Assembly (NCBI GenBank): GCA_964485575.1
Contig: CAZAJO010000002.1
Location: 23,230 to 87,229, forward strand
Length of the DNA: 64,000 nt
From: an uncultured Gammaproteobacteria bacterium
Lineage (GTDB): Bacteria > Patescibacteriota > Microgenomatia > Levybacterales > GWA1-39-11
Direction of reading: 5' to 3'
The notes under the pieces were generated by a model. It was not told the DNA's origin and made no database searches. It worked only from the letters and a program-made list of their open reading frames with translations. This document shows, one piece after another, positions 1 through 64,000 of the stretch. Position numbers and translations under genes: made by a program. How positions within the stretch are numbered: the stretch's first letter is position 1; each line of letters begins with the position of its first letter.

Positions 1-38
1 TACTTCCATTGTGGGGAATTGAGCAAAAAAATGCAAGA

Positions 39-476
39 TTAGAACTCTTTCGAGCGGAGTTGAGCCCACCCTTCCTTAATACCTAATTCTACTGCTGTGG
101 AAATTTGATCAACTTTAACCTCTGGTTGTAGAAGCATTATCTTATATTCATCCGGTAATGGCTGGTTGTCACGAGTAAGTTCAAAGAGAGGGAAAACTTC
201 TGGAGACAAAATATTCTCTGGCTTCATTTTTTCCAGTTCAATCAGCAATAATTCTTGTTCTTGCGCTCGTTGTCTTGCCTCTTCTCTTAAACGGGCTTCC
301 TCAGCTCGTGCTGCAGCTGCTGCTTGCTGCTCTTGTTCTCTAGTGGCAATACGTTCATTAACCTGTGCTTCATGAGCTCTTAAAAAATCTCTTCTTCTGC
401 TACCAAGGCCAGCATCTTGTTCTACTTTTGATTGTGGTCCTCTCCGAGGATTGTTTATTTTTCGATTATTTTTCAT
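39..476 (-). CDS. hypothetical protein; basic N-terminus, Ala/Arg/Glu-rich coiled-coil segment
   Basis: The 145-aa ORF has low-complexity AAAAARAEEARLREEARQRAQEQE typical of a charged coiled-coil. No catalytic motif was recognised. Confidence 0.35.
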   Translation of the reverse strand: MKNNRKINNPRRGPQSKVEQDAGLGSRRRDFLRAHEAQVNERIATREQEQQAAAAARAEEARLREEARQRAQEQELLLIELEKMKPENILSPEVFPLFELTRDNQPLPDEYKIMLLQPEVKVDQISTAVELGIKEGWAQLRSKEF

Positions 477-521
477 AGAACGGGATTATACTACAAGATA
501 TAATGTCACTTCAACTAGAGG

Positions 522-1565
522 TTATTTCGCCAACTCTTCTTTGAACCAGTCTACCCAGGGGTTAACAGCAGGATTTTGCTCATGAATAAGCCCTAAATAA
601 AGAGTCAGGTATGACCCGTATGACAACGTCAATATAAAATCCTCATATACATTTTCTCCACCAAAATTCAGTTCGGCTACTTCAAACATGTTCTTCTCAA
701 CAACATCTGTCGTCAACTGTACTCTTTTCGTAATCTTCTCTGAAAAATTTGTTGAGTTGAGAATGATAAATTTGAGAACATGGTGCTTTGGGAAAGCAAG
801 ACCTTCCATGAGGTGATGGTTGAGATCCGGGATAAGAAAGCATGAGGAAAATGATTTACTTGTTTCATTAAATTGATTCCTCAAGATCTGCGCATTGCCT
901 GACAGGTGCTCCGAGGCAAAAATGACTGGGATGTAACCCTCATATTCGACCGCATCTGCCATTGCCTGCTTCTTAATCTCCGCCAAATCGTTTTTTAATC
1001 GATTTATTGCACCCAACAACTGCTCTTTATTAACCTCAAAAATGCCTGCTTTATCCAAAAGCCCCAAAAGTCCTACTATCGTATACCCATTTCCAAGCCG
1101 AGGAACTCCAGCCGGATTGAGAACTCCATCAAATATATAAGCAGGAACATTGTTGGTTCTTGCGAATTCTGAAAGTGGCCCACCCTTAGTAAGTATCAGC
1201 ATCTTTGCACCCATGTCTTTAGCCTCTTGAGCGCATGAAAGAACCTCTTCAGTGGTTCCGGAATAACTAGTCAGTACAACAAGGGTATTGCTATTTACAA
1301 ACTTAGGAAGATGATAGTCCGAAACGTACTCGGTAGGATAACGGTTGTTTTCACCGGCAAGAGCTTTAAAAACCAATGCTCCATATATGGATGCTCCCAT
1401 CCCACAAAAAACGATATTTGCAACATCTTTATAGTCCTGGGGTACTTGAACCTCTTGCACCTGAGACCACGCAGCTTCCATCTGCTGCGCCAACATTTCT
1501 GTAGATCCCAAAGTATCTTGAGGATCAAGTTTTTTTATATCGTCAATGTTATTAAGATCAATCAT
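522..1565 (-). CDS. bifunctional phosphoglucose/phosphomannose isomerase (SIS-domain, archaeal-type PGI/PMI)
   Basis: 347 aa. The SIS-like Gly-rich stretch VFCGMGASIYGALV and the overall architecture match the archaeal/CPR-type bifunctional PGI/PMI family. It sits in a block with PMM/PGM and IMPase. Confidence 0.55.
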   Translation of the reverse strand: MIDLNNIDDIKKLDPQDTLGSTEMLAQQMEAAWSQVQEVQVPQDYKDVANIVFCGMGASIYGALVFKALAGENNRYPTEYVSDYHLPKFVNSNTLVVLTSYSGTTEEVLSCAQEAKDMGAKMLILTKGGPLSEFARTNNVPAYIFDGVLNPAGVPRLGNGYTIVGLLGLLDKAGIFEVNKEQLLGAINRLKNDLAEIKKQAMADAVEYEGYIPVIFASEHLSGNAQILRNQFNETSKSFSSCFLIPDLNHHLMEGLAFPKHHVLKFIILNSTNFSEKITKRVQLTTDVVEKNMFEVAELNFGGENVYEDFILTLSYGSYLTLYLGLIHEQNPAVNPWVDWFKEELAK

Positions 1566-1573
1566 TTTGCAAT

Positions 1574-2425
1574 TTAGAGCTGTCCACGTTCCAACTTTCT
1601 CTGTTGATCAGTCTCATCCGGCCTTTCGTAGTCATCTTGTATTCTCCACGTCTTACCCCGTTCTGGGGTTGATACTTCAAAGACCTCGCAGTCCGTCGCA
1701 CCTTGCTGTCTGTGTCTTTGTCCTACATTTGTAGTATATCCTTTATCATATTCCAATTGGAAGGTTATAAGTTCACGGTTAGAATTCTCCATAATCATGT
1801 TACAAGTACCTGAAAGCATCCAATAACTCTCTGTTTTTACCCTGTGGGCTTTTTCAGAGAGTCTGTCACCTTCGTTGACATGCAATATCTTTGCCATGAG
1901 AGGATTGCCCTCCTGACCGAAATGAAGCTCATAACCCCATGGTTTTCCAATTCGAGCAACATACTCTTGAGACTGAAAATTCTCACGATGAACATCTCCT
2001 TCATCAGGACTTGCCATTGCTGCCTCCAAAATCCGTGAGACATTTTCTGCGTGTATGCTGTAGCGCTGACCTTTCTCGATACGGTACCCAAGATCGGTCT
2101 CCATCTGCTTTGTCACCATATTTCCAGCCTCATCCTCTATCTGAATCGTGGCTCTCCCGTCTCTGAATACAAATATCCGGAATCTATCGCTTATCTGCTC
2201 GTCTGTGCCTTTTCCTTCATCAAACCGCAACTCAGCACCCATATATGGAAGCCCTTGTGGAGTCCAGACCGCTCTTGTACCCCAACTTGTGCTCGTTGCT
2301 TCGATAAATGGTTGCGTGATAAATGTTGCAGCTTCGAAGTATTTGGCAGCATCTGAATATTTCAGATTGTCGATGTTAATTTCTTCTTGCTGGCTTGATT
2401 GAGACTTTTGGTTTTGATCATCCAT
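1574..2425 (-). CDS. cupin-domain protein, type-II mannose-6-phosphate-isomerase-like
   Basis: The C-terminal half carries the class-II PMI cupin signature: KPWGYE...AKILHVNEGDRLSEKAHRVKTESYWMLSGT. The track ORF starts at a TTG at 2470; an in-frame ATG at 2423-2425 (MDDQNQ...) is the more likely start. Confidence 0.5.
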   Translation of the reverse strand: MDDQNQKSQSSQQEEINIDNLKYSDAAKYFEAATFITQPFIEATSTSWGTRAVWTPQGLPYMGAELRFDEGKGTDEQISDRFRIFVFRDGRATIQIEDEAGNMVTKQMETDLGYRIEKGQRYSIHAENVSRILEAAMASPDEGDVHRENFQSQEYVARIGKPWGYELHFGQEGNPLMAKILHVNEGDRLSEKAHRVKTESYWMLSGTCNMIMENSNRELITFQLEYDKGYTTNVGQRHRQQGATDCEVFEVSTPERGKTWRIQDDYERPDETDQQRKLERGQL

Positions 2426-2439
2426 ATTTCGAGTATCTA

Positions 2440-2557
2440 TATTTCTACCATCTATTAGAGTCAAATACAAATCTAATAGATGTCGATCTCATCTATTAAA
2501 ATCAATTACAAATTTAATAGATGTCGATCGTCATCTTGGCGCGTCTCATCTATTAAA
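2440..2557. repeat. tandem ~41-bp repeat units carrying dyad-symmetric 9-mers CATCTATTA / TAATAGATG (five copies in alternating orientation)
   Basis: Read directly. CATCTATTA occurs at 2449-2457, 2491-2499 and 2547-2555. TAATAGATG occurs at 2473-2481 and 2514-2522. The decamer GATGTCGATC appears twice. The array lies upstream of the cupin gene and downstream of the IMPase gene. Confidence 0.6.
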
Positions 2558-2562
2558 CTTCT

Positions 2563-3363
2563 TTACAAATTTACAAATTCGGGAGAACCAAACAATTTTC
2601 CTATTTCATCTTGTACTTCAGCTCCTGCACATACAATAAATTCTTTATTGCTATCCTTATATTTTCTGACAACAAGGCCTGCCTCTAAAAATAAACCCAA
2701 GCGTGGCATGGTATCCATAATCTTTGCCGATTGATTGAGAAGCAAGCACGCATCAACACCACCGGTAAGTAAGCCTAGACTAAAAGTAGCTGCAGTTACT
2801 CTTATCCGGTAGGCATTTCTTGCTATGATGTTGAGAAAATTTAATTTCCACTCTATCTCATCACCTCTTCCACCAAACTCAAAGTCTACGATGCTGTTAA
2901 CAAGCTCCTTTTGAGGTGAAGGAGTCAATTTTTCTCCATTCAAAAAAACTCCGGACCCCTTTGAAGAAGAGAACAATTGATTAGAAACTGGATTGTAGAC
3001 TACTGCAACAATTGGCACTTCCTGTGCGACAAGAGCCACCTGTACAAAGTAAAGTGGGATATTTCCAACATAATTCTTCGTTTGATCAATAGGATCTATA
3101 ACCCAATTGTAATCTTTAGAATCTGTACTTGTTCCTTCCTCAAGTATGAGTCCTGCCTCTGGTAGTAGCTTAGCCAACTCATCAGTCAACATTTTTTCAG
3201 CCTCGATGTCTATTGAAGTGACCATATCTCTGCCATCTTTATAATGAACTGTTCCTTGATTCTCCCGGGATTTATATACAAACTCGCCAACTTTTTTGAC
3301 AATTACTTGCGCTTTTTCCCTGAGATCAAAAAGGTCTTGTTGCGTTGGGGAATTAGAATACAT
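2563..3363 (-). CDS. inositol monophosphatase family protein (IMPase/SuhB-like)
   Basis: The metal-binding motif region NWVIDPIDQTKNYV (compare WxIDPIDGT) is present. 266 aa is the typical size. Confidence 0.6.
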   Translation of the reverse strand: MYSNSPTQQDLFDLREKAQVIVKKVGEFVYKSRENQGTVHYKDGRDMVTSIDIEAEKMLTDELAKLLPEAGLILEEGTSTDSKDYNWVIDPIDQTKNYVGNIPLYFVQVALVAQEVPIVAVVYNPVSNQLFSSSKGSGVFLNGEKLTPSPQKELVNSIVDFEFGGRGDEIEWKLNFLNIIARNAYRIRVTAATFSLGLLTGGVDACLLLNQSAKIMDTMPRLGLFLEAGLVVRKYKDSNKEFIVCAGAEVQDEIGKLFGSPEFVNL

Positions 3364-5170
3364 CGACTTTTATTGTTGATAAAATCTCTTCAAATGTTGC
3401 AGCTATGGATTTCTCAAGAACTTCTGCTTCCTGCATTATCTGCTCTTTTGATTTTTCCTGGAGTCTCCCTTTTACATTTGTATAATATTTCATCTTCGGC
3501 TCAGTCCCCGATGGACGTGCGTGTATCACAGTCCTCTCATCCTCCGTAAAGAAAAATGAGATCATGTCACCCTTGTCCCATGCTCGGGTTTCAAGAAGCT
3601 CACCGGTAGCACCATCACGCAGTTCCCCAGTCATTCTATCCAACACTTTAAGAACCTTTCTTCCCCCAATCTCTTTTGGTAGATCTTGCCTCAACTTTTT
3701 CATAGCCAAATTCATCTGATCAAATGCTCCAAAACCTTCAATGAGTTTATAATACAAGCGTTCTGCATAAAAACCGAATTTTTCGTAGATAGACTCAAGC
3801 ATCTCTCCAGGAGTTGTATTGTTGTCTCTGCAATAAGCAGCCATCTCTGCAGCAATAACTGCTGGTGTTTCAGCTCCTTTATCCCTGTAAGCGGTACCGA
3901 AAAGGTATCCCACACTTTCCTCAGCGGCAAAAATGAAGTTTTTGTCTGATGGCAGATGCTCAATTCTGTCTCCAATGAATTTAAATCCAACCAAAAGATC
4001 CCCGATAACCTCAACGCCGTAACTTTCTCCGATATCTCTGAAAAGTTCGGTCGTAACTGAAGTCTTTACCATAACAGGATTTACTGGAAGCTTTCCTGCT
4101 TTGGACATAGATTCAAGGATAAAGTATTCCATTAGAACCGCTCCCTGGTTACCATCTAAATTCTTCCAGTTACCATCTTTGTCAGGTACAGCCATCCCTA
4201 GTCTATCTGCATCTGGATCACTCACCAGGATGATATTGGCATCTGTTTTTTTGGCAAGTTCTATGGCTTTGTCATAGCACTCTGCAAATTCAGGATTTGG
4301 GAAGTGACCGGTGACATTTGGAAAATCCCCATTCAGTTCCATCTGTTCCTCAACAACCTCAATATTGGTAAACCCTAATTCTTTAAGTACGGGAAGAACT
4401 GATTGAGACCCAACGCCGTGTAGCGGGGAAAATACTATCTTTACGTCACGACTATCATATATAGATGCTTTCTTTGCTGAGTCAGCAAAAGCGGCATCAA
4501 CTTCTTTTGAGATATATTTTATCAGCCCCTTCTCAACTCCCTCATCGAAAGTGATCTTTGAAATCTCATTTACATTATTGAATTCTTCTTCTATCTGAAG
4601 ACCGACGTCGGGCAGTACCTGTATTCCATTTTCGTCATAGACTTTGTATCCATTAAATTGTGGAGGATTGTGACTTGCAGTAAGTACTATCCCTCCCGCG
4701 CAGTGAAGATACCGGACGGTAAAAGATAATTGAGGAGTAGCTTTGTAATAATCGTATATGTGGACAGGTATACCATTTGCAGCAAGAACGCGTGCTGTCT
4801 CTTTCATGAATTGCTCTGAATTATGCCTACTATCATAAGCGATGGCAACTCCACTTTGGACAATCTCCTTTTTATGCTTTAAAAGATACTGCGCGTATGC
4901 CTGAGACGCCCATCTGACCATGTAATTGTTGATCCTGTTGGTACCGATATCCATTACTCCCCGGATTCCACCAGTTCCAAAGATGAGTACTCTATAAAAA
5001 GAGTCCATCAGGTCTTCCCATTTCGCGTCTGTAATTTTTTGGGAAAGAACAGGTACAAATTCTGAGAATTCTTCGTCATTCAACCACTTCGTGATCTCAC
5101 TAAAAGCTTTTTCATTGAGCTTTTTTTCGTCGAGGGCATTTTGAAGTAATGGTTTTAGTTCTTCGAGCAT
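3353..5170 (-). CDS. phosphoglucomutase/phosphomannomutase (alpha-D-phosphohexomutase superfamily)
   Basis: The active-site serine loop GGIVLTASHNPPQFNGYKV and a length of 605 aa fit the family. The start overlaps the IMPase stop by 11 nt. Confidence 0.7.
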   Translation of the reverse strand: MLEELKPLLQNALDEKKLNEKAFSEITKWLNDEEFSEFVPVLSQKITDAKWEDLMDSFYRVLIFGTGGIRGVMDIGTNRINNYMVRWASQAYAQYLLKHKKEIVQSGVAIAYDSRHNSEQFMKETARVLAANGIPVHIYDYYKATPQLSFTVRYLHCAGGIVLTASHNPPQFNGYKVYDENGIQVLPDVGLQIEEEFNNVNEISKITFDEGVEKGLIKYISKEVDAAFADSAKKASIYDSRDVKIVFSPLHGVGSQSVLPVLKELGFTNIEVVEEQMELNGDFPNVTGHFPNPEFAECYDKAIELAKKTDANIILVSDPDADRLGMAVPDKDGNWKNLDGNQGAVLMEYFILESMSKAGKLPVNPVMVKTSVTTELFRDIGESYGVEVIGDLLVGFKFIGDRIEHLPSDKNFIFAAEESVGYLFGTAYRDKGAETPAVIAAEMAAYCRDNNTTPGEMLESIYEKFGFYAERLYYKLIEGFGAFDQMNLAMKKLRQDLPKEIGGRKVLKVLDRMTGELRDGATGELLETRAWDKGDMISFFFTEDERTVIHARPSGTEPKMKYYTNVKGRLQEKSKEQIMQEAEVLEKSIAATFEEILSTIKVDVF

Positions 5171-5195
5171 GAAAAGATTCTTTTGACTAACCTAC

Positions 5196-5876
5196 TCATA
5201 TTAGTTGAGTGAGGATCAGTATGTCAAGATGTTTTGATAGACCTACGGGCAATTTTCCTGATTTCATTTTTATCTCTGTTTCCTGCAGTTTTTTATAGAA
5301 AAAAAGCAAAGAATCTTTCTTCCACAATCTGAGTTGGCTATTAAGTTTTCCCACTTGCCAAGGTGCCATCTTTGAAAGGTCTGCAACAGTACTACCACTT
5401 GAAAGGACTACAAGTAAGCGTATACGTTTCAATAGCGAATAGAATATCAACTCCTCACTCGTCGTTTGGAGCAACTCATGATACATAGTAAAAAGTCTTT
5501 TTCCATTTCCTGGGGCATAGGAATCAAGGAACTGGAAATAATTTTGAGGTAGAAAAAAATCTTTGACTGTTCCGTTTTTCAAACTTCCATAGGAGGTTTT
5601 TGCGAGTTTTTTGTCTTCCCACAATATAAGTAACGTTTGACTGCTATTTGTATTAAGAAAAGTAACAAAGTCTTTTTTCTTGGCATTTTTTGACAAAAGA
5701 TTTTCAATAACAACTGCCTTTTTTTCATCAAAAAGACTTGTTGAGACCAATTTTTCCTCGAGATCTTTAAGTGTGAGTGTTTTTCCCTCAAGTATAGTCA
5801 CCTGAAAACCTTCGGTAAGACCGGTACAGAACTTTCTAGAGGCAGAGATATCATCCCCGTGAAGTATGTAAATCAT
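5196..5876 (-). CDS. holA: probable DNA polymerase III delta subunit (HolA-like, short form)
   Basis: The N-terminus MIYILHGDD... and the downstream SLFDEKKAVVIEN resemble the HolA start (iyllyGee...slf..kr.v.v). The C-terminal helical region fits. The call is tentative because the protein is short (226 aa). Confidence 0.4.
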   Translation of the reverse strand: MIYILHGDDISASRKFCTGLTEGFQVTILEGKTLTLKDLEEKLVSTSLFDEKKAVVIENLLSKNAKKKDFVTFLNTNSSQTLLILWEDKKLAKTSYGSLKNGTVKDFFLPQNYFQFLDSYAPGNGKRLFTMYHELLQTTSEELIFYSLLKRIRLLVVLSSGSTVADLSKMAPWQVGKLNSQLRLWKKDSLLFFYKKLQETEIKMKSGKLPVGLSKHLDILILTQLI

Positions 5877-5896
5877 GTGTCAATTATTAGCAAAAA

Positions 5897-7036
5897 TCAA
5901 AAGAAAAAGCGAACATAATCTATCAATAGATCCTTTGCGCTATAAAGCTGCTGCTTTTCAGGTGTCACTACAAGCTGCTTAAATTTAGTGATTTGCTTTA
6001 TCGCAATCCCTTTGACAGCTTGAATAAGTGGTTGTCCTTTTGTTTTTTCCATTTTTTCTGAAGCGGCATAGTATTCTGTGAACTGCCCATTTTTTACAAA
6101 AGAGAAGATGTCAAATGCCCCGCCCTGTGAATTGAGAAGGAATGGCGTTATGGCAACTATCTTATCTTTGTCTTTTCCCCAAAAATCGTCATATGCTATT
6201 TTGTAGTATTTGGCAACAACACTCCCTGGCAATTTACTACTATCCCATCCAGTTTCTGTAATAAATGCTGGCACTTTTTTACCACTGTTGGCATTAATAA
6301 GAGTGTACTCGTATTGATAGGTAGTTATACCCACCAATTTTTTTGGCAATGGTGGAGCTACAAACCCTGGATTTGGATACGAATGGGAAGCAAATCCATC
6401 AATCTTGGTAAATATTTCAGGGTCGTGTGCGAGCATCTTATTGAGGAAAACAAAATTATCCATGTATTTCTTCCCGTCATTCGGTGCAGCATTATCTTGC
6501 CCACTCATGATGATATAGAAATTTTGACTACGCTCTTTGAATGTGTCATATGCGTAGCGCAAAAAACCGGCATATTCTTCCGGACTGGGCGCCTCCCCTC
6601 CCCACTCGTCAGACCTGTTTACCTCATTAAAGACTATCACGTATCTGTTCTCTATCGGCCAATTCAGACTATTTAAGAAATTGGCAAAATCCAATATGTC
6701 TGTTGCTGTTGGTTTACTCCAAGATGCAGTATTGAAAGGGTCTCCTTGGGTTGCAAGCCTCAGGATAGGAATCAATTTCAACTTTTTTGCAGAATCCATG
6801 AAATTTTGCCATTTCTCCAGATCTTTGTCGCCAGCTTGAATAGGAATAGTGACATAACCCCATTCTCCGGTTTTTGAATTGACGAGATTTGCTGCTTCAG
6901 AAAGCTCTGAAGGGAAAAGGATATGAATACCGTAATAATTATTTGGTCGACTTAAAGGATCAAAAATTGCAGAAGCACTATTTGGGAAAAGGCAGACAAA
7001 AAGACACAATAGGGCAACGGCAAAAATCTTTTTCAT
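5897..7036 (-). CDS. secreted protein, possible clan GH-A (TIM-barrel) glycoside hydrolase
   Basis: A cleavable signal peptide (MKKIFAVALLCLFVCLFPNSASA) is present. The candidate acid/base motif is VIVFNEVN. The candidate nucleophile motif is AFITETGW. The spacing between them is as expected for GH-A. Confidence 0.4.
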   Translation of the reverse strand: MKKIFAVALLCLFVCLFPNSASAIFDPLSRPNNYYGIHILFPSELSEAANLVNSKTGEWGYVTIPIQAGDKDLEKWQNFMDSAKKLKLIPILRLATQGDPFNTASWSKPTATDILDFANFLNSLNWPIENRYVIVFNEVNRSDEWGGEAPSPEEYAGFLRYAYDTFKERSQNFYIIMSGQDNAAPNDGKKYMDNFVFLNKMLAHDPEIFTKIDGFASHSYPNPGFVAPPLPKKLVGITTYQYEYTLINANSGKKVPAFITETGWDSSKLPGSVVAKYYKIAYDDFWGKDKDKIVAITPFLLNSQGGAFDIFSFVKNGQFTEYYAASEKMEKTKGQPLIQAVKGIAIKQITKFKQLVVTPEKQQLYSAKDLLIDYVRFFF

Positions 7037-7090
7037 GGTGTATACAATATTAAAGACTTTAGCTCAAAAGTCAAATGAAATGAGTAGAAA

Positions 7091-7267
7091 CTATTTCTTT
7101 TTTCTCGAAGAGGCTTTTGAAGGAAGATACCAAAGGATAACTCCACCTACTGCAAAAAGAGCACCTGTAATCTGACTACCGTCTGAAGCGAATTGTGAAA
7201 ATTGGGGATAAAAGTAGATGATGACTCCTACTACTACTAGAACTAGGGCAAGATTTCTTTTGTTCAT
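7091..7267 (-). CDS. small hydrophobic protein (58 aa, 2 predicted TM segments)
   Basis: Translated by hand: MNKRNLALVLVVVGVIIYFYPQFSQFASDGSQITGALFAVGGVILWYLPSKASSRKKK. It is below the 60-aa cutoff of the ORF track. Confidence 0.3.
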   Translation of the reverse strand: MNKRNLALVLVVVGVIIYFYPQFSQFASDGSQITGALFAVGGVILWYLPSKASSRKKK

Positions 7268-7422
7268 GGACTTAGCGTATCACCCATAAAAAGAAGTTGT
7301 CAAGGGGCAAATTCAATACAGAATTTTTTTATAATAAAATTGAACCGCAGTGCCGGCCGAGCATTGCTCAGGGCGGTGCAAGGGGCAAATTAGGGTCTAA
7401 GCACAGCTTGCTCCTTTGGAGT

Positions 7423-7474
7423 AGGTTTCAGGTTCTAAGTTTCAGGTTCTAGGTTTCATGTTGTAGGTTTTAGG
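7423..7474. repeat. heptamer microsatellite (AGGTTYY)x~8
   Basis: Read directly: aggtttc aggttct aagtttc aggttct aggtttc atgttgt aggtttt agg. It ends 10 bp before a TATAAT. Confidence 0.6.
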
Positions 7475-7484
7475 CTAAAAAAAG

Positions 7485-7490
7485 TATAAT
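7485..7490 (+). promoter_or_regulatory. putative -10 box TATAAT abutting the dus ATG (implies leaderless or downstream start)
   Basis: aaaaaaagTATAATatgagctctatgcag. A transcription start about 7 nt downstream would fall at or after the first ATG (7491). The in-frame ATG at 7500 could be a leaderless start. Confidence 0.3.
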
Positions 7491-8498
7491 ATGAGCTCTA
7501 TGCAGTTTAACTGGAAAGATTTGCCAAAGCCAATTTTTGCTCTCGCTCCTATGGAGGGGGTAACTGATACTGTTTTTCGGCAAGTTGTTGGAAGTCTTGC
7601 AGCACCTGATGTTTATTTTACTGAGTTTACGAATTGTGAAGGGATGATGTCTAAAGGAAGAGAAAAAGTCGGCAGACGTCTTATATATAGTGAAACTGAA
7701 AGGCCGCTTATCGCCCAAATCTGGGGACTTGATCCCAGTGCCTTCTTTGAAGTGAGTAAGCAAATAGTTGAGATGGGGTTTGATGGGATCGATTTGAATA
7801 TGGGATGCCCTGTCAGTGCTGTTGTAGCACGAGGCTCTTGCTCTGGCCTTATTGGCAACCCACCTTTAGCTAAAGAAATGATAGATGCAACAAAAAAAGG
7901 AGTCCAGTCCGCCGGCTGGCGGATTCCAGTCAGTGTTAAGACACGGATTGGACTGAAAAATATCACAACCGCGGAATGGATAGGATTTTTACTTGAACAG
8001 AATTTGGATGCACTTACCGTGCATCTTCGTACACAAAAGGAAATGTCAAATGTCCCGGCGCATTTTGATGAACTTGAAAAAATTGTAGAACTTCGTGACA
8101 AAATAGCCCCAAACACTGTCATTATTGCTAACGGAGACATCGTGTCCAAATCACAGGGAAAAGAATTGGTAGAAAAATACGGAATTGATGGAGTCATGAT
8201 AGGTCGAGGAGTATTTCATAATCCTTTTGTATTCGATGGAACAACAAACTACGAAGTTAAAACAGCAAACGAGAGAATAGAACTGCTAAAAAAACATATT
8301 GATATCTTTGAGAAAGTGTGGACCGTTGACCACCCCCTCACTGATAAAGAAATAGCAAAACTTTTTCCTCCACTCAAAAGGTTCTTTAAAATTTATATCA
8401 GCGGGTTTGAGGGCGCATCTGAATTGAGAGAAAAATTGATGTCCACCCATACGGTGGATGAGGTTAGACAAATTCTTTCAACAACTTATTCTGAATAA
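7491..8498 (+). CDS. dus: tRNA-dihydrouridine synthase
   Basis: The Dus-family N-terminus LPKPIFALAPMEGVTDTVFRQV is present. The catalytic-cysteine region reads DLNMGCP. The size is 335 aa. Confidence 0.7.
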   Translation: MSSMQFNWKDLPKPIFALAPMEGVTDTVFRQVVGSLAAPDVYFTEFTNCEGMMSKGREKVGRRLIYSETERPLIAQIWGLDPSAFFEVSKQIVEMGFDGIDLNMGCPVSAVVARGSCSGLIGNPPLAKEMIDATKKGVQSAGWRIPVSVKTRIGLKNITTAEWIGFLLEQNLDALTVHLRTQKEMSNVPAHFDELEKIVELRDKIAPNTVIIANGDIVSKSQGKELVEKYGIDGVMIGRGVFHNPFVFDGTTNYEVKTANERIELLKKHIDIFEKVWTVDHPLTDKEIAKLFPPLKRFFKIYISGFEGASELREKLMSTHTVDEVRQILSTTYSE

Positions 8499-8800
8499 GG
8501 AGGGTTCGCTTGGCGTTTTTTAGATGCTTCTAAAATAATCTCCCCTTGTGAATTCCACTTCCTAAGCCATTCTGGATTATTTAAGATAGAGGCCGATGGT
8601 TCTTGATCTGTTACCTGCTGTCTAAAATTCACCTCAAAACTATTAGCAAGATCTCTAAAAATTACAGGATCTGGAGGAGCGCATCCTTCATCAACAAGTG
8701 CTCCTGCAACGTAATAAGGTAAACCTACAACTAATTCTGAGGGATGAGGTATTTGAAGCATTCCTACTAATTCATCTACATTTTCTGCTTCTTTTCGCAT
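8486..8800 (-). CDS. hypothetical protein
   Basis: The ORF was trimmed to the internal Met (MRKEAENVDEL...). The longer track ORF (to 8881) would run through the tRNA-Lys gene. Confidence 0.3.
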   Translation of the reverse strand: MRKEAENVDELVGMLQIPHPSELVVGLPYYVAGALVDEGCAPPDPVIFRDLANSFEVNFRQQVTDQEPSASILNNPEWLRKWNSQGEIILEASKKRQANPPYSE

Positions 8801-8849
8801 TTCTTTAACTATTATACAAATGCTAAAACTTTTGTAAAGGGAAATTTTG

Positions 8850-8921
8850 TGATCCGGCAGAGATTCGAACTCTGAACCCAAAGCTTAAAAGGCTTTTGCT
8901 CTACCATTGAGCTACCGGACC
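8850..8921 (-). tRNA. tRNA-Lys (anticodon TTT)
   Basis: Reverse complement: GGTCCGGTAGCTCAATGGTAGAGCAAAAGCCTTTTAAGCTTTGGGTTCAGAGTTCGAATCTCTGCCGGATCA. The acceptor stem is 7 bp with one G-U. The anticodon stem AAAGC/GCTTT carries loop CTTTTAA. The T-arm GGTTCAGAGTTCGAATC is present. Confidence 0.75.
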
Positions 8922-8963
8922 AATTTTCAATTTGTCTGGGAGTTCAATGGCGAACGAAGTGTC

Positions 8964-8980
8964 TCATTGAGCTACCGGAC
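8964..8980. repeat. 17-nt direct repeat of the tRNA-Lys 5' end (acceptor + D-arm), 43 bp upstream of the tRNA
   Basis: cattgagctaccggacc at 8964-8980 is identical to 8905-8921, which is inside the tRNA. Confidence 0.7.
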
Positions 8981-9186
8981 CGAATGTACTCATGAGGGTC
9001 GGCCAAGGATGAGCTTGCTCAGACTTACCGGACTCTCAATAGCAAGGTTCGACACTGAAAAGCGTAGCTTTGTCATGCCGAACCGCACTATAAACGGTTC
9101 AACATCAGCTTTGTTCCACATAACTTCAATTGAACCGACCCTAATTTTACCAAATTTACCCTCATATAAGCAAATGGCCCGTCAAT

Positions 9187-9215
9187 TTGACAAAAACTGC
9201 AACATTTACCATACT
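9187..9215 (+). promoter_or_regulatory. putative sigma70-like promoter for the 9239 membrane-protein gene
   Basis: TTGACA (9187-9192), a 17-nt spacer, then CATACT. An SD-like AAGGGGAAGGAGGTG lies 6 nt before the ATG at 9239. Confidence 0.4.
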
Positions 9216-9238
9216 GGTAAGGGGAAGGAGGTGAGAAA

Positions 9239-9895
9239 ATGGACAGTGTAAACAACGTTTTGATAAGCACTTTAAATGGAAGTGTATCTACTATCTTCTC
9301 TTTTATTCCACGCTTCTTGTCCGGTTTTATAATTCTTCTGATTGGAATAATAATCGCTACTTTTTTAAGGCAACTTGTCCAAGAAGTTCTCAAATTCGTC
9401 AAATTTGAAGCATTTCTGAAAAAGTACGGCGTACCTGAATCAAAAGAGAATGCTCAGTGGAGTGTCATCATTGCTGAGATCGTCAGATGGTTTGTCATCA
9501 TCGTCTTTCTAGTACCGACAGCTGATGTTTGGGGACTTGGAAAATTTGTTGATGTTCTCAACAATCTACTTCTTTTCCTTCCAAACGTATTCATAGCAGT
9601 ATTGCTGCTTTTGGTTGGATTTGTCGTCTCAAAATTGGTGTATGACCTATTGATGGCTTCCGTTCGTGGACTTTCAAGAGATAGTGCAAGAACGATTGCG
9701 ATGGTAGGAAGATGGTCAGTACTCATCTTTGTGTTCTTAGTTGTGCTCAATCAACTAGGAATTGCAAGTGATCTCATACGGATTCTCTTTTCGGGCATAG
9801 TGGCAATGTTAGCTCTTGCTGGCGGTCTTGCTTTTGGTCTTGGAGGAAAGGAAGCAGCGAAGGACATCATAGACAAACTTCGTAAAAAGATCTAG
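9239..9895 (+). CDS. polytopic membrane protein (conserved TM-helix repeats, MscS-associated type)
   Basis: 218 aa with 5-6 hydrophobic helices. The repeated motif LLxFLPNVFIAVLLLLVGFVVSK resembles the conserved TM-helix repeat family. Confidence 0.4.
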   Translation: MDSVNNVLISTLNGSVSTIFSFIPRFLSGFIILLIGIIIATFLRQLVQEVLKFVKFEAFLKKYGVPESKENAQWSVIIAEIVRWFVIIVFLVPTADVWGLGKFVDVLNNLLLFLPNVFIAVLLLLVGFVVSKLVYDLLMASVRGLSRDSARTIAMVGRWSVLIFVFLVVLNQLGIASDLIRILFSGIVAMLALAGGLAFGLGGKEAAKDIIDKLRKKI

Positions 9896-9949
9896 TTTGT
9901 TGAGAATGAACTAGATTTTGTTATAATATAAGGCTGGTAAATCAAATAC

Positions 9950-10021
9950 GGCCCGTTCTTCTATCGGTTAGGAAACAGGGTTTTCATCCCTGTAGGGTGG
10001 GTTCGACTCCCACACGGGTCA
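9950..10021 (+). tRNA. tRNA-Glu (anticodon TTC)
   Basis: GGCCCGTTCTTCTATCGGTTAGGAAACAGGGTTTTCATCCCTGTAGGGTGGGTTCGACTCCCACACGGGTCA. The anticodon stem CAGGG/CCCTG carries loop TTTTCAT. The T-loop is GGTTCGACTCC. A TATAAT lies at 9922-9927. Confidence 0.75.
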
Positions 10022-10062
10022 CAATCTTGACAGAGAATTTTCAAAGTACTATTATTTGGTTA

Positions 10063-10608
10063 ATGACATCCCCAGACGCTCGAGAATCAAGCCAACAACC
10101 AACTACTCCAGAAGCAGGCATTCCACTTTACGAGCCTTCTACATCTTTGCCAGACACTCTTGCAAAAATTGACGGACTTCTTGCAAAACCTGCTGATGAG
10201 GTTACAAATAGAGATCTTTTTGAGGCCATTGCGGATTCTTTCGCAACTCGTTGTACCCAGTATAAAGATCAAGGTATCAAATGGATCGATCCGGAAACAG
10301 GAGCTGAGGATGATGTAGATTGGGAAAGGGAGGATGAAAAAGCCTTTTACTTCGAGGGGGACAGAAGAGTTGGGATATCATATGATCGAGACACTCATGA
10401 GCAAGCATGGATTGATTTACCTGAAGCACCAGTTATCGTATTCATGCCTGTCAAAGATGATACTTTGATTGTTTTGGAGGATTATTCGTCTCAAGAACCT
10501 GGTGGAGAAGTCCCTTCAAGACAAGTTGCATCACTTGGAGCAGCAATCAACACAAATGTCCTTCAAACCTTAGCAATGGGCTTAAAAAGTCCACTCGGAC
10601 CTATCTAG
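10063..10608 (+). CDS. hypothetical acidic protein
   Basis: Trimmed to the Met (MTSPDARESS...) downstream of tRNA-Glu. No recognisable motif. Asp/Glu-rich. Confidence 0.35.
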   Translation: MTSPDARESSQQPTTPEAGIPLYEPSTSLPDTLAKIDGLLAKPADEVTNRDLFEAIADSFATRCTQYKDQGIKWIDPETGAEDDVDWEREDEKAFYFEGDRRVGISYDRDTHEQAWIDLPEAPVIVFMPVKDDTLIVLEDYSSQEPGGEVPSRQVASLGAAINTNVLQTLAMGLKSPLGPI

Positions 10609-10617
10609 AATTTCATC

Positions 10618-11073
10618 TTATTTCCTCATTCCTGGGTCTGTCTGACTTACCCTTTGAAGTAATTTTTCCTGAAAATTGGTTAATGTCCCTACAATGTGGG
10701 TTGCATGAGTCCCCATAAGTTGAGGGTTATCAAACTTTGAAATTCCTAACTTTACCCCAGCTTCTATCAACCTTTGTTGATAAATTTCTTCTTCGGATAA
10801 TCGAAACAGTGACATTCTTACGGTTTCATCAGGGATATCATTAATAAAGAAATTTGCGGCTACTGCGGAAAGCAACATTCTTAACCCACCACCGTGTTTT
10901 GTATTTGAAAAAACATGAAAAAGGCTAGCTCTTTCCTTTAACCCTTTATCCTGAAAATGCATAGCAAATGAAGCTAAGGTTCCTTCTGATAATTGCGGAA
11001 CCCCTAGATCTGACAGACACTCGAGTGCAATATCGGTTGTTCTGTGTTCAAATGGCAACGCAGGTTGTTCCAT
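10618..11073 (-). CDS. hypothetical protein
   Basis: 151 aa, clean ORF. No recognised catalytic motif. Confidence 0.4.
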   Translation of the reverse strand: MEQPALPFEHRTTDIALECLSDLGVPQLSEGTLASFAMHFQDKGLKERASLFHVFSNTKHGGGLRMLLSAVAANFFINDIPDETVRMSLFRLSEEEIYQQRLIEAGVKLGISKFDNPQLMGTHATHIVGTLTNFQEKLLQRVSQTDPGMRK

Positions 11074-11162
11074 ACTCCAAATTATATCCCTGCTCCATTC
11101 TCAGTCAAGAGACTTGATCAGTATCAATGAAATCTGGTTGATTTCATGATAATCAATTTACA

Positions 11163-11510
11163 ATGAGAAGAGTGAATAGAAAGATTGTTATTCTAAGAAC
11201 AATACATGGGCTCTTTGCCCTTTATTTTATCCTGTGTATCTTTTGTATCTACTATGCAATATTTACTTTAAGTCTTGATATTTATTTAGGTATTGCTATA
11301 AGTAGTCTTGTTGTTGAGGGCATCATGGTATTTCTTCTCAATAGGGGTGATTGTCCGTTGATACACATACAGCGTAAAATCGGTGATGAAATACCTTTTT
11401 TTGAGTTATTTTTGCCTAAAAAGACTGCTAAAAAGGCAGTACCATTTTTTCTTTACATCACTTTCTTTGGTCTTTTGATTCTTGCAGTAAGAGTCTACCT
11501 AAATTATTAG
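11163..11510 (+). CDS. small membrane protein (3 TM)
   Basis: 115 aa, strongly hydrophobic. Hydrophobicity only. Confidence 0.4.
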   Translation: MRRVNRKIVILRTIHGLFALYFILCIFCIYYAIFTLSLDIYLGIAISSLVVEGIMVFLLNRGDCPLIHIQRKIGDEIPFFELFLPKKTAKKAVPFFLYITFFGLLILAVRVYLNY

Positions 11511-11597
11511 CGTTCGCTATTCATCCTCTAGTAAGTTATAATGAGTTTAGTGCCCCGTTAATTTCCTTCCGCACCGTTCATTTCTTTTCTGGTTATT

Positions 11598-12659
11598 ATG
11601 CAAAAATTAATAAAAAATAAGTACGCTAATTTCTATCTGAATGCAGCGTCCAAACTTGGTTTAGAATACGTTATTTTGAACGAAAAGGTTGGATTGGCTA
11701 GAATTTTTAACAATGCTACTGAGCTTGATATTAGTTCAAATATTTTGGGTGTTAATACTCAAATAAGCTCAAGCCTGTCAGTAAATAAATCAAAAACATC
11801 TCTGCTCCTTCAGGAAGAGAATTTACCTACACCAAGCTTTAAAATATTCACCAATCAACAGAGAGCCGTTGACTACGCTTCTGATCATTTGCAAAATGGT
11901 ACTCTTGTTGTCATTAAACCGTTAAGCGGATCGCTTTCAATTGGGATAACTGTTAATCCTTCGACAGTTTCTCAAATTAAAAAGGCAGTTGCCGAGGCTT
12001 TTGAAGGAAATTCAATTATCATGATAGAGGAATATATTCCCGGAAGACATTTCAGAATTACAGTGTTTGATGACGAAATAATTGCCGTAACTGAGAGAAT
12101 AGCTGCAAATGTGACATCGAATGGAACAAGTTCTATAGAACAACTTATTATTGAAAAAAACAAAGAAAGAAGAAAATTGGAACTTCCCCCAATTCATTTG
12201 CGCATGAAAGATCTTCACTATCTGAAAAAGGAAAAGATAGAATTGTCCAAAGTATATCCTTCAGGATGCAATATCATTTTACAGTTGGGCTGTGATTTAG
12301 ATATTGGAGGCGAACGTGTAAGAATTGAAAGAGAACTTATCCACCCTGATAATAGCGAACTTTTTAAAAATGCAGCAAAAGTATTGGGCCTTAGATTTGC
12401 GGGCATTGATTACATCTCACCTGATATTTTACTTTCTCACAAAACTATTAAAACGGCTATTAATGAAATAAATAGTGCTCCAGATTCTGATGTTCACTAT
12501 AGAGATACGTATCCAAATGATAATTATGCAGCTGAGCGAATCGTTGAAAAAATATTCAATACAAAAGTCGTATTTGTTAAGGAGAACACGCTAACACTTC
12601 CATTTACTCAATTCTTAACAAGAGTTACTAAAAAGATAAGTGATATTCAGATAAACTAA
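11598..12659 (+). CDS. ATP-grasp family ligase (RimK/cyanophycin-synthetase-like)
   Basis: Central ATP-grasp hallmarks are present: a KTSLLLQEENLPTP segment that fits a linker between N and central domains, a LVVIKPLSGSLSIGI P-loop-like strand, an IIMIEEYIPGRHFRITVFDDEIIAV stretch and a C-terminal LRFAGIDYIS. Confidence 0.5.
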   Translation: MQKLIKNKYANFYLNAASKLGLEYVILNEKVGLARIFNNATELDISSNILGVNTQISSSLSVNKSKTSLLLQEENLPTPSFKIFTNQQRAVDYASDHLQNGTLVVIKPLSGSLSIGITVNPSTVSQIKKAVAEAFEGNSIIMIEEYIPGRHFRITVFDDEIIAVTERIAANVTSNGTSSIEQLIIEKNKERRKLELPPIHLRMKDLHYLKKEKIELSKVYPSGCNIILQLGCDLDIGGERVRIERELIHPDNSELFKNAAKVLGLRFAGIDYISPDILLSHKTIKTAINEINSAPDSDVHYRDTYPNDNYAAERIVEKIFNTKVVFVKENTLTLPFTQFLTRVTKKISDIQIN

Positions 12660-13213
12660 AGTTTTCCTCCACATAATTTTTCTGACCACAAACCTACCCT
12701 CAATCTCTCCGCCTCGATCTGAGCTGATTTGTATTCTTTCTGATGTTTATACGGGGTATCATAAGTGTACTCGTAAGCAAATCCTGACTTTATCATTTCA
12801 AGTCCATAATCAATATTGTTAGGTAGAAAAACATACCGCAAAAGTCTGCCATATTTATCCTTATCCCCTTGCGATGGATCTGATTCTAGTCTAACAGTTT
12901 GGCTTGTCAGTAAACCTTTGGCCTTATCTGAGGCCTCTTTCCCAAAACACTCGACTTTGCGCCGGGGGTCTACAGTTTCTGGTGTATTTATCCCCAAAAC
13001 TCGTACTTTTAGTGTTGAGTTATTAAAAGAAACACTAAATGTGTCTCCATCGACAACTTTTACGACTTTATACACACTTGGGACATTCTGTTTGGGAGCA
13101 TCCCTAACAGACAATACATTCTTTTGGGGGTAATTTTGATTGTAAACTTGAAATCCCAGGAATAGGAGAAAAACAATAGATGATACTAAAAGGCGGATAT
13201 TTTTACGCGACAC
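12656..13213 (-). CDS. secreted/membrane-anchored thermonuclease (staphylococcal nuclease, SNase-like)
   Basis: An N-terminal TM anchor is followed by the SNase fold motifs VVKVVDGDTF...RVLGINTPE...GKEA...YGRLLRYVF. Confidence 0.6.
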   Translation of the reverse strand: MSRKNIRLLVSSIVFLLFLGFQVYNQNYPQKNVLSVRDAPKQNVPSVYKVVKVVDGDTFSVSFNNSTLKVRVLGINTPETVDPRRKVECFGKEASDKAKGLLTSQTVRLESDPSQGDKDKYGRLLRYVFLPNNIDYGLEMIKSGFAYEYTYDTPYKHQKEYKSAQIEAERLRVGLWSEKLCGGKL

Positions 13214-13225
13214 AGAGCCAGTATA

Positions 13226-13714
13226 CTACGAATTGATTGAGAGTATTTTGTAAGAAATTGTACCTTTTGGAGCCTCAAAGGAAGCTTCCTCCCCTACTTT
13301 TTTACCCATAAGCGCGCGCCCTAAAGGCGAATGCTGAGAAATCTTCTTTTCTAATGGATTTGCCTCATAATCTCCCACAATATTAAATACTGTCTTACCA
13401 CCATCACTTTCAACGGTAACTATGCTTCCAATAGATACTTTCCCATCACTTCCCTCAATAATGTCAGCCAATTTTATCTGTATTTCTGTTCGAAAAATCT
13501 GGCTATCTATCGAGCGAAGTCTTGATTTTGCAGCTGTATAAAGACCATTTTCAGACAGATCTCCCATAGCACGAGCTTCAGCAAGATTTTTGACTGCCTG
13601 AGGTCTATCTTTTATAAGGTTGGCTAGTTCTTCATTCAGTTTTTCAAATCCTTCTTTTGTAATGGGGATACGCTTTATCCGGGAATTCATAACACTTGTC
13701 TTTAGTTTGCTCAT
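13226..13714 (-). CDS. greA: transcription elongation factor GreA
   Basis: The N-terminal coiled-coil carries GDLSENGLY (compare GDLSENAEY) and is followed by a C-terminal FKBP-like domain. 162 aa. Confidence 0.7.
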   Translation of the reverse strand: MSKLKTSVMNSRIKRIPITKEGFEKLNEELANLIKDRPQAVKNLAEARAMGDLSENGLYTAAKSRLRSIDSQIFRTEIQIKLADIIEGSDGKVSIGSIVTVESDGGKTVFNIVGDYEANPLEKKISQHSPLGRALMGKKVGEEASFEAPKGTISYKILSINS

Positions 13715-13767
13715 AAATAAGTTGTATCTATTATATCCTATTTTTGGTATAATGAAACTTATAGTAT

Positions 13768-13795
13768 GACACGTGTGCCCGCGTGTCGTTTTTTT
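13768..13795 (+). promoter_or_regulatory. GC-rich hairpin plus U-tract in the typA 5' leader (possible attenuator)
   Basis: GACACG tgtgcccg CGTGTC is followed by TTTTTTT. It lies 8 nt before the typA ATG (13804) and after an extended -10 TGGTATAAT (13745-13753). Confidence 0.35.
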
Positions 13796-13803
13796 ATTTT
13801 AAT

Positions 13804-15639
13804 ATGGATACACAAATTCGAAACATTGCCATAATCGCCCACGTTGATCACGGGAAAACTACTCTTGTGGATTCAATGTTAAAACAAACCCACACGTTCC
13901 GAGACAATCAAAAGGAAATGACCGAAACTCTCATCATGGACTCAAATGACCTGGAAAAAGAGAAAGGTATTACCATTCTTTCAAAAAACAACTCGGTAAA
14001 ATACAAGGATGTTAAGATCAATATCATTGACACTCCAGGACATGCTGACTTTGGAGGAGAAGTTGAGCGCATCCTTAATATGGCAGATGGAGCTATTCTT
14101 CTTGTTGATGCTGTTGAAGGTCCACTTCCCCAAACAAAATTTGTACTTAAAAAGGCTTTAGAGCAACATTTGAAGATCATTCTTCTTATCAACAAAATTG
14201 ACAAAAAAGATGCCAGACCACAAGAGATCATACAAGAGGCAGAAGGACTTTTCTTAGAACTTGCTACTCACGATGATCATCTCAACTTTAAGACTTTGTA
14301 TGCGGTTGGGCGTGACGGGAAGGCATTTGATACTTTGCCTGAAAATTACACTCAAGACACACAGGGTGATTTATCTCCACTTTTTGAAGCTATAGTGTCT
14401 GAAATCCCAAACAGCGTTAAGGACGAAGACCAGCCTTTCCAAATGCTTATTTCTACCCTTGATACTGACCCACACGTAGGAAAGATCTGTATCGGAGCCG
14501 TAACAAGAGGAAAACTCAAAAAGGGAGATATGGTTTCTTTAGTTGATGAGGACAAGGTCATTGGTACAAGCCGTGTACAAAAACTCTTTACAAGCGTCGG
14601 GCTTGACCGTGTTGAGGTTGAAGAGGTATCTTCAGGTGACATAGTTGCAATCGCCGGAATCCCACAGCTTACCATAGGTCAGACTGTGACAGATCCATCT
14701 ACGCCTGTCAGCCTTCCAAAAATTCATGTCGAAGATCCGACCATCAGAATAACCATTGGACCCAACACAAGCCCTTTCTTGGGTAAAGAAGGAAAATTGC
14801 TTTCTTCCTCTCAGATAAAAGATAGACTCTTAAAAGAAAAAGAGACCAATTTGGGTCTTAAGATTGAGCAGGCAGAAGGGTCATCAAATTTTGCAGTTTC
14901 AGGACGTGGTGAGCTTCATCTTGCAGTTTTGATTGAAAACATGCGTCGTGAAGGATTTGAACTAGAAATATCAAAGCCACAGGTTATCTACAAAACAGTT
15001 GATGGAAAGGTCCATGAACCATACGAAGAAGTCACAATTGATGCAGGACAGGAATATATAGGTGCGATCAGTGAGGAATTTGCCAAAAGAAAAGCAACAC
15101 TCATCAATATGTCACCGGAACCTGGTAATATCACCCGGTTTGTATACAAAGTATCAAGTAAAAATTTGCTTGGTATCAGAAATATTTTACTGACAAAGAC
15201 TCGTGGAACGGTTGAACTTAACACGTTCTTTTTAGGGTACTTTCCCAAAGAAGAATCTGCAGTTGAAGAACAAAGAAATGGAGTACTTATTTCATTTGAT
15301 TCAGGTAATGCTCTTTCTTATGGACTTGAGAATGCTCAAGAGCGTGGAACGTTATTTATCAAACCAAATACACCTGTATATGAGGGTATGATAATCGGAA
15401 TTTCGACTCGGGACCGCGATATGGAGATAAACGTGACAAAAGGAAAGAAAATGACGAATGTCAGATCTTCAACGTCTGATTTCTCTGTTCAGATAAATAC
15501 TCCTGTCGAGCTTTCATTGGAACAGGCTTTGGACTTTATCAACGCTGATGAGCTTTTAGAAGTAACTCCGCAAAGCATCAGACTTCGAAAGAGATATCTT
15601 TCAGCAGTTGAGCGGAAAATAAGCACACGAAAGAATTAA
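13804..15639 (+). CDS. typA: translational GTPase TypA/BipA
   Basis: The G1 motif AIIAHVDHGKTTL and the G3 motif DTPGHADF are present. A length of about 610 aa and EF-G-like C-terminal domains fit. The ATG at 13804 is preferred over the track GTG at 13783, which lies inside the leader hairpin. Confidence 0.8.
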   Translation: MDTQIRNIAIIAHVDHGKTTLVDSMLKQTHTFRDNQKEMTETLIMDSNDLEKEKGITILSKNNSVKYKDVKINIIDTPGHADFGGEVERILNMADGAILLVDAVEGPLPQTKFVLKKALEQHLKIILLINKIDKKDARPQEIIQEAEGLFLELATHDDHLNFKTLYAVGRDGKAFDTLPENYTQDTQGDLSPLFEAIVSEIPNSVKDEDQPFQMLISTLDTDPHVGKICIGAVTRGKLKKGDMVSLVDEDKVIGTSRVQKLFTSVGLDRVEVEEVSSGDIVAIAGIPQLTIGQTVTDPSTPVSLPKIHVEDPTIRITIGPNTSPFLGKEGKLLSSSQIKDRLLKEKETNLGLKIEQAEGSSNFAVSGRGELHLAVLIENMRREGFELEISKPQVIYKTVDGKVHEPYEEVTIDAGQEYIGAISEEFAKRKATLINMSPEPGNITRFVYKVSSKNLLGIRNILLTKTRGTVELNTFFLGYFPKEESAVEEQRNGVLISFDSGNALSYGLENAQERGTLFIKPNTPVYEGMIIGISTRDRDMEINVTKGKKMTNVRSSTSDFSVQINTPVELSLEQALDFINADELLEVTPQSIRLRKRYLSAVERKISTRKN

Positions 15640-15659
15640 GTTGAACCTCAGTTGGGTAT

Positions 15660-16598
15660 TTGATACCATTAACTCACATGAAAAGAATATTCCCCACCCT
15701 TTTACTGTCTGCTGCCTTTTTACTGATTTCTATTACAAGAGTCCATGCTCAAGATTTTTTTAATCCTGACCCATTGATTCCGGAAGTTGCTACTGATTCA
15801 GCATCTGCTTCAGAGTCGGCAAAAGAGGCCGCAGCAATCGCAAAGATACAGCAACAAGACGTTACGCGTCCGGAAGGACCTGAGGATGCCGCAGCACTTA
15901 ATTTATTCAAGCAAAGACCAGCTGACAAACTCAATTGGTACAATCTCATGGCATTTCTCATACAGTCTTCCGTGAAAGCCGGTGTGCCTTCAAGAACTGT
16001 CATTCTTATTCTGCTTTTACCTATGCTTGCAACAATTATTGCCTTTATTAGACACGTTATTGGTCTTCCGAGTATCGGAATGCTTGTACCAGTTGCGCTT
16101 TCTATCACTCTTCTATCCACAGGTATCACAGCAGGGCTGATACTGTTGGCAACAATTATTTTCTCTTCAACTGTGGCAAGAATTCTACTTAAGAAGGTTC
16201 GCATCATGCAGCTTCCCAAAATGGCTTTCTCGATGTTCATTGTATCTATCTTTCTTTTCCTTACGCTAACTGTATCTGCTATGGCAGGGATTTTGGTAGT
16301 AAAGCAGCTCTCTATATTCCCGGTACTTCTACTTATACTTTTGTCTGAGCAAATCATTGCGGTACAACAAGAGAGAAGCGCTCAGGAAATGGCAATCATT
16401 TCAATGGTGACTTTTGCCATAGGTATCTTAGGATTTCTACTACTCTCGTCTATCCATCTGAGAAATACAATCCTTCTCTACCCTGAATTCATACTGATAC
16501 TCATTCCACTTAATATAGTGGTTGGTAGGTATTTTGGCCTTCGACTCATGGAATATTTCAGGTTTTCCTCAATAATGCGCCATGGCAGTAAGTCGTAA
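15660..16598 (+). CDS. signal peptide + 7TM membrane protein (7TM partner of the ATP-grasp/retropepsin amidoligase cassette)
   Basis: A signal peptide and a low-complexity acidic linker are followed by about 7 hydrophobic helices. The 3' end overlaps the downstream ATP-grasp gene by 17 nt. Confidence 0.5.
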   Translation: MIPLTHMKRIFPTLLLSAAFLLISITRVHAQDFFNPDPLIPEVATDSASASESAKEAAAIAKIQQQDVTRPEGPEDAAALNLFKQRPADKLNWYNLMAFLIQSSVKAGVPSRTVILILLLPMLATIIAFIRHVIGLPSIGMLVPVALSITLLSTGITAGLILLATIIFSSTVARILLKKVRIMQLPKMAFSMFIVSIFLFLTLTVSAMAGILVVKQLSIFPVLLLILLSEQIIAVQQERSAQEMAIISMVTFAIGILGFLLLSSIHLRNTILLYPEFILILIPLNIVVGRYFGLRLMEYFRFSSIMRHGSKS

Positions 16599-17886
16599 CA
16601 TTTTGGGCATGAACGCCCGCAATTTTCTCTATATCCGCCGCTACAATTCACCGGATGCAAAAAAGATAGCGGATGATAAATTAGAGACCAAAAACACGCT
16701 CATTCAAAATGGGATAAAAACTCCTACGCTTTTTTCTATCTTCTATGACCGGGATTCTATCAAAAATTTCGTATGGACAGACCTTCCGGAAAGAGGATTT
16801 GTCATAAAACCTGCAAGAGGATACGCCGGGGCAGGAATACTTGCAATCAGAAAGTGGGACGGCGAGGTAGGGACAACTGCAAATGGACAAACCTACACCA
16901 TAAAACAGCTTGAGTCACACATCCTTGATATTTTGGAGGGTGCGTATTCACTGAAATTTCTACCCGATAATGCTTTTATTGAAGAACGTCTCCACCCGCA
17001 TCCGTTCTTTAAAAAACTGACCGGATATGGAATTCCTGACATGAGGGTTATTGTTTTTAATAGGATCCCTGTTATGGCCATGATCCGTCTCTCGACAGAA
17101 GAGTCACATGGTAAGGCCAACCTGCATCAAGGAGCTATCGGATTTGGAATAGATATCAGAACTGGTATTACGACTCATGCAATTCTATACGACCAACAGA
17201 TATCCTATATCCCTAACACAAAAATTAAGACGAGGGGAATCAAAATTCCAAATTGGGAGGAGGTATTACTCCTTTCATCCAAAACGCAGGAGATCTCAGG
17301 GCTTGGATACGCTGGAATTGATATTGTATTTGATGGACAACAAGGTCCAATGGTCCTTGAGGTAAATGCACGTCCTGGCCTTTCAATTCAAAATGCCAAT
17401 AGAGCATCTTTGAGATCAAGGCTTGAGCGCGTTGAAAATATCATCATCCCTACCCCGGAACGTGGGGTTGAGATAGCTAAAAATCTTTTTACAGAAAGCT
17501 TCTCTGAAAAAGTCAGCATATCTCCCAAAATTTTGACCATTATCCAAGAAGTTACTTTTTATAGAAATGGTGAACCTATTACTGTCAAGGCAAAGCTTGA
17601 TACTGGTGCTTTTAGAACATCAATTGATAGAAAATTTGCAGAACTTTTAGATCTTCAGATCCTCAACGAAAAAGTCTTTGTAAAGTCAGCGAGCGGTGAA
17701 AGCTTTAGACCAACAGCAAAGACTTCTTTTATATTAGGAGGCAAAAAAATAAATACTGTGATTTCGATAGTAGACAGATCAAACCTTAAGTACCCCGTAA
17801 TTATTGGGCACAGGGATATGAAGGACTTTCTGATAAGACCGGTAAATGACCAACCGTACGATCCTGAAGATGATGTGGAAGAATAG
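16582..17886 (+). CDS. fusion protein: alpha-L-glutamate-ligase-like ATP-grasp + C-terminal retropepsin-like (putative ATP-dependent zinc protease) domain
   Basis: N-terminal RimK-related ATP-grasp: VIKPARGYAGAGI, DMRVIVF, a Gly-rich ATP loop. C-terminal aspartic-protease-like: KAKLDTGAFRTSID...VIIGHRDMKDF. Confidence 0.55.
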   Translation: MAVSRNILGMNARNFLYIRRYNSPDAKKIADDKLETKNTLIQNGIKTPTLFSIFYDRDSIKNFVWTDLPERGFVIKPARGYAGAGILAIRKWDGEVGTTANGQTYTIKQLESHILDILEGAYSLKFLPDNAFIEERLHPHPFFKKLTGYGIPDMRVIVFNRIPVMAMIRLSTEESHGKANLHQGAIGFGIDIRTGITTHAILYDQQISYIPNTKIKTRGIKIPNWEEVLLLSSKTQEISGLGYAGIDIVFDGQQGPMVLEVNARPGLSIQNANRASLRSRLERVENIIIPTPERGVEIAKNLFTESFSEKVSISPKILTIIQEVTFYRNGEPITVKAKLDTGAFRTSIDRKFAELLDLQILNEKVFVKSASGESFRPTAKTSFILGGKKINTVISIVDRSNLKYPVIIGHRDMKDFLIRPVNDQPYDPEDDVEE

Positions 17887-17897
17887 ATAAAAGAAGA

Positions 17898-18257
17898 CTA
17901 TTTCCCTTTTTGAGCTTTGATTCCGAGTGTCTTTTTAGAAACCTTTGTTACTTTCTTGACTGCTTTTTTACGAGACTTTTTCTTTTTGATCTCAATATTT
18001 TCAAGCTTTACGATAGATGGAGCATTTAAAGGAAAAATCCGGTCAACGTCCACTCCATCAATGAATTGTCTGACAGTTACCATCTTGTTGTCTCCAGCTC
18101 CTCTGGATTTCATTATCTTTCCCTGAAAAGCTACGATCCTTTCTTTTTTACCTTCAACAAATTTTTGAAAAACCTTTACAGCCATACCCGCTCGAAGATC
18201 AAGCGCTGGTTCGACAATTGATTCCGTCTTTTTTTCCATAATCGTTGTATTATACAC
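17898..18257 (-). CDS. rplS: 50S ribosomal protein L19 with Lys-rich C-terminal extension
   Basis: The L19 core RIVAFQGKIMKSRGAGDNKMVTVRQ is present. Confidence 0.7.
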   Translation of the reverse strand: MYNTTIMEKKTESIVEPALDLRAGMAVKVFQKFVEGKKERIVAFQGKIMKSRGAGDNKMVTVRQFIDGVDVDRIFPLNAPSIVKLENIEIKKKKSRKKAVKKVTKVSKKTLGIKAQKGK

Positions 18258-18282
18258 AAATGAGGCTCAAAGAACAAGATTC

Positions 18283-19950
18283 TTATTTACTCGCGGCTTT
18301 GAGGAATTCGACAAAAAGAGGATGAGGACTCATTGGTCTACTTTTATATTCCGGGTGTCCCTGGGTCCCCATAAAGAATGGGTGCGTGCTTTTTGGAAGC
18401 TCAATAATCTCAACTAAGTTTTCGACAACAGAGCGGGCTGATATAACAAGCCCTGCTTTTTCAATCTCAGGTGCAAACTCATTATTGAACTCGTATCGGT
18501 GTCTATGTCTTTCAGATGTAAGACCGGTCTTTTCATTCTTCATGAGTTTTGCTTTTTTGTATATTTCAAAAGCCCGCGTCCCTTTTTTGACTATCGCATC
18601 CCAACTACCTAGCCTCATCGTACCCCCATATGCACGTCGAGCCATAAGCTCTTTTTGATTTTCGATCATGTGTATCACCGGGTGTTTTGATTTAGGGTCA
18701 TTTTCGGTAGTATTTGCGTCCTTCCACCCCAAAATGTGTCTAGCAAACCCAACGACTGCAAGTTGCATCCCGTAACAAAGCCCCAAATACGGAATCTTTT
18801 TGTCTAAAGCGTACTCAGCAGCTTGTATCATGCCTTCTGACCCTCTCTCTCCCCAACCAATCGGCACTATAATTCCATCAGGCTTTCCTATCGCAGACTC
18901 TGACCCTTCTTTTTCTACTTTTTCAGCATTTACCCAACGGGTTACCACCTCAACATTTGCTCCCCAGGAAGCATGCTCAATAGCATCAAGTAGTGCTGCG
19001 TATGAATCTCTCAACTGGTACTCCCCTGTCCCAAAATATTTTCCAACGATTGCAATCTCAATTGTTGAGGCTTTCGGCTTTTTTATGTTCTCAACCATTT
19101 TTTCCCATTGTGAAATAGCTGGTTTTTTTGCAGGAAGTCCTAATTTAAGAAAAATTCTTTTCTCAAGCCCTTGCTTGTGTAAAATCATTGGGATTTCATA
19201 AACAGTCTCAAGATCCGGATTTGAGATAATGTCCTCTGGGTGCATATTGCAAAAAAGCGCGAAGCGGTCACGTCTTCTCTGATCCAAATATCTTGTAGAT
19301 CGGGCGATAATAAAGTCAGGCTGAATCCCCATGGAATTTAAAGTTCTTACCGATAACTGGGTGGGTTTTGTCTTGGGTTCTCCCAAATGTTGAGGGGTTG
19401 GAACATAACTTACATGGACATGAACAACGTCTCCAGGATTTTTGAGCGTCATGATTCGGGAGGCTTCATAGTAAAAAATATTTTGATACTCACCTGCTGT
19501 TCCACCAAGTTCTATGACGACTATGTCAGCTTTACTTTCTTTTGCTACATGATTGATCCTCGCGATAATCTCATCTGTTATGTGGGGAATAGCCTCTACA
19601 TCCTCTCCGTTGTATTCAAATCGTCTTTCCCGATCTATAACTGTCTGATAAATTCTCCCCATCGTGACAAAATTATTTTTGCCCATATCCTCATTGAGGA
19701 ATTTTTCGTATGACCCGATATCCATGTCTGCTTCCGTTCCATCTTCACAAAGAAATGGATCCCCATGCTCTATCGGATTTATTGTTCCAGCATCCAAATT
19801 AAGATAGTTTTCAAATTTTATGGGAGCTATTTTGTACCCTGCTGATTTTAGAAGAAATGAGATTGAAGAAGCTGTGAGACCTTTTCCTATTCCGGATATT
19901 ACTCCTCCGGACACGAAAATAAATTTTGTTCTCTTTTTTGTGAGCGGCAC
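18283..19950 (-). CDS. pyrG: CTP synthase
   Basis: The N-terminal synthetase KFIFVSGGVISGIGKG and the C-terminal GATase GLCYGMQLAV with conserved His/Glu are present. 555 aa. Confidence 0.85.
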   Translation of the reverse strand: MPLTKKRTKFIFVSGGVISGIGKGLTASSISFLLKSAGYKIAPIKFENYLNLDAGTINPIEHGDPFLCEDGTEADMDIGSYEKFLNEDMGKNNFVTMGRIYQTVIDRERRFEYNGEDVEAIPHITDEIIARINHVAKESKADIVVIELGGTAGEYQNIFYYEASRIMTLKNPGDVVHVHVSYVPTPQHLGEPKTKPTQLSVRTLNSMGIQPDFIIARSTRYLDQRRRDRFALFCNMHPEDIISNPDLETVYEIPMILHKQGLEKRIFLKLGLPAKKPAISQWEKMVENIKKPKASTIEIAIVGKYFGTGEYQLRDSYAALLDAIEHASWGANVEVVTRWVNAEKVEKEGSESAIGKPDGIIVPIGWGERGSEGMIQAAEYALDKKIPYLGLCYGMQLAVVGFARHILGWKDANTTENDPKSKHPVIHMIENQKELMARRAYGGTMRLGSWDAIVKKGTRAFEIYKKAKLMKNEKTGLTSERHRHRYEFNNEFAPEIEKAGLVISARSVVENLVEIIELPKSTHPFFMGTQGHPEYKSRPMSPHPLFVEFLKAASK

Positions 19951-20002
19951 GATTTATACTATCAAATCGGGAAAATCGTGTCAACAGGAAGTTTTATTTC
20001 CT

Positions 20003-20356
20003 CTATTTAGCGGCTTCTGATTGCTCATTTGCGGACAACTCAATCATCTTTAACTTGTCTCGCTTCTCGTTAGTTTTATTCCATTCTTCAACCAGCTTGT
20101 TGTTCTTGGTGATAAGTCCGTCGGCGCTAATTCCGGCTGATGTTTCTTGATTTTCTTTAAAAACAACTTTTTGTGTATCTATCCTTCCGGCTTTAAATAA
20201 GAAAAATGCACCGGCACCTCCAAGGATAACTGAGGGGATCAGTAAAAGCGCGCTTCGCGTTCCATCATTTGCCCCCTGAAAATAAAAGAAAGCAACACCA
20301 ATACCACATATAAAAAGAGAAAATCCTACGAATGTAAATAGTATAACTTTCTTCAC
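20003..20356 (-). CDS. small membrane protein, paralog A (2 TM + charged tail)
   Basis: 117 aa. The C-terminal motif NEKRDKLKMIE is shared with the neighbouring ORF. Confidence 0.4.
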   Translation of the reverse strand: MKKVILFTFVGFSLFICGIGVAFFYFQGANDGTRSALLLIPSVILGGAGAFFLFKAGRIDTQKVVFKENQETSAGISADGLITKNNKLVEEWNKTNEKRDKLKMIELSANEQSEAAK

Positions 20357-20395
20357 AGTTGTTAAAGAATAGTAAAAATTGAGAGTCTTTGCAAT

Positions 20396-20713
20396 CTATG
20401 TCTCGATGTGTTTTATGGCTTTTAGCTTGTCACGCATCCTTGAATGCTTTTCGAAAGAACTGATAATGTCTTTGTGCCGTGAAAGAAGAGTCTCTCCATT
20501 GTTACTATTTGTAGGCTCTGAGAGAATAGTTCTAGTGTGATCTTGTCTTCCGGACCTGAAAAGAAGAACGACACCCATAACTAAAAGAATAAGAGCGATA
20601 ACAACTGAGATGACGGATAAATGTACTGGATCAGCCAGATTTATGTACAACAAGTAAAAACCAAAAATGGCAATTGTAAAGCTTAGGATGGTCTCAGAAA
20701 CCCTTCTTCTCAT
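20396..20713 (-). CDS. small membrane protein, paralog B (2 TM + charged tail)
   Basis: 105 aa. The C-terminal motif HSRMRDKLKAIKH parallels paralog A. Its stop abuts tRNA-Gly. Confidence 0.4.
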   Translation of the reverse strand: MRRRVSETILSFTIAIFGFYLLYINLADPVHLSVISVVIALILLVMGVVLLFRSGRQDHTRTILSEPTNSNNGETLLSRHKDIISSFEKHSRMRDKLKAIKHIET

Positions 20714-20714
20714 G

Positions 20715-20785
20715 AGCGGGGTACCAGAATCGAACTGGCTTCTCTACCTTGGGAAGGTAGCATACTACCGGTATACTAACCCCGC
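20715..20785 (-). tRNA. tRNA-Gly (anticodon CCC)
   Basis: Reverse complement: GCGGGGTTAGTATACCGGTAGTATGCTACCTTCCCAAGGTAGAGAAGCCAGTTCGATTCTGGTACCCCGCT. The acceptor stem GCGGGGT/ACCCCGC is perfect. The anticodon loop is TTCCCAA. Confidence 0.75.
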
Positions 20786-20819
20786 TTGTGCAAAAGTTTG
20801 TATAGCGGCAAGCTTTGGC

Positions 20820-20839
20820 TTACCGGTATACTAACCCCG
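20820..20839. repeat. 20-nt direct repeat of the tRNA-Gly 5' end, 34 bp upstream of the tRNA
   Basis: taccggtatactaaccccgc at 20820-20839 is identical to 20766-20785, which is inside the tRNA. It is flanked by inverted CTTGTG/CACAAG. Confidence 0.7.
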
Positions 20840-20919
20840 CGAACACAAGATATAGTATATCAAATAGCTTTTTGTAACTACTCTCGAAGAGAGCAACGTT
20901 CTTGCTGGAAGCAAGGTTG

Positions 20920-21546
20920 TTACGGTCTTGGAAGATTTAATACATTGCCTGAAAATATAAGTCCTGGATTTTCCAACTTATTCGTATTTGCAATGTCTGT
21001 CCATCTATACCCATCTCCATATGCTCTGACAGCGATATCCCAAAGATTATCATCCCTAACAACAGTGTAAGTTGCTCCAGTTATACTTGTGGCTCCAACA
21101 GGTGCTGCACCAGTTGTTGGTGGTGCCATAGTCTGTTGAGTCGACTCTTGCTGCATTACTACAGTTTTGTCGACAGTTGGAATAATAAGTTTGGTCCCGC
21201 TAGACAGCGCTTCTGGGCTTGTTATGTTATTTGCTTCCGCAATAAGGTGCCATTTAAATCCGTCGTTGTAGGATTTTTCTGCGATACTCCATAACGTTTC
21301 GCCTTCTTGTACCGTGTAACTGTTGTCATTGATTTTCTGAACTGTATTTTGTGTCATTGCTGCCTCATCATCAATTTGAGCTCTATTTTGCGAAAGAGAT
21401 TTGATGCCAAGCGCAATCACGACAAAAAGTACTACGACGGTGACGATCCCGTAAATCAAACTCTTGTAAGAATCTGATCCCTTCATAAGCGTTGTGACAC
21501 TAAATGATTCGTCTAATATTGATTGTTTTGTTTTCTTTGTAAGCAT
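20920..21546 (-). CDS. membrane-anchored protein with two LysM peptidoglycan-binding domains
   Basis: An N-terminal TM is followed by two LysM repeats: YTVQEGETLWSIAEKSY...GTKLIIP and YTVVRDDNLWDIAVRAY...GNVLNLP. The ORF was trimmed to the Met downstream of tRNA-Asp. Confidence 0.6.
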   Translation of the reverse strand: MLTKKTKQSILDESFSVTTLMKGSDSYKSLIYGIVTVVVLFVVIALGIKSLSQNRAQIDDEAAMTQNTVQKINDNSYTVQEGETLWSIAEKSYNDGFKWHLIAEANNITSPEALSSGTKLIIPTVDKTVVMQQESTQQTMAPPTTGAAPVGATSITGATYTVVRDDNLWDIAVRAYGDGYRWTDIANTNKLENPGLIFSGNVLNLPRP

Positions 21547-21616
21547 ACTATTACTCCTCTCTGGGCAAGAATGTGGCAGTGGACAGCGGGCATTGTGGCA
21601 GTGGCAGGTACTTTTG

Positions 21617-21690
21617 CGGGGTGAACGGGACTCAAACCCGCGACCTCTTCCGTGACAGGGAAGCGCTCTAATCAACTGAGCTACCACCCC
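21617..21690 (-). tRNA. tRNA-Asp (anticodon GTC)
   Basis: Reverse complement: GGGGTGGTAGCTCAGTTGATTAGAGCGCTTCCCTGTCACGGAAGAGGTCGCGGGTTTGAGTCCCGTTCACCCCG. The anticodon loop is CTGTCAC. Confidence 0.75.
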
Positions 21691-21860
21691 AAGAGTTGCA
21701 CTCTTGGGGTGGAGGAAGGATCTAAAAGATCCTGACTACCACCCTTGGGTGGCCCTTCCGAACTACCCTGAGACTAACAACTTCTGGTTCAGTTATTCTA
21801 CCATCCTCCTCACCGTCCAGTCAATAGCCTCAAAATCATTTTGTATGATATTATATTTTT

Positions 21861-23630
21861 ATGAAATCGTTTACGAATGAAGAGATTGCTAGACTCTTAA
21901 GGCAAGTCGCAGCTTCATATACAATTCAAAATGAGGCCAAATATAGATTTCAAATACTTGCATACCAAAAGGCTGCCGATTCTATTGAAACCGCTAGCAC
22001 AGAAATAAAAGACCTACTACAAGACAATGCATTAGACAAACTTGACGGTGTCGGAACAAGCATAAAAGGACATATCACAGAACTGTTTGAGAAAGGACAC
22101 GTTGAATACTTCGATTCCATTCTTGAGGGTGTTTCTCCTGCTGTATTCCCTCTTCTTGATATACCTTCTTTTGGACCCAAGAAGGCATATAAGATAGTTT
22201 CTGCATTTAGTCTGGATGATCCAAAAACAGTAATTACAGACGTATACAATTTAGCCAAAGAAGGTAAGATTGCACCTCTTGATAGCTTTGGTGACAAATC
22301 CCAAAGTGACATAATCCGTGCTATTGATGAATACAGATTAGGTAAAACTAAATCCTCAAGGATGATATTGGCTATGGCCATGGAGATTTCGGATACTATG
22401 CTTTCCTACCTCAAAAAAGACAAGAATGTCTTGGAAGCATACACGCTTGGCAGCCTCAGACGCATGAAGTCGACGACCGGAGACATCGATATTGCAGTCA
22501 GCTCAAACAACCCGAATGCAGTTCTGGACCATTTCAATGCATATCCATATAAAGACAGGATAATTGAACGTGGGGATATCACTTCTTCCATAATACTTTC
22601 GGGAAACAAGCAGATTGACCTTATGGTACTAAAGCCAGAGATGATGGGTTCTTTACTTCAACATTTCAGTGGAAGCAAAGAACATAACGTTCACCTTCGA
22701 GAATATGCCCTCAAAAAAGGCTATTCACTATCCGAGAAAGGCATAAAAATGAAGGATGGAACACTTAAGACTTTTGATAATGAAGAGAAATTTTACAATT
22801 TTCTTGGCTTAGACTTTGTGCCACCGGAACTTCGGGAGAACCAAGGGGAGATCGAAGCAGCAATAAAACACACTTTACCAAAACTAATAGAGCTAGACGA
22901 CATCAAGGGAGATTTTCATATACATTCGGATTATCCTATTGAGCCGAGTCATGATCTTGGCAAAAACTCAATGCAGGAAATGATAGATAGAGCTATTCAA
23001 TTGAAATACGAGTATCTAGGATTTTCAGAACACAATCCAAGTGTAGGTAACCATTCAAATGAACAAATTTTTTCTATACTTAAAAAAAGGTGGGAAAAAA
23101 TTGAACAACTTAAAGAGAGTAACAAAAGTATACATATAATTAATTTACTCGAAGTCGACATTTTAGCTAATGGGAAGCTTGCGCTTGATGATAAGGCTTT
23201 GGATCTGACAGACATGGTAATAGTGTCTATCCATAGCTCTTTTAGAACGCCAAAAAAAGAGATGACCAAAAGAATTCTGTCAGGATTGTCACATAAAAAA
23301 GCTAAAATCTTTGCCCATCCATCAGGACGACTCATCAATTCCAGAGACCCATATGAAGTGGACTGGAAAGAGTTATTCTCGTTTGTAAAGGAGAACAACA
23401 AAGCACTTGAGATCAACTCTTGGCCTACAAGGCTTGATCTGTCAGATACGCTTGTCAAAGAAGCAAAGGATATGGGAATACGCTTTGTAATTAACACAGA
23501 TAGTCATGCTACAGAACACATGGATAATATGCCATATGGAGTTGCTGTCGCCAGACGTGGATGGTGCGAAAAGAAAGATATCATAAATACACTTCCCTAC
23601 AAAGAACTTGCTGATTGGATCGCAAGTTAA
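21861..23630 (+). CDS. polX: family X DNA polymerase with C-terminal PHP phosphoesterase domain
   Basis: The Pol-beta-like nucleotidyltransferase motif [17 protein letters not shown] is present. The PHP histidine cluster reads DFHIHSDY...FSEHN. 589 aa. Confidence 0.7.
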
Positions 23631-23677
23631 TACTACGGTTTATTTATTTTGATTTAAACAATGACTTGTGTCATAAT

Positions 23678-24241
23678 ATGGTTAGTATGAATCTAATAAT
23701 CGGAATCGTCATATTTTTTATCGTTGCCATCGTCGCTTACGTTTGGCTTTCTTACAATTCGCTAGTCACTCTCAATGAAAGAATAAAGGAGGCTATCAGC
23801 GGAATTGATGTACAACTCAAAAGAAGAACTGATCTTATTCCAAATCTTGTAGAAACCGTAAAAGGTTATGCAAAGCATGAGAAAGAGGTTTTCGAAAATG
23901 TTACCAAGGCAAGGTCTGCTATGATGAAGGCTGAAGGTCCTCAGGAAAAGGGCAAAGCTTCCGACATGTTAACCGGAGCTCTAAAGAGTCTTTTTGCAGT
24001 TGCAGAAGCTTATCCAAATCTTCAGGCTAGTGAAAATTTCAAAGAACTTCAAGATGAACTATCAGACACTGAGAACAAGATCTCATACTCAAGACAATTC
24101 TATAATTCTAATGTTTTGGCATACAACACGAAAATAAAGATGTTCCCTTCTTCTCTTATTGCCCGCCAATTCGGGTTTTCTGAAAAAGAATTCTTCGAAT
24201 CAGAAGAATCAGACAAAAAACCGGTTAAGGTGACCTTCTAA
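23678..24241 (+). CDS. lemA: LemA family membrane protein
   Basis: An N-terminal TM is followed by conserved LemA stretches: [22 protein letters not shown]...[13 protein letters not shown]. The start was trimmed to an internal Met. Confidence 0.65.
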
Positions 24242-24281
24242 CACCTCAAGGTCATCCCGTTCTGTGCGGGATCCATAACAC

Positions 24282-25181
24282 ATGACAATTTATTCAACAA
24301 TTGGTTCTAACAAAAGAAAAACGTGGTTTCTGATTATTTTTTTCATGATATTTTTCTTTCTCGTTTCTTATGTCTTGGGTAGAGCACTGGGATACGGATC
24401 TTCCCTTGCAGGAATCATGCTTATTATCTCAGGAATCATGTCTTTTGCCTCTTACTACTATTCAGACAAGATCGTTCTTTCTATGTCAGGGGCACAACCA
24501 GCTGATGAAAAAAAACATAGAGATCTGATAGAAAGCGTTGAGAATCTTTCCATTGCCTCAGGTCTACCAAAACCAAGGGTTTATGTTGTAAACGACCCAG
24601 CACCGAATGCTTTTGCAACAGGGCGGGACCCTCACCATGCAGCGGTTGTTGCTACAACCGGAATCCTAGAAAAGTTGTCCAAATCAGAGCTTGAGGGAGT
24701 TATCGGACATGAACTATCCCATGTTAAGAATTACGATACCAGACTTATGGGGGTTGTCAGTATATTGGCTGGATCAATTGTCATCCTTTCCGATTTTTTT
24801 ATGAGAAGTCTTTGGTGGGGTGGACGTGACCGAGACCGCAACAGTTCAAGTGGAATTTTTCTCATTATTGGTCTTGCCGCTGCTATCCTTGCCCCAATTG
24901 GTGCAACGCTTATACAGCTAGCGATATCTAGAAGGCGCGAATATTTGGCCGATGCTGATGGAGCACTTCTCACGCGTTACCCGGAAGGGCTTGCTCGTGC
25001 ACTTGAAAAGATATCTACCGACAGAAATGTGTTAAAACACGCATCTAATGCAACAGCACATTTGTATATTGAGAATCCCTTCAAAGCCGATTCTAAAAGG
25101 AAATCCAATTCTTTTCTTACTGGACTCTTCTCCACACATCCCCCGATTGAAGAGAGAGTCAAGTTACTGCGGAATATGTAG
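24282..25181 (+). CDS. htpX: HtpX-like M48 zinc metalloprotease
   Basis: HEXXH is present as GVIGHELSHV. There are four TM segments. The downstream conserved motif reads EYLADADGALLT. Confidence 0.7.
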   Translation: MTIYSTIGSNKRKTWFLIIFFMIFFFLVSYVLGRALGYGSSLAGIMLIISGIMSFASYYYSDKIVLSMSGAQPADEKKHRDLIESVENLSIASGLPKPRVYVVNDPAPNAFATGRDPHHAAVVATTGILEKLSKSELEGVIGHELSHVKNYDTRLMGVVSILAGSIVILSDFFMRSLWWGGRDRDRNSSSGIFLIIGLAAAILAPIGATLIQLAISRRREYLADADGALLTRYPEGLARALEKISTDRNVLKHASNATAHLYIENPFKADSKRKSNSFLTGLFSTHPPIEERVKLLRNM

Positions 25182-25203
25182 CTACTCCTGGTATAATTAA
25201 CTC

Positions 25204-26484
25204 ATGCGTCACTCACTTCTCGCGGGAAAGGTAGTTGCTAAAGTGTCCAAAATGCAAGGTAGATCCGGGTCTACATGGCCGGGTCACGTAGCTTTAAAGA
25301 CAGATAAAGCCTTTATCAGAAAAGTAATTTCCAAAAACCCAGATCTTAAAGTCATTCTCGTAGCAGGGACAAATGGCAAGACAACGACTACAAAGGCTCT
25401 TTGTCATATATTGCAGACGAATGATATTTCAGTCATTACTAACAATGCAGGTGCAAATCTCCTCAATGGTCTTGCCTCTACTCTTGTTCTAAAATCCGAT
25501 CTGACAGGAAAAATAAAAGAAAAGGTATTAATTTTTGAAGTAGATGAAAACTCATTGCCCCTCGTTCTCTCTGAAATACCTAATCCATCAGCCATAATTT
25601 TACTAAATCTTTTCAGAGATCAATTAGATAGATATGGGGAAGTAAATGCAACTTCCGAGAAATGGACCACCTCCATAAAAAAACTTTCTGAAAAAACGCT
25701 CGTTGTCGCAAACTCAGACGACCCACAAATTGCACATGTTGCAAGCTTTGCAAAAAACAAAGCTTATTTTACCATCGACAATACCTTTAAAAAGGGGACA
25801 TTACTTTCCCATGCGGTTGATTCAACAACCTGTCCTGTTTGTAACCACTCCCTAACCTACTCTGGTATCTCTTATTCTCATTTGGGTAACTACAAATGCA
25901 GCAATTGTCAATTCTCAAATCCAAAAGCAAAATACTATTCTTTCAAAACAAATCTTATGGGATCGTACAACATATATAACCTAACATCTGTCATTCTTAC
26001 AATAGACAAAATATTTGGGATACTACCCTTCACTTCAATAGAATCATTAATATCGTTCAAGGCGGCATTTGGCAGACAAGAAATTATTGAAGTTGAAGGA
26101 AAACGAGTAATGTTATTACTCTCCAAAAACCCTACCGGATTTAATGAAAGCCTAAAAGTAGCTATTGAGAACAAAAGTAGTACACTTCTTATTTTGCTGA
26201 ACGATAGGATCCCAGATGGACGGGATATTTCATGGATATGGGATGTAGATTTTGAGATGCTGACTGAAAAAGAAATAACGGTAATTGTTTCTGGAGACCG
26301 CTCATATGATATGGCAAATAGACTTTTGTTTGCGAATGTCACCCATGAAGTATTTGAAAACTTTGAGACGGCTTACGAAGAAAGCTTGAAACAAACACCC
26401 ATTGGCAAAATACTTACAATTTTACCAACTTACTCTGCCATGCTTGAAGTCAGAAAACTAATCAGTGGAAAGGCAATCTTATGA
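25204..26484 (+). CDS. murT: lipid II isoglutaminyl synthase, Mur-ligase-like subunit MurT
   Basis: The Mur ligase P-loop VAGTNGKTTTTKAL is present. A MurT-specific Cys4 zinc ribbon reads CPVCNHSL...CSNCQF. A C-terminal DUF1727-like region follows. The N-terminal region aligns well with Staphylococcus MurT as recalled from established knowledge. Confidence 0.75.
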   Translation: MRHSLLAGKVVAKVSKMQGRSGSTWPGHVALKTDKAFIRKVISKNPDLKVILVAGTNGKTTTTKALCHILQTNDISVITNNAGANLLNGLASTLVLKSDLTGKIKEKVLIFEVDENSLPLVLSEIPNPSAIILLNLFRDQLDRYGEVNATSEKWTTSIKKLSEKTLVVANSDDPQIAHVASFAKNKAYFTIDNTFKKGTLLSHAVDSTTCPVCNHSLTYSGISYSHLGNYKCSNCQFSNPKAKYYSFKTNLMGSYNIYNLTSVILTIDKIFGILPFTSIESLISFKAAFGRQEIIEVEGKRVMLLLSKNPTGFNESLKVAIENKSSTLLILLNDRIPDGRDISWIWDVDFEMLTEKEITVIVSGDRSYDMANRLLFANVTHEVFENFETAYEESLKQTPIGKILTILPTYSAMLEVRKLISGKAIL

Positions 26485-27242
26485 ACTATAAATTAAAAAT
26501 TGCTTGGCTGTATCCGGAACTTATGTCTACATATGGAGACAGAGGTAACATAATTGTTTTGCAAAAAATTGCCGAAGACAACGGAATTGAAGTTGAAATT
26601 GTTCGAATCAACCAAACTTCTGACTCCGAACTACTAACCACTTGTAATCTAATATTTATGGGTGGTGCTCAAGATCTACAACAAGAAATTGTCAATAAAG
26701 ATCTACTTGAGAATAAAGGGGAAGTTCTAAAACAAATGATTGAAGATGGTACTCCTGGACTTTACATCTGTGGGGCTTTCCAATTCCTGGGAAATTACTA
26801 TAAAGATGCATACGGAACAAAAATCGAGGGACTCCGCATTTTTGATATGCATACTGAAAGTTATAAAAACAAACCACGCCTCATCGGGAATTGCGTAATC
26901 TCCCAAACTAAACCCTCTACCCTAAACGCTAAACCCTTCCTTGTAGGTTTTGAGAACCATGGAGGGAGAACATATCTCTCTGACAAATCGCAGGCTTTTG
27001 CGAAAGTTGAGCTAGGGCATGGCAACAATGGAACTGACAAAACTGAAGGAATACACTATAAAAATTCAATCGGAACATATCTACATGGACCTATTTTACC
27101 TTCAAACCCAGAGCTAGCTGTCTACCTGTTGGAACTTGCTTACGAAAAAAAATACGGGGAAAAAATCACTCTGAAATTTGAAGATGTCCTCTCCAAAAAA
27201 GCAAAAACTGCCATTCTAAAAAGACTTGGCGCTAAACTTTAA
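26481..27242 (+). CDS. gatD: lipid II isoglutaminyl synthase, glutaminase subunit GatD (CobB/CobQ-like GATase)
   Basis: The catalytic Cys sits in the LYICGAFQFLG context. The N-terminal DRGNIIVLQ and a 4-nt overlap with murT fit the family. Confidence 0.75.
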   Translation: MNYKLKIAWLYPELMSTYGDRGNIIVLQKIAEDNGIEVEIVRINQTSDSELLTTCNLIFMGGAQDLQQEIVNKDLLENKGEVLKQMIEDGTPGLYICGAFQFLGNYYKDAYGTKIEGLRIFDMHTESYKNKPRLIGNCVISQTKPSTLNAKPFLVGFENHGGRTYLSDKSQAFAKVELGHGNNGTDKTEGIHYKNSIGTYLHGPILPSNPELAVYLLELAYEKKYGEKITLKFEDVLSKKAKTAILKRLGAKL

Positions 27243-28279
27243 CGGATAACATCCTCCAAAAACATTGTCCCTGCCAAATCAAGATGCAACATAAAATCTT
27301 GCGCAAACTTTGATCTTTTCTGAGGTTTTCTGCCCAAAGCATCCTGAGCACGGGTATTTCCTACAAGCAATAGTTCAAATGATTTCTTAATATCTTTTTG
27401 GTATTCCTGTAGTAGCTGTTCTGCTTCTTTTAATTTATCTCTATGAACAAGCGAAGCGAAATTGTCGGAAAAATCATTATCTGATTGAACAATCGAAACT
27501 ACTATATGATTACTAACCATCATCGATTTTCCCAACTTCAAAAGATTAGAGACTTCTTCAGGTTTTAATAACGATTCTATGTTTCCCAACCCTGATTCTA
27601 CTGTAGGTCCTTCTATAACCTCTCTTAAGAAGTGGACCATCTGCTTTGGAGAGGCCACACATACGGTGAGCTCGCCAACCATAGTCCCTGCTTTTTCAGC
27701 CTCTTCAACGAGTCTGTCGGGATCAAAACTTACCCTATCAAAGTCTTCCTTTGAAATATTGTCATGTTGCACCACCAATGTTGTGGCAGCAAAAGCTCCT
27801 AAGGCAACCGATGCGTCCAACAAGACATCGACAGGTATTTCTCCAGTAGGCATAAGTGGATTTTCAGCACGGAACACAAGATAATGGGGCAGATAGGCCA
27901 TACCCGCAAGTAAATCCCGTGTCTCGCCTACACTTAATGGACGAGTTGTATCCCCATCTTCCCGTGACGCAATCTGGATATCCCTCACGTATTTGAAGGC
28001 GCTCAAATTTTGTTGGTAGTGCTCATTTAACCTTCTCCTCTCAAGTCCACTCATTGGTTTTTCATGTGGCTCCCCATTTGGATACCTACTTGGACTATCT
28101 GAAAATGGACATTTCTGTAGCTCAAAGTCGATACCAGCCGTATGAGGATTTTCCACTCTTCTATTACTATCAAGAGGGATACCTGTTGTATCGGTAAAGT
28201 AGGTCATATGCATATCAAACAAAGAAACCGATGGGGCTAATTTTGGAGTACTTTCAGATGGTGCGAGTGTTTCTGCCAT
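27239..28279 (-). CDS. hypothetical protein, member A of an uncharacterised tandem-paralog pair
   Basis: 346 aa. It shares with its neighbour the motifs CPFSDSPSRYPNGEPH, PMSGLERRRL and VGELTVCVASPKQMVHFLREVIEGPT. No known family was recognised. Confidence 0.5.
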   Translation of the reverse strand: MAETLAPSESTPKLAPSVSLFDMHMTYFTDTTGIPLDSNRRVENPHTAGIDFELQKCPFSDSPSRYPNGEPHEKPMSGLERRRLNEHYQQNLSAFKYVRDIQIASREDGDTTRPLSVGETRDLLAGMAYLPHYLVFRAENPLMPTGEIPVDVLLDASVALGAFAATTLVVQHDNISKEDFDRVSFDPDRLVEEAEKAGTMVGELTVCVASPKQMVHFLREVIEGPTVESGLGNIESLLKPEEVSNLLKLGKSMMVSNHIVVSIVQSDNDFSDNFASLVHRDKLKEAEQLLQEYQKDIKKSFELLLVGNTRAQDALGRKPQKRSKFAQDFMLHLDLAGTMFLEDVIR

Positions 28280-28283
28280 AAAT

Positions 28284-29408
28284 TTAACGTAAATATTTTT
28301 TTCTTCTGTCTGAGGCTTTTGCGCTAGATACTTTTACAAAAGGTCTATTTAACCCACCATTTCTTATATATTTTGCTGTCGTGAGATTGAGGCTTTCTTC
28401 AAATACCTCGAGAGGAACGTTGTCTTGATAGTCATAATCCCTACCTAATGCAAAATTGGCAGCTGCTTGATTTATAAGCATGAGAGTAACTTCTTGGGCA
28501 ACGTGCTGAAGATATGATTCGGCAGCAAGTTGCATTTCTTCCTGTCTTCCACTTGAGTATAATTTATGTAGCATTGCATATACATCCAGATCCACTACTC
28601 TAAGCTTATTGATCGTACCTACCCCTTCATACATCGCTTTTCCGTAAGCGAATAGATTGGATAATTCAGATTGATCTACAAATTTTGGAAGTGAACCTTC
28701 GCCGGTTCTTGTTGGACCTTCAATTACTGCTTTGAAGAAGTGAGCCATTAGCTCTGGGGAGGCTGCACAAACGGTTTTCTCACCAACCAATCGACCTGAT
28801 TTCTCTGATTCTTCGATCATCTGTTGTGGATCAGGCACTTGATCAAGATATTCATCTCCTTCTCCTTTTTGGACTAACATATATGAACCCAGAGCAGCTA
28901 GTGAACCTGCAGCGGCATTAGCCATAACTATCAGATCTGTAGGAAGTTCACCTAATCCTTTTACTGGATTTTCGCTTCGATAGACTAAGTAAGCAGCTGC
29001 ATAGTTGAGAGCCATCAGCACTTCTCTTGTGTCATAAATCGTAAGTGGTTCTTTTCTGTCCTCTCCATCTCTCGTCTGCTCTAGATAATAATCCCGTACA
29101 AAACTGAGGTTGCCAAGGATTTCATAGTAGTTTTCTGCCAACCTATCCCGCTCAAGCCCACTCATGGGAATCGCATGAGGTGCTCCATCCGGATATCTAC
29201 TTGGACTATTTGAATATGGACATGGCTGATATCTAAAATCTATTCCCTCATGCAATTTGTAACCATACGGGTCACGGTCACTGTCTTTTGGGATACTGTC
29301 TACATCTGTTAAAGGAGAATCTCCCATCACAATAAGTGTCAGTTGCTGACTAGAATCCATTTGAGGTGTTTCTTTTATTTTGGGGGCAGGTCCCAGCACT
29401 TCTGACAT
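28284..29408 (-). CDS. hypothetical protein, member B of an uncharacterised tandem-paralog pair
   Basis: 374 aa. The matching motifs are CPYSNSPSRYPDGAPH, PMSGLERDRL and VGEKTVCAASPELMAHFFKAVIEGPT. Confidence 0.5.
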   Translation of the reverse strand: MSEVLGPAPKIKETPQMDSSQQLTLIVMGDSPLTDVDSIPKDSDRDPYGYKLHEGIDFRYQPCPYSNSPSRYPDGAPHAIPMSGLERDRLAENYYEILGNLSFVRDYYLEQTRDGEDRKEPLTIYDTREVLMALNYAAAYLVYRSENPVKGLGELPTDLIVMANAAAGSLAALGSYMLVQKGEGDEYLDQVPDPQQMIEESEKSGRLVGEKTVCAASPELMAHFFKAVIEGPTRTGEGSLPKFVDQSELSNLFAYGKAMYEGVGTINKLRVVDLDVYAMLHKLYSSGRQEEMQLAAESYLQHVAQEVTLMLINQAAANFALGRDYDYQDNVPLEVFEESLNLTTAKYIRNGGLNRPFVKVSSAKASDRRKKYLR

Positions 29409-29484
29409 GAAATTATTATAGGCTGCGTGAGGCTAAAAGTCAACGTTCCACGCTTATTAACAATAAATATTATACAATTACGCT

Positions 29485-30018
29485 ATGACTGCTAACAAAA
29501 TTCATTTTATATTGACTGGCGGAACTATTGACTCTGTTTGGAATGGATCAAGGGATACAGCAACCGTTTCTGAGCATTCTGTTTTACCCGAGTATTTCAA
29601 CAAGTTAGGAAGAAATCTTAAATTCAATACCCAGTTTGAATTTACAGAAGTCTGCATGAAGGATAGTAGGGAAATAAATGAATCAGGTAGAAAAGAGCTT
29701 GTTAAGGTGATTGAAAAAAGTGATTCAGAAAGGATTATTGTTACTCACGGCACATATACAATGCCAGATACTGCTCGTTTTCTTAAATCACACTTGACAC
29801 GTGCTGATCAGACAATTGTAATAACTGGTTCTATGGTCCCCATGGAAGGATTTGACTTTTCTGACGGTCCATTCAATTTAGGTTTTGGCATTGCTGAAGT
29901 TGCAAGGCAAAATCCGGGTATTTATGTTTGCATGAATGCAAATACTTTCAGCCCAGATGAAGTTGCAAAAGATACTACTGAAGGAAAATTCTACTCCATC
30001 TTCGACGAAAAACAATAA
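29485..30018 (+). CDS. L-asparaginase-like protein consisting of the N-terminal catalytic domain only
   Basis: Both catalytic threonine motifs are present: ILTGGTIDS and VTHGTYTMPDTA. The protein ends after about 177 aa with no C-terminal domain. Confidence 0.5.
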   Translation: MTANKIHFILTGGTIDSVWNGSRDTATVSEHSVLPEYFNKLGRNLKFNTQFEFTEVCMKDSREINESGRKELVKVIEKSDSERIIVTHGTYTMPDTARFLKSHLTRADQTIVITGSMVPMEGFDFSDGPFNLGFGIAEVARQNPGIYVCMNANTFSPDEVAKDTTEGKFYSIFDEKQ

Positions 30019-30044
30019 AAATAGTTTATCTACTTGATGTTGCT

Positions 30045-30062
30045 TCAGTAATCTAGATTACT
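30045..30062. promoter_or_regulatory. perfect 18-bp palindrome CAGTAATCTAGATTACTG (probable operator) 14 bp upstream of the TrpR-like gene
   Basis: Read directly; the sequence is self-complementary. A degenerate copy CAGTAATCTGGATTATGG lies at 30495-30512, just downstream of the same gene. Confidence 0.45.
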
Positions 30063-30075
30063 GTATTATTTTTGC

Positions 30076-30486
30076 ATGAGGAGATATGGATTCTTAGCAT
30101 CTTCCGATATATCCGAAGCTCTTAACCGTTTACGTGATGCTTTTTTAGCAGCAAAGGACGGAAATGAAGTTACTGAGATAATCAACGGTTTACTTACTGA
30201 GGATGAAAAAATTAGAATTGGCAGGAGAATATTAATAGCTGAAGCTCTTCGAAGCGAAGGTAAATACAAGGAAATTGTTCAAATCTCAAATGTAGGTTAC
30301 TCTACAATTGCGTGGGTCGCAAAACAGATAGTCAGCTTTCCGAAATGTTTTCAACTTGTTTCGATAAGAGGAAGAAAGGTCGAAAAAGAATATAGATCGA
30401 AAAGATTTCGCGAAGTCAGTCTGTCTCCGCTCCCTAATCGGAGAAAAGAATATTCTGGAATCAAGCGCTCAGACATTAAAAGATGA
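30076..30486 (+). CDS. TrpR/YerC-YecD family DNA-binding protein
   Basis: The family signature reads LLTEDEKIRIGRRILIAEALRSEGKYKEIVQISNVGYSTIAWVAKQ (HTH). Confidence 0.5.
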   Translation: MRRYGFLASSDISEALNRLRDAFLAAKDGNEVTEIINGLLTEDEKIRIGRRILIAEALRSEGKYKEIVQISNVGYSTIAWVAKQIVSFPKCFQLVSIRGRKVEKEYRSKRFREVSLSPLPNRRKEYSGIKRSDIKR

Positions 30487-30598
30487 TTTTGCTACAGTAA
30501 TCTGGATTATGGTAGTAGCAAAGAGTGAGTTAAAGAAGAATAGCTAAAGTTATGAAGATCCACTTGCGGTTTGAAGCTATCAAATCTATAATCAAGTA

Positions 30599-30886
30599 AT
30601 GAAAATAGATGTTAAGAAAGTCGCAAAACTCGCGAATCTCACGCTTTCGCTAGACGAAGAAAAGGAATTCGACAAGCAACTGACAGATATCGTAGGTTAT
30701 ATTGAAAAGCTAAACTCTGTTGATACTTCAAATATTGAGCCCACTGCTCAAGTTACTGGCCTTAAGAATAAAACACGCAATGACGACTTTGCAGACGATA
30801 ATTTGTCAGTAACAGACGCTCTCTCAGGAACTAAAAAAACACACAATGGGTTGTTTGTTGTGGACAAATTAGTTGATACAACTTAA
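30599..30886 (+). CDS. gatC: Asp/Glu-tRNA amidotransferase subunit C
   Basis: 95 aa with GatC-like KLANLTLSLDEEKEF. It lies directly upstream of gatA/gatB. Confidence 0.7.
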   Translation: MKIDVKKVAKLANLTLSLDEEKEFDKQLTDIVGYIEKLNSVDTSNIEPTAQVTGLKNKTRNDDFADDNLSVTDALSGTKKTHNGLFVVDKLVDTT

Positions 30887-30889
30887 CGT

Positions 30890-32314
30890 ATGGATGTAAC
30901 AGAATTAACAATAACAGATATTATTGAGGGTTATAAGTCAAAGAAATTTAGTGTCAGTGAGATAGTAAGCGCCTATCTAACACGCATTGAAAAACTAAAT
31001 CCAACTCTTAACGCATTCATAACAATTGACTCTGAGAATGCAAAGAGAAAAGCACTAGAACTTGATAACTCGTTAACTCGTGAACCCGTTAACGTTTCTC
31101 CTCTATTTGGAGTTCCTTTTGGAATAAAAGATATGTTCCTAACAAAAGGTGTTAGGACAACAGCCGCATCAAATGTCTTAAAAGACTATATCCCGCCTTA
31201 TAGCTCAACGGTTATAGATAGACTTGAGAATGCAGGAGCAATTTCTTTGGGAAAACTCAACCATGACGCCTGGGCTCATGGATCAAGTGGTGAAAATTCT
31301 GATTTTGGAAATACCTTAAATCCCTGGAACACTGAATATGTTCCGGGGGGTTCATCATCGGGCTCTAGCGCATCTGTTGCTTCTTCAATGGTCCCATTTG
31401 CCACTGGTACAGATACAGGTGGGTCCATTCGCCTTCCTGCTTCTTTTACCAATACTGTTGGGCTCAAACCAACTTACGGACTTGTAAGCAGATATGGAGT
31501 CATTTCGATGGCATCCTCACTTGATAGTATCGGTCATTTTTCAAAAACAGTTTTGGATGCTGCACAAATCCTTAACATCACCTCTGGATCAGACGGATAT
31601 GACGCAACCATTAGACTAGCTCAGGGAGAACAAGAGGATTACCTTGCCAATATTGGAAAGGGTATCCAGGGGATGCGGATAGGTGTACCGAAGGAATACG
31701 TTGACAAAGGATTGTCGTCTGAGGTTAAAGAAGTTTTTGAAAACAGCCTTAAAACCCTTCAAAAGCTTGGCGCTGAAATCATAGATGTTTCACTGCCTCA
31801 TACAGACGAAGGGATAGCTGTCTATTACATAGTCCAACCATCAGAAGTTTCATCAAATTTGGCAAGATATGATGGAATAAGATTTGGAAATGACAGATCA
31901 TTTTTCGGAAAGGAAGCAAAGAGAAGAATAATGCTTGGAACATATACGCTTTTGTCAGGCTATTATGACGCTTATTACAAAAAAGCCATGCAGGTTAGAA
32001 CTTTGATAAAACAAGATTTTGATGAAGCTTATAAAAAGGTTGACCTCCTTGTTTCGCCAGTGTCACCAACTCCCCCTTGGAAATTTGGTGAAAAAGTGAA
32101 TGATCCACTAGCTATGTACCTGTCAGATGCTTTGACAGTAACAATTAATCTTGCCGGAGTTCCTGGCCTTGCAGTACCTGCTGGGTTTTCTAGAAACAAA
32201 CTTCCAATAGGGATTCAGTTCGTAGGACCTCATTTTTCCGAATCACTACTCTTTCAAGTTGGGCACGCATTTGAACAAGAAACTAAATTTTATTTGGAAA
32301 AACCAAAAATATGA
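30890..32314 (+). CDS. gatA: Asp/Glu-tRNA amidotransferase subunit A (amidase signature family)
   Basis: The amidase signature GGSSSGSSASVA and the catalytic Ser-cisSer-Lys context are present. 474 aa. Confidence 0.85.
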   Translation: MDVTELTITDIIEGYKSKKFSVSEIVSAYLTRIEKLNPTLNAFITIDSENAKRKALELDNSLTREPVNVSPLFGVPFGIKDMFLTKGVRTTAASNVLKDYIPPYSSTVIDRLENAGAISLGKLNHDAWAHGSSGENSDFGNTLNPWNTEYVPGGSSSGSSASVASSMVPFATGTDTGGSIRLPASFTNTVGLKPTYGLVSRYGVISMASSLDSIGHFSKTVLDAAQILNITSGSDGYDATIRLAQGEQEDYLANIGKGIQGMRIGVPKEYVDKGLSSEVKEVFENSLKTLQKLGAEIIDVSLPHTDEGIAVYYIVQPSEVSSNLARYDGIRFGNDRSFFGKEAKRRIMLGTYTLLSGYYDAYYKKAMQVRTLIKQDFDEAYKKVDLLVSPVSPTPPWKFGEKVNDPLAMYLSDALTVTINLAGVPGLAVPAGFSRNKLPIGIQFVGPHFSESLLFQVGHAFEQETKFYLEKPKI

Positions 32315-33648
32315 ATAACACACAATACGAAACAGTAGTTGGCATGGAGATCCATGTGGAACTATCAACTACAACAAAAATGTTTTGTCGATGTCTCGTA
32401 CCTGAGCTCTCCGACAAACCAAACACCAGAACGTGTCCCGTGTGCCTTGGCCTTCCTGGTGCTTTACCTTTCCCCAACACTAATGCAATTGACTCCTGTA
32501 TCCAAATTGGACTTGCTCTTAACTGCGCAATAAATAAAGATTCATTCTTTGAAAGGAAAAACTACTTCTACCCAGATCTTGCAAAGGGATTTCAGACCTC
32601 ACAATTCCTACATCCATTTGGTGAGAAAGGATATCTAGATATTCAACTAAATGGTACGACTAAAAGAATTGGAATTACCCGTGTACACATGGAGGAGGAC
32701 ACCGGAAAGCTTTCACACTCCACAGTGGATGGAAAGGAAGTTTCGCTTATAGATTTCAACCGCTCTGGGGTTCCACTAGTAGAGATTGTTACTGAACCTG
32801 ATATCAGAAGTGGTGAAGAAGCAAAGATATTTCTAACAGAACTTCAGAAAATCATCCGCTATCTGGGAGTCAGTGATGCTGCGATGGAAAAGGGGCACAT
32901 GAGACTTGAGCCAAATATTTCACTTCGCCCAGTTGGACAAAAAGAACTGGCAAAATACAAGGTTGAGGTTAAAAATATTAACTCATTTATATTTGTTGAC
33001 AAAGCAATTCAATTCGAGGAAAAAAGACACAAGGAACTTTTAGATAAAGGAGAAATCCCAGTTCAAGAAACTCGCGGTTGGAATGAATTTAAGAATAAAA
33101 CCGTGTCACAAAGATCAAAAGAAGAAGCACACGACTATAGATATTTCCCAGAACCTGATATCCCTCCTATAAGTTTGACCGATTCTCAAATCTCAGCTAT
33201 CAAATCTCAACTCCCAGAGCTTCCGAATGAAAAAGCAGGACGTTTTACTAAGGAGTTCGGGCTTACCGAATACAATGCAGAGATTTTAACTCGGGAAGTC
33301 GGTTTGGCTAGTTATTTTGAAGAGGCAGTAAAGGTAGGGACAGAACACAACGTTGATGGCAAGACCGTAGCCAACTGGATCATCAACAAGAAACCAAATA
33401 TTGATGAGGTACTCCCGGCTTCCTTGGTAAAAATAATTGTTGAGCAAAGTACGGTTGTAAGTTTTGATGAAGAAAAACTAAAAGAAACAGTCAAGCAAAT
33501 ATTCGAGAAAAACCCACAACAAGTTGCCGACTACAAGGCTGGCAAGGTTCAACTTTTGGGCTTTTTCATAGGCCAAACGAAGCAAGCATTGCCTGATGCC
33601 AAAGACACGGACCAAATTAGAAATATGCTTACCAAAATGCTAGAATGA
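32311..33648 (+). CDS. gatB: Asp/Glu-tRNA amidotransferase subunit B
   Basis: The GatB N-terminus YETVVGMEIHVEL, a central cradle and a C-terminal YqeY-like tail are present. There is a 4-nt overlap with gatA. Confidence 0.85.
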   Translation: MNNTQYETVVGMEIHVELSTTTKMFCRCLVPELSDKPNTRTCPVCLGLPGALPFPNTNAIDSCIQIGLALNCAINKDSFFERKNYFYPDLAKGFQTSQFLHPFGEKGYLDIQLNGTTKRIGITRVHMEEDTGKLSHSTVDGKEVSLIDFNRSGVPLVEIVTEPDIRSGEEAKIFLTELQKIIRYLGVSDAAMEKGHMRLEPNISLRPVGQKELAKYKVEVKNINSFIFVDKAIQFEEKRHKELLDKGEIPVQETRGWNEFKNKTVSQRSKEEAHDYRYFPEPDIPPISLTDSQISAIKSQLPELPNEKAGRFTKEFGLTEYNAEILTREVGLASYFEEAVKVGTEHNVDGKTVANWIINKKPNIDEVLPASLVKIIVEQSTVVSFDEEKLKETVKQIFEKNPQQVADYKAGKVQLLGFFIGQTKQALPDAKDTDQIRNMLTKMLE

Positions 33649-33651
33649 ATC

Positions 33652-34488
33652 ATGGCAAACGACAACGAAGAATCCCCAAGTCTAACAGGAATGGAAGAAT
33701 TCAACGAAAGGTTTAAGCCACAAAATCCTAATACAAGAGCTGAACAGAAAACCCCAACACAAGAACAAATCAGAGATGGCATTCGAGCAACTAAGATACA
33801 CGGAGATATCGGAGTTGAATTGGACATGCTAGCTCGCGGATCAAAATCCAAAATAGAAGTAAAAGAAGCGTTAGCAAATGCTCAACTAAAATTACTAAAA
33901 AGATTCGATAAAATGAAAAGTCAACTCGATAGACTCAAAGATATGGCATACCTAGATCCACTTACTGGTTTATTAAATAGACGAAGCTATGATGAATACA
34001 TGCAGGCTAATTCAGGCAAAAAAAAAGGTATACTTTTTATTGATGTTGATAACTTCAAACAAGTCAACAATTTCGGGTATGAAGTTGGAGATGAAGCATT
34101 AAAAATTGTTTCAAATGCAATGCTCGACAGCCGGGGTGGAAATCCTATATTATTTAGAGTTGGTGGCGATGAATTTGTTGCAGTATATGAAGAAACAGAT
34201 GATCCAACGACCCTAAAAATAAATGCAGAAGAGACAAGAGAAAATGTAGGTTCGACTGAGTTGGAAACAACTACAGGTGAGGTTGTGCCATTTTCAGTAA
34301 GTGTTAGTGGAGGGATTTTTGCTGGAGGAAGCCTAGAAGATGTTGATGCTTACAAAAACATGGTATCATCTGCTCTTTTAGCAAATAAACAACAAGGTAT
34401 AAAAAATGTATCTTATATATTTGGAGTGGATGATATGAAAACAGGAGGAGATACCCCACCTTCTGTACAAGTGTCTGACGCGGCGTAG
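33652..34488 (+). CDS. GGDEF-domain diguanylate cyclase (stand-alone, coiled-coil N-terminus)
   Basis: The substrate-binding motif YLDPLTGLLNRRSYDE and the active-site motif LFRVGGDEFVAVY are present. No RxxD I-site was seen. Confidence 0.65.
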   Translation: MANDNEESPSLTGMEEFNERFKPQNPNTRAEQKTPTQEQIRDGIRATKIHGDIGVELDMLARGSKSKIEVKEALANAQLKLLKRFDKMKSQLDRLKDMAYLDPLTGLLNRRSYDEYMQANSGKKKGILFIDVDNFKQVNNFGYEVGDEALKIVSNAMLDSRGGNPILFRVGGDEFVAVYEETDDPTTLKINAEETRENVGSTELETTTGEVVPFSVSVSGGIFAGGSLEDVDAYKNMVSSALLANKQQGIKNVSYIFGVDDMKTGGDTPPSVQVSDAA

Positions 34489-34497
34489 AATTTATTT

Positions 34498-37400
34498 ATG
34501 GCAGATTTTGTTCACCTACATAACCACAGCGAGTATTCATTGCTTGACGGACTATCCCGCATAGATCCTATGGTGGAATATGCCAAAAGGCAGGGAATGA
34601 AAGCAATTGCCATAACAGACCATGGAAATTTATATGGAGCAATTAAGTTTTACAAGAAATGCCTTGCTGAAGAAATAAAACCTATCATTGGATGCGAAAT
34701 TTATGTCGCCAAAAGAAATTTACACGACAAAGAGGCAGGGGTTGATAAGGACTACAATCATCTAATACTTTTGGCAAAGGATCTTGCAGGATACAAAAAT
34801 TTACTCAAAATCATCACAGTCTCCCACTTGGAAGGGTTCTACTACAAGCCAAGAACCGATGTTGCCTTACTTAAAAAATACAGCGAAGGACTAATTTGCC
34901 TTACCGCGTGTGTAAGTGGATATGTAGGAGAACCACTTTTAGAAGGTAAAGAGGCAGAAGCAAAAAAAAGGCTTGAAACACTGATTAATATTTACACGAA
35001 AGAAAATCTGTTCTTAGAGATCCAAAGACATACTCATGTCTCTCCTCAGGCGGAATTGAATGAAAAACTTATAGCTCTTTCAAAGGAATACGGCGTAGAA
35101 CTTGTAGCTACAAATGACAATCATTATATCGAGAAAGATGATGCGGAAGCTCAAGAGCTATTACTTTGCATAGGAACCCAAACAACAATGCTTGATGAGG
35201 GTCGAAAACTCTCCATGATAGACTCTCCGGATTTCTATATCAAAACTTCCGAAGAGATGAGTGAGGCATTTAAAGACATCCCTGAAGCAGTTACAAATTC
35301 GGTAAAGATAGCTGAAATGTGTAATTTAGAGCTTACTCTCGGAAAGTGGATCATGCCACAGTATGAGGTGCCAAAAGGCATGACAACAGCTGACTATTTC
35401 AAGGAGCTCATTGAAGAGAGGCTACCCTTCAGATATCCAAAAGTAACTGATGAAATAAGGGAAAGAATCAATTATGAAATTGAGGTAATACTTAAAAAAG
35501 GGTATGAAACCTACTTTCTGACTGTTGCTGATTTTGTGAACTGGGCAAAGGATCACGAAATAAGCGTTGGACCGGGAAGAGGTTCTGCAGCGGGATCTGT
35601 GGTATCTTACATATTAAGAATAACTGACGTTGACCCTTTCTACTTCAATCTCCCTTTTGAAAGATTCCTAAATCCGGAAAGACCTTCAGCACCCGATATC
35701 GACCTTGATTTTGCTGATACCAGACGGGATGAGGTCATTCAATACGTCACTGAAAAATATGGACATGACAAAGTTGCCCAAATCATAACTTTCGGGACCA
35801 TGGAAGCTCGGGGATCAGTCCGTGACGCTGGTCGTGCGCTTGGAATGCCATATGCTCAACCTGACAGGATCTCCAAAATGATCCCACCAGGGTGGCAAGG
35901 ACACCATATGACTATTGATCTTGCACTCACTCAAAGTCCTGATCTTAAGAATGCTTATAACACTGAACCTGAAACAAAAAGGCTCTTAGACATTGCAAAA
36001 AAACTGAATGGGGTCGCCCGACACGCATCAGTGCATGCTGCGGGAGTTGTCATAGCAGACAAAGATCTTACAGAGTATGTACCGTTACAAAAAGAAACGA
36101 ATGGTGACAAGATTGTCACCCAATACGACATGTACACCGTTGGTGAGGATGGGGTCGGACTTCTGAAGATGGACTTTCTGGGACTTCGCAATCTTACTAT
36201 TATCCAAGAAGCTCTCCGTTTTATTAAAGAAAACCAAAACAAAGAGATAGACTTCCAAAAAATCTCATATGATGACCCTCCGACATACAGACTTTTGGCG
36301 AGTGGTGAGACGACCGGCATATTCCAGCTTGAGTCTGCCGGTATGAGACGGTATATCAAGGAGTTAAAGCCGACGACAATTTTTGATGTGATGGCAATGG
36401 TTGCGCTTTACCGTCCCGGACCTATGCAAAATATTCCGGACTTTATAGCACGGAAGCACGACCCATCAAAAATCTCTTTCCCAGATCCAAGACTAGAGCA
36501 AATCCTAGCTAATTCCTACGGAATCTTGACGTTTCAGGATGATGTCCTTTTGACAACAATTGCACTTGCAGGATACACATGGTTAGACGCTGATAAATTT
36601 AGAAAAGCAATGGGTAAGAAAATTCCTGCTGAAATGAAAAAGCAGAAAGAGATATTTCTTACAGGAGCTGTCAAAAACGGACTTACACAAAAAAAAGCCG
36701 AGGAAATATTTGAATTGATTGCTCCTTTTGCAGGATATGGTTTTAACAAGGCACATGCATCATGCTATGCAACTATCGCTTTTAGGACCGCTTATCTTAA
36801 GGCTCATTTCCCGGTAGAATTTATGACTGCTCTTCTGACGGCAGAGTCGCGTGGCTCTACCGGTCCTCAAAAGAATGAGAAAATCTCAATTGCTGTGGCT
36901 GAGTGTAAGAGACTCAAGATTGAGGTGCTGGGTCCGAACGTCAATAAATCCCTCCAAGACTTTTCTATAGAAGAAAACAAGGTCAGATTTGGACTTTCGG
37001 CAGTTAAAAACGTTGGCACGGCTGCTATCTCAACTATCCTTGAGGCTCGGGAAAAGGGTGAATTTACCAACCTTTCAGATTTTTGCTCTCGTGTTGACCT
37101 CTCTAAAGTAAATAAAAAAACTCTCGAGAGTCTCATCAAAGCCGGGGCATTTGATGAATTTGGTAAGAGAGCCTCAATGCTTTTTTCGATCACTAACATT
37201 GTTTCATCAATCACAAAAAAGGCCGTCAAAAAACCAACAAATCAAGTGAGTCTTTTTGCCGATCTACCTCAAGAGACTGCAGGACCTCTCTTGGACACTT
37301 CTATCCAAGACATTGACGATTTTACCGATAGCGAGAAGTTGATGTTTGAGCGCGAACTTTTAGGGTTTTTCTTATCTGACCACCCTCTCAACTACAAACT

Positions 37401-37713
37401 AAACACCCTATTCACATTTGCTACTCATAAAATTTCAGATCTTCCCGAAGTAAATAACGGAACAAGGATCAAAATCGGGGGTCTTATCTCTTCCATCAAG
37501 AAAATATTCACAAAAAGATCGAATGAGGAAATGGCATTCGTAACTCTTGAGGATCATCTGGGAGTAAGCATTGAATGCGTAGTTTTCCCAAAGATATTTG
37601 AAAAATCCAAATCCTATCTCGTAAAAGATGCAATAGTCATCATGGAAGGCAAGCTAGACTTCAAAGAAGAACTTCCTGTCATAATTGTCGAGGGTGTACG
37701 CATTCTTAACTAA
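34498..37713 (+). CDS. dnaE: DNA polymerase III alpha subunit
   Basis: The N-terminal PHP motif FVHLHNHSEYSLLDG, a polymerase core and an OB-fold are present. 1071 aa. Confidence 0.85.
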   Translation: MADFVHLHNHSEYSLLDGLSRIDPMVEYAKRQGMKAIAITDHGNLYGAIKFYKKCLAEEIKPIIGCEIYVAKRNLHDKEAGVDKDYNHLILLAKDLAGYKNLLKIITVSHLEGFYYKPRTDVALLKKYSEGLICLTACVSGYVGEPLLEGKEAEAKKRLETLINIYTKENLFLEIQRHTHVSPQAELNEKLIALSKEYGVELVATNDNHYIEKDDAEAQELLLCIGTQTTMLDEGRKLSMIDSPDFYIKTSEEMSEAFKDIPEAVTNSVKIAEMCNLELTLGKWIMPQYEVPKGMTTADYFKELIEERLPFRYPKVTDEIRERINYEIEVILKKGYETYFLTVADFVNWAKDHEISVGPGRGSAAGSVVSYILRITDVDPFYFNLPFERFLNPERPSAPDIDLDFADTRRDEVIQYVTEKYGHDKVAQIITFGTMEARGSVRDAGRALGMPYAQPDRISKMIPPGWQGHHMTIDLALTQSPDLKNAYNTEPETKRLLDIAKKLNGVARHASVHAAGVVIADKDLTEYVPLQKETNGDKIVTQYDMYTVGEDGVGLLKMDFLGLRNLTIIQEALRFIKENQNKEIDFQKISYDDPPTYRLLASGETTGIFQLESAGMRRYIKELKPTTIFDVMAMVALYRPGPMQNIPDFIARKHDPSKISFPDPRLEQILANSYGILTFQDDVLLTTIALAGYTWLDADKFRKAMGKKIPAEMKKQKEIFLTGAVKNGLTQKKAEEIFELIAPFAGYGFNKAHASCYATIAFRTAYLKAHFPVEFMTALLTAESRGSTGPQKNEKISIAVAECKRLKIEVLGPNVNKSLQDFSIEENKVRFGLSAVKNVGTAAISTILEAREKGEFTNLSDFCSRVDLSKVNKKTLESLIKAGAFDEFGKRASMLFSITNIVSSITKKAVKKPTNQVSLFADLPQETAGPLLDTSIQDIDDFTDSEKLMFERELLGFFLSDHPLNYKLNTLFTFATHKISDLPEVNNGTRIKIGGLISSIKKIFTKRSNEEMAFVTLEDHLGVSIECVVFPKIFEKSKSYLVKDAIVIMEGKLDFKEELPVIIVEGVRILN

Positions 37714-37731
37714 TGTCAATACATATAGGCA

Positions 37732-37760
37732 TTGACTTAAATTTTGAGGTTAGGTACAAT
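37732..37760 (+). promoter_or_regulatory. putative sigma70-like promoter of the ATP synthase operon
   Basis: TTGACT (37732-37737), a 17-nt spacer, then TACAAT (37755-37760). It lies 11 nt upstream of the atpB ATG. Confidence 0.45.
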
Positions 37761-37771
37761 AACATTTCTTA

Positions 37772-38521
37772 ATGGCCTCACTCAGACCAGAAATTATTGG
37801 GAACGTCGGTGGATTTCCTCTCACAAACACGTTTGTGACTACTATTTTAGTGGATGTCGTCATTTTTTCCTTAATTTTTGCATTCTCAAGACGGGCAGCA
37901 CTTATACCCTCTGGGGTCCAAGCAGTTTTTGAACCGGTGATTGAATATTTTTATGATTTAACTTCTAGTATTGCCGGGAGTAAGGTTGCCACAATATTCC
38001 CTTGGTTTGCTAGCTTTTTCTTTTTTATTGTCTTTGCAAATTTGATAGCACTATTGCCCGGGTTTGGTAGTATAGGTTTTTGGGAAACGGTAGAACATCA
38101 TGGTGAATCAAAACACGAGCTTATTCCACTTTTTAGAGCTGCAACAAGCGACTTTAATGTAACCCTCGCTTTGGGTGCAGTTTCTGTGGTGGCAACACAC
38201 GTTATAGCCCTCCAATACAATGGTCTTCTTGGTTATATTAAAAAGTTTCTTTCATTGAATCCTATTTATCTTTTTATCGGACTCTTAGAGTTTTGTCTTG
38301 AACTTGTAAAGATCTTTTCGCTTTCTTTCAGACTTTTTGGTAATATATTCGCAGGAGAAGTAGTACTGGTAACGGTTGCAGGTCTTTCTGCTTTCTTTGC
38401 ACCAATTCCATTCTTGTTGCTTGAAGTGATTGTAGCACTTGTACAATCACTCGTATTTGCAATGTTAACAATGGTATTTATGTCATTATTGGCAACTACC
38501 AGTAAAGAAGGCGGACACTAA
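37772..38521 (+). CDS. atpB: F0F1 ATP synthase subunit a
   Basis: The conserved Arg helix reads LSFRLFGNIFAGEVV. Confidence 0.75.
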   Translation: MASLRPEIIGNVGGFPLTNTFVTTILVDVVIFSLIFAFSRRAALIPSGVQAVFEPVIEYFYDLTSSIAGSKVATIFPWFASFFFFIVFANLIALLPGFGSIGFWETVEHHGESKHELIPLFRAATSDFNVTLALGAVSVVATHVIALQYNGLLGYIKKFLSLNPIYLFIGLLEFCLELVKIFSLSFRLFGNIFAGEVVLVTVAGLSAFFAPIPFLLLEVIVALVQSLVFAMLTMVFMSLLATTSKEGGH

Positions 38522-38558
38522 TAAAAAAACATGATTAAAACATATACATATTTAATGA

Positions 38559-38783
<225 letters not shown>

Positions 38784-38814
38784 TAAATTACCAAAAGAGG
38801 AGGAATTTTAAATT

Positions 38815-39318
38815 ATGGAAATTCTCGATCAATTTGGATTTGATATAAAATTATTTGTTGCACAAATAGTTAATTTTTTGGTGATCGCCTACGTATTCAA
38901 GCGGTTTCTATACAAACCTTTGCTTGCGATTCTCGAAAAAAGAAAATCTACAATCAAAAAGGGGCTTTTAGATGCTGAAAAAGCTGAAAAGGCTCTTTCA
39001 GAAGCTGAGGAAAAGAAAGACGCAATCCTTGCAAAAGCTGGTAAAGAAGCTGAAAGGCTTATCAATGAAGCCAAGAATCAAGCAACGTCTGCACGTGAGT
39101 TGATGCTTGAAGATACAAAAAAAGAAATCGCTACGATGATGGAAGCGACAAAAATACAGATCGAACTCGAGAAAGAGAACTTTAAGAAAGAGGCCAAGAA
39201 TTTGTCATTGGAATTATCAAGGCAAATACTTTCAACAACGATAGAAAGTCTATTTGACAAAAAAGAACAGGATACTCTGATCAAAAAAGGTATCACAAAA
39301 ATAAAAAGTCATGAATAA
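38815..39318 (+). CDS. atpF: F0F1 ATP synthase subunit b
   Basis: A single N-terminal TM is followed by a long charged helix. Position in the operon fits. Confidence 0.6.
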   Translation: MEILDQFGFDIKLFVAQIVNFLVIAYVFKRFLYKPLLAILEKRKSTIKKGLLDAEKAEKALSEAEEKKDAILAKAGKEAERLINEAKNQATSARELMLEDTKKEIATMMEATKIQIELEKENFKKEAKNLSLELSRQILSTTIESLFDKKEQDTLIKKGITKIKSHE

Positions 39319-39664
39319 TAAAGAACAAAAATTAAAACAACTGGCCATACTCGCTTCAAAAAGTGATAGTATCCCTGAAGATATCGCTTCATATCTATTG
39401 AATTACCTTGGCAAGCAAGAGTTGAAAGTATTCTTGCGCTTTTACAAAAATGAGATTGATAGAAAAAGAGTCTACGTTTCGACTCCTCAAAATCTTTCTC
39501 AAGATAGTATGAAAACATTGAAGAATTTATATGCACAAAAAGAGATAATACTCTCAGTTGATCCGACACTAGGCGCAGGCTTGAAAATTCAACAAAATGA
39601 CACTATAGTCGATTTTACTTTTAAGAAATATATAGATGACACAATCGATACGTTAAAAGACTAG
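39311..39664 (+). CDS. atpH: F0F1 ATP synthase subunit delta (short, 117 aa)
   Basis: The C-terminal OSCP-like [19 protein letters not shown] and operon position fit. There is an 8-nt overlap with atpF. Confidence 0.5.
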
Positions 39665-39665
39665 T

Positions 39666-41180
39666 ATGAAACAAGAAGAGTTACTAAAACAAATAGAAAA
39701 AAGGCTCTCTACAGTACATCTTAACCCTAAGATGGAAAATGTTGGAGTCGTCCAAAGTGTAGGAGATGGAATCATCCAGGCGTCCGGACTTTCAAGAGTC
39801 GGATTTGGTGAGGAAGTTGAATTCAAGAATGGAGCAAGAGGTCTTTCTTTCAACCTTAATGAAGATCTTACGTCAATCATCCTTCTTACCGAAAGTTTGG
39901 ATATCCAAGAGGGAGACAGTATCAAAACCACAGGAAGAATTTTAGGAATCACAGGTAGCGATGAGCTTATTGGACGCGTTATCGACCCCCTACAAAACCC
40001 ACTCGATGGCAAAAGACTTTCATTGAAAGGACCACTCTACCCTCTAGAGAAGATTGCACCTGGAGTTATCGAAAGACAATCAGTTGATACCCCATTAAAA
40101 ACAGGGATAAAAGCTATTGACGCTATGACTCCAATTGGACGGGGACAACGGGAACTTATAATCGGCGACAGAAATACAGGAAAAACCGCGATTGCTATCG
40201 ATACGATCATTAATCAGAAGAAAAAAGATCTCGGTCTTAAGAAAGTTATCTGTATCTATTGTGCAATCGGTCAAAAAAGAAGCAATATTGCCCGTATAAT
40301 CGGAAAGCTTGAAGAGGAGGGAGCGATGGATTACACGATCGTTGTTGCGGCATCCTCATCTGATTCTGCTGCACTTCAATACCTTGCCCCATTTGCTGCA
40401 ACTGCAATCGGTGAATACTTTATGGAAAAAGGGGAGGACGTTCTTGTCGTTTTTGACGATTTCTCAAAACATGCGTGGGCATATAGACAAATTTCACTTC
40501 TTCTCAAACGTCCGGCGGGCCGCGAAGCATATCCTGGAGATATCTTTTATCTACATTCCAGAATTTTAGAAAGGTCTTCAAGAATGTCAGATAAATTGGG
40601 AGGTGGGTCTCTCACTGCCCTTCCTATTATTGAAACTCAGGCTGCAGACAACTCAGCCTATATCCCTACAAACGTCATCTCTATTACAGACGGACAAATC
40701 TACCTTGAGAACGATCTCTTCAATCAAGGGGTGAGACCGGCTATCAACACCGGTCAGTCAGTTTCACGCGTTGGAGGGGCTGCACAGACTAAAATCATGA
40801 AACAAATTGCAGGACCACTCAGGCTTGAAAGTGCACAGTATCGAGAACTCGCAGCCTTTGCACAATTTGGAAGTGATTTGGATGAAGAGACTCTGAAAAA
40901 GATAGAGCGAGGAAAAAGGGTTGCTGAGATTCTAAAACAACCACAATACTCCCCTCTTTCAGAATTTGAGCAAGTAGTTAGTATTTATTCTGCGGCGACA
41001 GGACTTTTGGATGATTTTCCCGTAGATCAGATTGGTCTTTTTGAACAAAAAATAATAGATTTTATTAAAGTCAAGAATAAAGGATTACTCAAAAAGCTTG
41101 AGGCTGGGGAAAAAATGGATGATAAGACTATCGAAGAACTAAAGAACGTTGTCACAAGCTTCAAAAAGACCGTCAAGTAA
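39666..41180 (+). CDS. atpA: F0F1 ATP synthase subunit alpha
   Basis: The Walker A motif GDRNTGKT and alpha-specific regions are present. 504 aa. Confidence 0.9.
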
Positions 41181-41184
41181 TACT

Positions 41185-43415
<2,231 letters not shown>

Positions 43416-43418
43416 GTT

Positions 43419-43823
43419 ATGTTTCAACTCCAAATATTGTCACCATTAGGTGAAGTCTTCAATGAGTCAGTAGATGAAGCTTTACTCCCAACCGATAAAG
43501 GCGAAATCGCCATATTACCCCATCACGTCCCATTGTTCTCAAAGCTGACTGAAGGAACCATAACTATCAGCAAGGGTGGTAAAAGTACTGTAATTGCCAT
43601 CGTAGGTGGGTTTTTAGAGGTTAATAATGAAATAGTCACAATCCTATCTGATTTTGCGATAAAAGCCGAGAATATTCAGGTTGCAAGAGCCTTGGAAGCA
43701 AAAAAACAAGCTGAGGAGTTCATCTCCAACAAACAGGGGACAGCAGATCTGATCATGGCAGAGAGGCAATTACAAAAGTCTTTGCTAGAACTTAAAGTAG
43801 CCGACAAAATGAAGCACCATTAA
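43419..43823 (+). CDS. atpC: F0F1 ATP synthase subunit epsilon
   Basis: An N-terminal beta-sandwich and a C-terminal helical hairpin are present. Operon position fits. Confidence 0.7.
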   Translation: MFQLQILSPLGEVFNESVDEALLPTDKGEIAILPHHVPLFSKLTEGTITISKGGKSTVIAIVGGFLEVNNEIVTILSDFAIKAENIQVARALEAKKQAEEFISNKQGTADLIMAERQLQKSLLELKVADKMKHH

Positions 43824-43828
43824 TCTCT

Positions 43829-44560
43829 ATGATCCGCAGAAGAATACGTTCCTCAAGACTATCAAGAACTAGTGAAAAGCAAAATAAAAGACAAGCTCTT
43901 TTGTTCACGATTGGTATTGTCGTTCTCCTCGTGATTCTAATTCAGTTTGGACCAATCCTAATAAACATTTTTGGCAATGTTGTATATACTCTTCGAGGTG
44001 GAGACAAGAGTGATACACAAGTGGTAGGACAAGAGCTACTTCAACCACCAATCCTTATTGGGGTTGCCGAGGCAACTCAAAGTGCAACAATCTCCTTTAG
44101 CGGTGTCGCACCGGACAAAAGTGGAACAGTCGAACTGTACGTGAATGATGACCTTGTGGATGAAATTGAGGTCCATAGTAAAACTGACTTTCAAATCAAT
44201 AGTTTGCCATTGAAAAAGGGCGTAAATATTGTAAAGGCTCGCTTTGTTAAAGGAGACAAGACTAGTTCATTCACTCAAGATTATCTCGTCAATTACCTCA
44301 ACGACAAACCAAAACTTGAGGTCTCTTTTCCGAATGATGGTGGAACATACACAAAAGCAGACAAAAATATTACTGTTACAGGAATGACAGACCCTGACAA
44401 CACTGTTTCTGTCAATTCATTTAGAGCAATAGTTGATACATCTGGCAAATTTTCATACCAGCTTCAATTGAACGACGGTGAGAATCAGATAACGATTGAT
44501 GCACAAAATCCTGCAGGAGGTACCACTCAGAAGCAATTGAAGGTTACTTATCAGCCTTAG
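43829..44560 (+). CDS. membrane-anchored protein with bacterial Ig-like/β-sandwich repeats
   Basis: An N-terminal basic region and TM are followed by repeats such as VELYVNDDLVDEIEV and NQITIDAQNPAGG, typical of Big-like domains. Confidence 0.4.
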   Translation: MIRRRIRSSRLSRTSEKQNKRQALLFTIGIVVLLVILIQFGPILINIFGNVVYTLRGGDKSDTQVVGQELLQPPILIGVAEATQSATISFSGVAPDKSGTVELYVNDDLVDEIEVHSKTDFQINSLPLKKGVNIVKARFVKGDKTSSFTQDYLVNYLNDKPKLEVSFPNDGGTYTKADKNITVTGMTDPDNTVSVNSFRAIVDTSGKFSYQLQLNDGENQITIDAQNPAGGTTQKQLKVTYQP

Positions 44561-45737
44561 ACCCAATACCTATTACCCTTGCCATTAAAAACCAAAATGT
44601 CAGGATAGGCGTATAAAAAAGTACGTTTGTAAATAAGCTCCCTACGATAAGTGCTATCATGGTCGGAAACAGTATAACTATTTTCTTTTTCTGATGTGTT
44701 AGTATTTCCTTTCCTAAAAGGAACCATGAGAATATATACACAATTACTCCTATGCTTCCTGTTGTCACGAAAGCAAATAGAAAACTGTTGTCGGTACCAG
44801 CATCAGCATTGCTCCATGAAGCCCCTTTTTCATTTCTGTAACCATATCTCAACTGAGCATACCGAAATGCGTTAAACCCAACTCCACCTATCGGGTTTTT
44901 TGAGATTATATCTATGGATTCTTTCACTGAATCAATCCGCTTACTTGTAGATGCTGTTCTTAAAGGATTTAGTCCTTCAACGTGAGTATCTGAGATAAGA
45001 AACAAAAAAGCAATCATAAGAAGTCCAACAAATAAAACTTGCTTAATTTTTTTTGTTATGACTGCATAGCTTACTATCCCAACAAGAAGAGAAACCAGAG
45101 CTGTTCTTGAAAATGTAAGATATATGGCAATAACAGTACAAAATGCAAGAATTATTTCTTTATAAACTGCTTCAAATTTGCCACTTCCTATGCGAGTGAA
45201 TAGATAGAAAAAAAACATGACAAAAAATACTCCGGCAAAATTAGGGTCCAGAAATGAAGAAAACATTCTGTAGAGATGGTTGTCCCAGCCGAGGTAAAAT
45301 AACTTGTAAAGATCATAGTAAAAGAAAAACTGCCAATATCCCATCAGGATGATGATTATTCCAGAAAATAACATCACAGACCCTATGCGTTTTAAAAATG
45401 AAGGACTTAGTGGAGCGACAAAAATTGATAGATAGGAAAGATACCGCAGGGGGTAAAGAATTGATTGGATGAGTTTAACGTCAGTATAGAAAAGACAATT
45501 TAATAAAAGACTTACTACACCAATGAACACAAATATTAACTGAAACCTAACAAAATTATTCTTTGGAATTTTCCTTTTTTTTATGAAATAAACCGCTGTA
45601 AGTAGGAAAATAAGCCCAACTAAAATATCTTGAGGAACCACGTAAACGTTTGTCGACAATCTTAACCTTAACAATAATCCGATGGGAAAACTAATAACAA
45701 GTAGCAACGTTAACTTTTGAATTATTTTTTCTATCAT
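44544..45737 (-). CDS. O-antigen ligase/Wzy-like polytopic membrane protein
   Basis: About 10 TM segments with a large periplasmic loop and a YLTFSRTALVSLLVG region typical of the Wzy_C family. Confidence 0.45.
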   Translation of the reverse strand: MIEKIIQKLTLLLVISFPIGLLLRLRLSTNVYVVPQDILVGLIFLLTAVYFIKKRKIPKNNFVRFQLIFVFIGVVSLLLNCLFYTDVKLIQSILYPLRYLSYLSIFVAPLSPSFLKRIGSVMLFSGIIIILMGYWQFFFYYDLYKLFYLGWDNHLYRMFSSFLDPNFAGVFFVMFFFYLFTRIGSGKFEAVYKEIILAFCTVIAIYLTFSRTALVSLLVGIVSYAVITKKIKQVLFVGLLMIAFLFLISDTHVEGLNPLRTASTSKRIDSVKESIDIISKNPIGGVGFNAFRYAQLRYGYRNEKGASWSNADAGTDNSFLFAFVTTGSIGVIVYIFSWFLLGKEILTHQKKKIVILFPTMIALIVGSLFTNVLFYTPILTFWFLMARVIGIGSKADK

Positions 45738-47290
45738 AATCTAAATAGCCAAGCATGAGTTTTTTCATTCCTATAGACAAGCTTACCCTTATCCTCAGGT
45801 TTTTCTGCGCTTTGGTATAAGACGTATTTATAATTATTGTTACCCCATTCATCGATAGTGAATGGAAAATCTACATAATACAGGTTATGTGTATTTTTCA
45901 TAAGAACGACGTCACTACCTACAATTCTTTTGATCTGAGAATTTTCGTCGTAGAAATCTCCGAATTCGAAATTAAGATGACTCATCAAAAATTCCTCTTT
46001 TGATTCTACACCTATTATTACCGGGACGTACTTAAAACTTGCAGCACCCCTGTACAACACGCTTGAGATAGCCAGAACAATGATAACGATGTTCACAAAC
46101 TTAAAAATGGGAGCATTTTTAAGTTTGATAACTGATAAATATACTAAGAGTGAATATGCGGGTAAAAATGGTGCAAGGAACCTCGCTCCTCCGGATTGGG
46201 AAGTAAAATACCATATGAGATACGTTAGAAAACAAAAAACCATAAGAAATAGATATTTTCTTAATTTAAATAACAGTCCATACAAGACAACCGGTAGAAG
46301 AATCACATAGATTGAGCTAATCGGGTCAGGTGCAAAGAGAAAAATTCCCACGAAAGTCTTTATAAAATTCGTAGGCGAGAGAAGATCTATTGTAAAGTTA
46401 CGGAGTCCAAGTTCTGAAAACAATGGAAAGAAAGGGTTACCGGTATGGAAATAAGATATAGCAAACCAAGGCAAAGGAATTGCTAGTGCAACAAAGGAAA
46501 AATTCAATGACTTTTTGATTTTTTCCCTGATTTGATCTTTTGTCAAAGTAAAGATCAATACAATAAAGACAAAAAGAGTTCCAATAGCAAGTATTTTGGT
46601 AGCTATCGCAAATCCCAAAAGAATTGCACTTATAAGCAAATTTTTTCTACTACCCTTCTTTATATATAAAGCAAATTGGTATAACGAAAAACTCTCAAAA
46701 AAAGTTCTTGATAGATCTGAGAATGCTGTAGTTGATAACCACATGATAACCGGGCTTGTATAGAAAAGTATCACAACTAGTAATGACTGGGTCCTTTTTA
46801 GATATAGCCTGGCAAGCTTAAAAAGAACGACACAAGATAAAAGCCCAAAAGTCAGGTGAATCAACTTAGCCATTGTTTCGCTCCACAGTAGCAAGGAGGA
46901 TACATAAAACATTTCTGTTAACTTCGGCATCAATGAATAATAGAAAAGATTGCCTTGAATATAGAAAATCTTTTGATTGAGAATGAATATTTTAGGTATT
47001 GTTAAGTGATACCATAATGAATCGAATGCTAACTCAGGACCGAGTGCACCAATAAGATTTACTCCCGCAAGAGTTAGAAACAAAACATACAAAAGTAAAT
47101 CTTGCTTTGATTGATATTTGATCAGAGCTCCTAAATCTAGTTTTCCAAGCTTGCTTATAGAAAGAAGCAAACCAATAAGAAAAAGCAATACAGTCAAAAG
47201 AAAAACAGGAAAGTAAGACAATTTTCCAATAAGCCCTATGAAGAGAACGCAATATGAATAAACCCCAATGAGAATTGCTATTGTTAGCAT
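45734..47290 (-). CDS. GT-C fold polytopic glycosyltransferase (ArnT/PMT-like, GT39/83-type)
   Basis: It has at least 11 TM segments. The first-loop acidic motif is GPELAFDSLWYHLTIPKIF. It is a paralog of the 48835-50661 gene (DPLDYHLRFPRIY). Confidence 0.5.
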   Translation of the reverse strand: MLTIAILIGVYSYCVLFIGLIGKLSYFPVFLLTVLLFLIGLLLSISKLGKLDLGALIKYQSKQDLLLYVLFLTLAGVNLIGALGPELAFDSLWYHLTIPKIFILNQKIFYIQGNLFYYSLMPKLTEMFYVSSLLLWSETMAKLIHLTFGLLSCVVLFKLARLYLKRTQSLLVVILFYTSPVIMWLSTTAFSDLSRTFFESFSLYQFALYIKKGSRKNLLISAILLGFAIATKILAIGTLFVFIVLIFTLTKDQIREKIKKSLNFSFVALAIPLPWFAISYFHTGNPFFPLFSELGLRNFTIDLLSPTNFIKTFVGIFLFAPDPISSIYVILLPVVLYGLLFKLRKYLFLMVFCFLTYLIWYFTSQSGGARFLAPFLPAYSLLVYLSVIKLKNAPIFKFVNIVIIVLAISSVLYRGAASFKYVPVIIGVESKEEFLMSHLNFEFGDFYDENSQIKRIVGSDVVLMKNTHNLYYVDFPFTIDEWGNNNYKYVLYQSAEKPEDKGKLVYRNEKTHAWLFRL

Positions 47291-47414
47291 AATCCCTTTC
47301 TACAAATCAGGTGGTAATAATACAGAATTATTATTATAATTGTCCAAAGAACAAACAGCCCTAGTACTTTTTTCATATCAGTATTATAACAGCTACAAAA
47401 CTGTTCAAAGCTAG

Positions 47415-48122
47415 ATGAATATAAAAACTGCAGTCATTATTCCCGTATATAACGAGGGGGATAATTTATTAATCCTTATTCCAGATATTTATAAATACAA
47501 TAAAGGTCTTACTCTTTTTGTTGTGGATGACAATTCGACTGATAAAACTGGAACGATCATAAAAAAAATGAGGGCTATGTATCCTATTTTCTATATCAAA
47601 AGGAAAAGCAAACTTGGGAGAGGGACTGCCGTGATAGAAGGCTTTAGACAGGCGTACTTGAAGGGGGGTTTTGAGATATTTGTTGAGATGGATGCAGATC
47701 TTTCCCATAATCCAGAAGAGCTAAAAGGCCTGATAGGCTCAGTGGATAACAAAACTATGGTTCTTGCTTCGCGCTATATTCCAAAAAGCAAAATTTTAGG
47801 GATATCAAAAGGTAGAAAGATAATAAGCAAAATTGTAAATGGTTTTGAAAAAAGACTCTTTGGTCTCCCTATTCATGATTATACGAATGGGTTTAGGGCA
47901 TATTCCAGAGATGCGGTTTCAGTTCTGATAGGACATAAGTATAAAAGCTCAGGATTTGCAACTATTGCAGAGTCGACATACTTACTTCACAAGAAAGGGT
48001 TCAGACTAAAAGAAAAGCCTACAATATTTATTAATAGAAGAATTGGAGGATCAAAAGCCGATCTGCATGAGATGTATATTTCATTGAGAGACCTTATCCG
48101 TGTCCGCTTTTCTAAGATATAA
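47415..48122 (+). CDS. GT2 glycosyltransferase, Dpm1-like polyprenyl-phosphate sugar synthase
   Basis: AVIIPVYNEGDNL, VVDDNSTDKTGTI, a DAD motif and ASRY fit the GT-A/Dpm1 signature. Confidence 0.6.
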   Translation: MNIKTAVIIPVYNEGDNLLILIPDIYKYNKGLTLFVVDDNSTDKTGTIIKKMRAMYPIFYIKRKSKLGRGTAVIEGFRQAYLKGGFEIFVEMDADLSHNPEELKGLIGSVDNKTMVLASRYIPKSKILGISKGRKIISKIVNGFEKRLFGLPIHDYTNGFRAYSRDAVSVLIGHKYKSSGFATIAESTYLLHKKGFRLKEKPTIFINRRIGGSKADLHEMYISLRDLIRVRFSKI

Positions 48123-48851
48123 CTTACCACGAACCAAAAATGAGTGGAAACTCATGATCATCGCATAAATAAACCCGGCTACTCCATCCTTATAACCCTT
48201 CTTGAAGAAATAATTTTGAATAAATTTTCCAGCGGGATACATTAGGATCAAGTAAAAATTAGAGTTACCACCTGTTTCCTCCAACTCAGACTCCCTCATG
48301 CTTGAATAGGTATCCACCTCTGCTATGAATTCTTTTACTGACTGATGCGGTGCATGCACCAATGGGGTAGTTAAAGTGCTTGTATTCCCATTCACACTCC
48401 ATTCTTCATGCACTTTGCCATGCCACTTCCCTGAGTCTTTTTTTGCCAGTCTCATTAATCTGACTTCTCCAACCTCGCCATGCAGAATTTTTTTACCCCA
48501 CATAAAATCAACACGTCTTAGATAAAAGCCTGAAAATTCTTTATTATTCATTTTTGACAATATCTCATCCCGCAATTTTTCACTAACGTACTCATCAGAA
48601 TCCACAAATAAAATCCAGTTTCCGTGAGCGTTGTTGAGAGCAAAATTTCTTTGATTTGAAAAATTATTGTTAAGTGGTCGACTAAATACTTTACTCGTGT
48701 AGTTCCTGGCAATGTCTAGGGTGCGATCAGTCGACTCGTCATCAATGACGATCAATTCGTCCCCGAAATTCAGCAGTTCAAGACAGTCAACTAAATGTTC
48801 TTCGTCATTATGCGTCAAGACTATAATACTTAAATTAGTTTCTGCGGCCAT
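48081..48851 (-). CDS. GT2 family glycosyltransferase
   Basis: The motifs LSIIVLTHNDEEHL, LIVIDDESTDRT and DSDE are present. Confidence 0.6.
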   Translation of the reverse strand: MAAETNLSIIVLTHNDEEHLVDCLELLNFGDELIVIDDESTDRTLDIARNYTSKVFSRPLNNNFSNQRNFALNNAHGNWILFVDSDEYVSEKLRDEILSKMNNKEFSGFYLRRVDFMWGKKILHGEVGEVRLMRLAKKDSGKWHGKVHEEWSVNGNTSTLTTPLVHAPHQSVKEFIAEVDTYSSMRESELEETGGNSNFYLILMYPAGKFIQNYFFKKGYKDGVAGFIYAMIMSFHSFLVRGKLYLRKADTDKVSQ

Positions 48852-50661
48852 ATTTAATGTTATAGAGATATTGTTTTGTGCGCAAGTCGCTTGTTATTAG
48901 GGTAACGGTATAATCTTTACAGTTGGTTATACCCAAATGCTTGCACAGCCAATCAAAATCCCCGCCTCTAACTAAAAGCTTACTGATATTTGAGGGTAAT
49001 TTAAATATATGAGTTTCTTGATTGATGAAATAGAAGACATTTTTATACTTAAAGTCAGCATAATATAATTCGTAGACACCATAATTTGTTACCGTTTCAT
49101 ATTTTTTGATATTTCTCGTAAACTGACCATTGAAATCATAGTATGAAGCTGGATCTTTTGCTAAGTTTTTTCTTAAGAAATTATCTTTATTTGCCCATCC
49201 CAATCCATATGGCAGAATAACAAGCGTATTAAATAAATAGTATAAGGCGAGGCAAGCAAACAGGATAATCAAGCCTATTTTGAAAAGATAATTCTTTATA
49301 AAATAGATCAATCCCACCGCGGCTAGTTGATAAGTCAACAACATATATGGCAAAGAGTATCTCCCACGACCAAATCCTAGTGGAAAAAACAAGACAGGAA
49401 GCATAAGCAATATTAGTAGCAAAAAGAATTTTTTGTACTTGAAGATTTCTTTTCTCTTAACAAAAAACAGCAAAAGGAGTCCAATGACGATGAAGAATCC
49501 GTATTCGAGTGTAAAGTTGAATTTTTCACTAAATCCAGCCAAAGTAAAATTTTTCATGAACATTTCTGTATGGGAATACGTTTGCGTATTTTGTCCCTGT
49601 GAAGTGTTGATGTAAAGAGGATTACCCACAAGTATAATAGCGCGAATATACCAGGGAAGAACTATAATCAATGAACTCAAACCAAACAACAAGGTTTTTT
49701 TAGCCTTATCCATTAATTTATTGTTCTTCAACAACAATATTAGAAATAGAACCGCGAACGGGTAATAAAATAAAATCCAGATTTTACTTGCCAACGCAAC
49801 TCCAAGTAACACACCGCTTAGGATTATGTTTGTTTTTTGAATTTTAGATGTTAGCAACAACACTACGGAAAGGCTGAAACAGTATAGAGCAGGAAAATCA
49901 CTGAATGCTTGAGTTCCAAGTTGAATCATTAATGGGGCACTAACAAACATCAATGCAGCTAGAGCGCTTTTTTTATTGTCATTTTTATCCAGTAAATTAA
50001 CTCTATAAAGAAGAAAGAATATAAGTATAAAAAAGCCGAAATGTACAACGTGAGTCATCAGACCATTGCTGACCACTTGGGTTAAGATATAAAAAAGTTC
50101 AGGAAGGTGAGGAACAGTAGTATAACTTTCGTCACCCAATGCCGGTATCATGATCGTGTGATTCTCAAGATAAATTCTGGGAAATCTAAGATGATAGTCC
50201 AATGGATCACCAGCTGTTTGTGGAGGCACTAATCTTAGGAATGCAATAATTATAAAAACAAAACTAAGAATTTTTATCCAATCACGATTCTTATCTATAG
50301 TAAGTTGGAATTTTACCGGCCAGCGTTTAAAAGACCAAATCGAGACAATAGTCAAAACGCCTACCAAAAGTATCATATTCAACTCAGTAAGCAGGCCAAT
50401 CAACCCCACGATAAATATTAAGATGCTTATGAATGAATACCCTAGTGCAAAGTTTATGAAATGTGAAAGCCTACTGTCGTAATTTTTTTCGAAAAAAAGC
50501 TTTGCAAGGATCCTCCCGGTCCCATACATTATGTAAAACAATAACAATACATAAATGAGAAAAAGTGTTTGTCTAAGAAAAAATTCCGGATCGAGAAATA
50601 CACCAATAAAATCCTTTTGTAAATCGTTGACAGATTCTAAGATAAGACGCAACTTTTCCAT
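48835..50661 (-). CDS. GT-C fold polytopic glycosyltransferase (ArnT/PMT-like)
   Basis: 608 aa with 12 or more TM segments. The periplasmic loop motif is TAGDPLDYHLRFPRIY. Confidence 0.5.
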   Translation of the reverse strand: MEKLRLILESVNDLQKDFIGVFLDPEFFLRQTLFLIYVLLLFYIMYGTGRILAKLFFEKNYDSRLSHFINFALGYSFISILIFIVGLIGLLTELNMILLVGVLTIVSIWSFKRWPVKFQLTIDKNRDWIKILSFVFIIIAFLRLVPPQTAGDPLDYHLRFPRIYLENHTIMIPALGDESYTTVPHLPELFYILTQVVSNGLMTHVVHFGFFILIFFLLYRVNLLDKNDNKKSALAALMFVSAPLMIQLGTQAFSDFPALYCFSLSVVLLLTSKIQKTNIILSGVLLGVALASKIWILFYYPFAVLFLILLLKNNKLMDKAKKTLLFGLSSLIIVLPWYIRAIILVGNPLYINTSQGQNTQTYSHTEMFMKNFTLAGFSEKFNFTLEYGFFIVIGLLLLFFVKRKEIFKYKKFFLLLILLMLPVLFFPLGFGRGRYSLPYMLLTYQLAAVGLIYFIKNYLFKIGLIILFACLALYYLFNTLVILPYGLGWANKDNFLRKNLAKDPASYYDFNGQFTRNIKKYETVTNYGVYELYYADFKYKNVFYFINQETHIFKLPSNISKLLVRGGDFDWLCKHLGITNCKDYTVTLITSDLRTKQYLYNIKYGRRN

Positions 50662-51359
50662 TACTTCTTTGAGGCAACTACAATAAGAGAAATTCCGAAA
50701 GGTAATCCTTTCTTAGGTTCTATCGCTTTAAGCATCGGCACAACCCAGTTGAATGACTTGACCTGAGATTTTTCAAGTTGGCCATGATTTTTACTTATGT
50801 AGTTTCTTACGATCCAGCTCAGCAAGCCTGCCATATTGAAGAATTCTAACTCTTCAACTTTAAAACCAGCATTCTTCATTTTCTCTCTCAGTTCTTCCTT
50901 CTCATATCTTCTATAATGACCAAGGCTTCTATCAAGTTCGTTATAAGCTATTCTTTTTGCTGGTACCAAAAGTACGAGCTTGCCTGAGTTCTCAAGAAGT
51001 CCATATAAATTCCTGAGTGCTTTTTCATCATTATCTATATGTTCTAAGACATTTACCCCATAAATCGATTTAAATCTGCTTTTCACTTTACTGAGATTTG
51101 AAGCTGCATTGAATAACTCTACCTTTATATTTTTGTTTTTGGCAAACTTTTTTGTTAATGAATCTATGAGCATACTGTCTATATCTGTAAGAACTAATTC
51201 TTTAAGATTTAGCATATGCTCCGAAATGTTACCCGTACCAGCTCCAATCTCCAAAGTTGGGCTTTTCAGATAAGGTTTTATTCTTGAAGCAATCCATTTA
51301 TTATAATTTTCTGCACCCTCTAGTACCTCCAATGTTTGAACTCCGATATATTTACCCAT
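50661..51359 (-). CDS. class I SAM-dependent methyltransferase
   Basis: Motif I reads LEIGAGTGNISEHM. An acidic motif II is present. Confidence 0.55.
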   Translation of the reverse strand: MGKYIGVQTLEVLEGAENYNKWIASRIKPYLKSPTLEIGAGTGNISEHMLNLKELVLTDIDSMLIDSLTKKFAKNKNIKVELFNAASNLSKVKSRFKSIYGVNVLEHIDNDEKALRNLYGLLENSGKLVLLVPAKRIAYNELDRSLGHYRRYEKEELREKMKNAGFKVEELEFFNMAGLLSWIVRNYISKNHGQLEKSQVKSFNWVVPMLKAIEPKKGLPFGISLIVVASKK

Positions 51360-51381
51360 AATATTATTCTATCTTATTTAT

Positions 51382-52074
51382 CTATGAAGTTGCTGTCATG
51401 ATAATAGTTTTGATAACTGAAAGTCCATGTTTATAAGGACTGAGATACGACTTTCCACTTTTTCTTTGACGGCACGTAATCGGTACTGTTCGAATCACGA
51501 GATCATTTTGTGAGGCCTTAACTACAACTTCCGCTTCGTAAGCAAAATCGTTTGCGCGCGGAATAATTTGTTTAATCTTACTTTTCCTATATCCCTTAAG
51601 ACCGGTCATGACATCTATGATATATTTTCCAGAAAAAATAGTAGCGACAAAGGAGACAAAAATATTCCCGAGTAAATTCGTTTGTGTGCTTTTTTTAGGT
51701 TTAAAAAGATTACTCAGACTATATCGTGCTCCAAGAACTATATCTGCACCCTCCCTCAGTGTGTTGATCAATTTAGGTATATCAGATGCCTTCAGCTGCC
51801 CATCTGCATCGAATTGAATAATAAAATCCTTTGTAGCTTGAGAAAGTCCTGTTTTGAATGCCCCACCTTTACCTTTATTTTTTTTATGTGAAATAACTTT
51901 ATCGGCACCCTCTTTTTTCGCAATTTCTGCAGTCTTGTCTTTAGAGGCGTCATCAATAACTATTATTTCAACTTTGTAATCCCTCCTAAGTTTTGATAAT
52001 TCTTTTATGACTGAGGCAATATTTTTTTCTTCGTTGTATGCGGGAACAATCACCGAAATAGTATCTTTTGCCAT
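51382..52074 (-). CDS. GT2 glycosyltransferase, Dpm1-like
   Basis: The motifs ISVIVPAYNEEKNI, IVIDDASKDKTAEIA, DADGQ and GARY are present. Confidence 0.6.
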   Translation of the reverse strand: MAKDTISVIVPAYNEEKNIASVIKELSKLRRDYKVEIIVIDDASKDKTAEIAKKEGADKVISHKKNKGKGGAFKTGLSQATKDFIIQFDADGQLKASDIPKLINTLREGADIVLGARYSLSNLFKPKKSTQTNLLGNIFVSFVATIFSGKYIIDVMTGLKGYRKSKIKQIIPRANDFAYEAEVVVKASQNDLVIRTVPITCRQRKSGKSYLSPYKHGLSVIKTIIMTATS

Positions 52075-52108
52075 TTTTGTATAATATCATACAAACACAG
52101 TTTAGTTT

Positions 52109-52576
52109 ATGGGGAAAAGAAATTTTAAAGTGTTACTTCTGCTTCTTCTGGGGTTGTGGATCCTACTTGTTTTTTCACGGGTTATCCATAATATTTCAAA
52201 ACTATATACTGAAGAAACCCACTGGATATTTTTGACTGATGATCAAAAAAGAGAAAAACAATTTGGGGAGAAATATGTCTTTCTTAAATTTGTTAATGAG
52301 AAAGTAAATTCTCAATCGAATATCCTAATGTTTACTAATGATGGCATGGCCTACTACTTGGCAAGATATTTTTTGTACCCTACGACAGTCATATGGGGAG
52401 AAAGACAATATACAGAATGGGGGAATGATATAAACAGAGATTATTCTTATGCAATTTTCTATCCTATTACAAATCCTTCCTACACTAACAAAAAAATCAT
52501 TAACGAAGTCACCTTTACTACATTTGCTGAATTTAAAGTAAATGGATTAATAAGAGGGGTGATATACAAGAAATGA
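52109..52576 (+). CDS. membrane-anchored protein resembling the C-terminal soluble domain of ArnT-type GT-C enzymes
   Basis: An N-terminal TM is present. The motif ILMFTNDGMAYYLARYFLYPT parallels YIFLFNDTPSIYMLVDRVNPT in the 63344-64000 ORF. Confidence 0.35.
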   Translation: MGKRNFKVLLLLLLGLWILLVFSRVIHNISKLYTEETHWIFLTDDQKREKQFGEKYVFLKFVNEKVNSQSNILMFTNDGMAYYLARYFLYPTTVIWGERQYTEWGNDINRDYSYAIFYPITNPSYTNKKIINEVTFTTFAEFKVNGLIRGVIYKK

Positions 52577-53889
52577 ATACATTAATTATTATTTTTGACA
52601 TTATAATGATTTTTTTGGTCGGATATACTACCGGTTGCACTTGGCTTTTTCCAAAGACTTACTCATTTTTTAAAAAATTTGCCCTCTCTTACGCTCTTGG
52701 GTTTGGATTTATCGGTATCCAAATGTTTGTTTTGTCAGTTATTGGAATTGCGTGGAACTACGGAATTATCCTTACCCCGTGGGTAATATTTATATGTTAC
52801 TTTTTTCTAAAAAACAAAAACCTTCTACACTCTTCTGCTATTAAAGTAAAATCGATGACAAGAATTGAAAAAATTCTCGCCTCCATTCTTATAGTTCTTG
52901 TATTATTTGTAGGAATAGAATCTACAATTAGACCTGTTCAGGCATGGGATGGATGGGATAACTGGGTGTTTAGAGCAAATGTATTCTATCTGAATAGCGG
53001 AATTGATCATTATTATTTCGCCTACACAACTGACTCGTACCCCTTGATAATTCCGCTAACAACTTCTCTTGGGTATATAACACTGGGGGAGATTGACGAT
53101 AAAGCAATACTTCTTTTTTATTATTCTTTTTATGTCGTACTAGGAATCCTTTTCTATGGAACGGTAAGAGATCTTGCAAGCCGGAGAACTGCGCTACTTT
53201 TTACACTACTATTGCTCTCATCTCAAAATTTAATACGACATGGAGGAAGGTATGAAGCAGGGCAGGCGGATCTTATTGTTGGCTTTTATATATTTTCCGG
53301 TGTAATTGTCTTATTGGATTACTTAAAACTTAATTCAAATAGAGTTTTACTTCTACTTGCAATACTACTTGGGATTGCTACTCAAATAAAAAATGATGCT
53401 ATTCCTTTTGTTTTACTTTCATCTGTTTTTGTAATCTACAAGATATTAAAAGAAAGAAGATATTTAAGATTACTTTATCTAATTCCCATACCGTTGGTAA
53501 TGCTTGGGTGGGAATTATTTAAAAAGTTCAACAATTTACATCCAAATTTCTTATTCCGTAACGGCATAGAATTTCATGTAGAAAGGTTTCCTGTTGTCGT
53601 TTTTAGTCTTTTTAAAGAGTTCGGAAATATCCAGAATTGGAACATTATCTGGATAGTTTTTCTATTTTGTATTGTTATATATAGGAAGCATCTTGGATCC
53701 ACTATTTTGGTTCCTATTTTTTTGTTTTTTCAGCTTTTATTTTATGTTTTTATTTTTCTTCTTCTACCCCAAGATCCGGTTTCACAAATAAACGCTGTTT
53801 CAAACAAACTCCTACTGCACGTTGTGCCTTTAGCTGCATTTACAATTGCGATAGTGTCTATTAAAGTATTAAAGAAGCCAGGGGTTTGA
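52573..53889 (+). CDS. polytopic membrane protein, probable GT-C glycosyltransferase
   Basis: About 12 TM segments. The loop motif is VQAWDGWDNWVFRANVFYL. Confidence 0.4.
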   Translation: MNTLIIIFDIIMIFLVGYTTGCTWLFPKTYSFFKKFALSYALGFGFIGIQMFVLSVIGIAWNYGIILTPWVIFICYFFLKNKNLLHSSAIKVKSMTRIEKILASILIVLVLFVGIESTIRPVQAWDGWDNWVFRANVFYLNSGIDHYYFAYTTDSYPLIIPLTTSLGYITLGEIDDKAILLFYYSFYVVLGILFYGTVRDLASRRTALLFTLLLLSSQNLIRHGGRYEAGQADLIVGFYIFSGVIVLLDYLKLNSNRVLLLLAILLGIATQIKNDAIPFVLLSSVFVIYKILKERRYLRLLYLIPIPLVMLGWELFKKFNNLHPNFLFRNGIEFHVERFPVVVFSLFKEFGNIQNWNIIWIVFLFCIVIYRKHLGSTILVPIFLFFQLLFYVFIFLLLPQDPVSQINAVSNKLLLHVVPLAAFTIAIVSIKVLKKPGV

Positions 53890-54772
53890 TGACGGTGTTG
53901 TAGAGCAATACTAACCCTTTTTCCGGAAGAATTTTTGGTCTCCAACCTGCTTTTCGGATTTTTTCTGAGCGGTAATATATATTCGCAACCTTTTCCTTAT
54001 CGCCACTAACGAATTTAATATTACACTTCATGCCCGCAATCTTTTCCATTAGACTAATGATCTTAAGTAGACTATAGTTCTTTCCTGTTCCAACATTATA
54101 TATTCCTTTAATGTTTTTTATAACTGAAAGAAGTATCGCATCAGCAGCATCTTCAACCCATACAAGATCACGCTCCTGGCTCCCATCCCCAGTGATAGTA
54201 ACTGATGATGAATCAAAAAAATTCCTGAAAAGCTTATAGACAAATCCTTTTCTGTTCTCATATCCGTAAAGGCTAAAAAATCTTAAGATTACGTAGTCTT
54301 TACCACTCTTCTTACTCCATTCTTCAATCAATCTCTCGGCTTTCAATTTACTTTTTCCATACTCTGTGTCAGGTCTACAATTGTCATTCTCATCGTATAT
54401 TTTAGTCTTACTACTCCCGTAGACTGCGACTGTTGATACAAAAATTATTTTTCTGACCGGGCTTTTTGAAAGGCTACTCAAAAGATTTCTTGTAGTCTCA
54501 GTGTTTCCTTGGGTCATAGTTGTTTTTCCTTGCTCGATTTGTCCCGCTAAATGGATAAGAATTGTGGAGTTGGTGGTTAGCTTGGTATAATCTGTTTTTT
54601 TAAAAAGATTCCCTGACACAACCTGAACCCCATCGGGGTACGTTGAGCCACTTGAGTCGAGGACTGTTACCCTGTAGCCTTTTTGAATTAATTTTCTTAG
54701 AACTACTCTGCCTAAAAAGCCTGATGCACCTGTAACAGCGATGTTTTTATGACGAGACATTTTTAGATCCAA
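53861..54772 (-). CDS. NAD-dependent epimerase/dehydratase (extended SDR)
   Basis: The Rossmann motif VTGASGFLGRVV and the catalytic motif YGKSKLKAE (YxxxK) are present. Confidence 0.6.
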   Translation of the reverse strand: MDLKMSRHKNIAVTGASGFLGRVVLRKLIQKGYRVTVLDSSGSTYPDGVQVVSGNLFKKTDYTKLTTNSTILIHLAGQIEQGKTTMTQGNTETTRNLLSSLSKSPVRKIIFVSTVAVYGSSKTKIYDENDNCRPDTEYGKSKLKAERLIEEWSKKSGKDYVILRFFSLYGYENRKGFVYKLFRNFFDSSSVTITGDGSQERDLVWVEDAADAILLSVIKNIKGIYNVGTGKNYSLLKIISLMEKIAGMKCNIKFVSGDKEKVANIYYRSEKIRKAGWRPKILPEKGLVLLYNTVIKPLASLIL

Positions 54773-55800
54773 CCTTCACTTTTGAGCATTTTTGTAAGCG
54801 CTTTTTTTGACAACTGAACAGTTGTGTCAGAAGAATAATGAAATGGTTTTAATCTCTTCATTTTCTTATATTTCTTCTTTACGGAATCAATTTCTATTTG
54901 TGGCAGGATAACATAATATTTACCCATCTCAATAGTTCTTACGGATTCGGATACACTGACTAATGTTTCGTGAATTTTCTCACCCGGTCTAACACCAATT
55001 GTAACAATATTTTTTTTACTATTTTTTTCACCTAGCATTACATTTACGAGATCAGCAATAGAATGTGCAGGCATTTTTCTTACGAATACTTCCCCACCTA
55101 CACCCTCTTTAAGCGCTGTCATAACAAGATCAACGCTTTCTTTAAGCGTTATCATAAATCTGGTCATGTTTGGATCAGTGATTGTGATTGGCTTTGAATC
55201 ATCAATCAGTGATCTGAATAGCGGCACTACAGATCCCCTTGAACCTAAAACATTTCCATATCTTGTAGAGACAAATATTGTTTTTGAGTTGGTTTCATAA
55301 AGGTTTGCAGTTGTCATCAACCTTTCTTGTAAAGCCTTTGACATTCCATATGCGTTGATTGGCTCTACCGCTTTATCTGTTGATAAAGCAACAACTTTTG
55401 AAACATTTTCGTCTCTTGCTGCTTCGATAATATTTTGTGCCCCCAGAACATTAGTCTTTACCCCCTCCCATACATTGTATTCAACTTCCGTAATCCATTT
55501 TAGAGCCGCAGCATGGATGATAATATCCACTCCCCGTATCGCTTCTCTTACACTACGGTAATCTCTAACGTCCCCAAGAATGAATCTAACTTTTTTTTCA
55601 TTCTTATACTCAAGGCGCATTTGTCCTTGTTTTACTTCATCTCTACTAAAAACAATAATTTCTGAGGGATTGTAGCTAAGAAGCTCTCTGACTAACATTC
55701 TACCGAAAGAACCTGTGCCACCTGTTAAAAATATTTTTTTTCTTTGAATTAGGTTATTTTTTGATGCAACCATAGAAGTGTTATATTCTATCATAAGCAT
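54763..55800 (-). CDS. UDP-GlcNAc 4,6-dehydratase-like polysaccharide biosynthesis protein (PseB/CapD/FlaA1 family)
   Basis: The motifs IFLTGGTGSFGRMLV and AYGMSKALQERL (compare YGATK) are present. The track ORF extends 5' to 56046; it was trimmed to an internal Met, and the start remains uncertain (55773-55800). Confidence 0.5.
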   Translation of the reverse strand: MLMIEYNTSMVASKNNLIQRKKIFLTGGTGSFGRMLVRELLSYNPSEIIVFSRDEVKQGQMRLEYKNEKKVRFILGDVRDYRSVREAIRGVDIIIHAAALKWITEVEYNVWEGVKTNVLGAQNIIEAARDENVSKVVALSTDKAVEPINAYGMSKALQERLMTTANLYETNSKTIFVSTRYGNVLGSRGSVVPLFRSLIDDSKPITITDPNMTRFMITLKESVDLVMTALKEGVGGEVFVRKMPAHSIADLVNVMLGEKNSKKNIVTIGVRPGEKIHETLVSVSESVRTIEMGKYYVILPQIEIDSVKKKYKKMKRLKPFHYSSDTTVQLSKKALTKMLKSEGWI

Positions 55801-55849
55801 TATTTCAAGCAGTTTCGCAATTTTAATCTTATTTGATATAATACCAACA

Positions 55850-56560
55850 ATGAAAAAACAGACGACAAAAAAGCCAAAAGTAACAATAACTATGGCCGCT
55901 TTAAATGAAGAAAAAGTGATTGGTAAAGCTCTGGAAGAATGTTTTAAACTAAAAAAATTATATGACCTCCAAGTGCTTGTAGTCCTCGATAGTAAAACCA
56001 CTGATGATACCGCCGGTGTTGCGGAAAAAGCAGGCGCAACTGTCATTCAAACAGGAAAATGGAGAGGTAAAGGATATGCCCTTAGGAAAGCGACAAAATT
56101 TATTAAGGGAGATTATGTCATCCAAATTGATGCTGACTATCAATTCATGCCTTCCGATATACCTAAATTTATGGATGCTTTGCAAAATGGGTATGATGTC
56201 GCTTTGGCTACCCGTTATGAGAAGGGCGCAAAAGTCTCTAAAGATTCAGTTACTCCTTTCCGTCAATTTGGAATCCATTTTTTATCCCTTGCTACTTCAA
56301 TTGCAGCAGGCCAAAGAGTTACTGATATGCTTGCCGGGTTTAAGGGATTTAAGACAAAGGTTCTTAAGGATATCAACATGAAGGAAGACCATTATGGATA
56401 CGAGGCAGAAGTTATCATCAAAGCAGCACAAAAGAAGTACAAAATAAAAAATATTCCGATAACCTATAAAAAGAGAATGGTAGGAACCACAAAACTTATG
56501 CCGATCAAAGATGGTTTTCTTTTCCTACAAACCATCATAAAAATAGGACTTGGGTTATGA
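55850..56560 (+). CDS. GT2 glycosyltransferase, Dpm1-like
   Basis: The motifs VTITMAALNEEKVI, VLDSKTTDDTAGVA, DADYQ and ATRY are present. The start was trimmed to MKKQTT. Confidence 0.6.
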   Translation: MKKQTTKKPKVTITMAALNEEKVIGKALEECFKLKKLYDLQVLVVLDSKTTDDTAGVAEKAGATVIQTGKWRGKGYALRKATKFIKGDYVIQIDADYQFMPSDIPKFMDALQNGYDVALATRYEKGAKVSKDSVTPFRQFGIHFLSLATSIAAGQRVTDMLAGFKGFKTKVLKDINMKEDHYGYEAEVIIKAAQKKYKIKNIPITYKKRMVGTTKLMPIKDGFLFLQTIIKIGLGL

Positions 56561-56562
56561 AG

Positions 56563-57849
56563 CTAGGTGATTGCAATTTCCTCATTCACATTGTTAATTC
56601 GGTAAACTATTTTTCCAGTCCCCAATACATTCCATACATCACAAACGATACAATTTTTCTTGACTAGACTTTTGATTTTTTTAATGTCTAATTTTTTATA
56701 CATATTGTGATTGGTGGCGATAAATAGTATATCTGCGTCGCGAACCGCCTCATACACATCTTTCTCAATTTTCTGCTTTTCATATTCTTTAACATATGGG
56801 TCATGAAGAACTACTTCTGCTCTTTCGCGAAGAAGTGCATGTCTGACCTTAAAGCTAAGAGATTCTCTGATATCGTCAATCTCTGCTTTGAATGCCAATC
56901 CTAATATTGCTGCTTTCTTGTTCTTTAATTTCATCCTTTCCCTTACTAGTCTTATAAGAAACATCGGCATCGACTCATTTATTTTCCAACTTGTAGATAT
57001 GAGATCTGCGTATGGAAGATCTGATATTAAGAAAAAACCATCCTTAAACAGGCATGGACCCGCGGTAAGACCAGGCATAGTAAGTCCCCCTCTTTTATAT
57101 TTGTAGTTAACTAAATTCACGATCTCATAAATATCCCTGTGATAGTTGTGAGCCAAAACCATAAATTCGTTGGCTACTGCAAAATTAATATATCTATACA
57201 TATTAGTAAATAATTTTGATAATTCTGCAGAGACGCTATCTGTTAAAAGGGTTGAAATACCCAGACTCTTAAAGAATCCATCTGCTTTTTTCAGACTTTT
57301 TTTATCGTCTGCTCCTATTATCTGGGGAATAGATTTCATCTCTTCAATCGAATTGCCTTCAGATATTCTCTCTGGACAGAATGCAACAAAAAAATCTTTT
57401 CCAATCTTAAGATTCGTGTTATCCTCTATCAAAGATTGGACATATTTTGTTGTCCTGGGAGACACGGTGCTTCGAAGTATCAATGTCTGTCCTGATTTAA
57501 AAAAAGGTACAGAATTTATGATAGATTCATTTATCTGAGAGTAGACAGGATTCATATTCTCGTCAACGGGGGTACCCAATGTCAGAATAATAAAATCACT
57601 TTTTTTTATACAAGAATAATCAGTGGTTGCGAAAAAGTCTTTCCCGATATGTTTCTTGAGTAATGGTGCAGCCCCCTTTTCCATGAATGGCATTTTGCCT
57701 GCGTTAATCTTTGAGATTTTGAGAGGGTCTCTCCCTATCCCATAAACTTTTGAATTTTTTTCGTCAGCAAGAACTAAAGCGAGTGGGAAACCTACTCTAC
57801 CAATCCCAATAACTGATGTGATTATTTCTGTTCGTGTCCTGGAAGGCAT
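56563..57849 (-). CDS. nucleotide-sugar dehydrogenase (UDP-glucose/GDP-mannose dehydrogenase family)
   Basis: The N-terminal Rossmann VIGIGRVGFPLALVLA, the central catalytic Cys region AFCPERISEGN and the C-terminal UDP-binding domain are present. 428 aa. Confidence 0.65.
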   Translation of the reverse strand: MPSRTRTEIITSVIGIGRVGFPLALVLADEKNSKVYGIGRDPLKISKINAGKMPFMEKGAAPLLKKHIGKDFFATTDYSCIKKSDFIILTLGTPVDENMNPVYSQINESIINSVPFFKSGQTLILRSTVSPRTTKYVQSLIEDNTNLKIGKDFFVAFCPERISEGNSIEEMKSIPQIIGADDKKSLKKADGFFKSLGISTLLTDSVSAELSKLFTNMYRYINFAVANEFMVLAHNYHRDIYEIVNLVNYKYKRGGLTMPGLTAGPCLFKDGFFLISDLPYADLISTSWKINESMPMFLIRLVRERMKLKNKKAAILGLAFKAEIDDIRESLSFKVRHALLRERAEVVLHDPYVKEYEKQKIEKDVYEAVRDADILFIATNHNMYKKLDIKKIKSLVKKNCIVCDVWNVLGTGKIVYRINNVNEEIAIT

Positions 57850-57928
57850 AGAAAAAAGATAGAATCAAAAGATTATAGCACAAAAGAAAATTGCTAATTT
57901 GGCTATTTAAGTTACCAAATATATCACG

Positions 57929-59461
57929 TTAATCCAAAGCGCTAATTTGTCCTTTTGAAAAATTTAATACTTCCTTCTCATGTACGTGCAATTCGTAAAC
58001 CTGCTGATTTCCACGAAGGAAAAGTTCTTTAGCATCAAGCTTTCCAAAAACTAATTTCTTGTTATTATTGTAAAAAAGAACATGTCTAACCCCTCTCGGG
58101 ATAACAAACTTATGAACCTCATTTATTGTTTTTACATAGTGCCAATTTTGAGAGGAGTGCACAATATTTGCATGAGGCTTATCGTTGGTATCAATCGCTC
58201 CAAAAGAATAGACTTTAAAACTTTTTAATTGATATGAAACTGCTCGAAAAATCTCCGGGTCTACAATGATGATTGTTTCATCAGGTTTATACTTTTTGTA
58301 AACGAATTCTTGAAGAGAGGACATGCGCATATTATTTTTTACAATCTCAGAATAATGGAATGATTGCGAAACGTATGGCATAACATTTTGTGGGTCACGG
58401 TCACGAAAAAAAGTAATTAAGTTTGCAACAACTATAATCAAAACTAGAAATAACGCTTTCTTGCGAAAGATGCTCCTTAGCAAATAGCTGCATAGAAGAA
58501 TGCTTGCAGAGAGGTAAGCCATCTGATGTGCAGCATGATCGCTTCTAACAAAAACGTTGAACAACAACGAAGGGGTAATCCAAAAAATAAAAACCAGAAA
58601 ATATGGTTTCATGGTTGTGCCTAATAACTTTTTTGGGCTAGCTATCAACCCAAAATGTTTTACCAATGCGAGCATGAGTATGCTTGCAAATCCACAAGTA
58701 AGGTATAGTCCTTTAATAATGGTCGGAGCAATTTCAACTATCCTTTGTAACGAAACTTGGGCTACAGCATCATTCCTAGAAAAAAAGTAGACATAAGAAA
58801 AGTATTCACTTACCCCACCCACTGCAACAACAGTCGGAATAAGCCAACTAAATGAAAGAAAAATAAACCCGAATGTGCTTACCACCCTTTCTCTTGATTT
58901 AAGATAATACAACCCAAGTAGGTATAGGGGGGTCAGAAACATTGCATCCTGAGGTCTTATTCCAATAGCAAATGAGAAGACCAAGGCAAGTAAAAAGCCA
59001 TAATCTTTTTTTTCTTTTAGAATCCTAAATACAACAAGTGCAACGAGCGTTGCAGTGACAGGAAGGATTCCATATGGATTTGCAGTAATGCCAAAATAAA
59101 ATATCGTAGGCGCAGAAAGAAATATACTTGCAGCAATAAGACCGACAACTCTGTCAAACATTAATTTTCCTGCAATATAAAAAACTACTGCCCCTACTCC
59201 TGCAAAAAGAACGCTGACCAGTAAGATTGAGGTGTGGGGATCGGTTACGAAAAAGTTAAAGAATTTCCCTAACCCAATATACAAAGGATATCCTGGAGGG
59301 GATGGGGTTTTTTCTATGAAAGAATAATTTAAAATTGCTATCGTGTAGTCAGGACCATCCCAATGAGACTGAGCCTTCTCCAAAAATGGGATGCGCGAAA
59401 GAATACCTGTCAGAAATAGTAGCGCGTACAATAAATATGAATTCTTTTTTAGCCTTAGCAT
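57929..59461 (-). CDS. GT-C fold polytopic glycosyltransferase (ArnT/PMT-like)
   Basis: 510 aa with about 12 TM segments. The first periplasmic loop reads AQSHWDGPDYTIAILN. Confidence 0.5.
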   Translation of the reverse strand: MLRLKKNSYLLYALLFLTGILSRIPFLEKAQSHWDGPDYTIAILNYSFIEKTPSPPGYPLYIGLGKFFNFFVTDPHTSILLVSVLFAGVGAVVFYIAGKLMFDRVVGLIAASIFLSAPTIFYFGITANPYGILPVTATLVALVVFRILKEKKDYGFLLALVFSFAIGIRPQDAMFLTPLYLLGLYYLKSRERVVSTFGFIFLSFSWLIPTVVAVGGVSEYFSYVYFFSRNDAVAQVSLQRIVEIAPTIIKGLYLTCGFASILMLALVKHFGLIASPKKLLGTTMKPYFLVFIFWITPSLLFNVFVRSDHAAHQMAYLSASILLCSYLLRSIFRKKALFLVLIIVVANLITFFRDRDPQNVMPYVSQSFHYSEIVKNNMRMSSLQEFVYKKYKPDETIIIVDPEIFRAVSYQLKSFKVYSFGAIDTNDKPHANIVHSSQNWHYVKTINEVHKFVIPRGVRHVLFYNNNKKLVFGKLDAKELFLRGNQQVYELHVHEKEVLNFSKGQISALD

Positions 59462-59473
59462 CGGTTCATTATA

Positions 59474-60352
59474 TCATCGGGATATAAATTCCTTTTTGAA
59501 TTTCTTAAGATTGTCAATATTTGTGTGCAATACTTCTTTTCCAAAAAATCTCTGCGCTTTTGATGTGTCAAGCCAAGTGTATTGTCCTCTTTTTGCCTGA
59601 GTTTTCTTAAAGAAATCTTTAAAAATGACAGGCTTTACCAAATTCTTATCAATCGAAAAAACATTGGCCAAATCTACCATGAATTCGTAGTTTGAAATGA
59701 CATCACGGGAACCGATATGATAAATTCCTGTGGCTTTTTTATTAATTGCACTTTTTACACTAGCGACAGCATCATCCGAATAAGTAGGGTTAAAGTATAA
59801 ATCCGTAATTCCCTCGTGAGCTTCTTTCATTAAAAGCTTTGCAAGTGCCCTTCTTGCAAAATCGACCTTCTTTTCATAATGAGCTGAGTAAACCGATATC
59901 AATCTCAAGATAAGATTCCTGTTGCTTCCCTTAAGTACCTCCTCTTCACCATACACTTTTGTCAGGCCATAATAGTTCACAGGATTTATCTGGTCTTCCT
60001 CAAGATAGGGTCTTTCAGACATATTTCCATCAAAAACCGCGTCTGTTGAAAAATATATAAGAGGTGTTGAATTCTTGCTTGCAATTTGAGCAATTAATTT
60101 TGGTACAGAAGCGTTAAGACGAAGGGCTAACTCTTTTTCATCCTCTGCTTGGTCTTGTTTTGTAATTCCAGCGGCATATATGATGTAGTCCGCTCTATTC
60201 TTAGCAAGAAAATTTTCAATTTCAAAATCTTTAGTAAGATCTACGTCACGCCTTAAGGGCATTACTATCTCAAACGTTTCTGAAAGCAACTCAACAATCC
60301 TTGATCCTACCATACCAGATGAGCCAAAGAGAATTATTTTTGTTGATTTCAT
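59474..60352 (-). CDS. dTDP-4-dehydrorhamnose reductase-like SDR (RmlD family)
   Basis: The motif IILFGSSGMVGSRI is present. The length and motif spacing (YGLTK) fit RmlD-type reductases. Confidence 0.5.
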   Translation of the reverse strand: MKSTKIILFGSSGMVGSRIVELLSETFEIVMPLRRDVDLTKDFEIENFLAKNRADYIIYAAGITKQDQAEDEKELALRLNASVPKLIAQIASKNSTPLIYFSTDAVFDGNMSERPYLEEDQINPVNYYGLTKVYGEEEVLKGSNRNLILRLISVYSAHYEKKVDFARRALAKLLMKEAHEGITDLYFNPTYSDDAVASVKSAINKKATGIYHIGSRDVISNYEFMVDLANVFSIDKNLVKPVIFKDFFKKTQAKRGQYTWLDTSKAQRFFGKEVLHTNIDNLKKFKKEFISR

Positions 60353-60400
60353 AAAGTAAATTTACTTAAGCCCGTCAATTATATATAATGTCTCTACAAA

Positions 60401-61357
60401 ATGAAAAGGTATTTAGTGACCGGTGGCACAGGATTTATAGGGTCTGCAATCGTCAATAGACTTACAGACGAAGGCAATTTTGTAAGGGTATTTGACAATG
60501 GTTTTAGAGGATCAGGTTCAACACTTGTTGAAAATAAAAATTTAGAATTAGTTAAAGGAGATATCCGCAATCAAAAAGAAGTATCTAGTGCCTGCAAAAA
60601 TATTGATGCAATAATACACCTTGCCTATATCAATGGGACCAAATACTTTTATGAATACCCCGAGTTGGTTCTTGAAGTGGGAGTTAAAGGAATGCTGAAT
60701 GTTTTGGATGGAGCAAAGGAAAATAAAGTCAGTGAGTTATTTCTTGCCTCTAGTTCAGAAGTTTATCAATTACCCCCAATCATTCCAACCCCCGAGAACG
60801 TCCCCTTCTCAATACCTGATGCTTATAATCCAAGGTATTCTTATGCAGCTGGGAAAATCATAAGTGAACTTCTTAGCTTATATATAGGAAGAAAGATATT
60901 TAAGAAAGTTGTTATCTTCAGACCTCATAATGTGTATGGCCCAGACATGGGACATGAACATGTAATTCCGGAACTAATCACAAAAATCATAAAACTGAAT
61001 AAATCCGGAAAGGTTGATCTTCCTATACAAGGTGACGGTAAAAACACGAGAGCTTTTATTTACATTGATGATTTTGTAGATGCAGTTATGCTCTTATTGT
61101 CTAAGGGAGTGAATAATGAGACATACAATATCGGCACCGAGGAAGAAATAAACATCCTGGAATTGATCTCCTATCTGTCAAAAGTGGCTGGTGTTGATAT
61201 TAAAGTCTCAAAAACAGTACTACCAAAAGGAAGTGTTATGAGAAGATGCCCCGATACTACAAAGATCAAAAAACTTGGTTTTAGCGCAAAAACAAGTCTA
61301 AAAAAGGGTTTGCAAAAAACTTATTTATGTTACAATAAGGACCTAAACGATGAATAA
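60401..61357 (+). CDS. NAD-dependent epimerase/dehydratase (extended SDR)
   Basis: The motifs VTGGTGFIGSAIV and YAAGK (YxxxK) are present. Confidence 0.6.
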   Translation: MKRYLVTGGTGFIGSAIVNRLTDEGNFVRVFDNGFRGSGSTLVENKNLELVKGDIRNQKEVSSACKNIDAIIHLAYINGTKYFYEYPELVLEVGVKGMLNVLDGAKENKVSELFLASSSEVYQLPPIIPTPENVPFSIPDAYNPRYSYAAGKIISELLSLYIGRKIFKKVVIFRPHNVYGPDMGHEHVIPELITKIIKLNKSGKVDLPIQGDGKNTRAFIYIDDFVDAVMLLLSKGVNNETYNIGTEEEINILELISYLSKVAGVDIKVSKTVLPKGSVMRRCPDTTKIKKLGFSAKTSLKKGLQKTYLCYNKDLNDE

Positions 61358-62618
61358 AGTTAAACCAAAATTGGCGATAAACAGCGGAAAAAGTGTTGTC
61401 GTTGACAGATGCCAAAGTTGCGGTTATCAAAAACTTCATTCCATCATATTCCTTGGATATCTCCCTCCAGTTAACAATCTGATCAAAGTCGGAACAATTC
61501 CCCAAGAACAACCTAGCTATCCTGCTCAAATGCTTTACTGTAAGAAATGCCACCTCGTACAGCTTGGTCTTATCGTCGACCCAAATATTCTTTTTCCTCC
61601 CGAGTATCCCTATACAAGTAGCACCACAAAAGTGTTGAGGGATAACTTCAAACAGCTAGCCGAAGAAACAAATCAACTGATACCACTAAAAGGGGATGAT
61701 CTTGTCATAGATATCGGATCTAACGATGGTAATCTCCTCAACAATTTTAAAGAAAAGAATAAGGTTCTCGGAATAACCCCTGAAGAGATAGGTAAAATAG
61801 CTATACAAAACGGTATCCCTACCATTATCGACTACTTTACCGATAAAGTTGCTGACAAAGTCATCAAAAAATATGGAAAGGCAAAAATTATCACAGCAAC
61901 AAATGTTTTCGCCCACATTGAAGACGTGAACGAGATTATAAAAAATATCAAAAAGATTCTGGCAACTGATGGGGTATTTATTTCAGAATCTCACTATCTC
62001 CTGTCACTTATAAAAACAGTCCAATATGACACGATCTACCATGAACACCTCAGATACTACTCCCTGCACAGTCTTAAATATCTGTTGGCGATGCATGGAC
62101 TTGAAGTTTTCTATGCAAGAGAGATTCCACCACACGGTGGATCTATACGGGTCTACGCCGCAAGGGCAGGAAAGTACAAGATCAATAAGAACGTCCGTGA
62201 GATGCTGAATGTTGAAAAAAAGGTTGTCACAAGCGTCAAACAGTTTGAAGATTTCAAAGATAAGGTTGTGATGTCAAAGTTAAACCTTTATAACTTACTT
62301 AATAAAATAAAGGAGAAAGGTGGAACAATATATGGTATCGGCGCTCCTGCACGAGGGTCGACTCTTATAAGTTATGTCGGTCTGGATTCTGACATCATGC
62401 CTTGTGTTTTGGAAACAAAGGGATCTCAAAAGGTAGGTAAATACATGCCCGGAACTCTAATCCCTGTTTTTGATGAGCAAAAATTAATTTCTGATCAGCC
62501 TGAGTATGCGTTACTCTTATCTTGGCACATCACTCGGGAACTTATTCCAAAGTTAAAAGAAAAAGGATTTAAGGGAAGCTTTATTGTGCCTCTTCCAACC
62601 CCACGAATAGTTAGATGA
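61350..62618 (+). CDS. sugar C-methyltransferase (N-terminal Cys4 zinc ribbon + SAM MTase + C-terminal C-methyltransferase domain; TylCIII-like)
   Basis: The Cys pairs CQSCG...CKKCH are present. The SAM motif reads LVIDIGSNDGNLL. The architecture matches NDP-hexose C-methyltransferases. Confidence 0.55.
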   Translation: MNKVKPKLAINSGKSVVVDRCQSCGYQKLHSIIFLGYLPPVNNLIKVGTIPQEQPSYPAQMLYCKKCHLVQLGLIVDPNILFPPEYPYTSSTTKVLRDNFKQLAEETNQLIPLKGDDLVIDIGSNDGNLLNNFKEKNKVLGITPEEIGKIAIQNGIPTIIDYFTDKVADKVIKKYGKAKIITATNVFAHIEDVNEIIKNIKKILATDGVFISESHYLLSLIKTVQYDTIYHEHLRYYSLHSLKYLLAMHGLEVFYAREIPPHGGSIRVYAARAGKYKINKNVREMLNVEKKVVTSVKQFEDFKDKVVMSKLNLYNLLNKIKEKGGTIYGIGAPARGSTLISYVGLDSDIMPCVLETKGSQKVGKYMPGTLIPVFDEQKLISDQPEYALLLSWHITRELIPKLKEKGFKGSFIVPLPTPRIVR

Positions 62619-63352
62619 AACCACATTTGTTGTCTATTGTAATTCCTGTCTATAACGAGGCTGAGAATATAACGTTGACTCTTCGGAGTATTAAAAAGAA
62701 CATAAAGACCAAGCATGAAATAATTGTTGTGTACGACTCCAATAAAGACACAACGGTTCCAGTCCTCAGAAAGTTCAAAAAGAAGCAAAAAAATCTTTAT
62801 CCAACAATAAATACAATTGAGAAAGGCCCGTCTGGGGCCATAAGGACTGGCATACTTGCAGCAAAAACTCCCCTTATTCTTGTATCCATGGCTGACCTTT
62901 GTGATGATCTTACTCAAGTCGATAAAATGGTAAAACTACTTGGAAGAAAAGAGGGCATTGTGTGCCCTTCAAGATACACGAAAGGTGGACGGCAAGAACT
63001 AGATGCCCCCTTTAAAGTAGGGCTTCCCAAAGCAGCAGGTTTTTTACTTAAATTTTTTACAGGAATTCCAACCAGCGACCCAACCAACAGCTACAAACTC
63101 TATTCAAAGAAAATGCTGGATAGGTTGAATCTCAAAAGTACAATCAGCTTTAGTGTAACTCTTGAGATAGTAGTTAAGGCACATCTATTGAAAGCAAAGA
63201 TCATAGAAATACCAACGGTTTGGAAAGACAGGCAACATGGAAAAACTAATTTTCAACTGAGAAGATCAATCGTTGCTTATACACCGTGGTTTTTACTAGC
63301 ACTTTTGAGAAATAGGCTCTTTACTCTTCCGGTACCCAAAGGTTCACTTTAA
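62615..63352 (+). CDS. GT2 glycosyltransferase, Dpm1-like
   Basis: The motifs LSIVIPVYNEAEN and SMADL are present. There is a 4-nt overlap with the methyltransferase. Confidence 0.6.
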   Translation: MKPHLLSIVIPVYNEAENITLTLRSIKKNIKTKHEIIVVYDSNKDTTVPVLRKFKKKQKNLYPTINTIEKGPSGAIRTGILAAKTPLILVSMADLCDDLTQVDKMVKLLGRKEGIVCPSRYTKGGRQELDAPFKVGLPKAAGFLLKFFTGIPTSDPTNSYKLYSKKMLDRLNLKSTISFSVTLEIVVKAHLLKAKIIEIPTVWKDRQHGKTNFQLRRSIVAYTPWFLLALLRNRLFTLPVPKGSL

Positions 63353-64000
63353 TTTGTATATCTCTACGTTTTCCCTTTCCTCAAGAAACACATAATTCGT
63401 CTTTATGAAATCATAGACTTCAGGCAACCGCACCTTATTTGAAATTCCATCCACTGGCCAAGCATCCTTATCAATAAAAATATATTTTGGCTTATTTGTA
63501 GTGAGGTCTCGCACCATATCCATTCTTTTCTCCATCCGGTTTCCTATAAAGGGCAGGTCAAACTTTGTTGGATTGACTCTATCAACCAACATGTATATTG
63601 ACGGTGTATCATTGAAAAGAAAAATGTAGTCATTAACGGATGTATTTTTTGAAATGAATTTTTGGTACAAGATAATTTTTTTTGTTTGCTGTTTTGAGAT
63701 ATTGAGAAAGCCTACTTTATCAAGGTTCACAAAATGTGCGGAGAAATATGTCTTAGGATATAAGGTACTTAGTATCATTGGGTTATTAAAATATAAGATT
63801 CTTACCAGATACAACAAAAGAAGAAAGATGAATATATAAAATATTCTTGCCTTTTCTTTCACCTCAAATAATTCATTGAGAAAATACCCACTGACTATCA
63901 GATTTGCAGGTAGTGTATAGAAATAATGCCCAGACCCATGCCGGGTAAGCAAAATCGTATAGACAAGTAGTCCAAAAAAAGATATGAGCGCAAATGCATG
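63344..64000 (-). CDS. membrane protein, 5'-partial (continues past the window end); resembles the C-terminal domain of GT-C glycosyltransferases
   Basis: The track start at 63952 is a TTG. The frame stays open and hydrophobic (HAFALISFFGLLVYTI) to position 64000. Confidence 0.35.
   Translation of the reverse strand, partial: HAFALISFFGLLVYTILLTRHGSGHYFYTLPANLIVSGYFLNELFEVKEKARIFYIFIFLLLLYLVRILYFNNPMILSTLYPKTYFSAHFVNLDKVGFLNISKQQTKKIILYQKFISKNTSVNDYIFLFNDTPSIYMLVDRVNPTKFDLPFIGNRMEKRMDMVRDLTTNKPKYIFIDKDAWPVDGISNKVRLPEVYDFIKTNYVFLEERENVEIYKLK

Follow-up and report, generated by a model that had tools for sequence, protein, structure and literature searches.

Two adjacent genes, ORF B and ORF A, in the 64,000-nucleotide stretch of DNA analyzed here (the window) are ancient duplicates of a soluble, acidic, all-alpha-helical protein. 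Judged from its sequences and its predicted structure against Pfam, NCBIfam, PADLOC, PHROGs, PDB and BFVD, the family appears to be undescribed, and a very remote known relative may exist. The best explanation, of low confidence (a probability of roughly 0.4), is that the protein may be a new enzyme that depends on a thiol and has a peptide or aminoacyl substrate, with A and B as specialized duplicates. Hereafter, X denotes the ORF A/ORF B-type domain or its gene.

An earlier note on this DNA had described the pair as a tandem duplication of one gene. Both ORFs were confirmed on the minus strand, 4 nt apart, at the positions listed in Table 1, and the duplication was upheld: BLASTP aligned the paralogues at 38% identity over 329 residues (E=1e-64, well past chance), and the A and B clades were sisters in an NJ tree. 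The three motifs by which the pair had been recognized, CP[FY]S[DN]SPSRYP[ND]G[EA]PH, PMSGLER.RL.E.Y and VGE.TVC.ASP..M.HF...VIEGPT, are all collinear in both proteins. Both ORFs are genuine genes, given the dN/dS values of 0.09 to 0.26 of both copies against their orthologues, which denote purifying selection, the native GC and GC3 of both, and a consensus promoter conserved across loci. Only 6 nt separate the end of this strong promoter from the start codon (ATG) of ORF B, and a Shine-Dalgarno sequence is lacking; from these two features, a leaderless or almost leaderless mRNA is predicted for ORF B. The ~40-nt promoter region of ORF B is nearly identical in loci L001, L021 and L013 (0 to 2 differences), and comparable -10 boxes were observed 5 to 14 nt before the ATG in L006, L022, L023, L007 and L016. 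Both proteins change 2 to 4 times faster than their neighbors (dN of 0.30 to 0.40 versus 0.08 to 0.14), a rate that would equally fit a role that is non-catalytic or related to conflict.

Table 1. Positions in the window of the two genes, their promoter and the conserved blocks that they encode
Feature	Position	Strand	Basis or remark
ORF B, 374 aa, upstream copy, B-type	28284..29408	-	ORF call; orthologues 53-96% identity; AF2 model pLDDT 90.1
ORF A, 346 aa, downstream copy, A-type	27239..28279	-	ORF call; orthologues 57-77% identity
Sigma-70-type promoter, TTGACT-17 nt-TATAAT	29415..29443	-	best promoter match of the region, 11/12
Motif block 1 of B, residues 56-90: IDFRYQPCPYSNSPSRYPDGAPHAIPMSGLERDRL	29139..29243	-	conservation; pLDDT >=94 in the 52-sequence model
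Motif block 2 of B, residues 200-218: ESEKSGRLVGEKTVCAASP	28755..28811	-	invariant E202, C214
Motif block 3 of B, residues 320-323: ALGR	28440..28451	-	L321 52/52, R323 51/52
Basic C-terminal tail of B, RRKKYLR	28287..28307	-	after a variable low-confidence linker; pLDDT <50
Motif block 1 of A, residues 50-84	28028..28132	-	
Motif block 2 of A, residues 193-211	27647..27703	-	contains C207, equivalent of B C214

Among 52 close relatives, with a mean column identity of 30%, residues C214, S68, G168, E202 and L321 (ORF B numbering) were each retained in every sequence. R71, R144 and R323 were each found in 51 of the 52, and D35, R45, S70, S83, E86, R89 and Y140 in 50. AF2 modeling from the 52-sequence alignment gave ORF B an all-alpha fold in which two helices, H246-285 and H289-320, are very long and run antiparallel. 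Block 1 forms a non-helical N-terminal arm harboring S68, S70, R71, S83, E86 and R89; in the model, this arm, rich in invariant residues, and the 'VG..xVCA..P' loop pack on the long helical core. The basic tail is present in B-type proteins and in several single-copy members (P0002, P0003, P0005, P0006, P0008 and P0015), and A-type proteins are devoid of it. ORF A also departs from the family consensus at three positions (K211 to L, N164 to S and D44 to N).

An architecture of this kind, with its modeled pair of very long antiparallel helices, might instead belong to a non-catalytic adaptor, scaffold or regulator, in which a conserved partner would dock on the N-terminal arm and on the basic tail, with the helical hairpin as a spacer. 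Candidates for this partner would be the ribosome, the transamidosome or tRNA, or the machinery of cell division or of the wall. The RR[KR]K[YFL]L[RK] tail, which follows a variable linker, resembles a short docking motif, no cofactor motif was found, and both copies evolve faster than the neighboring enzymes. However, the tail is missing in A-type and many other members, and the numerous invariant small or polar loop residues (Ser, Arg, Glu and Cys) are more typical of active sites than of interfaces. Moreover, distant homologues reside within NRPS/PKS clusters and fused to a methyltransferase, and we consider an adaptor role rather unlikely.

As to the cysteines, the description of the proteins as Cys-rich was mistaken, since A and B have exactly two each. 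The earlier suggestion of a metal-binding or catalytic site made of conserved Cys, His and Asp residues stood for C214 (C207 in ORF A), present in 52/52 close relatives, and failed for C63 and H78, each present in only 33/52. C63 is replaced in the other 19, mostly by Asn (10 sequences), and when 23 sequences were viewed residue by residue (alignment A3), all 8 without C63 had kept H78. A Cys/Cys/His metal site shared by the whole family is thus not supported, C214 alone being universal. A metal-binding (e.g., Zn) protein with Cys63, His78 and Cys214 as ligands, forming a structural site or a Lewis-acid site as in LanC cyclases, is a quite improbable reading, even though both window proteins contain precisely these two cysteines and the histidine. 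In the distant branch described below, the equivalent of C63 (C56) is at least 90% conserved and that of C214 (C195) is invariant; distant members also occur in peptide and NRPS clusters, and thiol-activating Zn enzymes (LanC) are known from peptide clusters. Nevertheless, the 8 sequences that keep H78 without C63 argue against such a site, and two ligands would be insufficient.

LanC-like lanthipeptide cyclases are all-alpha, peptide-modifying enzymes that bind Zn through Cys-Cys-His and adopt an alpha/alpha-barrel. The likeness to X (all-alpha, 350 to 430 aa, two conserved Cys and a His, association with peptide-type clusters) is a lead only, and membership was rejected given the conservation of C63, H78 and C214 stated above and the absence of a LANC_like or barrel match. 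HEPN domains have an all-alpha four-helix core and an R-x4-6-H catalytic motif, whose spacing is fitted by R71-x6-H78 of the all-alpha window proteins; they were also dismissed, as the superfamily does not preserve this spacing, the His is missing from some members and the confident model matched no HEPN fold. P-loop NTPases carry a Walker A motif (G-x4-G-K-[ST]) between a beta-strand and a helix of an alpha/beta fold. They were rejected too, since the 'GRLVGEKT' stretch of X does not fall in Walker A register, ORF A has Leu in place of K211, the distant branch lacks this Lys, and the fold is all-alpha. Sortase/YkuD-type Cys motifs and rhodanese/PTP C-x5-R motifs were ruled out on motif register, conservation or fold.

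No family had been recognizable at first reading, and profile searches (Pfam, NCBIfam, PADLOC, PHROGs and PDB) and structure searches with the pLDDT-90 model came back empty as well. Nothing better than E=0.08 (12.9 bits) was obtained for A and B against Pfam and NCBIfam, and no profile family was shared by more than 2 of the 52 members. PADLOC gave no matches for the family, and the X domain of distant members matched no family in Pfam, NCBIfam, PADLOC and PHROGs scans. Against PDB sequences, a single sequence and profiles A1, A2 and A4 reached best E values of 0.044 to 0.59, in helical or low-complexity stretches only, and the fold searches, including Foldseek against BFVD, matched no known fold. 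Literature on DUF5916, on Saccharibacteria/Patescibacteria with MurT/GatD and on RiPP with GGQ contained nothing relevant.

The genomic surroundings were as previously reported, with Pfam bearing out both flanks. On one side lie MurT (Mur_ligase_M and MurT_C) and GatD (GATase_3), the latter convergent to the pair with stop codons overlapping by 4 nt. On the divergent side lie a 177-aa protein with the asparaginase N-terminal domain only, a TrpR-like protein and gatCAB. Among named sequences, the closest to GatB is that of 'Ca. Levybacteria' (77%), which points to Patescibacteria as the source of the window. X has no homology to MurT/GatD or to the GatCAB subunits. The order gatCAB, X, gatD-murT was found in the window and 11 loci (L001-L006, L013, L014, L021, L023), down to 46-56% flanking-protein identity, and ftsA, X, alaS in two (L007/L016); in another Patescibacteria locus, L022, X sits beside SecA/Clp_N, with no biosynthetic, tRNA or wall neighbors. 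Gene order in small genomes is also conserved for neutral reasons. The pair is kept in at least three other lineages, and some genomes have a single copy, either A-type only (as in L014) or B-type only. The pair or a single copy was present in every related locus recovered, and a strain-specific expansion was not borne out. The position of X, with tRNA genes (gatCAB, alaS) on one side and genes of the wall or of division (murT-gatD, ftsA) on the other, recalls aminoacyl-tRNA-dependent transferases (the Fem family, PEARLs and cyclodipeptide synthases), as do a YbaK-like deacylase in one distant cluster, an Arg-rich conserved surface and the basic tail; the resemblance is one of genomic theme only.

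An exhaustive profile search of 1.84 billion sequences retrieved ~160 cluster representatives at E<1e-3, ~45 of which are close Patescibacteria members; a word-indexed database search with profile A4 yielded 2 proteins and a metagenome scan with A3 yielded 4 loci. The nearest relatives outside Patescibacteria are 'hypothetical proteins' of Acidobacteriota (Blastocatellia), Burkholderia arboris and other bacteria, none of them characterized. For the distant branch (400 to 480 aa), homology extends along the entire protein (hhalign 99.9%, E 3.6e-37, 313 columns), and D..G[IR]PL, CP[YF]S.SR..H..PM[SN], YL..R..P..G.LP, AE..G.[LM][VI]G...VCA..P and the ALGR block are shared with the close family; the distant counterpart of block 2 reads AE..G.LIG..EVCAGPP. 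In contrast, the distant branch carries ~90 additional aa, inserted in its C-terminal helical part, and lacks K211/T212 and the SPSRYP.G.PH spacing. In a third branch, the X domain is joined to extra domains. Seven of the N-terminal extra domains align well (A5) and had no Pfam or PDB-profile match; these profiles lent no support to a RiPP recognition element (RRE, a PqqD-like winged helix). The N-terminal extension of P0081 is not a thioesterase domain by BLASTP, as it showed no similarity to the thioesterase of locus L020.

The family reaches beyond small genomes into NRPS/PKS/peptide-type biosynthetic clusters, an extension missing from the earlier note. Whereas Patescibacteria members lie between housekeeping operons, the distant branch resides in NRPS/PKS-type clusters, of the kind that make antibiotics and siderophores. 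L008/L009 contain thioesterases, ATP-grasp, PALP, a YbaK-like protein and an ABC exporter, the DrrAB-like ABC transporter 4 nt upstream of X; L019 contains NRPS, arginase, SbnA/SbnB-like proteins and an MFS transporter; L020 contains PKS, NRPS and the thioesterase; and the B. arboris locus contains an MbtH-like protein, an MBL-fold protein and JmjC. In the third-branch locus L025, X is fused to a HemK-like methyltransferase, alongside a C39-ABC exporter and an HlyD-like protein. The distant loci L011, L012 and L017/L018 have no biosynthetic, tRNA or wall neighbors. A universal ~800-aa DUF5916 partner was discarded, as it follows X only in L008/L009 and L019.

Exporters thus adjoin X in L008/L009, L019 and L025, as would suit a protein that confers resistance or immunity to natural products, be they small molecules or peptides, serving producers as self-protection and episymbiotic Patescibacteria against metabolites of the host or neighbors. 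A dN 2 to 4 times that of the neighbors and a variable, mosaic locus would also agree with such a role. Between L001 and L013, the X pair has 88-98% nucleotide identity versus 65-87% for most flanks, and between L014 and L021, a 94% left-flank identity breaks exactly at the X locus, where one copy is missing. However, a DnaE segment of L001 and L013 is also 88-90% identical; the mosaic pattern is thus not confined to X in these loci, and neither is recombination. Furthermore, selection is purifying and not positive, the same housekeeping position is kept down to ~50% flanking-protein identity (L023), PADLOC found no matches, and a methyltransferase fusion beside precursor-like peptides fits biosynthesis better. 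We regard an immunity function as quite improbable.

Under the preferred reading, a thiol-dependent enzyme, the pattern of conservation would reflect catalysis rather than scaffolding. The active site would be centered on the universally conserved C214, surrounded by invariant R45, R71, R89, R144 and R323, by S68, S70 and S83, and by acidic D35, E86, E202 and E248, with C63 as an optional second thiol, resolving or auxiliary. The putative Arg-rich pocket suggests an anionic substrate, with a carboxylate or phosphate. From the distant contexts (NRPS/PKS, MbtH-like protein, thioesterases, exporters and the fusion next to genes for short peptides), the substrate would be of a peptide, aminoacyl or peptidyl type. 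In Patescibacteria, the substrate may be endogenous, e.g., a peptidoglycan-precursor peptide or an aminoacyl-tRNA-linked intermediate, given that X lies repeatedly between tRNA-related (gatCAB/alaS) and wall/division (murT-gatD/ftsA) operons. After duplication, the basic docking tail at the C-terminus would have disappeared from the A copy, and K211 and N164 would have been replaced in it, so that B and A are probably a specialized pair, possibly a hetero-oligomer; since single-copy genomes of both types exist, either type could still function alone.

If X is an enzyme, it would represent a new catalytic fold, with ~160 sequence clusters in two settings, Patescibacteria and natural-product clusters. 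The minimal, poorly understood genomes of Patescibacteria keep few genes, and the purifying selection, conserved housekeeping position and consensus promoter of X make it a good place to look for biochemistry that is missing in them. In natural-product clusters of the NRPS/PKS and peptide types, a recurrent tailoring or immunity gene with no assigned role could account for chemical steps not yet explained. Experiments are within reach, as one homologue belongs to Burkholderia arboris MEC_B345 (NZ_CP101526.1, about 931.8-933.3 kb), a cultured strain amenable to genetics.

A more far-reaching scenario, doubtful when taken as a whole, is that X might be a new enzyme fold and class tailoring peptides or aminoacyl/peptidyl intermediates. 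It would serve NRPS/PKS and ribosomal-peptide pathways in free-living bacteria, and its recruitment by Patescibacteria, in one or two copies per genome, would have been for a housekeeping modification that these cells need, e.g., that of the peptidoglycan stem peptide or of an aminoacyl-tRNA-derived intermediate, and would be essential. The product of the L025 branch, in turn, would be a small peptide, modified after synthesis as a precursor of 15 residues. Short precursor-like ORFs beside X occur in L025 only, with none in the window or the Patescibacteria loci; in L025, two identical ORFs of 15 codons (MKVKSKVRAGGQPRG) adjoin the X fusion. The encoded peptide contains AGGQ, resembling the release-factor GGQ loop, which is the natural substrate of HemK-type methyltransferase.

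Two open reading frames on the same strand, ORF B and ORF A (here B and A), make up the tandem pair. An earlier note had read them from the sequence as tandem paralogues sharing three collinear motif blocks, and this was borne out: both ORFs were recovered, BLASTP aligned A with B at 38% identity across 329 residues (E=1e-64), and all three blocks were found, collinear, in both proteins. The products are acidic (pI ~5) and soluble, and the genes resemble their neighbours in GC and GC3. Each protein has exactly two cysteines; therefore, the description "Cys-rich" was an overstatement. The placement proposed for the pair, between murT/gatD and an asparaginase-like/gatCAB block, agreed with the Pfam assignments, which gave MurT and GatD on the convergent flank and, on the divergent flank, an asparaginase-N-terminal-domain protein, a TrpR-like protein, gatC/A/B, a GGDEF protein and DnaE. 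A scan for a terminator between gatD and ORF A found none, and their 4-nt overlap leaves no space for one.

Coordinates of the features discussed (unlabelled positions are those of the window)
Feature	Position	Strand	Remarks
ORF B	28284-29408	-	374 aa
ORF A	27239-28279	-	346 aa; 4 nt downstream of ORF B
gatD (+)/ORF A (-) stop codon overlap	27239-27242	convergent	4 nt
Promoter region upstream of ORF B	29409-29450	-	~40 nt
Same promoter in L001	L001:9961-10000		
Asparaginase-N-terminal-domain-only protein	29485-30018	+	177 aa; PF00710, E 1e-21
GGDEF-domain protein (diguanylate cyclase-like)	33652-34488	+	immediately 3' of gatB
~3-kb tract over the pair in L001	L001:9500-12500		compared with L013
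Left edge of the locus in L014	L014:~5807		compared with L021
Two tandem 15-codon ORFs	L025:439-486, L025:552-599		contig JAYTZQ010001147.1, GCA_043741755.1; both encode MKVKSKVRAGGQPRG
Burkholderia arboris MEC_B345 pla_2 cluster (L027)	~931.8-936.0 kb		NZ_CP101526.1; MbtH-like, MBL-fold (475 aa), Cupin_8/JmjC (318 aa), X (480 aa), 936-aa protein

The asparaginase-domain gene is inserted between the pair and the TrpR-like/gatCAB genes. It was found in the window only, being missing at the syntenic loci of the close relatives L001, L013, L014 and L021 (L numbers denote loci from other genomes), and its place beside gatCAB is reminiscent of the asparaginase-like domain found in archaeal GatD. 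Only some of the loci have the TrpR-like gene. The window and every syntenic locus keep the GGDEF gene right after gatB, an unexpected gatCAB partner in reduced genomes. The genome belongs to the Patescibacteria (CPR); the closest named homologues of the window's GatB come from "Ca. Levybacteria" (77%) and "Patescibacteria group" (~60%).

The best promoter-like site upstream of ORF B, TTGACT-17-TATAAT (11/12), ends 6 nt from the ATG, and no Shine-Dalgarno sequence precedes ORF B; the B-A transcript is therefore predicted to be leaderless or near-leaderless. This promoter differs from its counterparts in L001, L021 and L013 at 0 to 2 positions, despite the encoded proteins being only ~53% identical to B. 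In more distant members (L006, L022, L023, L007 and L016), a -10 box likewise lies 5 to 14 nt 5' of the ATG.

Searches of Pfam, NCBIfam, PADLOC, PHROGs and PDB sequences gave no match for A, B, any of the 52 close relatives or the distant members, and PDB profile searches with three alignments gave none either. An AF2 model built initially on 9 sequences was of middling quality (pLDDT 76); the model from the 52-sequence alignment reached pLDDT 90.1 and pTM 0.88. It consists of sixteen helices, among them an antiparallel pair of 40 and 32 residues, and a non-helical N-terminal arm (residues ~33-83, pLDDT at least 94). Foldseek matched this model to nothing in BFVD. The claim that the proteins have no recognisable family thus survived every search run, and X, as we call the gene or protein at any locus, is a new family within reach of sequence, profile and BFVD fold searches; judging from the model, its fold is probably new compared with BFVD. 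Uncharacterised families are common in Patescibacteria; X is unusual among them in its confidently modelled, novel-looking fold, its sharply defined conserved site and its link to natural-product clusters.

A word-indexed search of 5.8 billion proteins returned 7 clusters, all unnamed, and an exhaustive profile search of 1.84 billion representatives returned 160 at E<1e-3, 45 of them at E<1e-30. Group (i), close to the pair (340 to 390 aa), is from Patescibacteria wherever the source label or genomic context was checkable; a MAG labelled Ca. Saccharibacteria is the source of one family member. Group (ii) (400 to 480 aa; Acidobacteriota [Blastocatellia], Burkholderia and others), all named "hypothetical," is homologous to group (i) over its full length (hhalign 99.9%, E 3.6e-37, 313 columns) and has a ~90-aa insertion within the C-terminal helices. 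Group (iii) (530 to 950 aa) carries an additional conserved N-terminal domain of ~90 aa and, in one protein, also a C-terminal HemK/PrmC-like methyltransferase. The MAG records of L013 and L014 are titled "uncultured Gammaproteobacteria bacterium" despite a typical Patescibacteria gene order (PolX, LemA, HtpX, MurT-GatD, GatCAB), a title that probably stems from mislabelling or misbinning.

A-type orthologues (window A, L001, L013, L021, L014 and the family member P0009) share 57 to 77% identity and B-type orthologues 53 to 54%, against 30 to 36% for A-type versus B-type. In a neighbor-joining tree without bootstrap, the two clades are sisters within a single sub-branch, with a long stem for A. 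A-type proteins are missing the basic C-terminal tail RR[KR]K[YFL]L[RK] and deviate at the otherwise well-conserved positions K211, N164 and D44 (ORF B numbering). L001-L004, L013 and L021 carry both copies; the closely related L014, with neighbouring proteins 73 to 94% identical, has the A type only, and L005, L006, L023, L022, L007 and L016 have a single copy. This is an old duplication of which both copies are maintained, and each type can exist without the other. Overall, these results show that A and B are real conserved genes, products of an ancient tandem duplication in a new all-alpha superfamily.

The dN/dS of A and B is 0.09 to 0.26; that of GatA/B/D and MurT is 0.04 to 0.13 in all comparisons but one (GatB of L014-L021, 0.21, at near-zero divergence). 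For the window versus L001/L021, dN is 0.30 to 0.40 for X and 0.08 to 0.14 for its neighbours. X is under purifying selection, yet its protein changes 2 to 4 times faster than its neighbours. Between L001 and L013, nucleotide identity is 88 to 98% over the ~3-kb tract and 65 to 87% in most flanking windows; for L014 and L021, identity is 94% as far as the left edge of the locus and drops to 71% past it, with one X copy missing. This mosaic identity indicates that the locus has been exchanged by homologous recombination among these Patescibacteria populations. Since one DnaE segment shows the same pattern (88 to 90%, L001 versus L013), the exchange is not treated as specific to X.

Among 52 close members (mean column identity 30%), C214, S68, G168, E202 and L321 are present in 52/52, R71, R144 and R323 in 51/52, and D35, R45, S70, S83, E86, R89 and Y140 in 50/52. 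The conserved Cys, His and Asp had earlier suggested a metal-binding or catalytic site. C63 (replaced by Asn in 10 others) and H78 each occur in 33/52, leaving C214 as the only invariant residue of the three; therefore, a universal Cys/Cys/His metal site is unsupported, and that X is a Zn-binding protein seems improbable. H78 is kept in the 8 sequences lacking C63 among 23 close sequences aligned residue by residue. The distant branch has invariant equivalents of R45, R71 and C214, and its counterpart of C63 is at least 90% conserved. The alignments describe a putative site of one essential thiol and an optional second, ringed by Arg, Ser and acidic residues. With such a site, X would tentatively be an enzyme with an Arg-rich pocket centred on C214 and a peptide or aminoacyl-type substrate; set beside the same residues, a non-catalytic adaptor is the more doubtful reading.

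Among Patescibacteria, gatCAB|X|gatD-murT is the arrangement of the window and of 11 loci (L001-L006, L013, L014, L021, L023), and it persists down to 46 to 56% identity of the flanking proteins; ftsA|X|alaS occurs in L007 and L016, and SecA...X...Clp_N in L022. Distant members recur within secondary-metabolite clusters. L008/L009 encode two thioesterases, a YbaK-like protein, an ASL-type lyase, PALP, ATP-grasp, an M28 peptidase, a DrrAB-like ABC exporter, X and DUF5916; L019, a multi-module NRPS, MFS, aminotransferase, GNAT, arginase, X, SbnA-like and SbnB-like proteins and DUF5916; L020, PKS, NRPS, thioesterase and X. The Burkholderia arboris cluster (L027) and L026, in which an MBL-fold gene overlaps X, belong here as well; the contexts of L011, L012 and L017/L018 were uninformative. 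A resistance factor is an unlikely reading of X. For the enzyme reading, an aminoacyl-tRNA-linked reaction is an attractive lead because the Patescibacteria contexts have a tRNA and wall theme and one distant cluster contains the YbaK-like gene, a handful of neighbourhoods in all. In Patescibacteria the substrate might be endogenous, and B and A might form a specialised pair.

In L025, the two 15-codon ORFs, each with a ribosome-binding site, differ at 7 nucleotides, each difference being synonymous. Immediately downstream of them is P0109, a 949-aa group (iii) protein (N-terminal extra domain, X domain and HemK/PrmC-like methyltransferase), which is followed by an HlyD-like protein, a Peptidase_C39-ABC exporter and a second ABC protein. 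In its architecture the locus looks like a ribosomal-peptide natural-product cluster, apparently an undescribed one. PrmC methylates the GGQ loop of release factors, which the AGGQ contained in the peptide resembles.

The Burkholderia arboris homologue offers a cultured, experimentally tractable organism for studying the family. The MbtH-like protein of its cluster matches PA2412 in the PDB (E 2e-22), and the 936-aa protein after X has no Pfam match. The cluster is unannotated, and an AT-rich region of ~400 bp precedes it in an otherwise high-GC replicon.

Follow-up and report, generated by a model that had tools for sequence, protein, structure and literature searches.

A dense set of membrane glycosyltransferases and putative donor synthases, encoded at positions 44544-64000 of a 64,000-nucleotide stretch of DNA (the window) from a CPR/Levybacteria-like, uncultured bacterium with a tiny genome, is probably part of a chromosomal surface-glycan locus, in which pairs of GT2 synthases and GT-C transferases would assemble or modify a rapidly evolving extracytoplasmic glycan. 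Machinery of this kind is already known, though its density here is unusual. No experimental information on CPR surface glycans was found in the literature searched. MurT is encoded within the window, and the host envelope thus appears to be monoderm-type, with a Gram-positive-type wall.

The locus spans at least 20 kb, adjoins the ATP synthase operon, and is cut by the window end. It comprises 19 ORFs (g01 to g19) with intergenic gaps of -42 to +124 nt, and its content is as described in the first-pass annotation, apart from small corrections to the GT2 count, the length of one motif, and the sugar-tailoring set. The region had been called an island. Its G+C content is indeed below that of the flank (0.354 versus 0.396), but the mobile-element sense of the term is unsupported, as this is a conserved chromosomal region beside the ATP synthase operon. 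The family E-values of the locus genes are strong, family profiles run against all 96 window ORFs of 90 aa or more matched nothing outside these genes, and the related-genome survey proposed with the first-pass annotation found the arrangement to be syntenic in five relatives (L002 to L006); the gene density is therefore not due to chance. The genes are grouped into a g02-g01 operon with g03 divergent from it, an overlapping g07-g06-g05-g04 operon, g12 beside g11-g10 and g15-g14-g13, and g16-g17-g18 abutting g19, with roughly one Dpm1-like synthase per GT-C gene.

Among the GT-C transferases, g02 (45734-47290, minus strand; 518 aa) and g05 (48835-50661, minus strand; 608 aa) are paralogs (26% identity, E 1e-23), and the g05-family HMM matches g02 at 5e-99. 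g02 contains a DSLWYHL loop and a C-terminal soluble domain, and g05 a DPLDYHL loop and a C-terminal alpha/beta domain. A loop motif had been reported as D-x-x-YHL; it is common to both paralogs, but its true form, D-x-L-x-Y-H-L, is one residue longer and invariant across g02 and g05 orthologs. In g14 (57929-59461, minus strand; 510 aa), HWDGPDY directly follows TM1, and a soluble domain of about 150 aa forms the C terminus; across six orthologs this motif shows a single D-to-E change, and it is conserved as HWDG[PA][DE]Y. All three proteins match PMT_2 (PF13231) above its gathering score of 26.1 bits (g02, 40.4 bits, 4.6e-10; g05, 29.0 bits; g14, 31.5 bits, 2.4e-7). g09 (52573-53889, plus strand; 438 aa) is a compact GT-C-fold protein that no family model covers; its WDGWDNW loop is invariant. 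The predicted folds of g05 and g09 agree with the GT-C definition (PMC11127046), namely 7-13 TM helices in a polytopic helical core and an extracytoplasmic loop following the first core TM. ALG12, GPI-MT-I, ALG3, AftA, and PimE were among the best structural matches; AftB and AftD matched as well. AglB is a good fold match, yet the OST WWDxG motif is absent from every locus protein. PF02366 and MIR gave no match in g02, g05, g09, or g14 at E<=0.01, and their small C-terminal domains are unclassified. One or more conserved acidic residues are present in the first outer loop of g02, g05, g09, and g14. A rough positive-inside count, the sole basis for the outer location of these loops, assigns the motif loop of g09 to the outside (K/R 4 versus 16) and an N-in orientation to the TM1 that precedes the g14 motif.

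g19 is a possible further GT-C. The window holds the C-terminal 218 aa of this polytopic protein of about 521 aa (63344-64000, minus strand; frame open to the window end), and a full-length ortholog is found at L005:10730-12295. The g19 family (314 representatives) has no Pfam model; g19 itself has no Pfam match, and 1 of 41 members matches PMT_2, at 0.0083. hhalign gave 55% (E 1.2e-4) against the g05 family and 1.7% against the g09 family. One 749-aa protein joins PMT_2 with a g19-type C terminus.

Four Dpm1/DPMS-like GT2 proteins might supply the donors. These are g03 (47415-48122, plus strand; 235 aa, no TM helix; Glycos_transf_2 2.9e-24), a predicted polyprenyl-phosphate sugar synthase; g07 (51382-52074, minus strand; 230 aa; Glycos_transf_2 2.2e-32), a predicted polyprenyl-phosphate hexose synthase; its paralog g12 (55850-56560, plus strand; 236 aa; 35% identity, E 6e-44); and g18 (62615-63352, plus strand; 245 aa; Glycos_transf_2 1.5e-22). 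Pyrococcus furiosus DPMS 5mlz is the top solved relative of all four, with about 205-228 residues covered (g03, 1.4e-20, residues 2-229; g07, 7.6e-18; g12, 6.4e-15; g18, 6.3e-14). ArnC comes next for three of the four, including g03, and GtrB is also among the relatives. No match to the NCBIfam equivalogs ArnC, PpgS, AglJ, Dol-P-hexose transferase, or PgfS reaches the curated cut-off: g03 has sub-threshold matches to ArnC, PpgS, and AglJ, g07 matches AglJ (4e-38) and the haloarchaeal Dol-P-hexose transferase (1e-31), g12 gives the best score with AglJ (3.4e-40; 138 versus 325 bits), and PpgS-like matches occur in all four. Since these scores all lie far below the cut-offs, no sugar specificity can be assigned. 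The DxD motif is D-A-D in g03, g07, and g12; g18 and its orthologs have a degenerate M-A-D, in which the second Asp alone is kept. In none of the four, which end at 230-245 aa, does a sufficiently long hydrophobic segment follow the catalytic domain. DPMS-type enzymes free of TM helices exist, such as human DPM1 and mycobacterial PpgS, and the missing C-terminal TM is therefore compatible with synthase function, although it counts, like the degenerate DxD of g18, against the preferred reading. The previous count of five Dpm1-like GT2s and one extra has to be lowered to four and one, five GT2s in total instead of six. The extra protein is g04 (48081-48851, minus strand; 256 aa; Glycos_transf_2 2.8e-21), the last gene product of g07-g06-g05-g04, which is not Dpm1-like but of a second, GmaR/SunS/TarS-like type (best solved relatives GmaR, 8e-18; 5tze, 3e-10; SunS, 8.5e-9).

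The Wzy/O-antigen-ligase-like protein noticed in the first pass is g01 (44544-45737, minus strand; 397 aa), a polytopic protein with a Wzy_C match above threshold (PF04932, 4.3e-18). Its gene overlaps g02 by 4 nt, it is 69-70% identical to its orthologs, and it has no NCBIfam match and no equivalog. Six SDR, dehydrogenase, and C-methyltransferase enzymes may tailor nucleotide sugars. g11 (54763-55800, minus strand; about 343 aa) is a PseB/FnlA-like UDP-GlcNAc 4,6-dehydratase (Polysacc_synt_2 1e-98; PseB 5e-108 and FnlA 9e-93, both under equivalog cut-offs); a 427-aa ORF reaching 56046 was rejected as an over-extension, orthologs being called at 336-343 aa. In an operon with it lies g10 (53861-54772, minus strand; about 297-303 aa), an SDR-type NDP-sugar epimerase/reductase (Epimerase 4.4e-43; GalE-like below cut-off). 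g13 (56563-57849, minus strand; 428 aa) is a nucleotide-sugar 6-dehydrogenase (TIGR03026 6.9e-96, above cut-off) with UDP-ManNAc dehydrogenases as nearest equivalogs, and g15 (59474-60352, minus strand; 292 aa) an RmlD-like NDP-4-keto-sugar reductase (RmlD_sub_bind 1.4e-54; TIGR01214 6e-54, below cut-off). The g16-g17-g18 operon starts with g16 (60401-61357, plus strand; 318 aa), an NDP-sugar 4,6-dehydratase/epimerase-like SDR (Epimerase 1.7e-47; GDP_Man_Dehyd 1.9e-40; LegB/RmlB-like, below cut-off), followed by the NDP-sugar C-methyltransferase g17 (61350-62618, plus strand; 422 aa; Methyltransf_14 8.3e-40, Methyltransf_13 2.4e-14, Methyltransf_23). A class I SAM-dependent methyltransferase, g06 (50661-51359, minus strand; 232 aa; Methyltransf_23/12/25/11), is encoded between g07 and g05. 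Tailoring enzymes are thus well represented, but the set is not full as had been stated, lacking a nucleotidyltransferase and an aminotransferase. g08 (52109-52576, plus strand; 155 aa, one N-terminal TM helix) belongs to no known family (no Pfam match at E<=10); it is translationally coupled to g09, and the pair is kept in L002, L004, and L007.

The membrane transferases and the Wzy_C protein are 63-79% identical between genomes with 98.5-99% identity in AtpA/AtpD; identity is higher for precursor enzymes, at 92-97% for g12, g13, and g17 (g17, 94-97% in L005 and L006). Judged from these comparisons, fast divergence of the membrane transferases and Wzy_C together with low G+C content is a surface-glycan signature. 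In close relatives the locus extends over at least 30 kb, and beyond the window end relatives encode a YfhO-like protein, a GT2-GT-C fusion, GT4, Wzx, and another GT2. Counting the YfhO-like protein and the fusion, up to seven GT-C-type genes occur in about 30 kb. Conventional polysaccharide parts (GT4, Wzx, GT2, and the GT2-GT-C fusion) adjoin the locus in L005, L007, L011, and L019. In L005, whose g18 ortholog is 91% identical, the locus runs directly into genes for GT4, a Wzx flippase, and further GT2s, and by comparison with this relative it probably continues past position 64000 in the window's genome. This Wzx, about 5 kb beyond the point matching the window end, is the sole flippase candidate. 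Standard O-antigen machinery, named in the first pass as the finding that would overturn its reading, is thus partly present, with Wzy_C in the window and the GT4, GT2, and Wzx parts of a Wzx/Wzy pathway seen past the window end in relatives only. Neither the locus nor the L005 and L007 extensions contain a small polytopic ORF resembling GtrA/SMR. The window, together with the next 10 kb in relatives, also yielded no gene for an initiating phosphoglycosyltransferase, an LCP-type ligase, a GtrA/SMR flippase, or a nucleotidyltransferase, so that a polymer pathway with all its parts is not in evidence.

The general mechanism proposed in the first pass, with Dpm1-like enzymes providing lipid-phosphate donors for GT-Cs at the outer face, is well supported by homology, predicted fold, and gene pairing. 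Family and fold assignments, gene pairing, conservation, and fast divergence are direct results; the following steps, with their donor lipids, sugars, flipping, acceptor, and product, are our inference. Cytoplasmic enzymes (the 4,6-dehydratase, SDR epimerases/reductases, 6-dehydrogenase, C-methyltransferase, and SAM methyltransferase) would tailor nucleotide sugars, from which g03, g07, g12, and g18 would load single sugars onto polyprenyl phosphate at the inner membrane face. The lipid-phosphate sugars would then be flipped, possibly by the Wzx adjoining the locus in relatives, and four to five GT-Cs (g02, g05, g09, g14, and perhaps g19) would each use one of these putative donors to pass one kind of sugar to an acceptor at the outer face. 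The most likely acceptor is a glycopolymer with a repeat unit or backbone that the adjoining conventional parts (GT4, GT2, Wzx, and g01 as the Wzy_C protein) would make; in that case, the GT2/GT-C pairs would act as side-chain or extension modules.

Similar arrangements are known from three-component systems (PMC11127046), namely GtrA/GtrB/Gtr* of Shigella and Salmonella and ORF15/14/12 of Citrobacter youngae. There, too, a GT2-type synthase charges polyprenyl phosphate, a GT-C transfers the sugar to a glycan outside, and the genes cluster with a polysaccharide locus. However, those systems have one synthase and one GT-C, compared with four and four to five here; our synthases have neither the two TM helices at the GtrB C terminus nor the C-terminal TMs of ArnC and P. 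furiosus DPMS, the locus has no GtrA/SMR or dedicated MATE flippase, and the host is monoderm-type CPR without LPS. Monoderm precedents are Region 2 of the Streptococcus mutans SCC locus, with two GT-A/GT-C pairs (SccN/SccM and SccP/SccQ; PMC11754754), and the related GacI/GacL and lactococcal CWPS systems. Several GT-A/GT-C pairs there belong to one cell-wall polysaccharide locus, with a different side-chain sugar added by each pair, and, as here, no flippase has been identified in the locus. Unlike S. mutans SCC, our locus has twice as many pairs, Wzx- and Wzy_C-type parts in place of rhamnan/ABC-transporter backbone machinery, and tailoring enzymes, including the C-methyltransferase, that imply donors other than Glc or GlcNAc. 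Lipid A L-Ara4N modification by ArnC/ArnT differs from our locus: ArnA/B/D/E/F are absent from the locus, the GT2 matches to ArnC reach 38-60 bits versus an equivalog cut-off of 529, and lipid A is presumably lacking in this type of organism.

No feature separates glycan acceptors from protein or lipid acceptors, and it is conceivable, albeit unlikely, that the GT-Cs move monosaccharides from polyprenyl phosphate straight onto Ser/Thr residues in secreted or membrane proteins (for instance pilins, S-layer proteins, or adhesins), with g01 acting as a PglL/PilO-like O-oligosaccharyltransferase. Wzy_C proteins include O-oligosaccharyltransferases, and a Gram-positive-type wall would leave g01 without a lipid A-core acceptor, but g01 has no equivalog match. 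By analogy, the models would be actinobacterial Ppm1/Pmt (GT39), streptococcal PgfS/PgfM1, and GtrB/PgtC2, where GT2/GT-C pairs glycosylate proteins in monoderm bacteria (PMC12041528); these systems share with our locus a Dpm1-type synthase, a PMT_2-type GT-C with an acidic motif in the first outer loop, and the monoderm envelope. They have one or two transferases, in contrast to the many paralogs here. The family name PMT_2 of g02, g05, and g14, a g14 match to a TMEM260-like model just under cut-off (7.3e-5; 23.0 versus 24.2 bits), and the protein- or peptide-glycosylating nearest solved relatives of g04, GmaR and SunS, point the same way. On the other hand, neither a MIR domain nor another PMT-specific feature was found, and no gene for a target with Ser/Thr-rich disordered regions is evident, the neighboring 243-aa Ig-like protein not being Ser/Thr-rich. 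The Wzx, GT4, and GT2 neighbors fit a lipid-linked oligosaccharide or polymer, yet would also fit en-bloc O-glycosylation. The protein-O-glycosylation-like surface system suggested in the first pass is therefore possible but unsupported, its only hints being the TMEM260-like match and the O-oligosaccharyltransferases among Wzy_C proteins. Because Wzy_C, GT4, Wzx, and GT2 are conventional polysaccharide parts, a surface glycopolymer carrying decorations is no less likely a product than a glycoprotein.

Mycobacterial PpgS (Rv3631; model NF058614)/Rv3779 and the Emb/Aft/PimE set of GT-Cs serve arabinogalactan and LAM, and there, as might be the case here, the polyprenyl-phosphate sugar comes from a small GT2 without TM helices, and clustered GT-Cs build a wall glycan outside. 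By analogy with the lipomannan, lipoarabinomannan, and arabinogalactan enzymes (PimE, MptA/B, Emb, Aft) and with lumenal ALG3/9/12/6/8/10, the GT-Cs might assemble an entire CPR-lineage lipoglycan or wall glycan stepwise from polyprenyl-phosphate monosaccharides. We consider this quite improbable. The number of GT-C-type genes, the four separate donor synthases, the structural matches to ALG12, GPI-MT-I, ALG3, AftA, and PimE, the PpgS-like matches of all four synthases, and the lack of a nearby phosphoglycosyltransferase agree with it, but Wzy_C, Wzx, and GT4 speak for one or more steps of the conventional cytoplasmic and en-bloc type, fold similarity cannot separate processive or elongating from decorating enzymes, and no lipid-anchor biosynthesis gene is present. 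In comparison with the mycobacterial systems, the locus GT2s score 25-79 bits with PpgS versus a cut-off of 370, the GT-Cs are much smaller than Emb and AftD, and neither a DPPR/DprE arabinose pathway nor a mycolyl-arabinogalactan context is found. Finally, some or all GT-C-like proteins could be inactive as transferases, for example structural or scaffold proteins like PIG-U/GAB1 of the GPI transamidase, and the density of transferases thereby overstated, which the missing family models of g09 and g19 and the candidate status of g19 would allow, but which is highly improbable given acidic loop motifs that are invariant in orthologs at 30-40% identity (D151/Y155/H156 of DPLDYHL in the g05 family, D126 of WDGWDNW in the g09 family, D37 in the g19 family) and genes that sit one-to-one beside donor synthases.

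Beyond the preferred reading of a surface-glycan locus with GT2/GT-C pairs, one may speculate, with little confidence, that this Levybacteria lineage, with a genome of about 1 Mb, makes a complex, rapidly diversifying coat built almost entirely outside the membrane, from at least four different polyprenyl-phosphate monosaccharides (among them a C-methyl-branched sugar and 6-deoxy-HexNAc or uronic derivatives) and by 5-7 GT-Cs. If so, at least two of these, the g09 and g19 families, and perhaps g08 as a partner, would represent new families of glycosyltransferases. Hosts and phages would meet the cell through this coat, and a minimal-genome episymbiont would possess a bacterial equivalent of the lumenal ALG-type or the mycobacterial LAM-type pathway.

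The interval from 44544 to 64000 comprises 19 back-to-back genes, labeled g01 to g19 in window order, with intergenic gaps of -42 to +124 nt and a coding density of approximately 99%; g19 is an open frame running past the window end. In Pfam searches, the GT-C family PMT_2 scored above threshold for three polytopic proteins, g02 (518 aa), g05 (608 aa), and g14 (510 aa), the last also showing a TMEM260-like match near threshold. The same searches assigned g01 to Wzy_C and five proteins, g03, g04, g07, g12, and g18, to GT2. SDR-type nucleotide-sugar enzymes are represented by the PseB/FnlA-like g11, the RmlD-like g15, and the 4,6-dehydratase-like g16, all below equivalog cut-offs, as well as by g10, and the nucleotide-sugar 6-dehydrogenase g13 exceeds the TIGR03026 cut-off. 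A sugar C-methyltransferase (g17), a class I SAM methyltransferase (g06), and two proteins without a family match, g08 (155 aa) and g09 (438 aa), complete the set. The ORFs of g11 and g12 are over-extended, and gene calls in relatives place their true starts near 55800 and 55850, respectively. The remaining 44 kb of the window carry housekeeping genes, namely those for phosphoglucomutase, BipA, CTP synthase, PolX, MurT, GatAB, DnaE, and the ATP synthase operon. Profiles of all locus families matched no other ORF among the 96 of the window; the family content of the locus is not due to chance.

g02 and g05 are paralogs (26% identity, E 1e-23). The loop motif that the first-pass annotation had noticed in these paralogs is indeed shared, but instead of D-x-x-YHL its exact form is D-x-L-x-Y-H-L, one residue longer (DSLWYHL in g02 and DPLDYHL in g05). 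Across the g05 family its D, Y, and H never vary, and the g02 orthologs keep the entire motif unchanged. The extra 12-TM candidate of that annotation, g09, is a GT-C by its modeled structure and by the alignment of family profiles. An AlphaFold2 model built from 24 homologs reached a pLDDT of 85.4 and a pTM of 0.89, and the g09 family profile aligned with that of the g05 family over 295 columns (95.7% probability, E 8.6e-9), superposing the invariant WDGWDNW loop of g09 on the DPLDYHL loop of g05. A plain HMM built for the g05 family likewise recovered g09 (1.1e-7), and the g05 model (pLDDT 86.2) returned the same list of structural matches as the g09 model, with ArnT aligned over 409 residues. 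PDB-sequence searches with g02, g14, and the g05/g09 profiles found nothing useful. In the relative contig L005, the g19 ortholog is present at full length (521 aa); after its N-terminal TM helix comes an invariant GDINxIDEGQ loop, and its C-terminal domain is soluble. A homolog search with the 218 aa of g19 encoded in the window yielded nothing longer than a 133-aa fragment. The g19 family has no Pfam match, its profile aligned with that of the g05 family at only 55% probability, and comparison with PDB sequences gave no clear assignment; one 749-aa relative consists of a PMT_2 core joined to the same C-terminal module. Thus, the initial count of approximately five GT-Cs was fair, but not the description of four as clear: three are clear by sequence, one (g09) by structure, and g19 is a candidate. 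The GT-C loop motif would lie outside the membrane, judging by homology and a crude positive-inside count; this positive-inside/hydropathy estimate of topology was clear for g09, as expected for g14, and uninformative for g02 and g05.

The kind of GT2 enzyme proposed at first reading was correct, but the numbers were not: instead of five Dpm1-like enzymes plus one extra GT2, there are four Dpm1-like proteins, g03, g07, g12, and g18, among five GT2 proteins in total. Each of the four is 230-245 aa long and without a TM helix, and their best solved relative, over the entire catalytic domain, is the dolichol-phosphate mannose synthase of Pyrococcus furiosus (1.4e-20 to 6.3e-14). ArnC ranks second among the solved relatives for g03, g07, and g18 and matches g12 more weakly, and GtrB is also among the solved relatives of g07, g12, and g18. 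Their NCBIfam matches, AglJ, Dol-P-hexose transferase, PpgS, and ArnC, all scored far below equivalog cut-offs, and therefore the sugar cannot be assigned. In g18 (62615-63352, plus strand) and its orthologs in L005, L006, and L007, M-A-D replaces the D-A-D metal-binding motif of the other Dpm1-like enzymes, retaining the second Asp only. The fifth GT2, g04 (48081-48851, minus strand), is not Dpm1-like, and its closest solved relatives are Listeria GmaR (8e-18), a flagellin O-GlcNAc transferase, 5tze, which we take to be TarS, and the peptide S-glycosyltransferase SunS.

The gene arrangement pairs donor synthases with transferases. g03 is divergent from g02-g01; g07, g06, g05, and g04 form one overlapping operon, of which g04 is the final gene; g12 is located between the operons g11-g10 and g15-g14-g13; and g16-g17-g18, encoding the dehydratase, the C-methyltransferase, and the GT2, overlap one another and abut g19. 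In known GT-A/GT-C pairs, the GT-A enzyme loads one sugar on polyprenyl phosphate at the inner face of the membrane, the lipid is flipped, and the GT-C passes the sugar to an acceptor outside (PMC11127046, PMC11754754). In the light of this logic and of the gene pairing, we read the locus as four putative synthase/GT-C modules, to which g09, partnered by g08, would add one more GT-C. This machinery would be fed by tailored nucleotide sugars: g11/g10 would supply one of the 6-deoxy-HexNAc type, g13 a uronic acid, and g16/g17/g15 a C-methyl-branched 6-deoxy sugar. It would act on a surface glycan whose core would come from conventional GT4, GT2, Wzx, and Wzy_C parts. The analysis itself shows families, folds, conserved acidic loops, gene pairing, synteny, and the pattern of divergence; from these we infer the carrier lipid, its sugars, their flipping, and both acceptor and product. 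g08 (52109-52576, plus strand), which overlaps g09 by 4 nt, has a single N-terminal TM helix and no family match even at E<=10; the g08-g09 pair is kept in a distant Levyibacteriota locus, L007 (1428-1895 and 112-1431). g08 may serve a GT-C enzyme as an accessory subunit.

The window ends within the locus. In L005, where the g18 ortholog shares 91% identity, five further genes come after g19; they encode a YfhO-like protein of 927 aa, a 740-aa protein in which a GT2 domain is fused to a GT-C domain of the PMT_2 family, a GT4, a flippase of the Wzx type (Polysacc_synt_3), and a further GT2. L007 shows the same arrangement; the YfhO-like protein and the fusion are encoded at 12265-17267 in L005 and at 14273-19082 in L007. 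Distant CPR contigs (L011, L018, and L019) reshuffle these modules, with Wzx-GT4-GT2/GT-C fusion, a C-methyltransferase adjoining a Dpm1-like GT2, and a g05-like GT-C. The terminal 313-aa GT2 is itself fused into 854-872-aa proteins in more distant CPR contigs. Neither an initiating phosphoglycosyltransferase nor an LCP ligase was seen in the examined stretches of relatives and more distant CPR loci, and a search of the examined stretches for a small GtrA/SMR-type flippase ORF found none.

Protein O-glycosylation, suggested in the first-pass annotation, is possible: Wzy_C proteins include O-oligosaccharyltransferases, g14 is nearly TMEM260-like, and g04 resembles protein-directed glycosyltransferases. 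GT2/GT-C pairs of streptococci do glycosylate Ser/Thr-rich regions (PMC12041528). Against this reading, the GT-Cs of the locus show no MIR domain in Pfam, no target is evident, and the structural match to PMTs is no better than that to glycan- or lipid-directed GT-Cs. A glycan assembled wholly outside the membrane, in a LAM- or ALG-like manner, fits both the number of GT-Cs and the missing phosphoglycosyltransferase; however, such a reading must ignore Wzx, GT4, and Wzy_C. That the GT-C-like proteins are non-catalytic is unlikely, because their acidic loops are invariant. An OST was rejected since the WWDxG motif is absent, and an ArnT/lipid A function since the other arn genes are absent and the scores for ArnC lie far below cut-off.

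A survey of related genomes, proposed at first reading, found the locus syntenic beside the ATP synthase genes in relatives. Two aquatic-metagenome contigs and GCA_964642555.1 keep the order from these genes through the locus unchanged. A genome scan detected the locus on the 918-kb contig of a Levyibacteriota MAG, as well as in two MAGs that carry the title 'uncultured Gammaproteobacteria' but evidently belong to the same CPR lineage. Both of the closest genome records, L005 (CAZDED010000006.1) and L006 (CAZEGF010000020.1), bear the title 'uncultured Gammaproteobacteria bacterium' and are probably mislabeled, as gene content and the other relatives (Levybacteria/Levyibacteriota) point to a CPR organism; distant g05 homologs are named Levybacteria. 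Amino acid identity to orthologs is 98.5-99% for AtpA and AtpD, 92-93% for AtpG, AtpC, and the neighboring Ig-like protein, and 92-97% for g12, g13, and g17. It is 69-70% for g01, 66% for g02, 65% for g03, 70-76% for g05, 72-79% for g09, 63-72% for g14, and 66-74% for g19, so that identity falls to 63-79% for the membrane transferases between genomes with AtpA/AtpD approximately 99% identical. G+C content is 0.354 in the locus versus 0.396 in the rest of the window (1-44543; Mann-Whitney p 2.6e-5), and it is lower in soluble and membrane-protein genes alike. Such a pattern is characteristic of a resident, fast-diversifying surface-antigen locus. A mobile island was rejected, given that neither an integrase nor a flanking tRNA is present at the locus and the position beside the atp genes is conserved in relatives.

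The Ig-like protein is membrane-anchored, 243 aa long, and carries a Glucodextran_B/Ig-like domain; its gene (43829-44560, plus strand) separates the ATP synthase epsilon gene from the locus and overlaps the 3' end of g01. Elsewhere in the window, the ORF at 16582-17886 (plus strand) matches the domain 'sugar-transfer associated ATP-grasp' (PF14397, 4.9e-69) and, weakly and at its C-terminus, Zn_protease; another ATP-grasp ORF is found at 11598-12659. At 25204-27242 (plus strand), a 253-aa ORF comes after a Mur ligase resembling MurT (PF08353). The presence of MurT implies that peptidoglycan stem peptides are amidated, as they are in Gram-positive bacteria. No Pfam match at 1e-4 was obtained for three minus-strand ORFs of 346-379 aa (5897-7036, 27239-28279, and 28284-29408).

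As proposed, the locus would work like three-component Gtr-type systems, the S. mutans SccN/SccM and SccP/SccQ pairs, and PpgS/Rv3779 of mycobacteria, together with their Aft/Emb enzymes. What distinguishes it from them is that 19.5 kb hold four to five GT-Cs along with four synthases, with up to seven GT-C-type genes in approximately 30 kb in relatives, that the synthases have no membrane anchor, that no dedicated flippase is recognizable, and that g09 and perhaps g19 fall outside every family model. These differences leave the principle unchanged, and the locus would not much surprise a specialist. The compact, TM-less polyprenyl-phosphate sugar synthases and small GT-Cs of unmodeled families, such as g09 with its 438 aa, could yield new CAZy families or parts for glycoengineering.

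CPR/Patescibacteria, with their tiny genomes, apparently live attached to other cells, and their surface glycans are almost uncharacterized. The searchable literature held essentially nothing relevant on CPR surface glycosylation or on CPR and GT-C, the sole mention concerning the importance of EPS genes to a cultured Saccharibacterium (PMC10633639). The locus takes up an estimated 3% of an approximately 1-Mb genome, a size inferred from the 918-kb L007 contig, and because of this share and a divergence far above that of housekeeping genes it is a strong candidate for a host- or phage-facing surface determinant. With the underlying logic established, its value lies mainly, not in a new principle, but in a well-defined and concrete entry point to CPR surface glycosylation.
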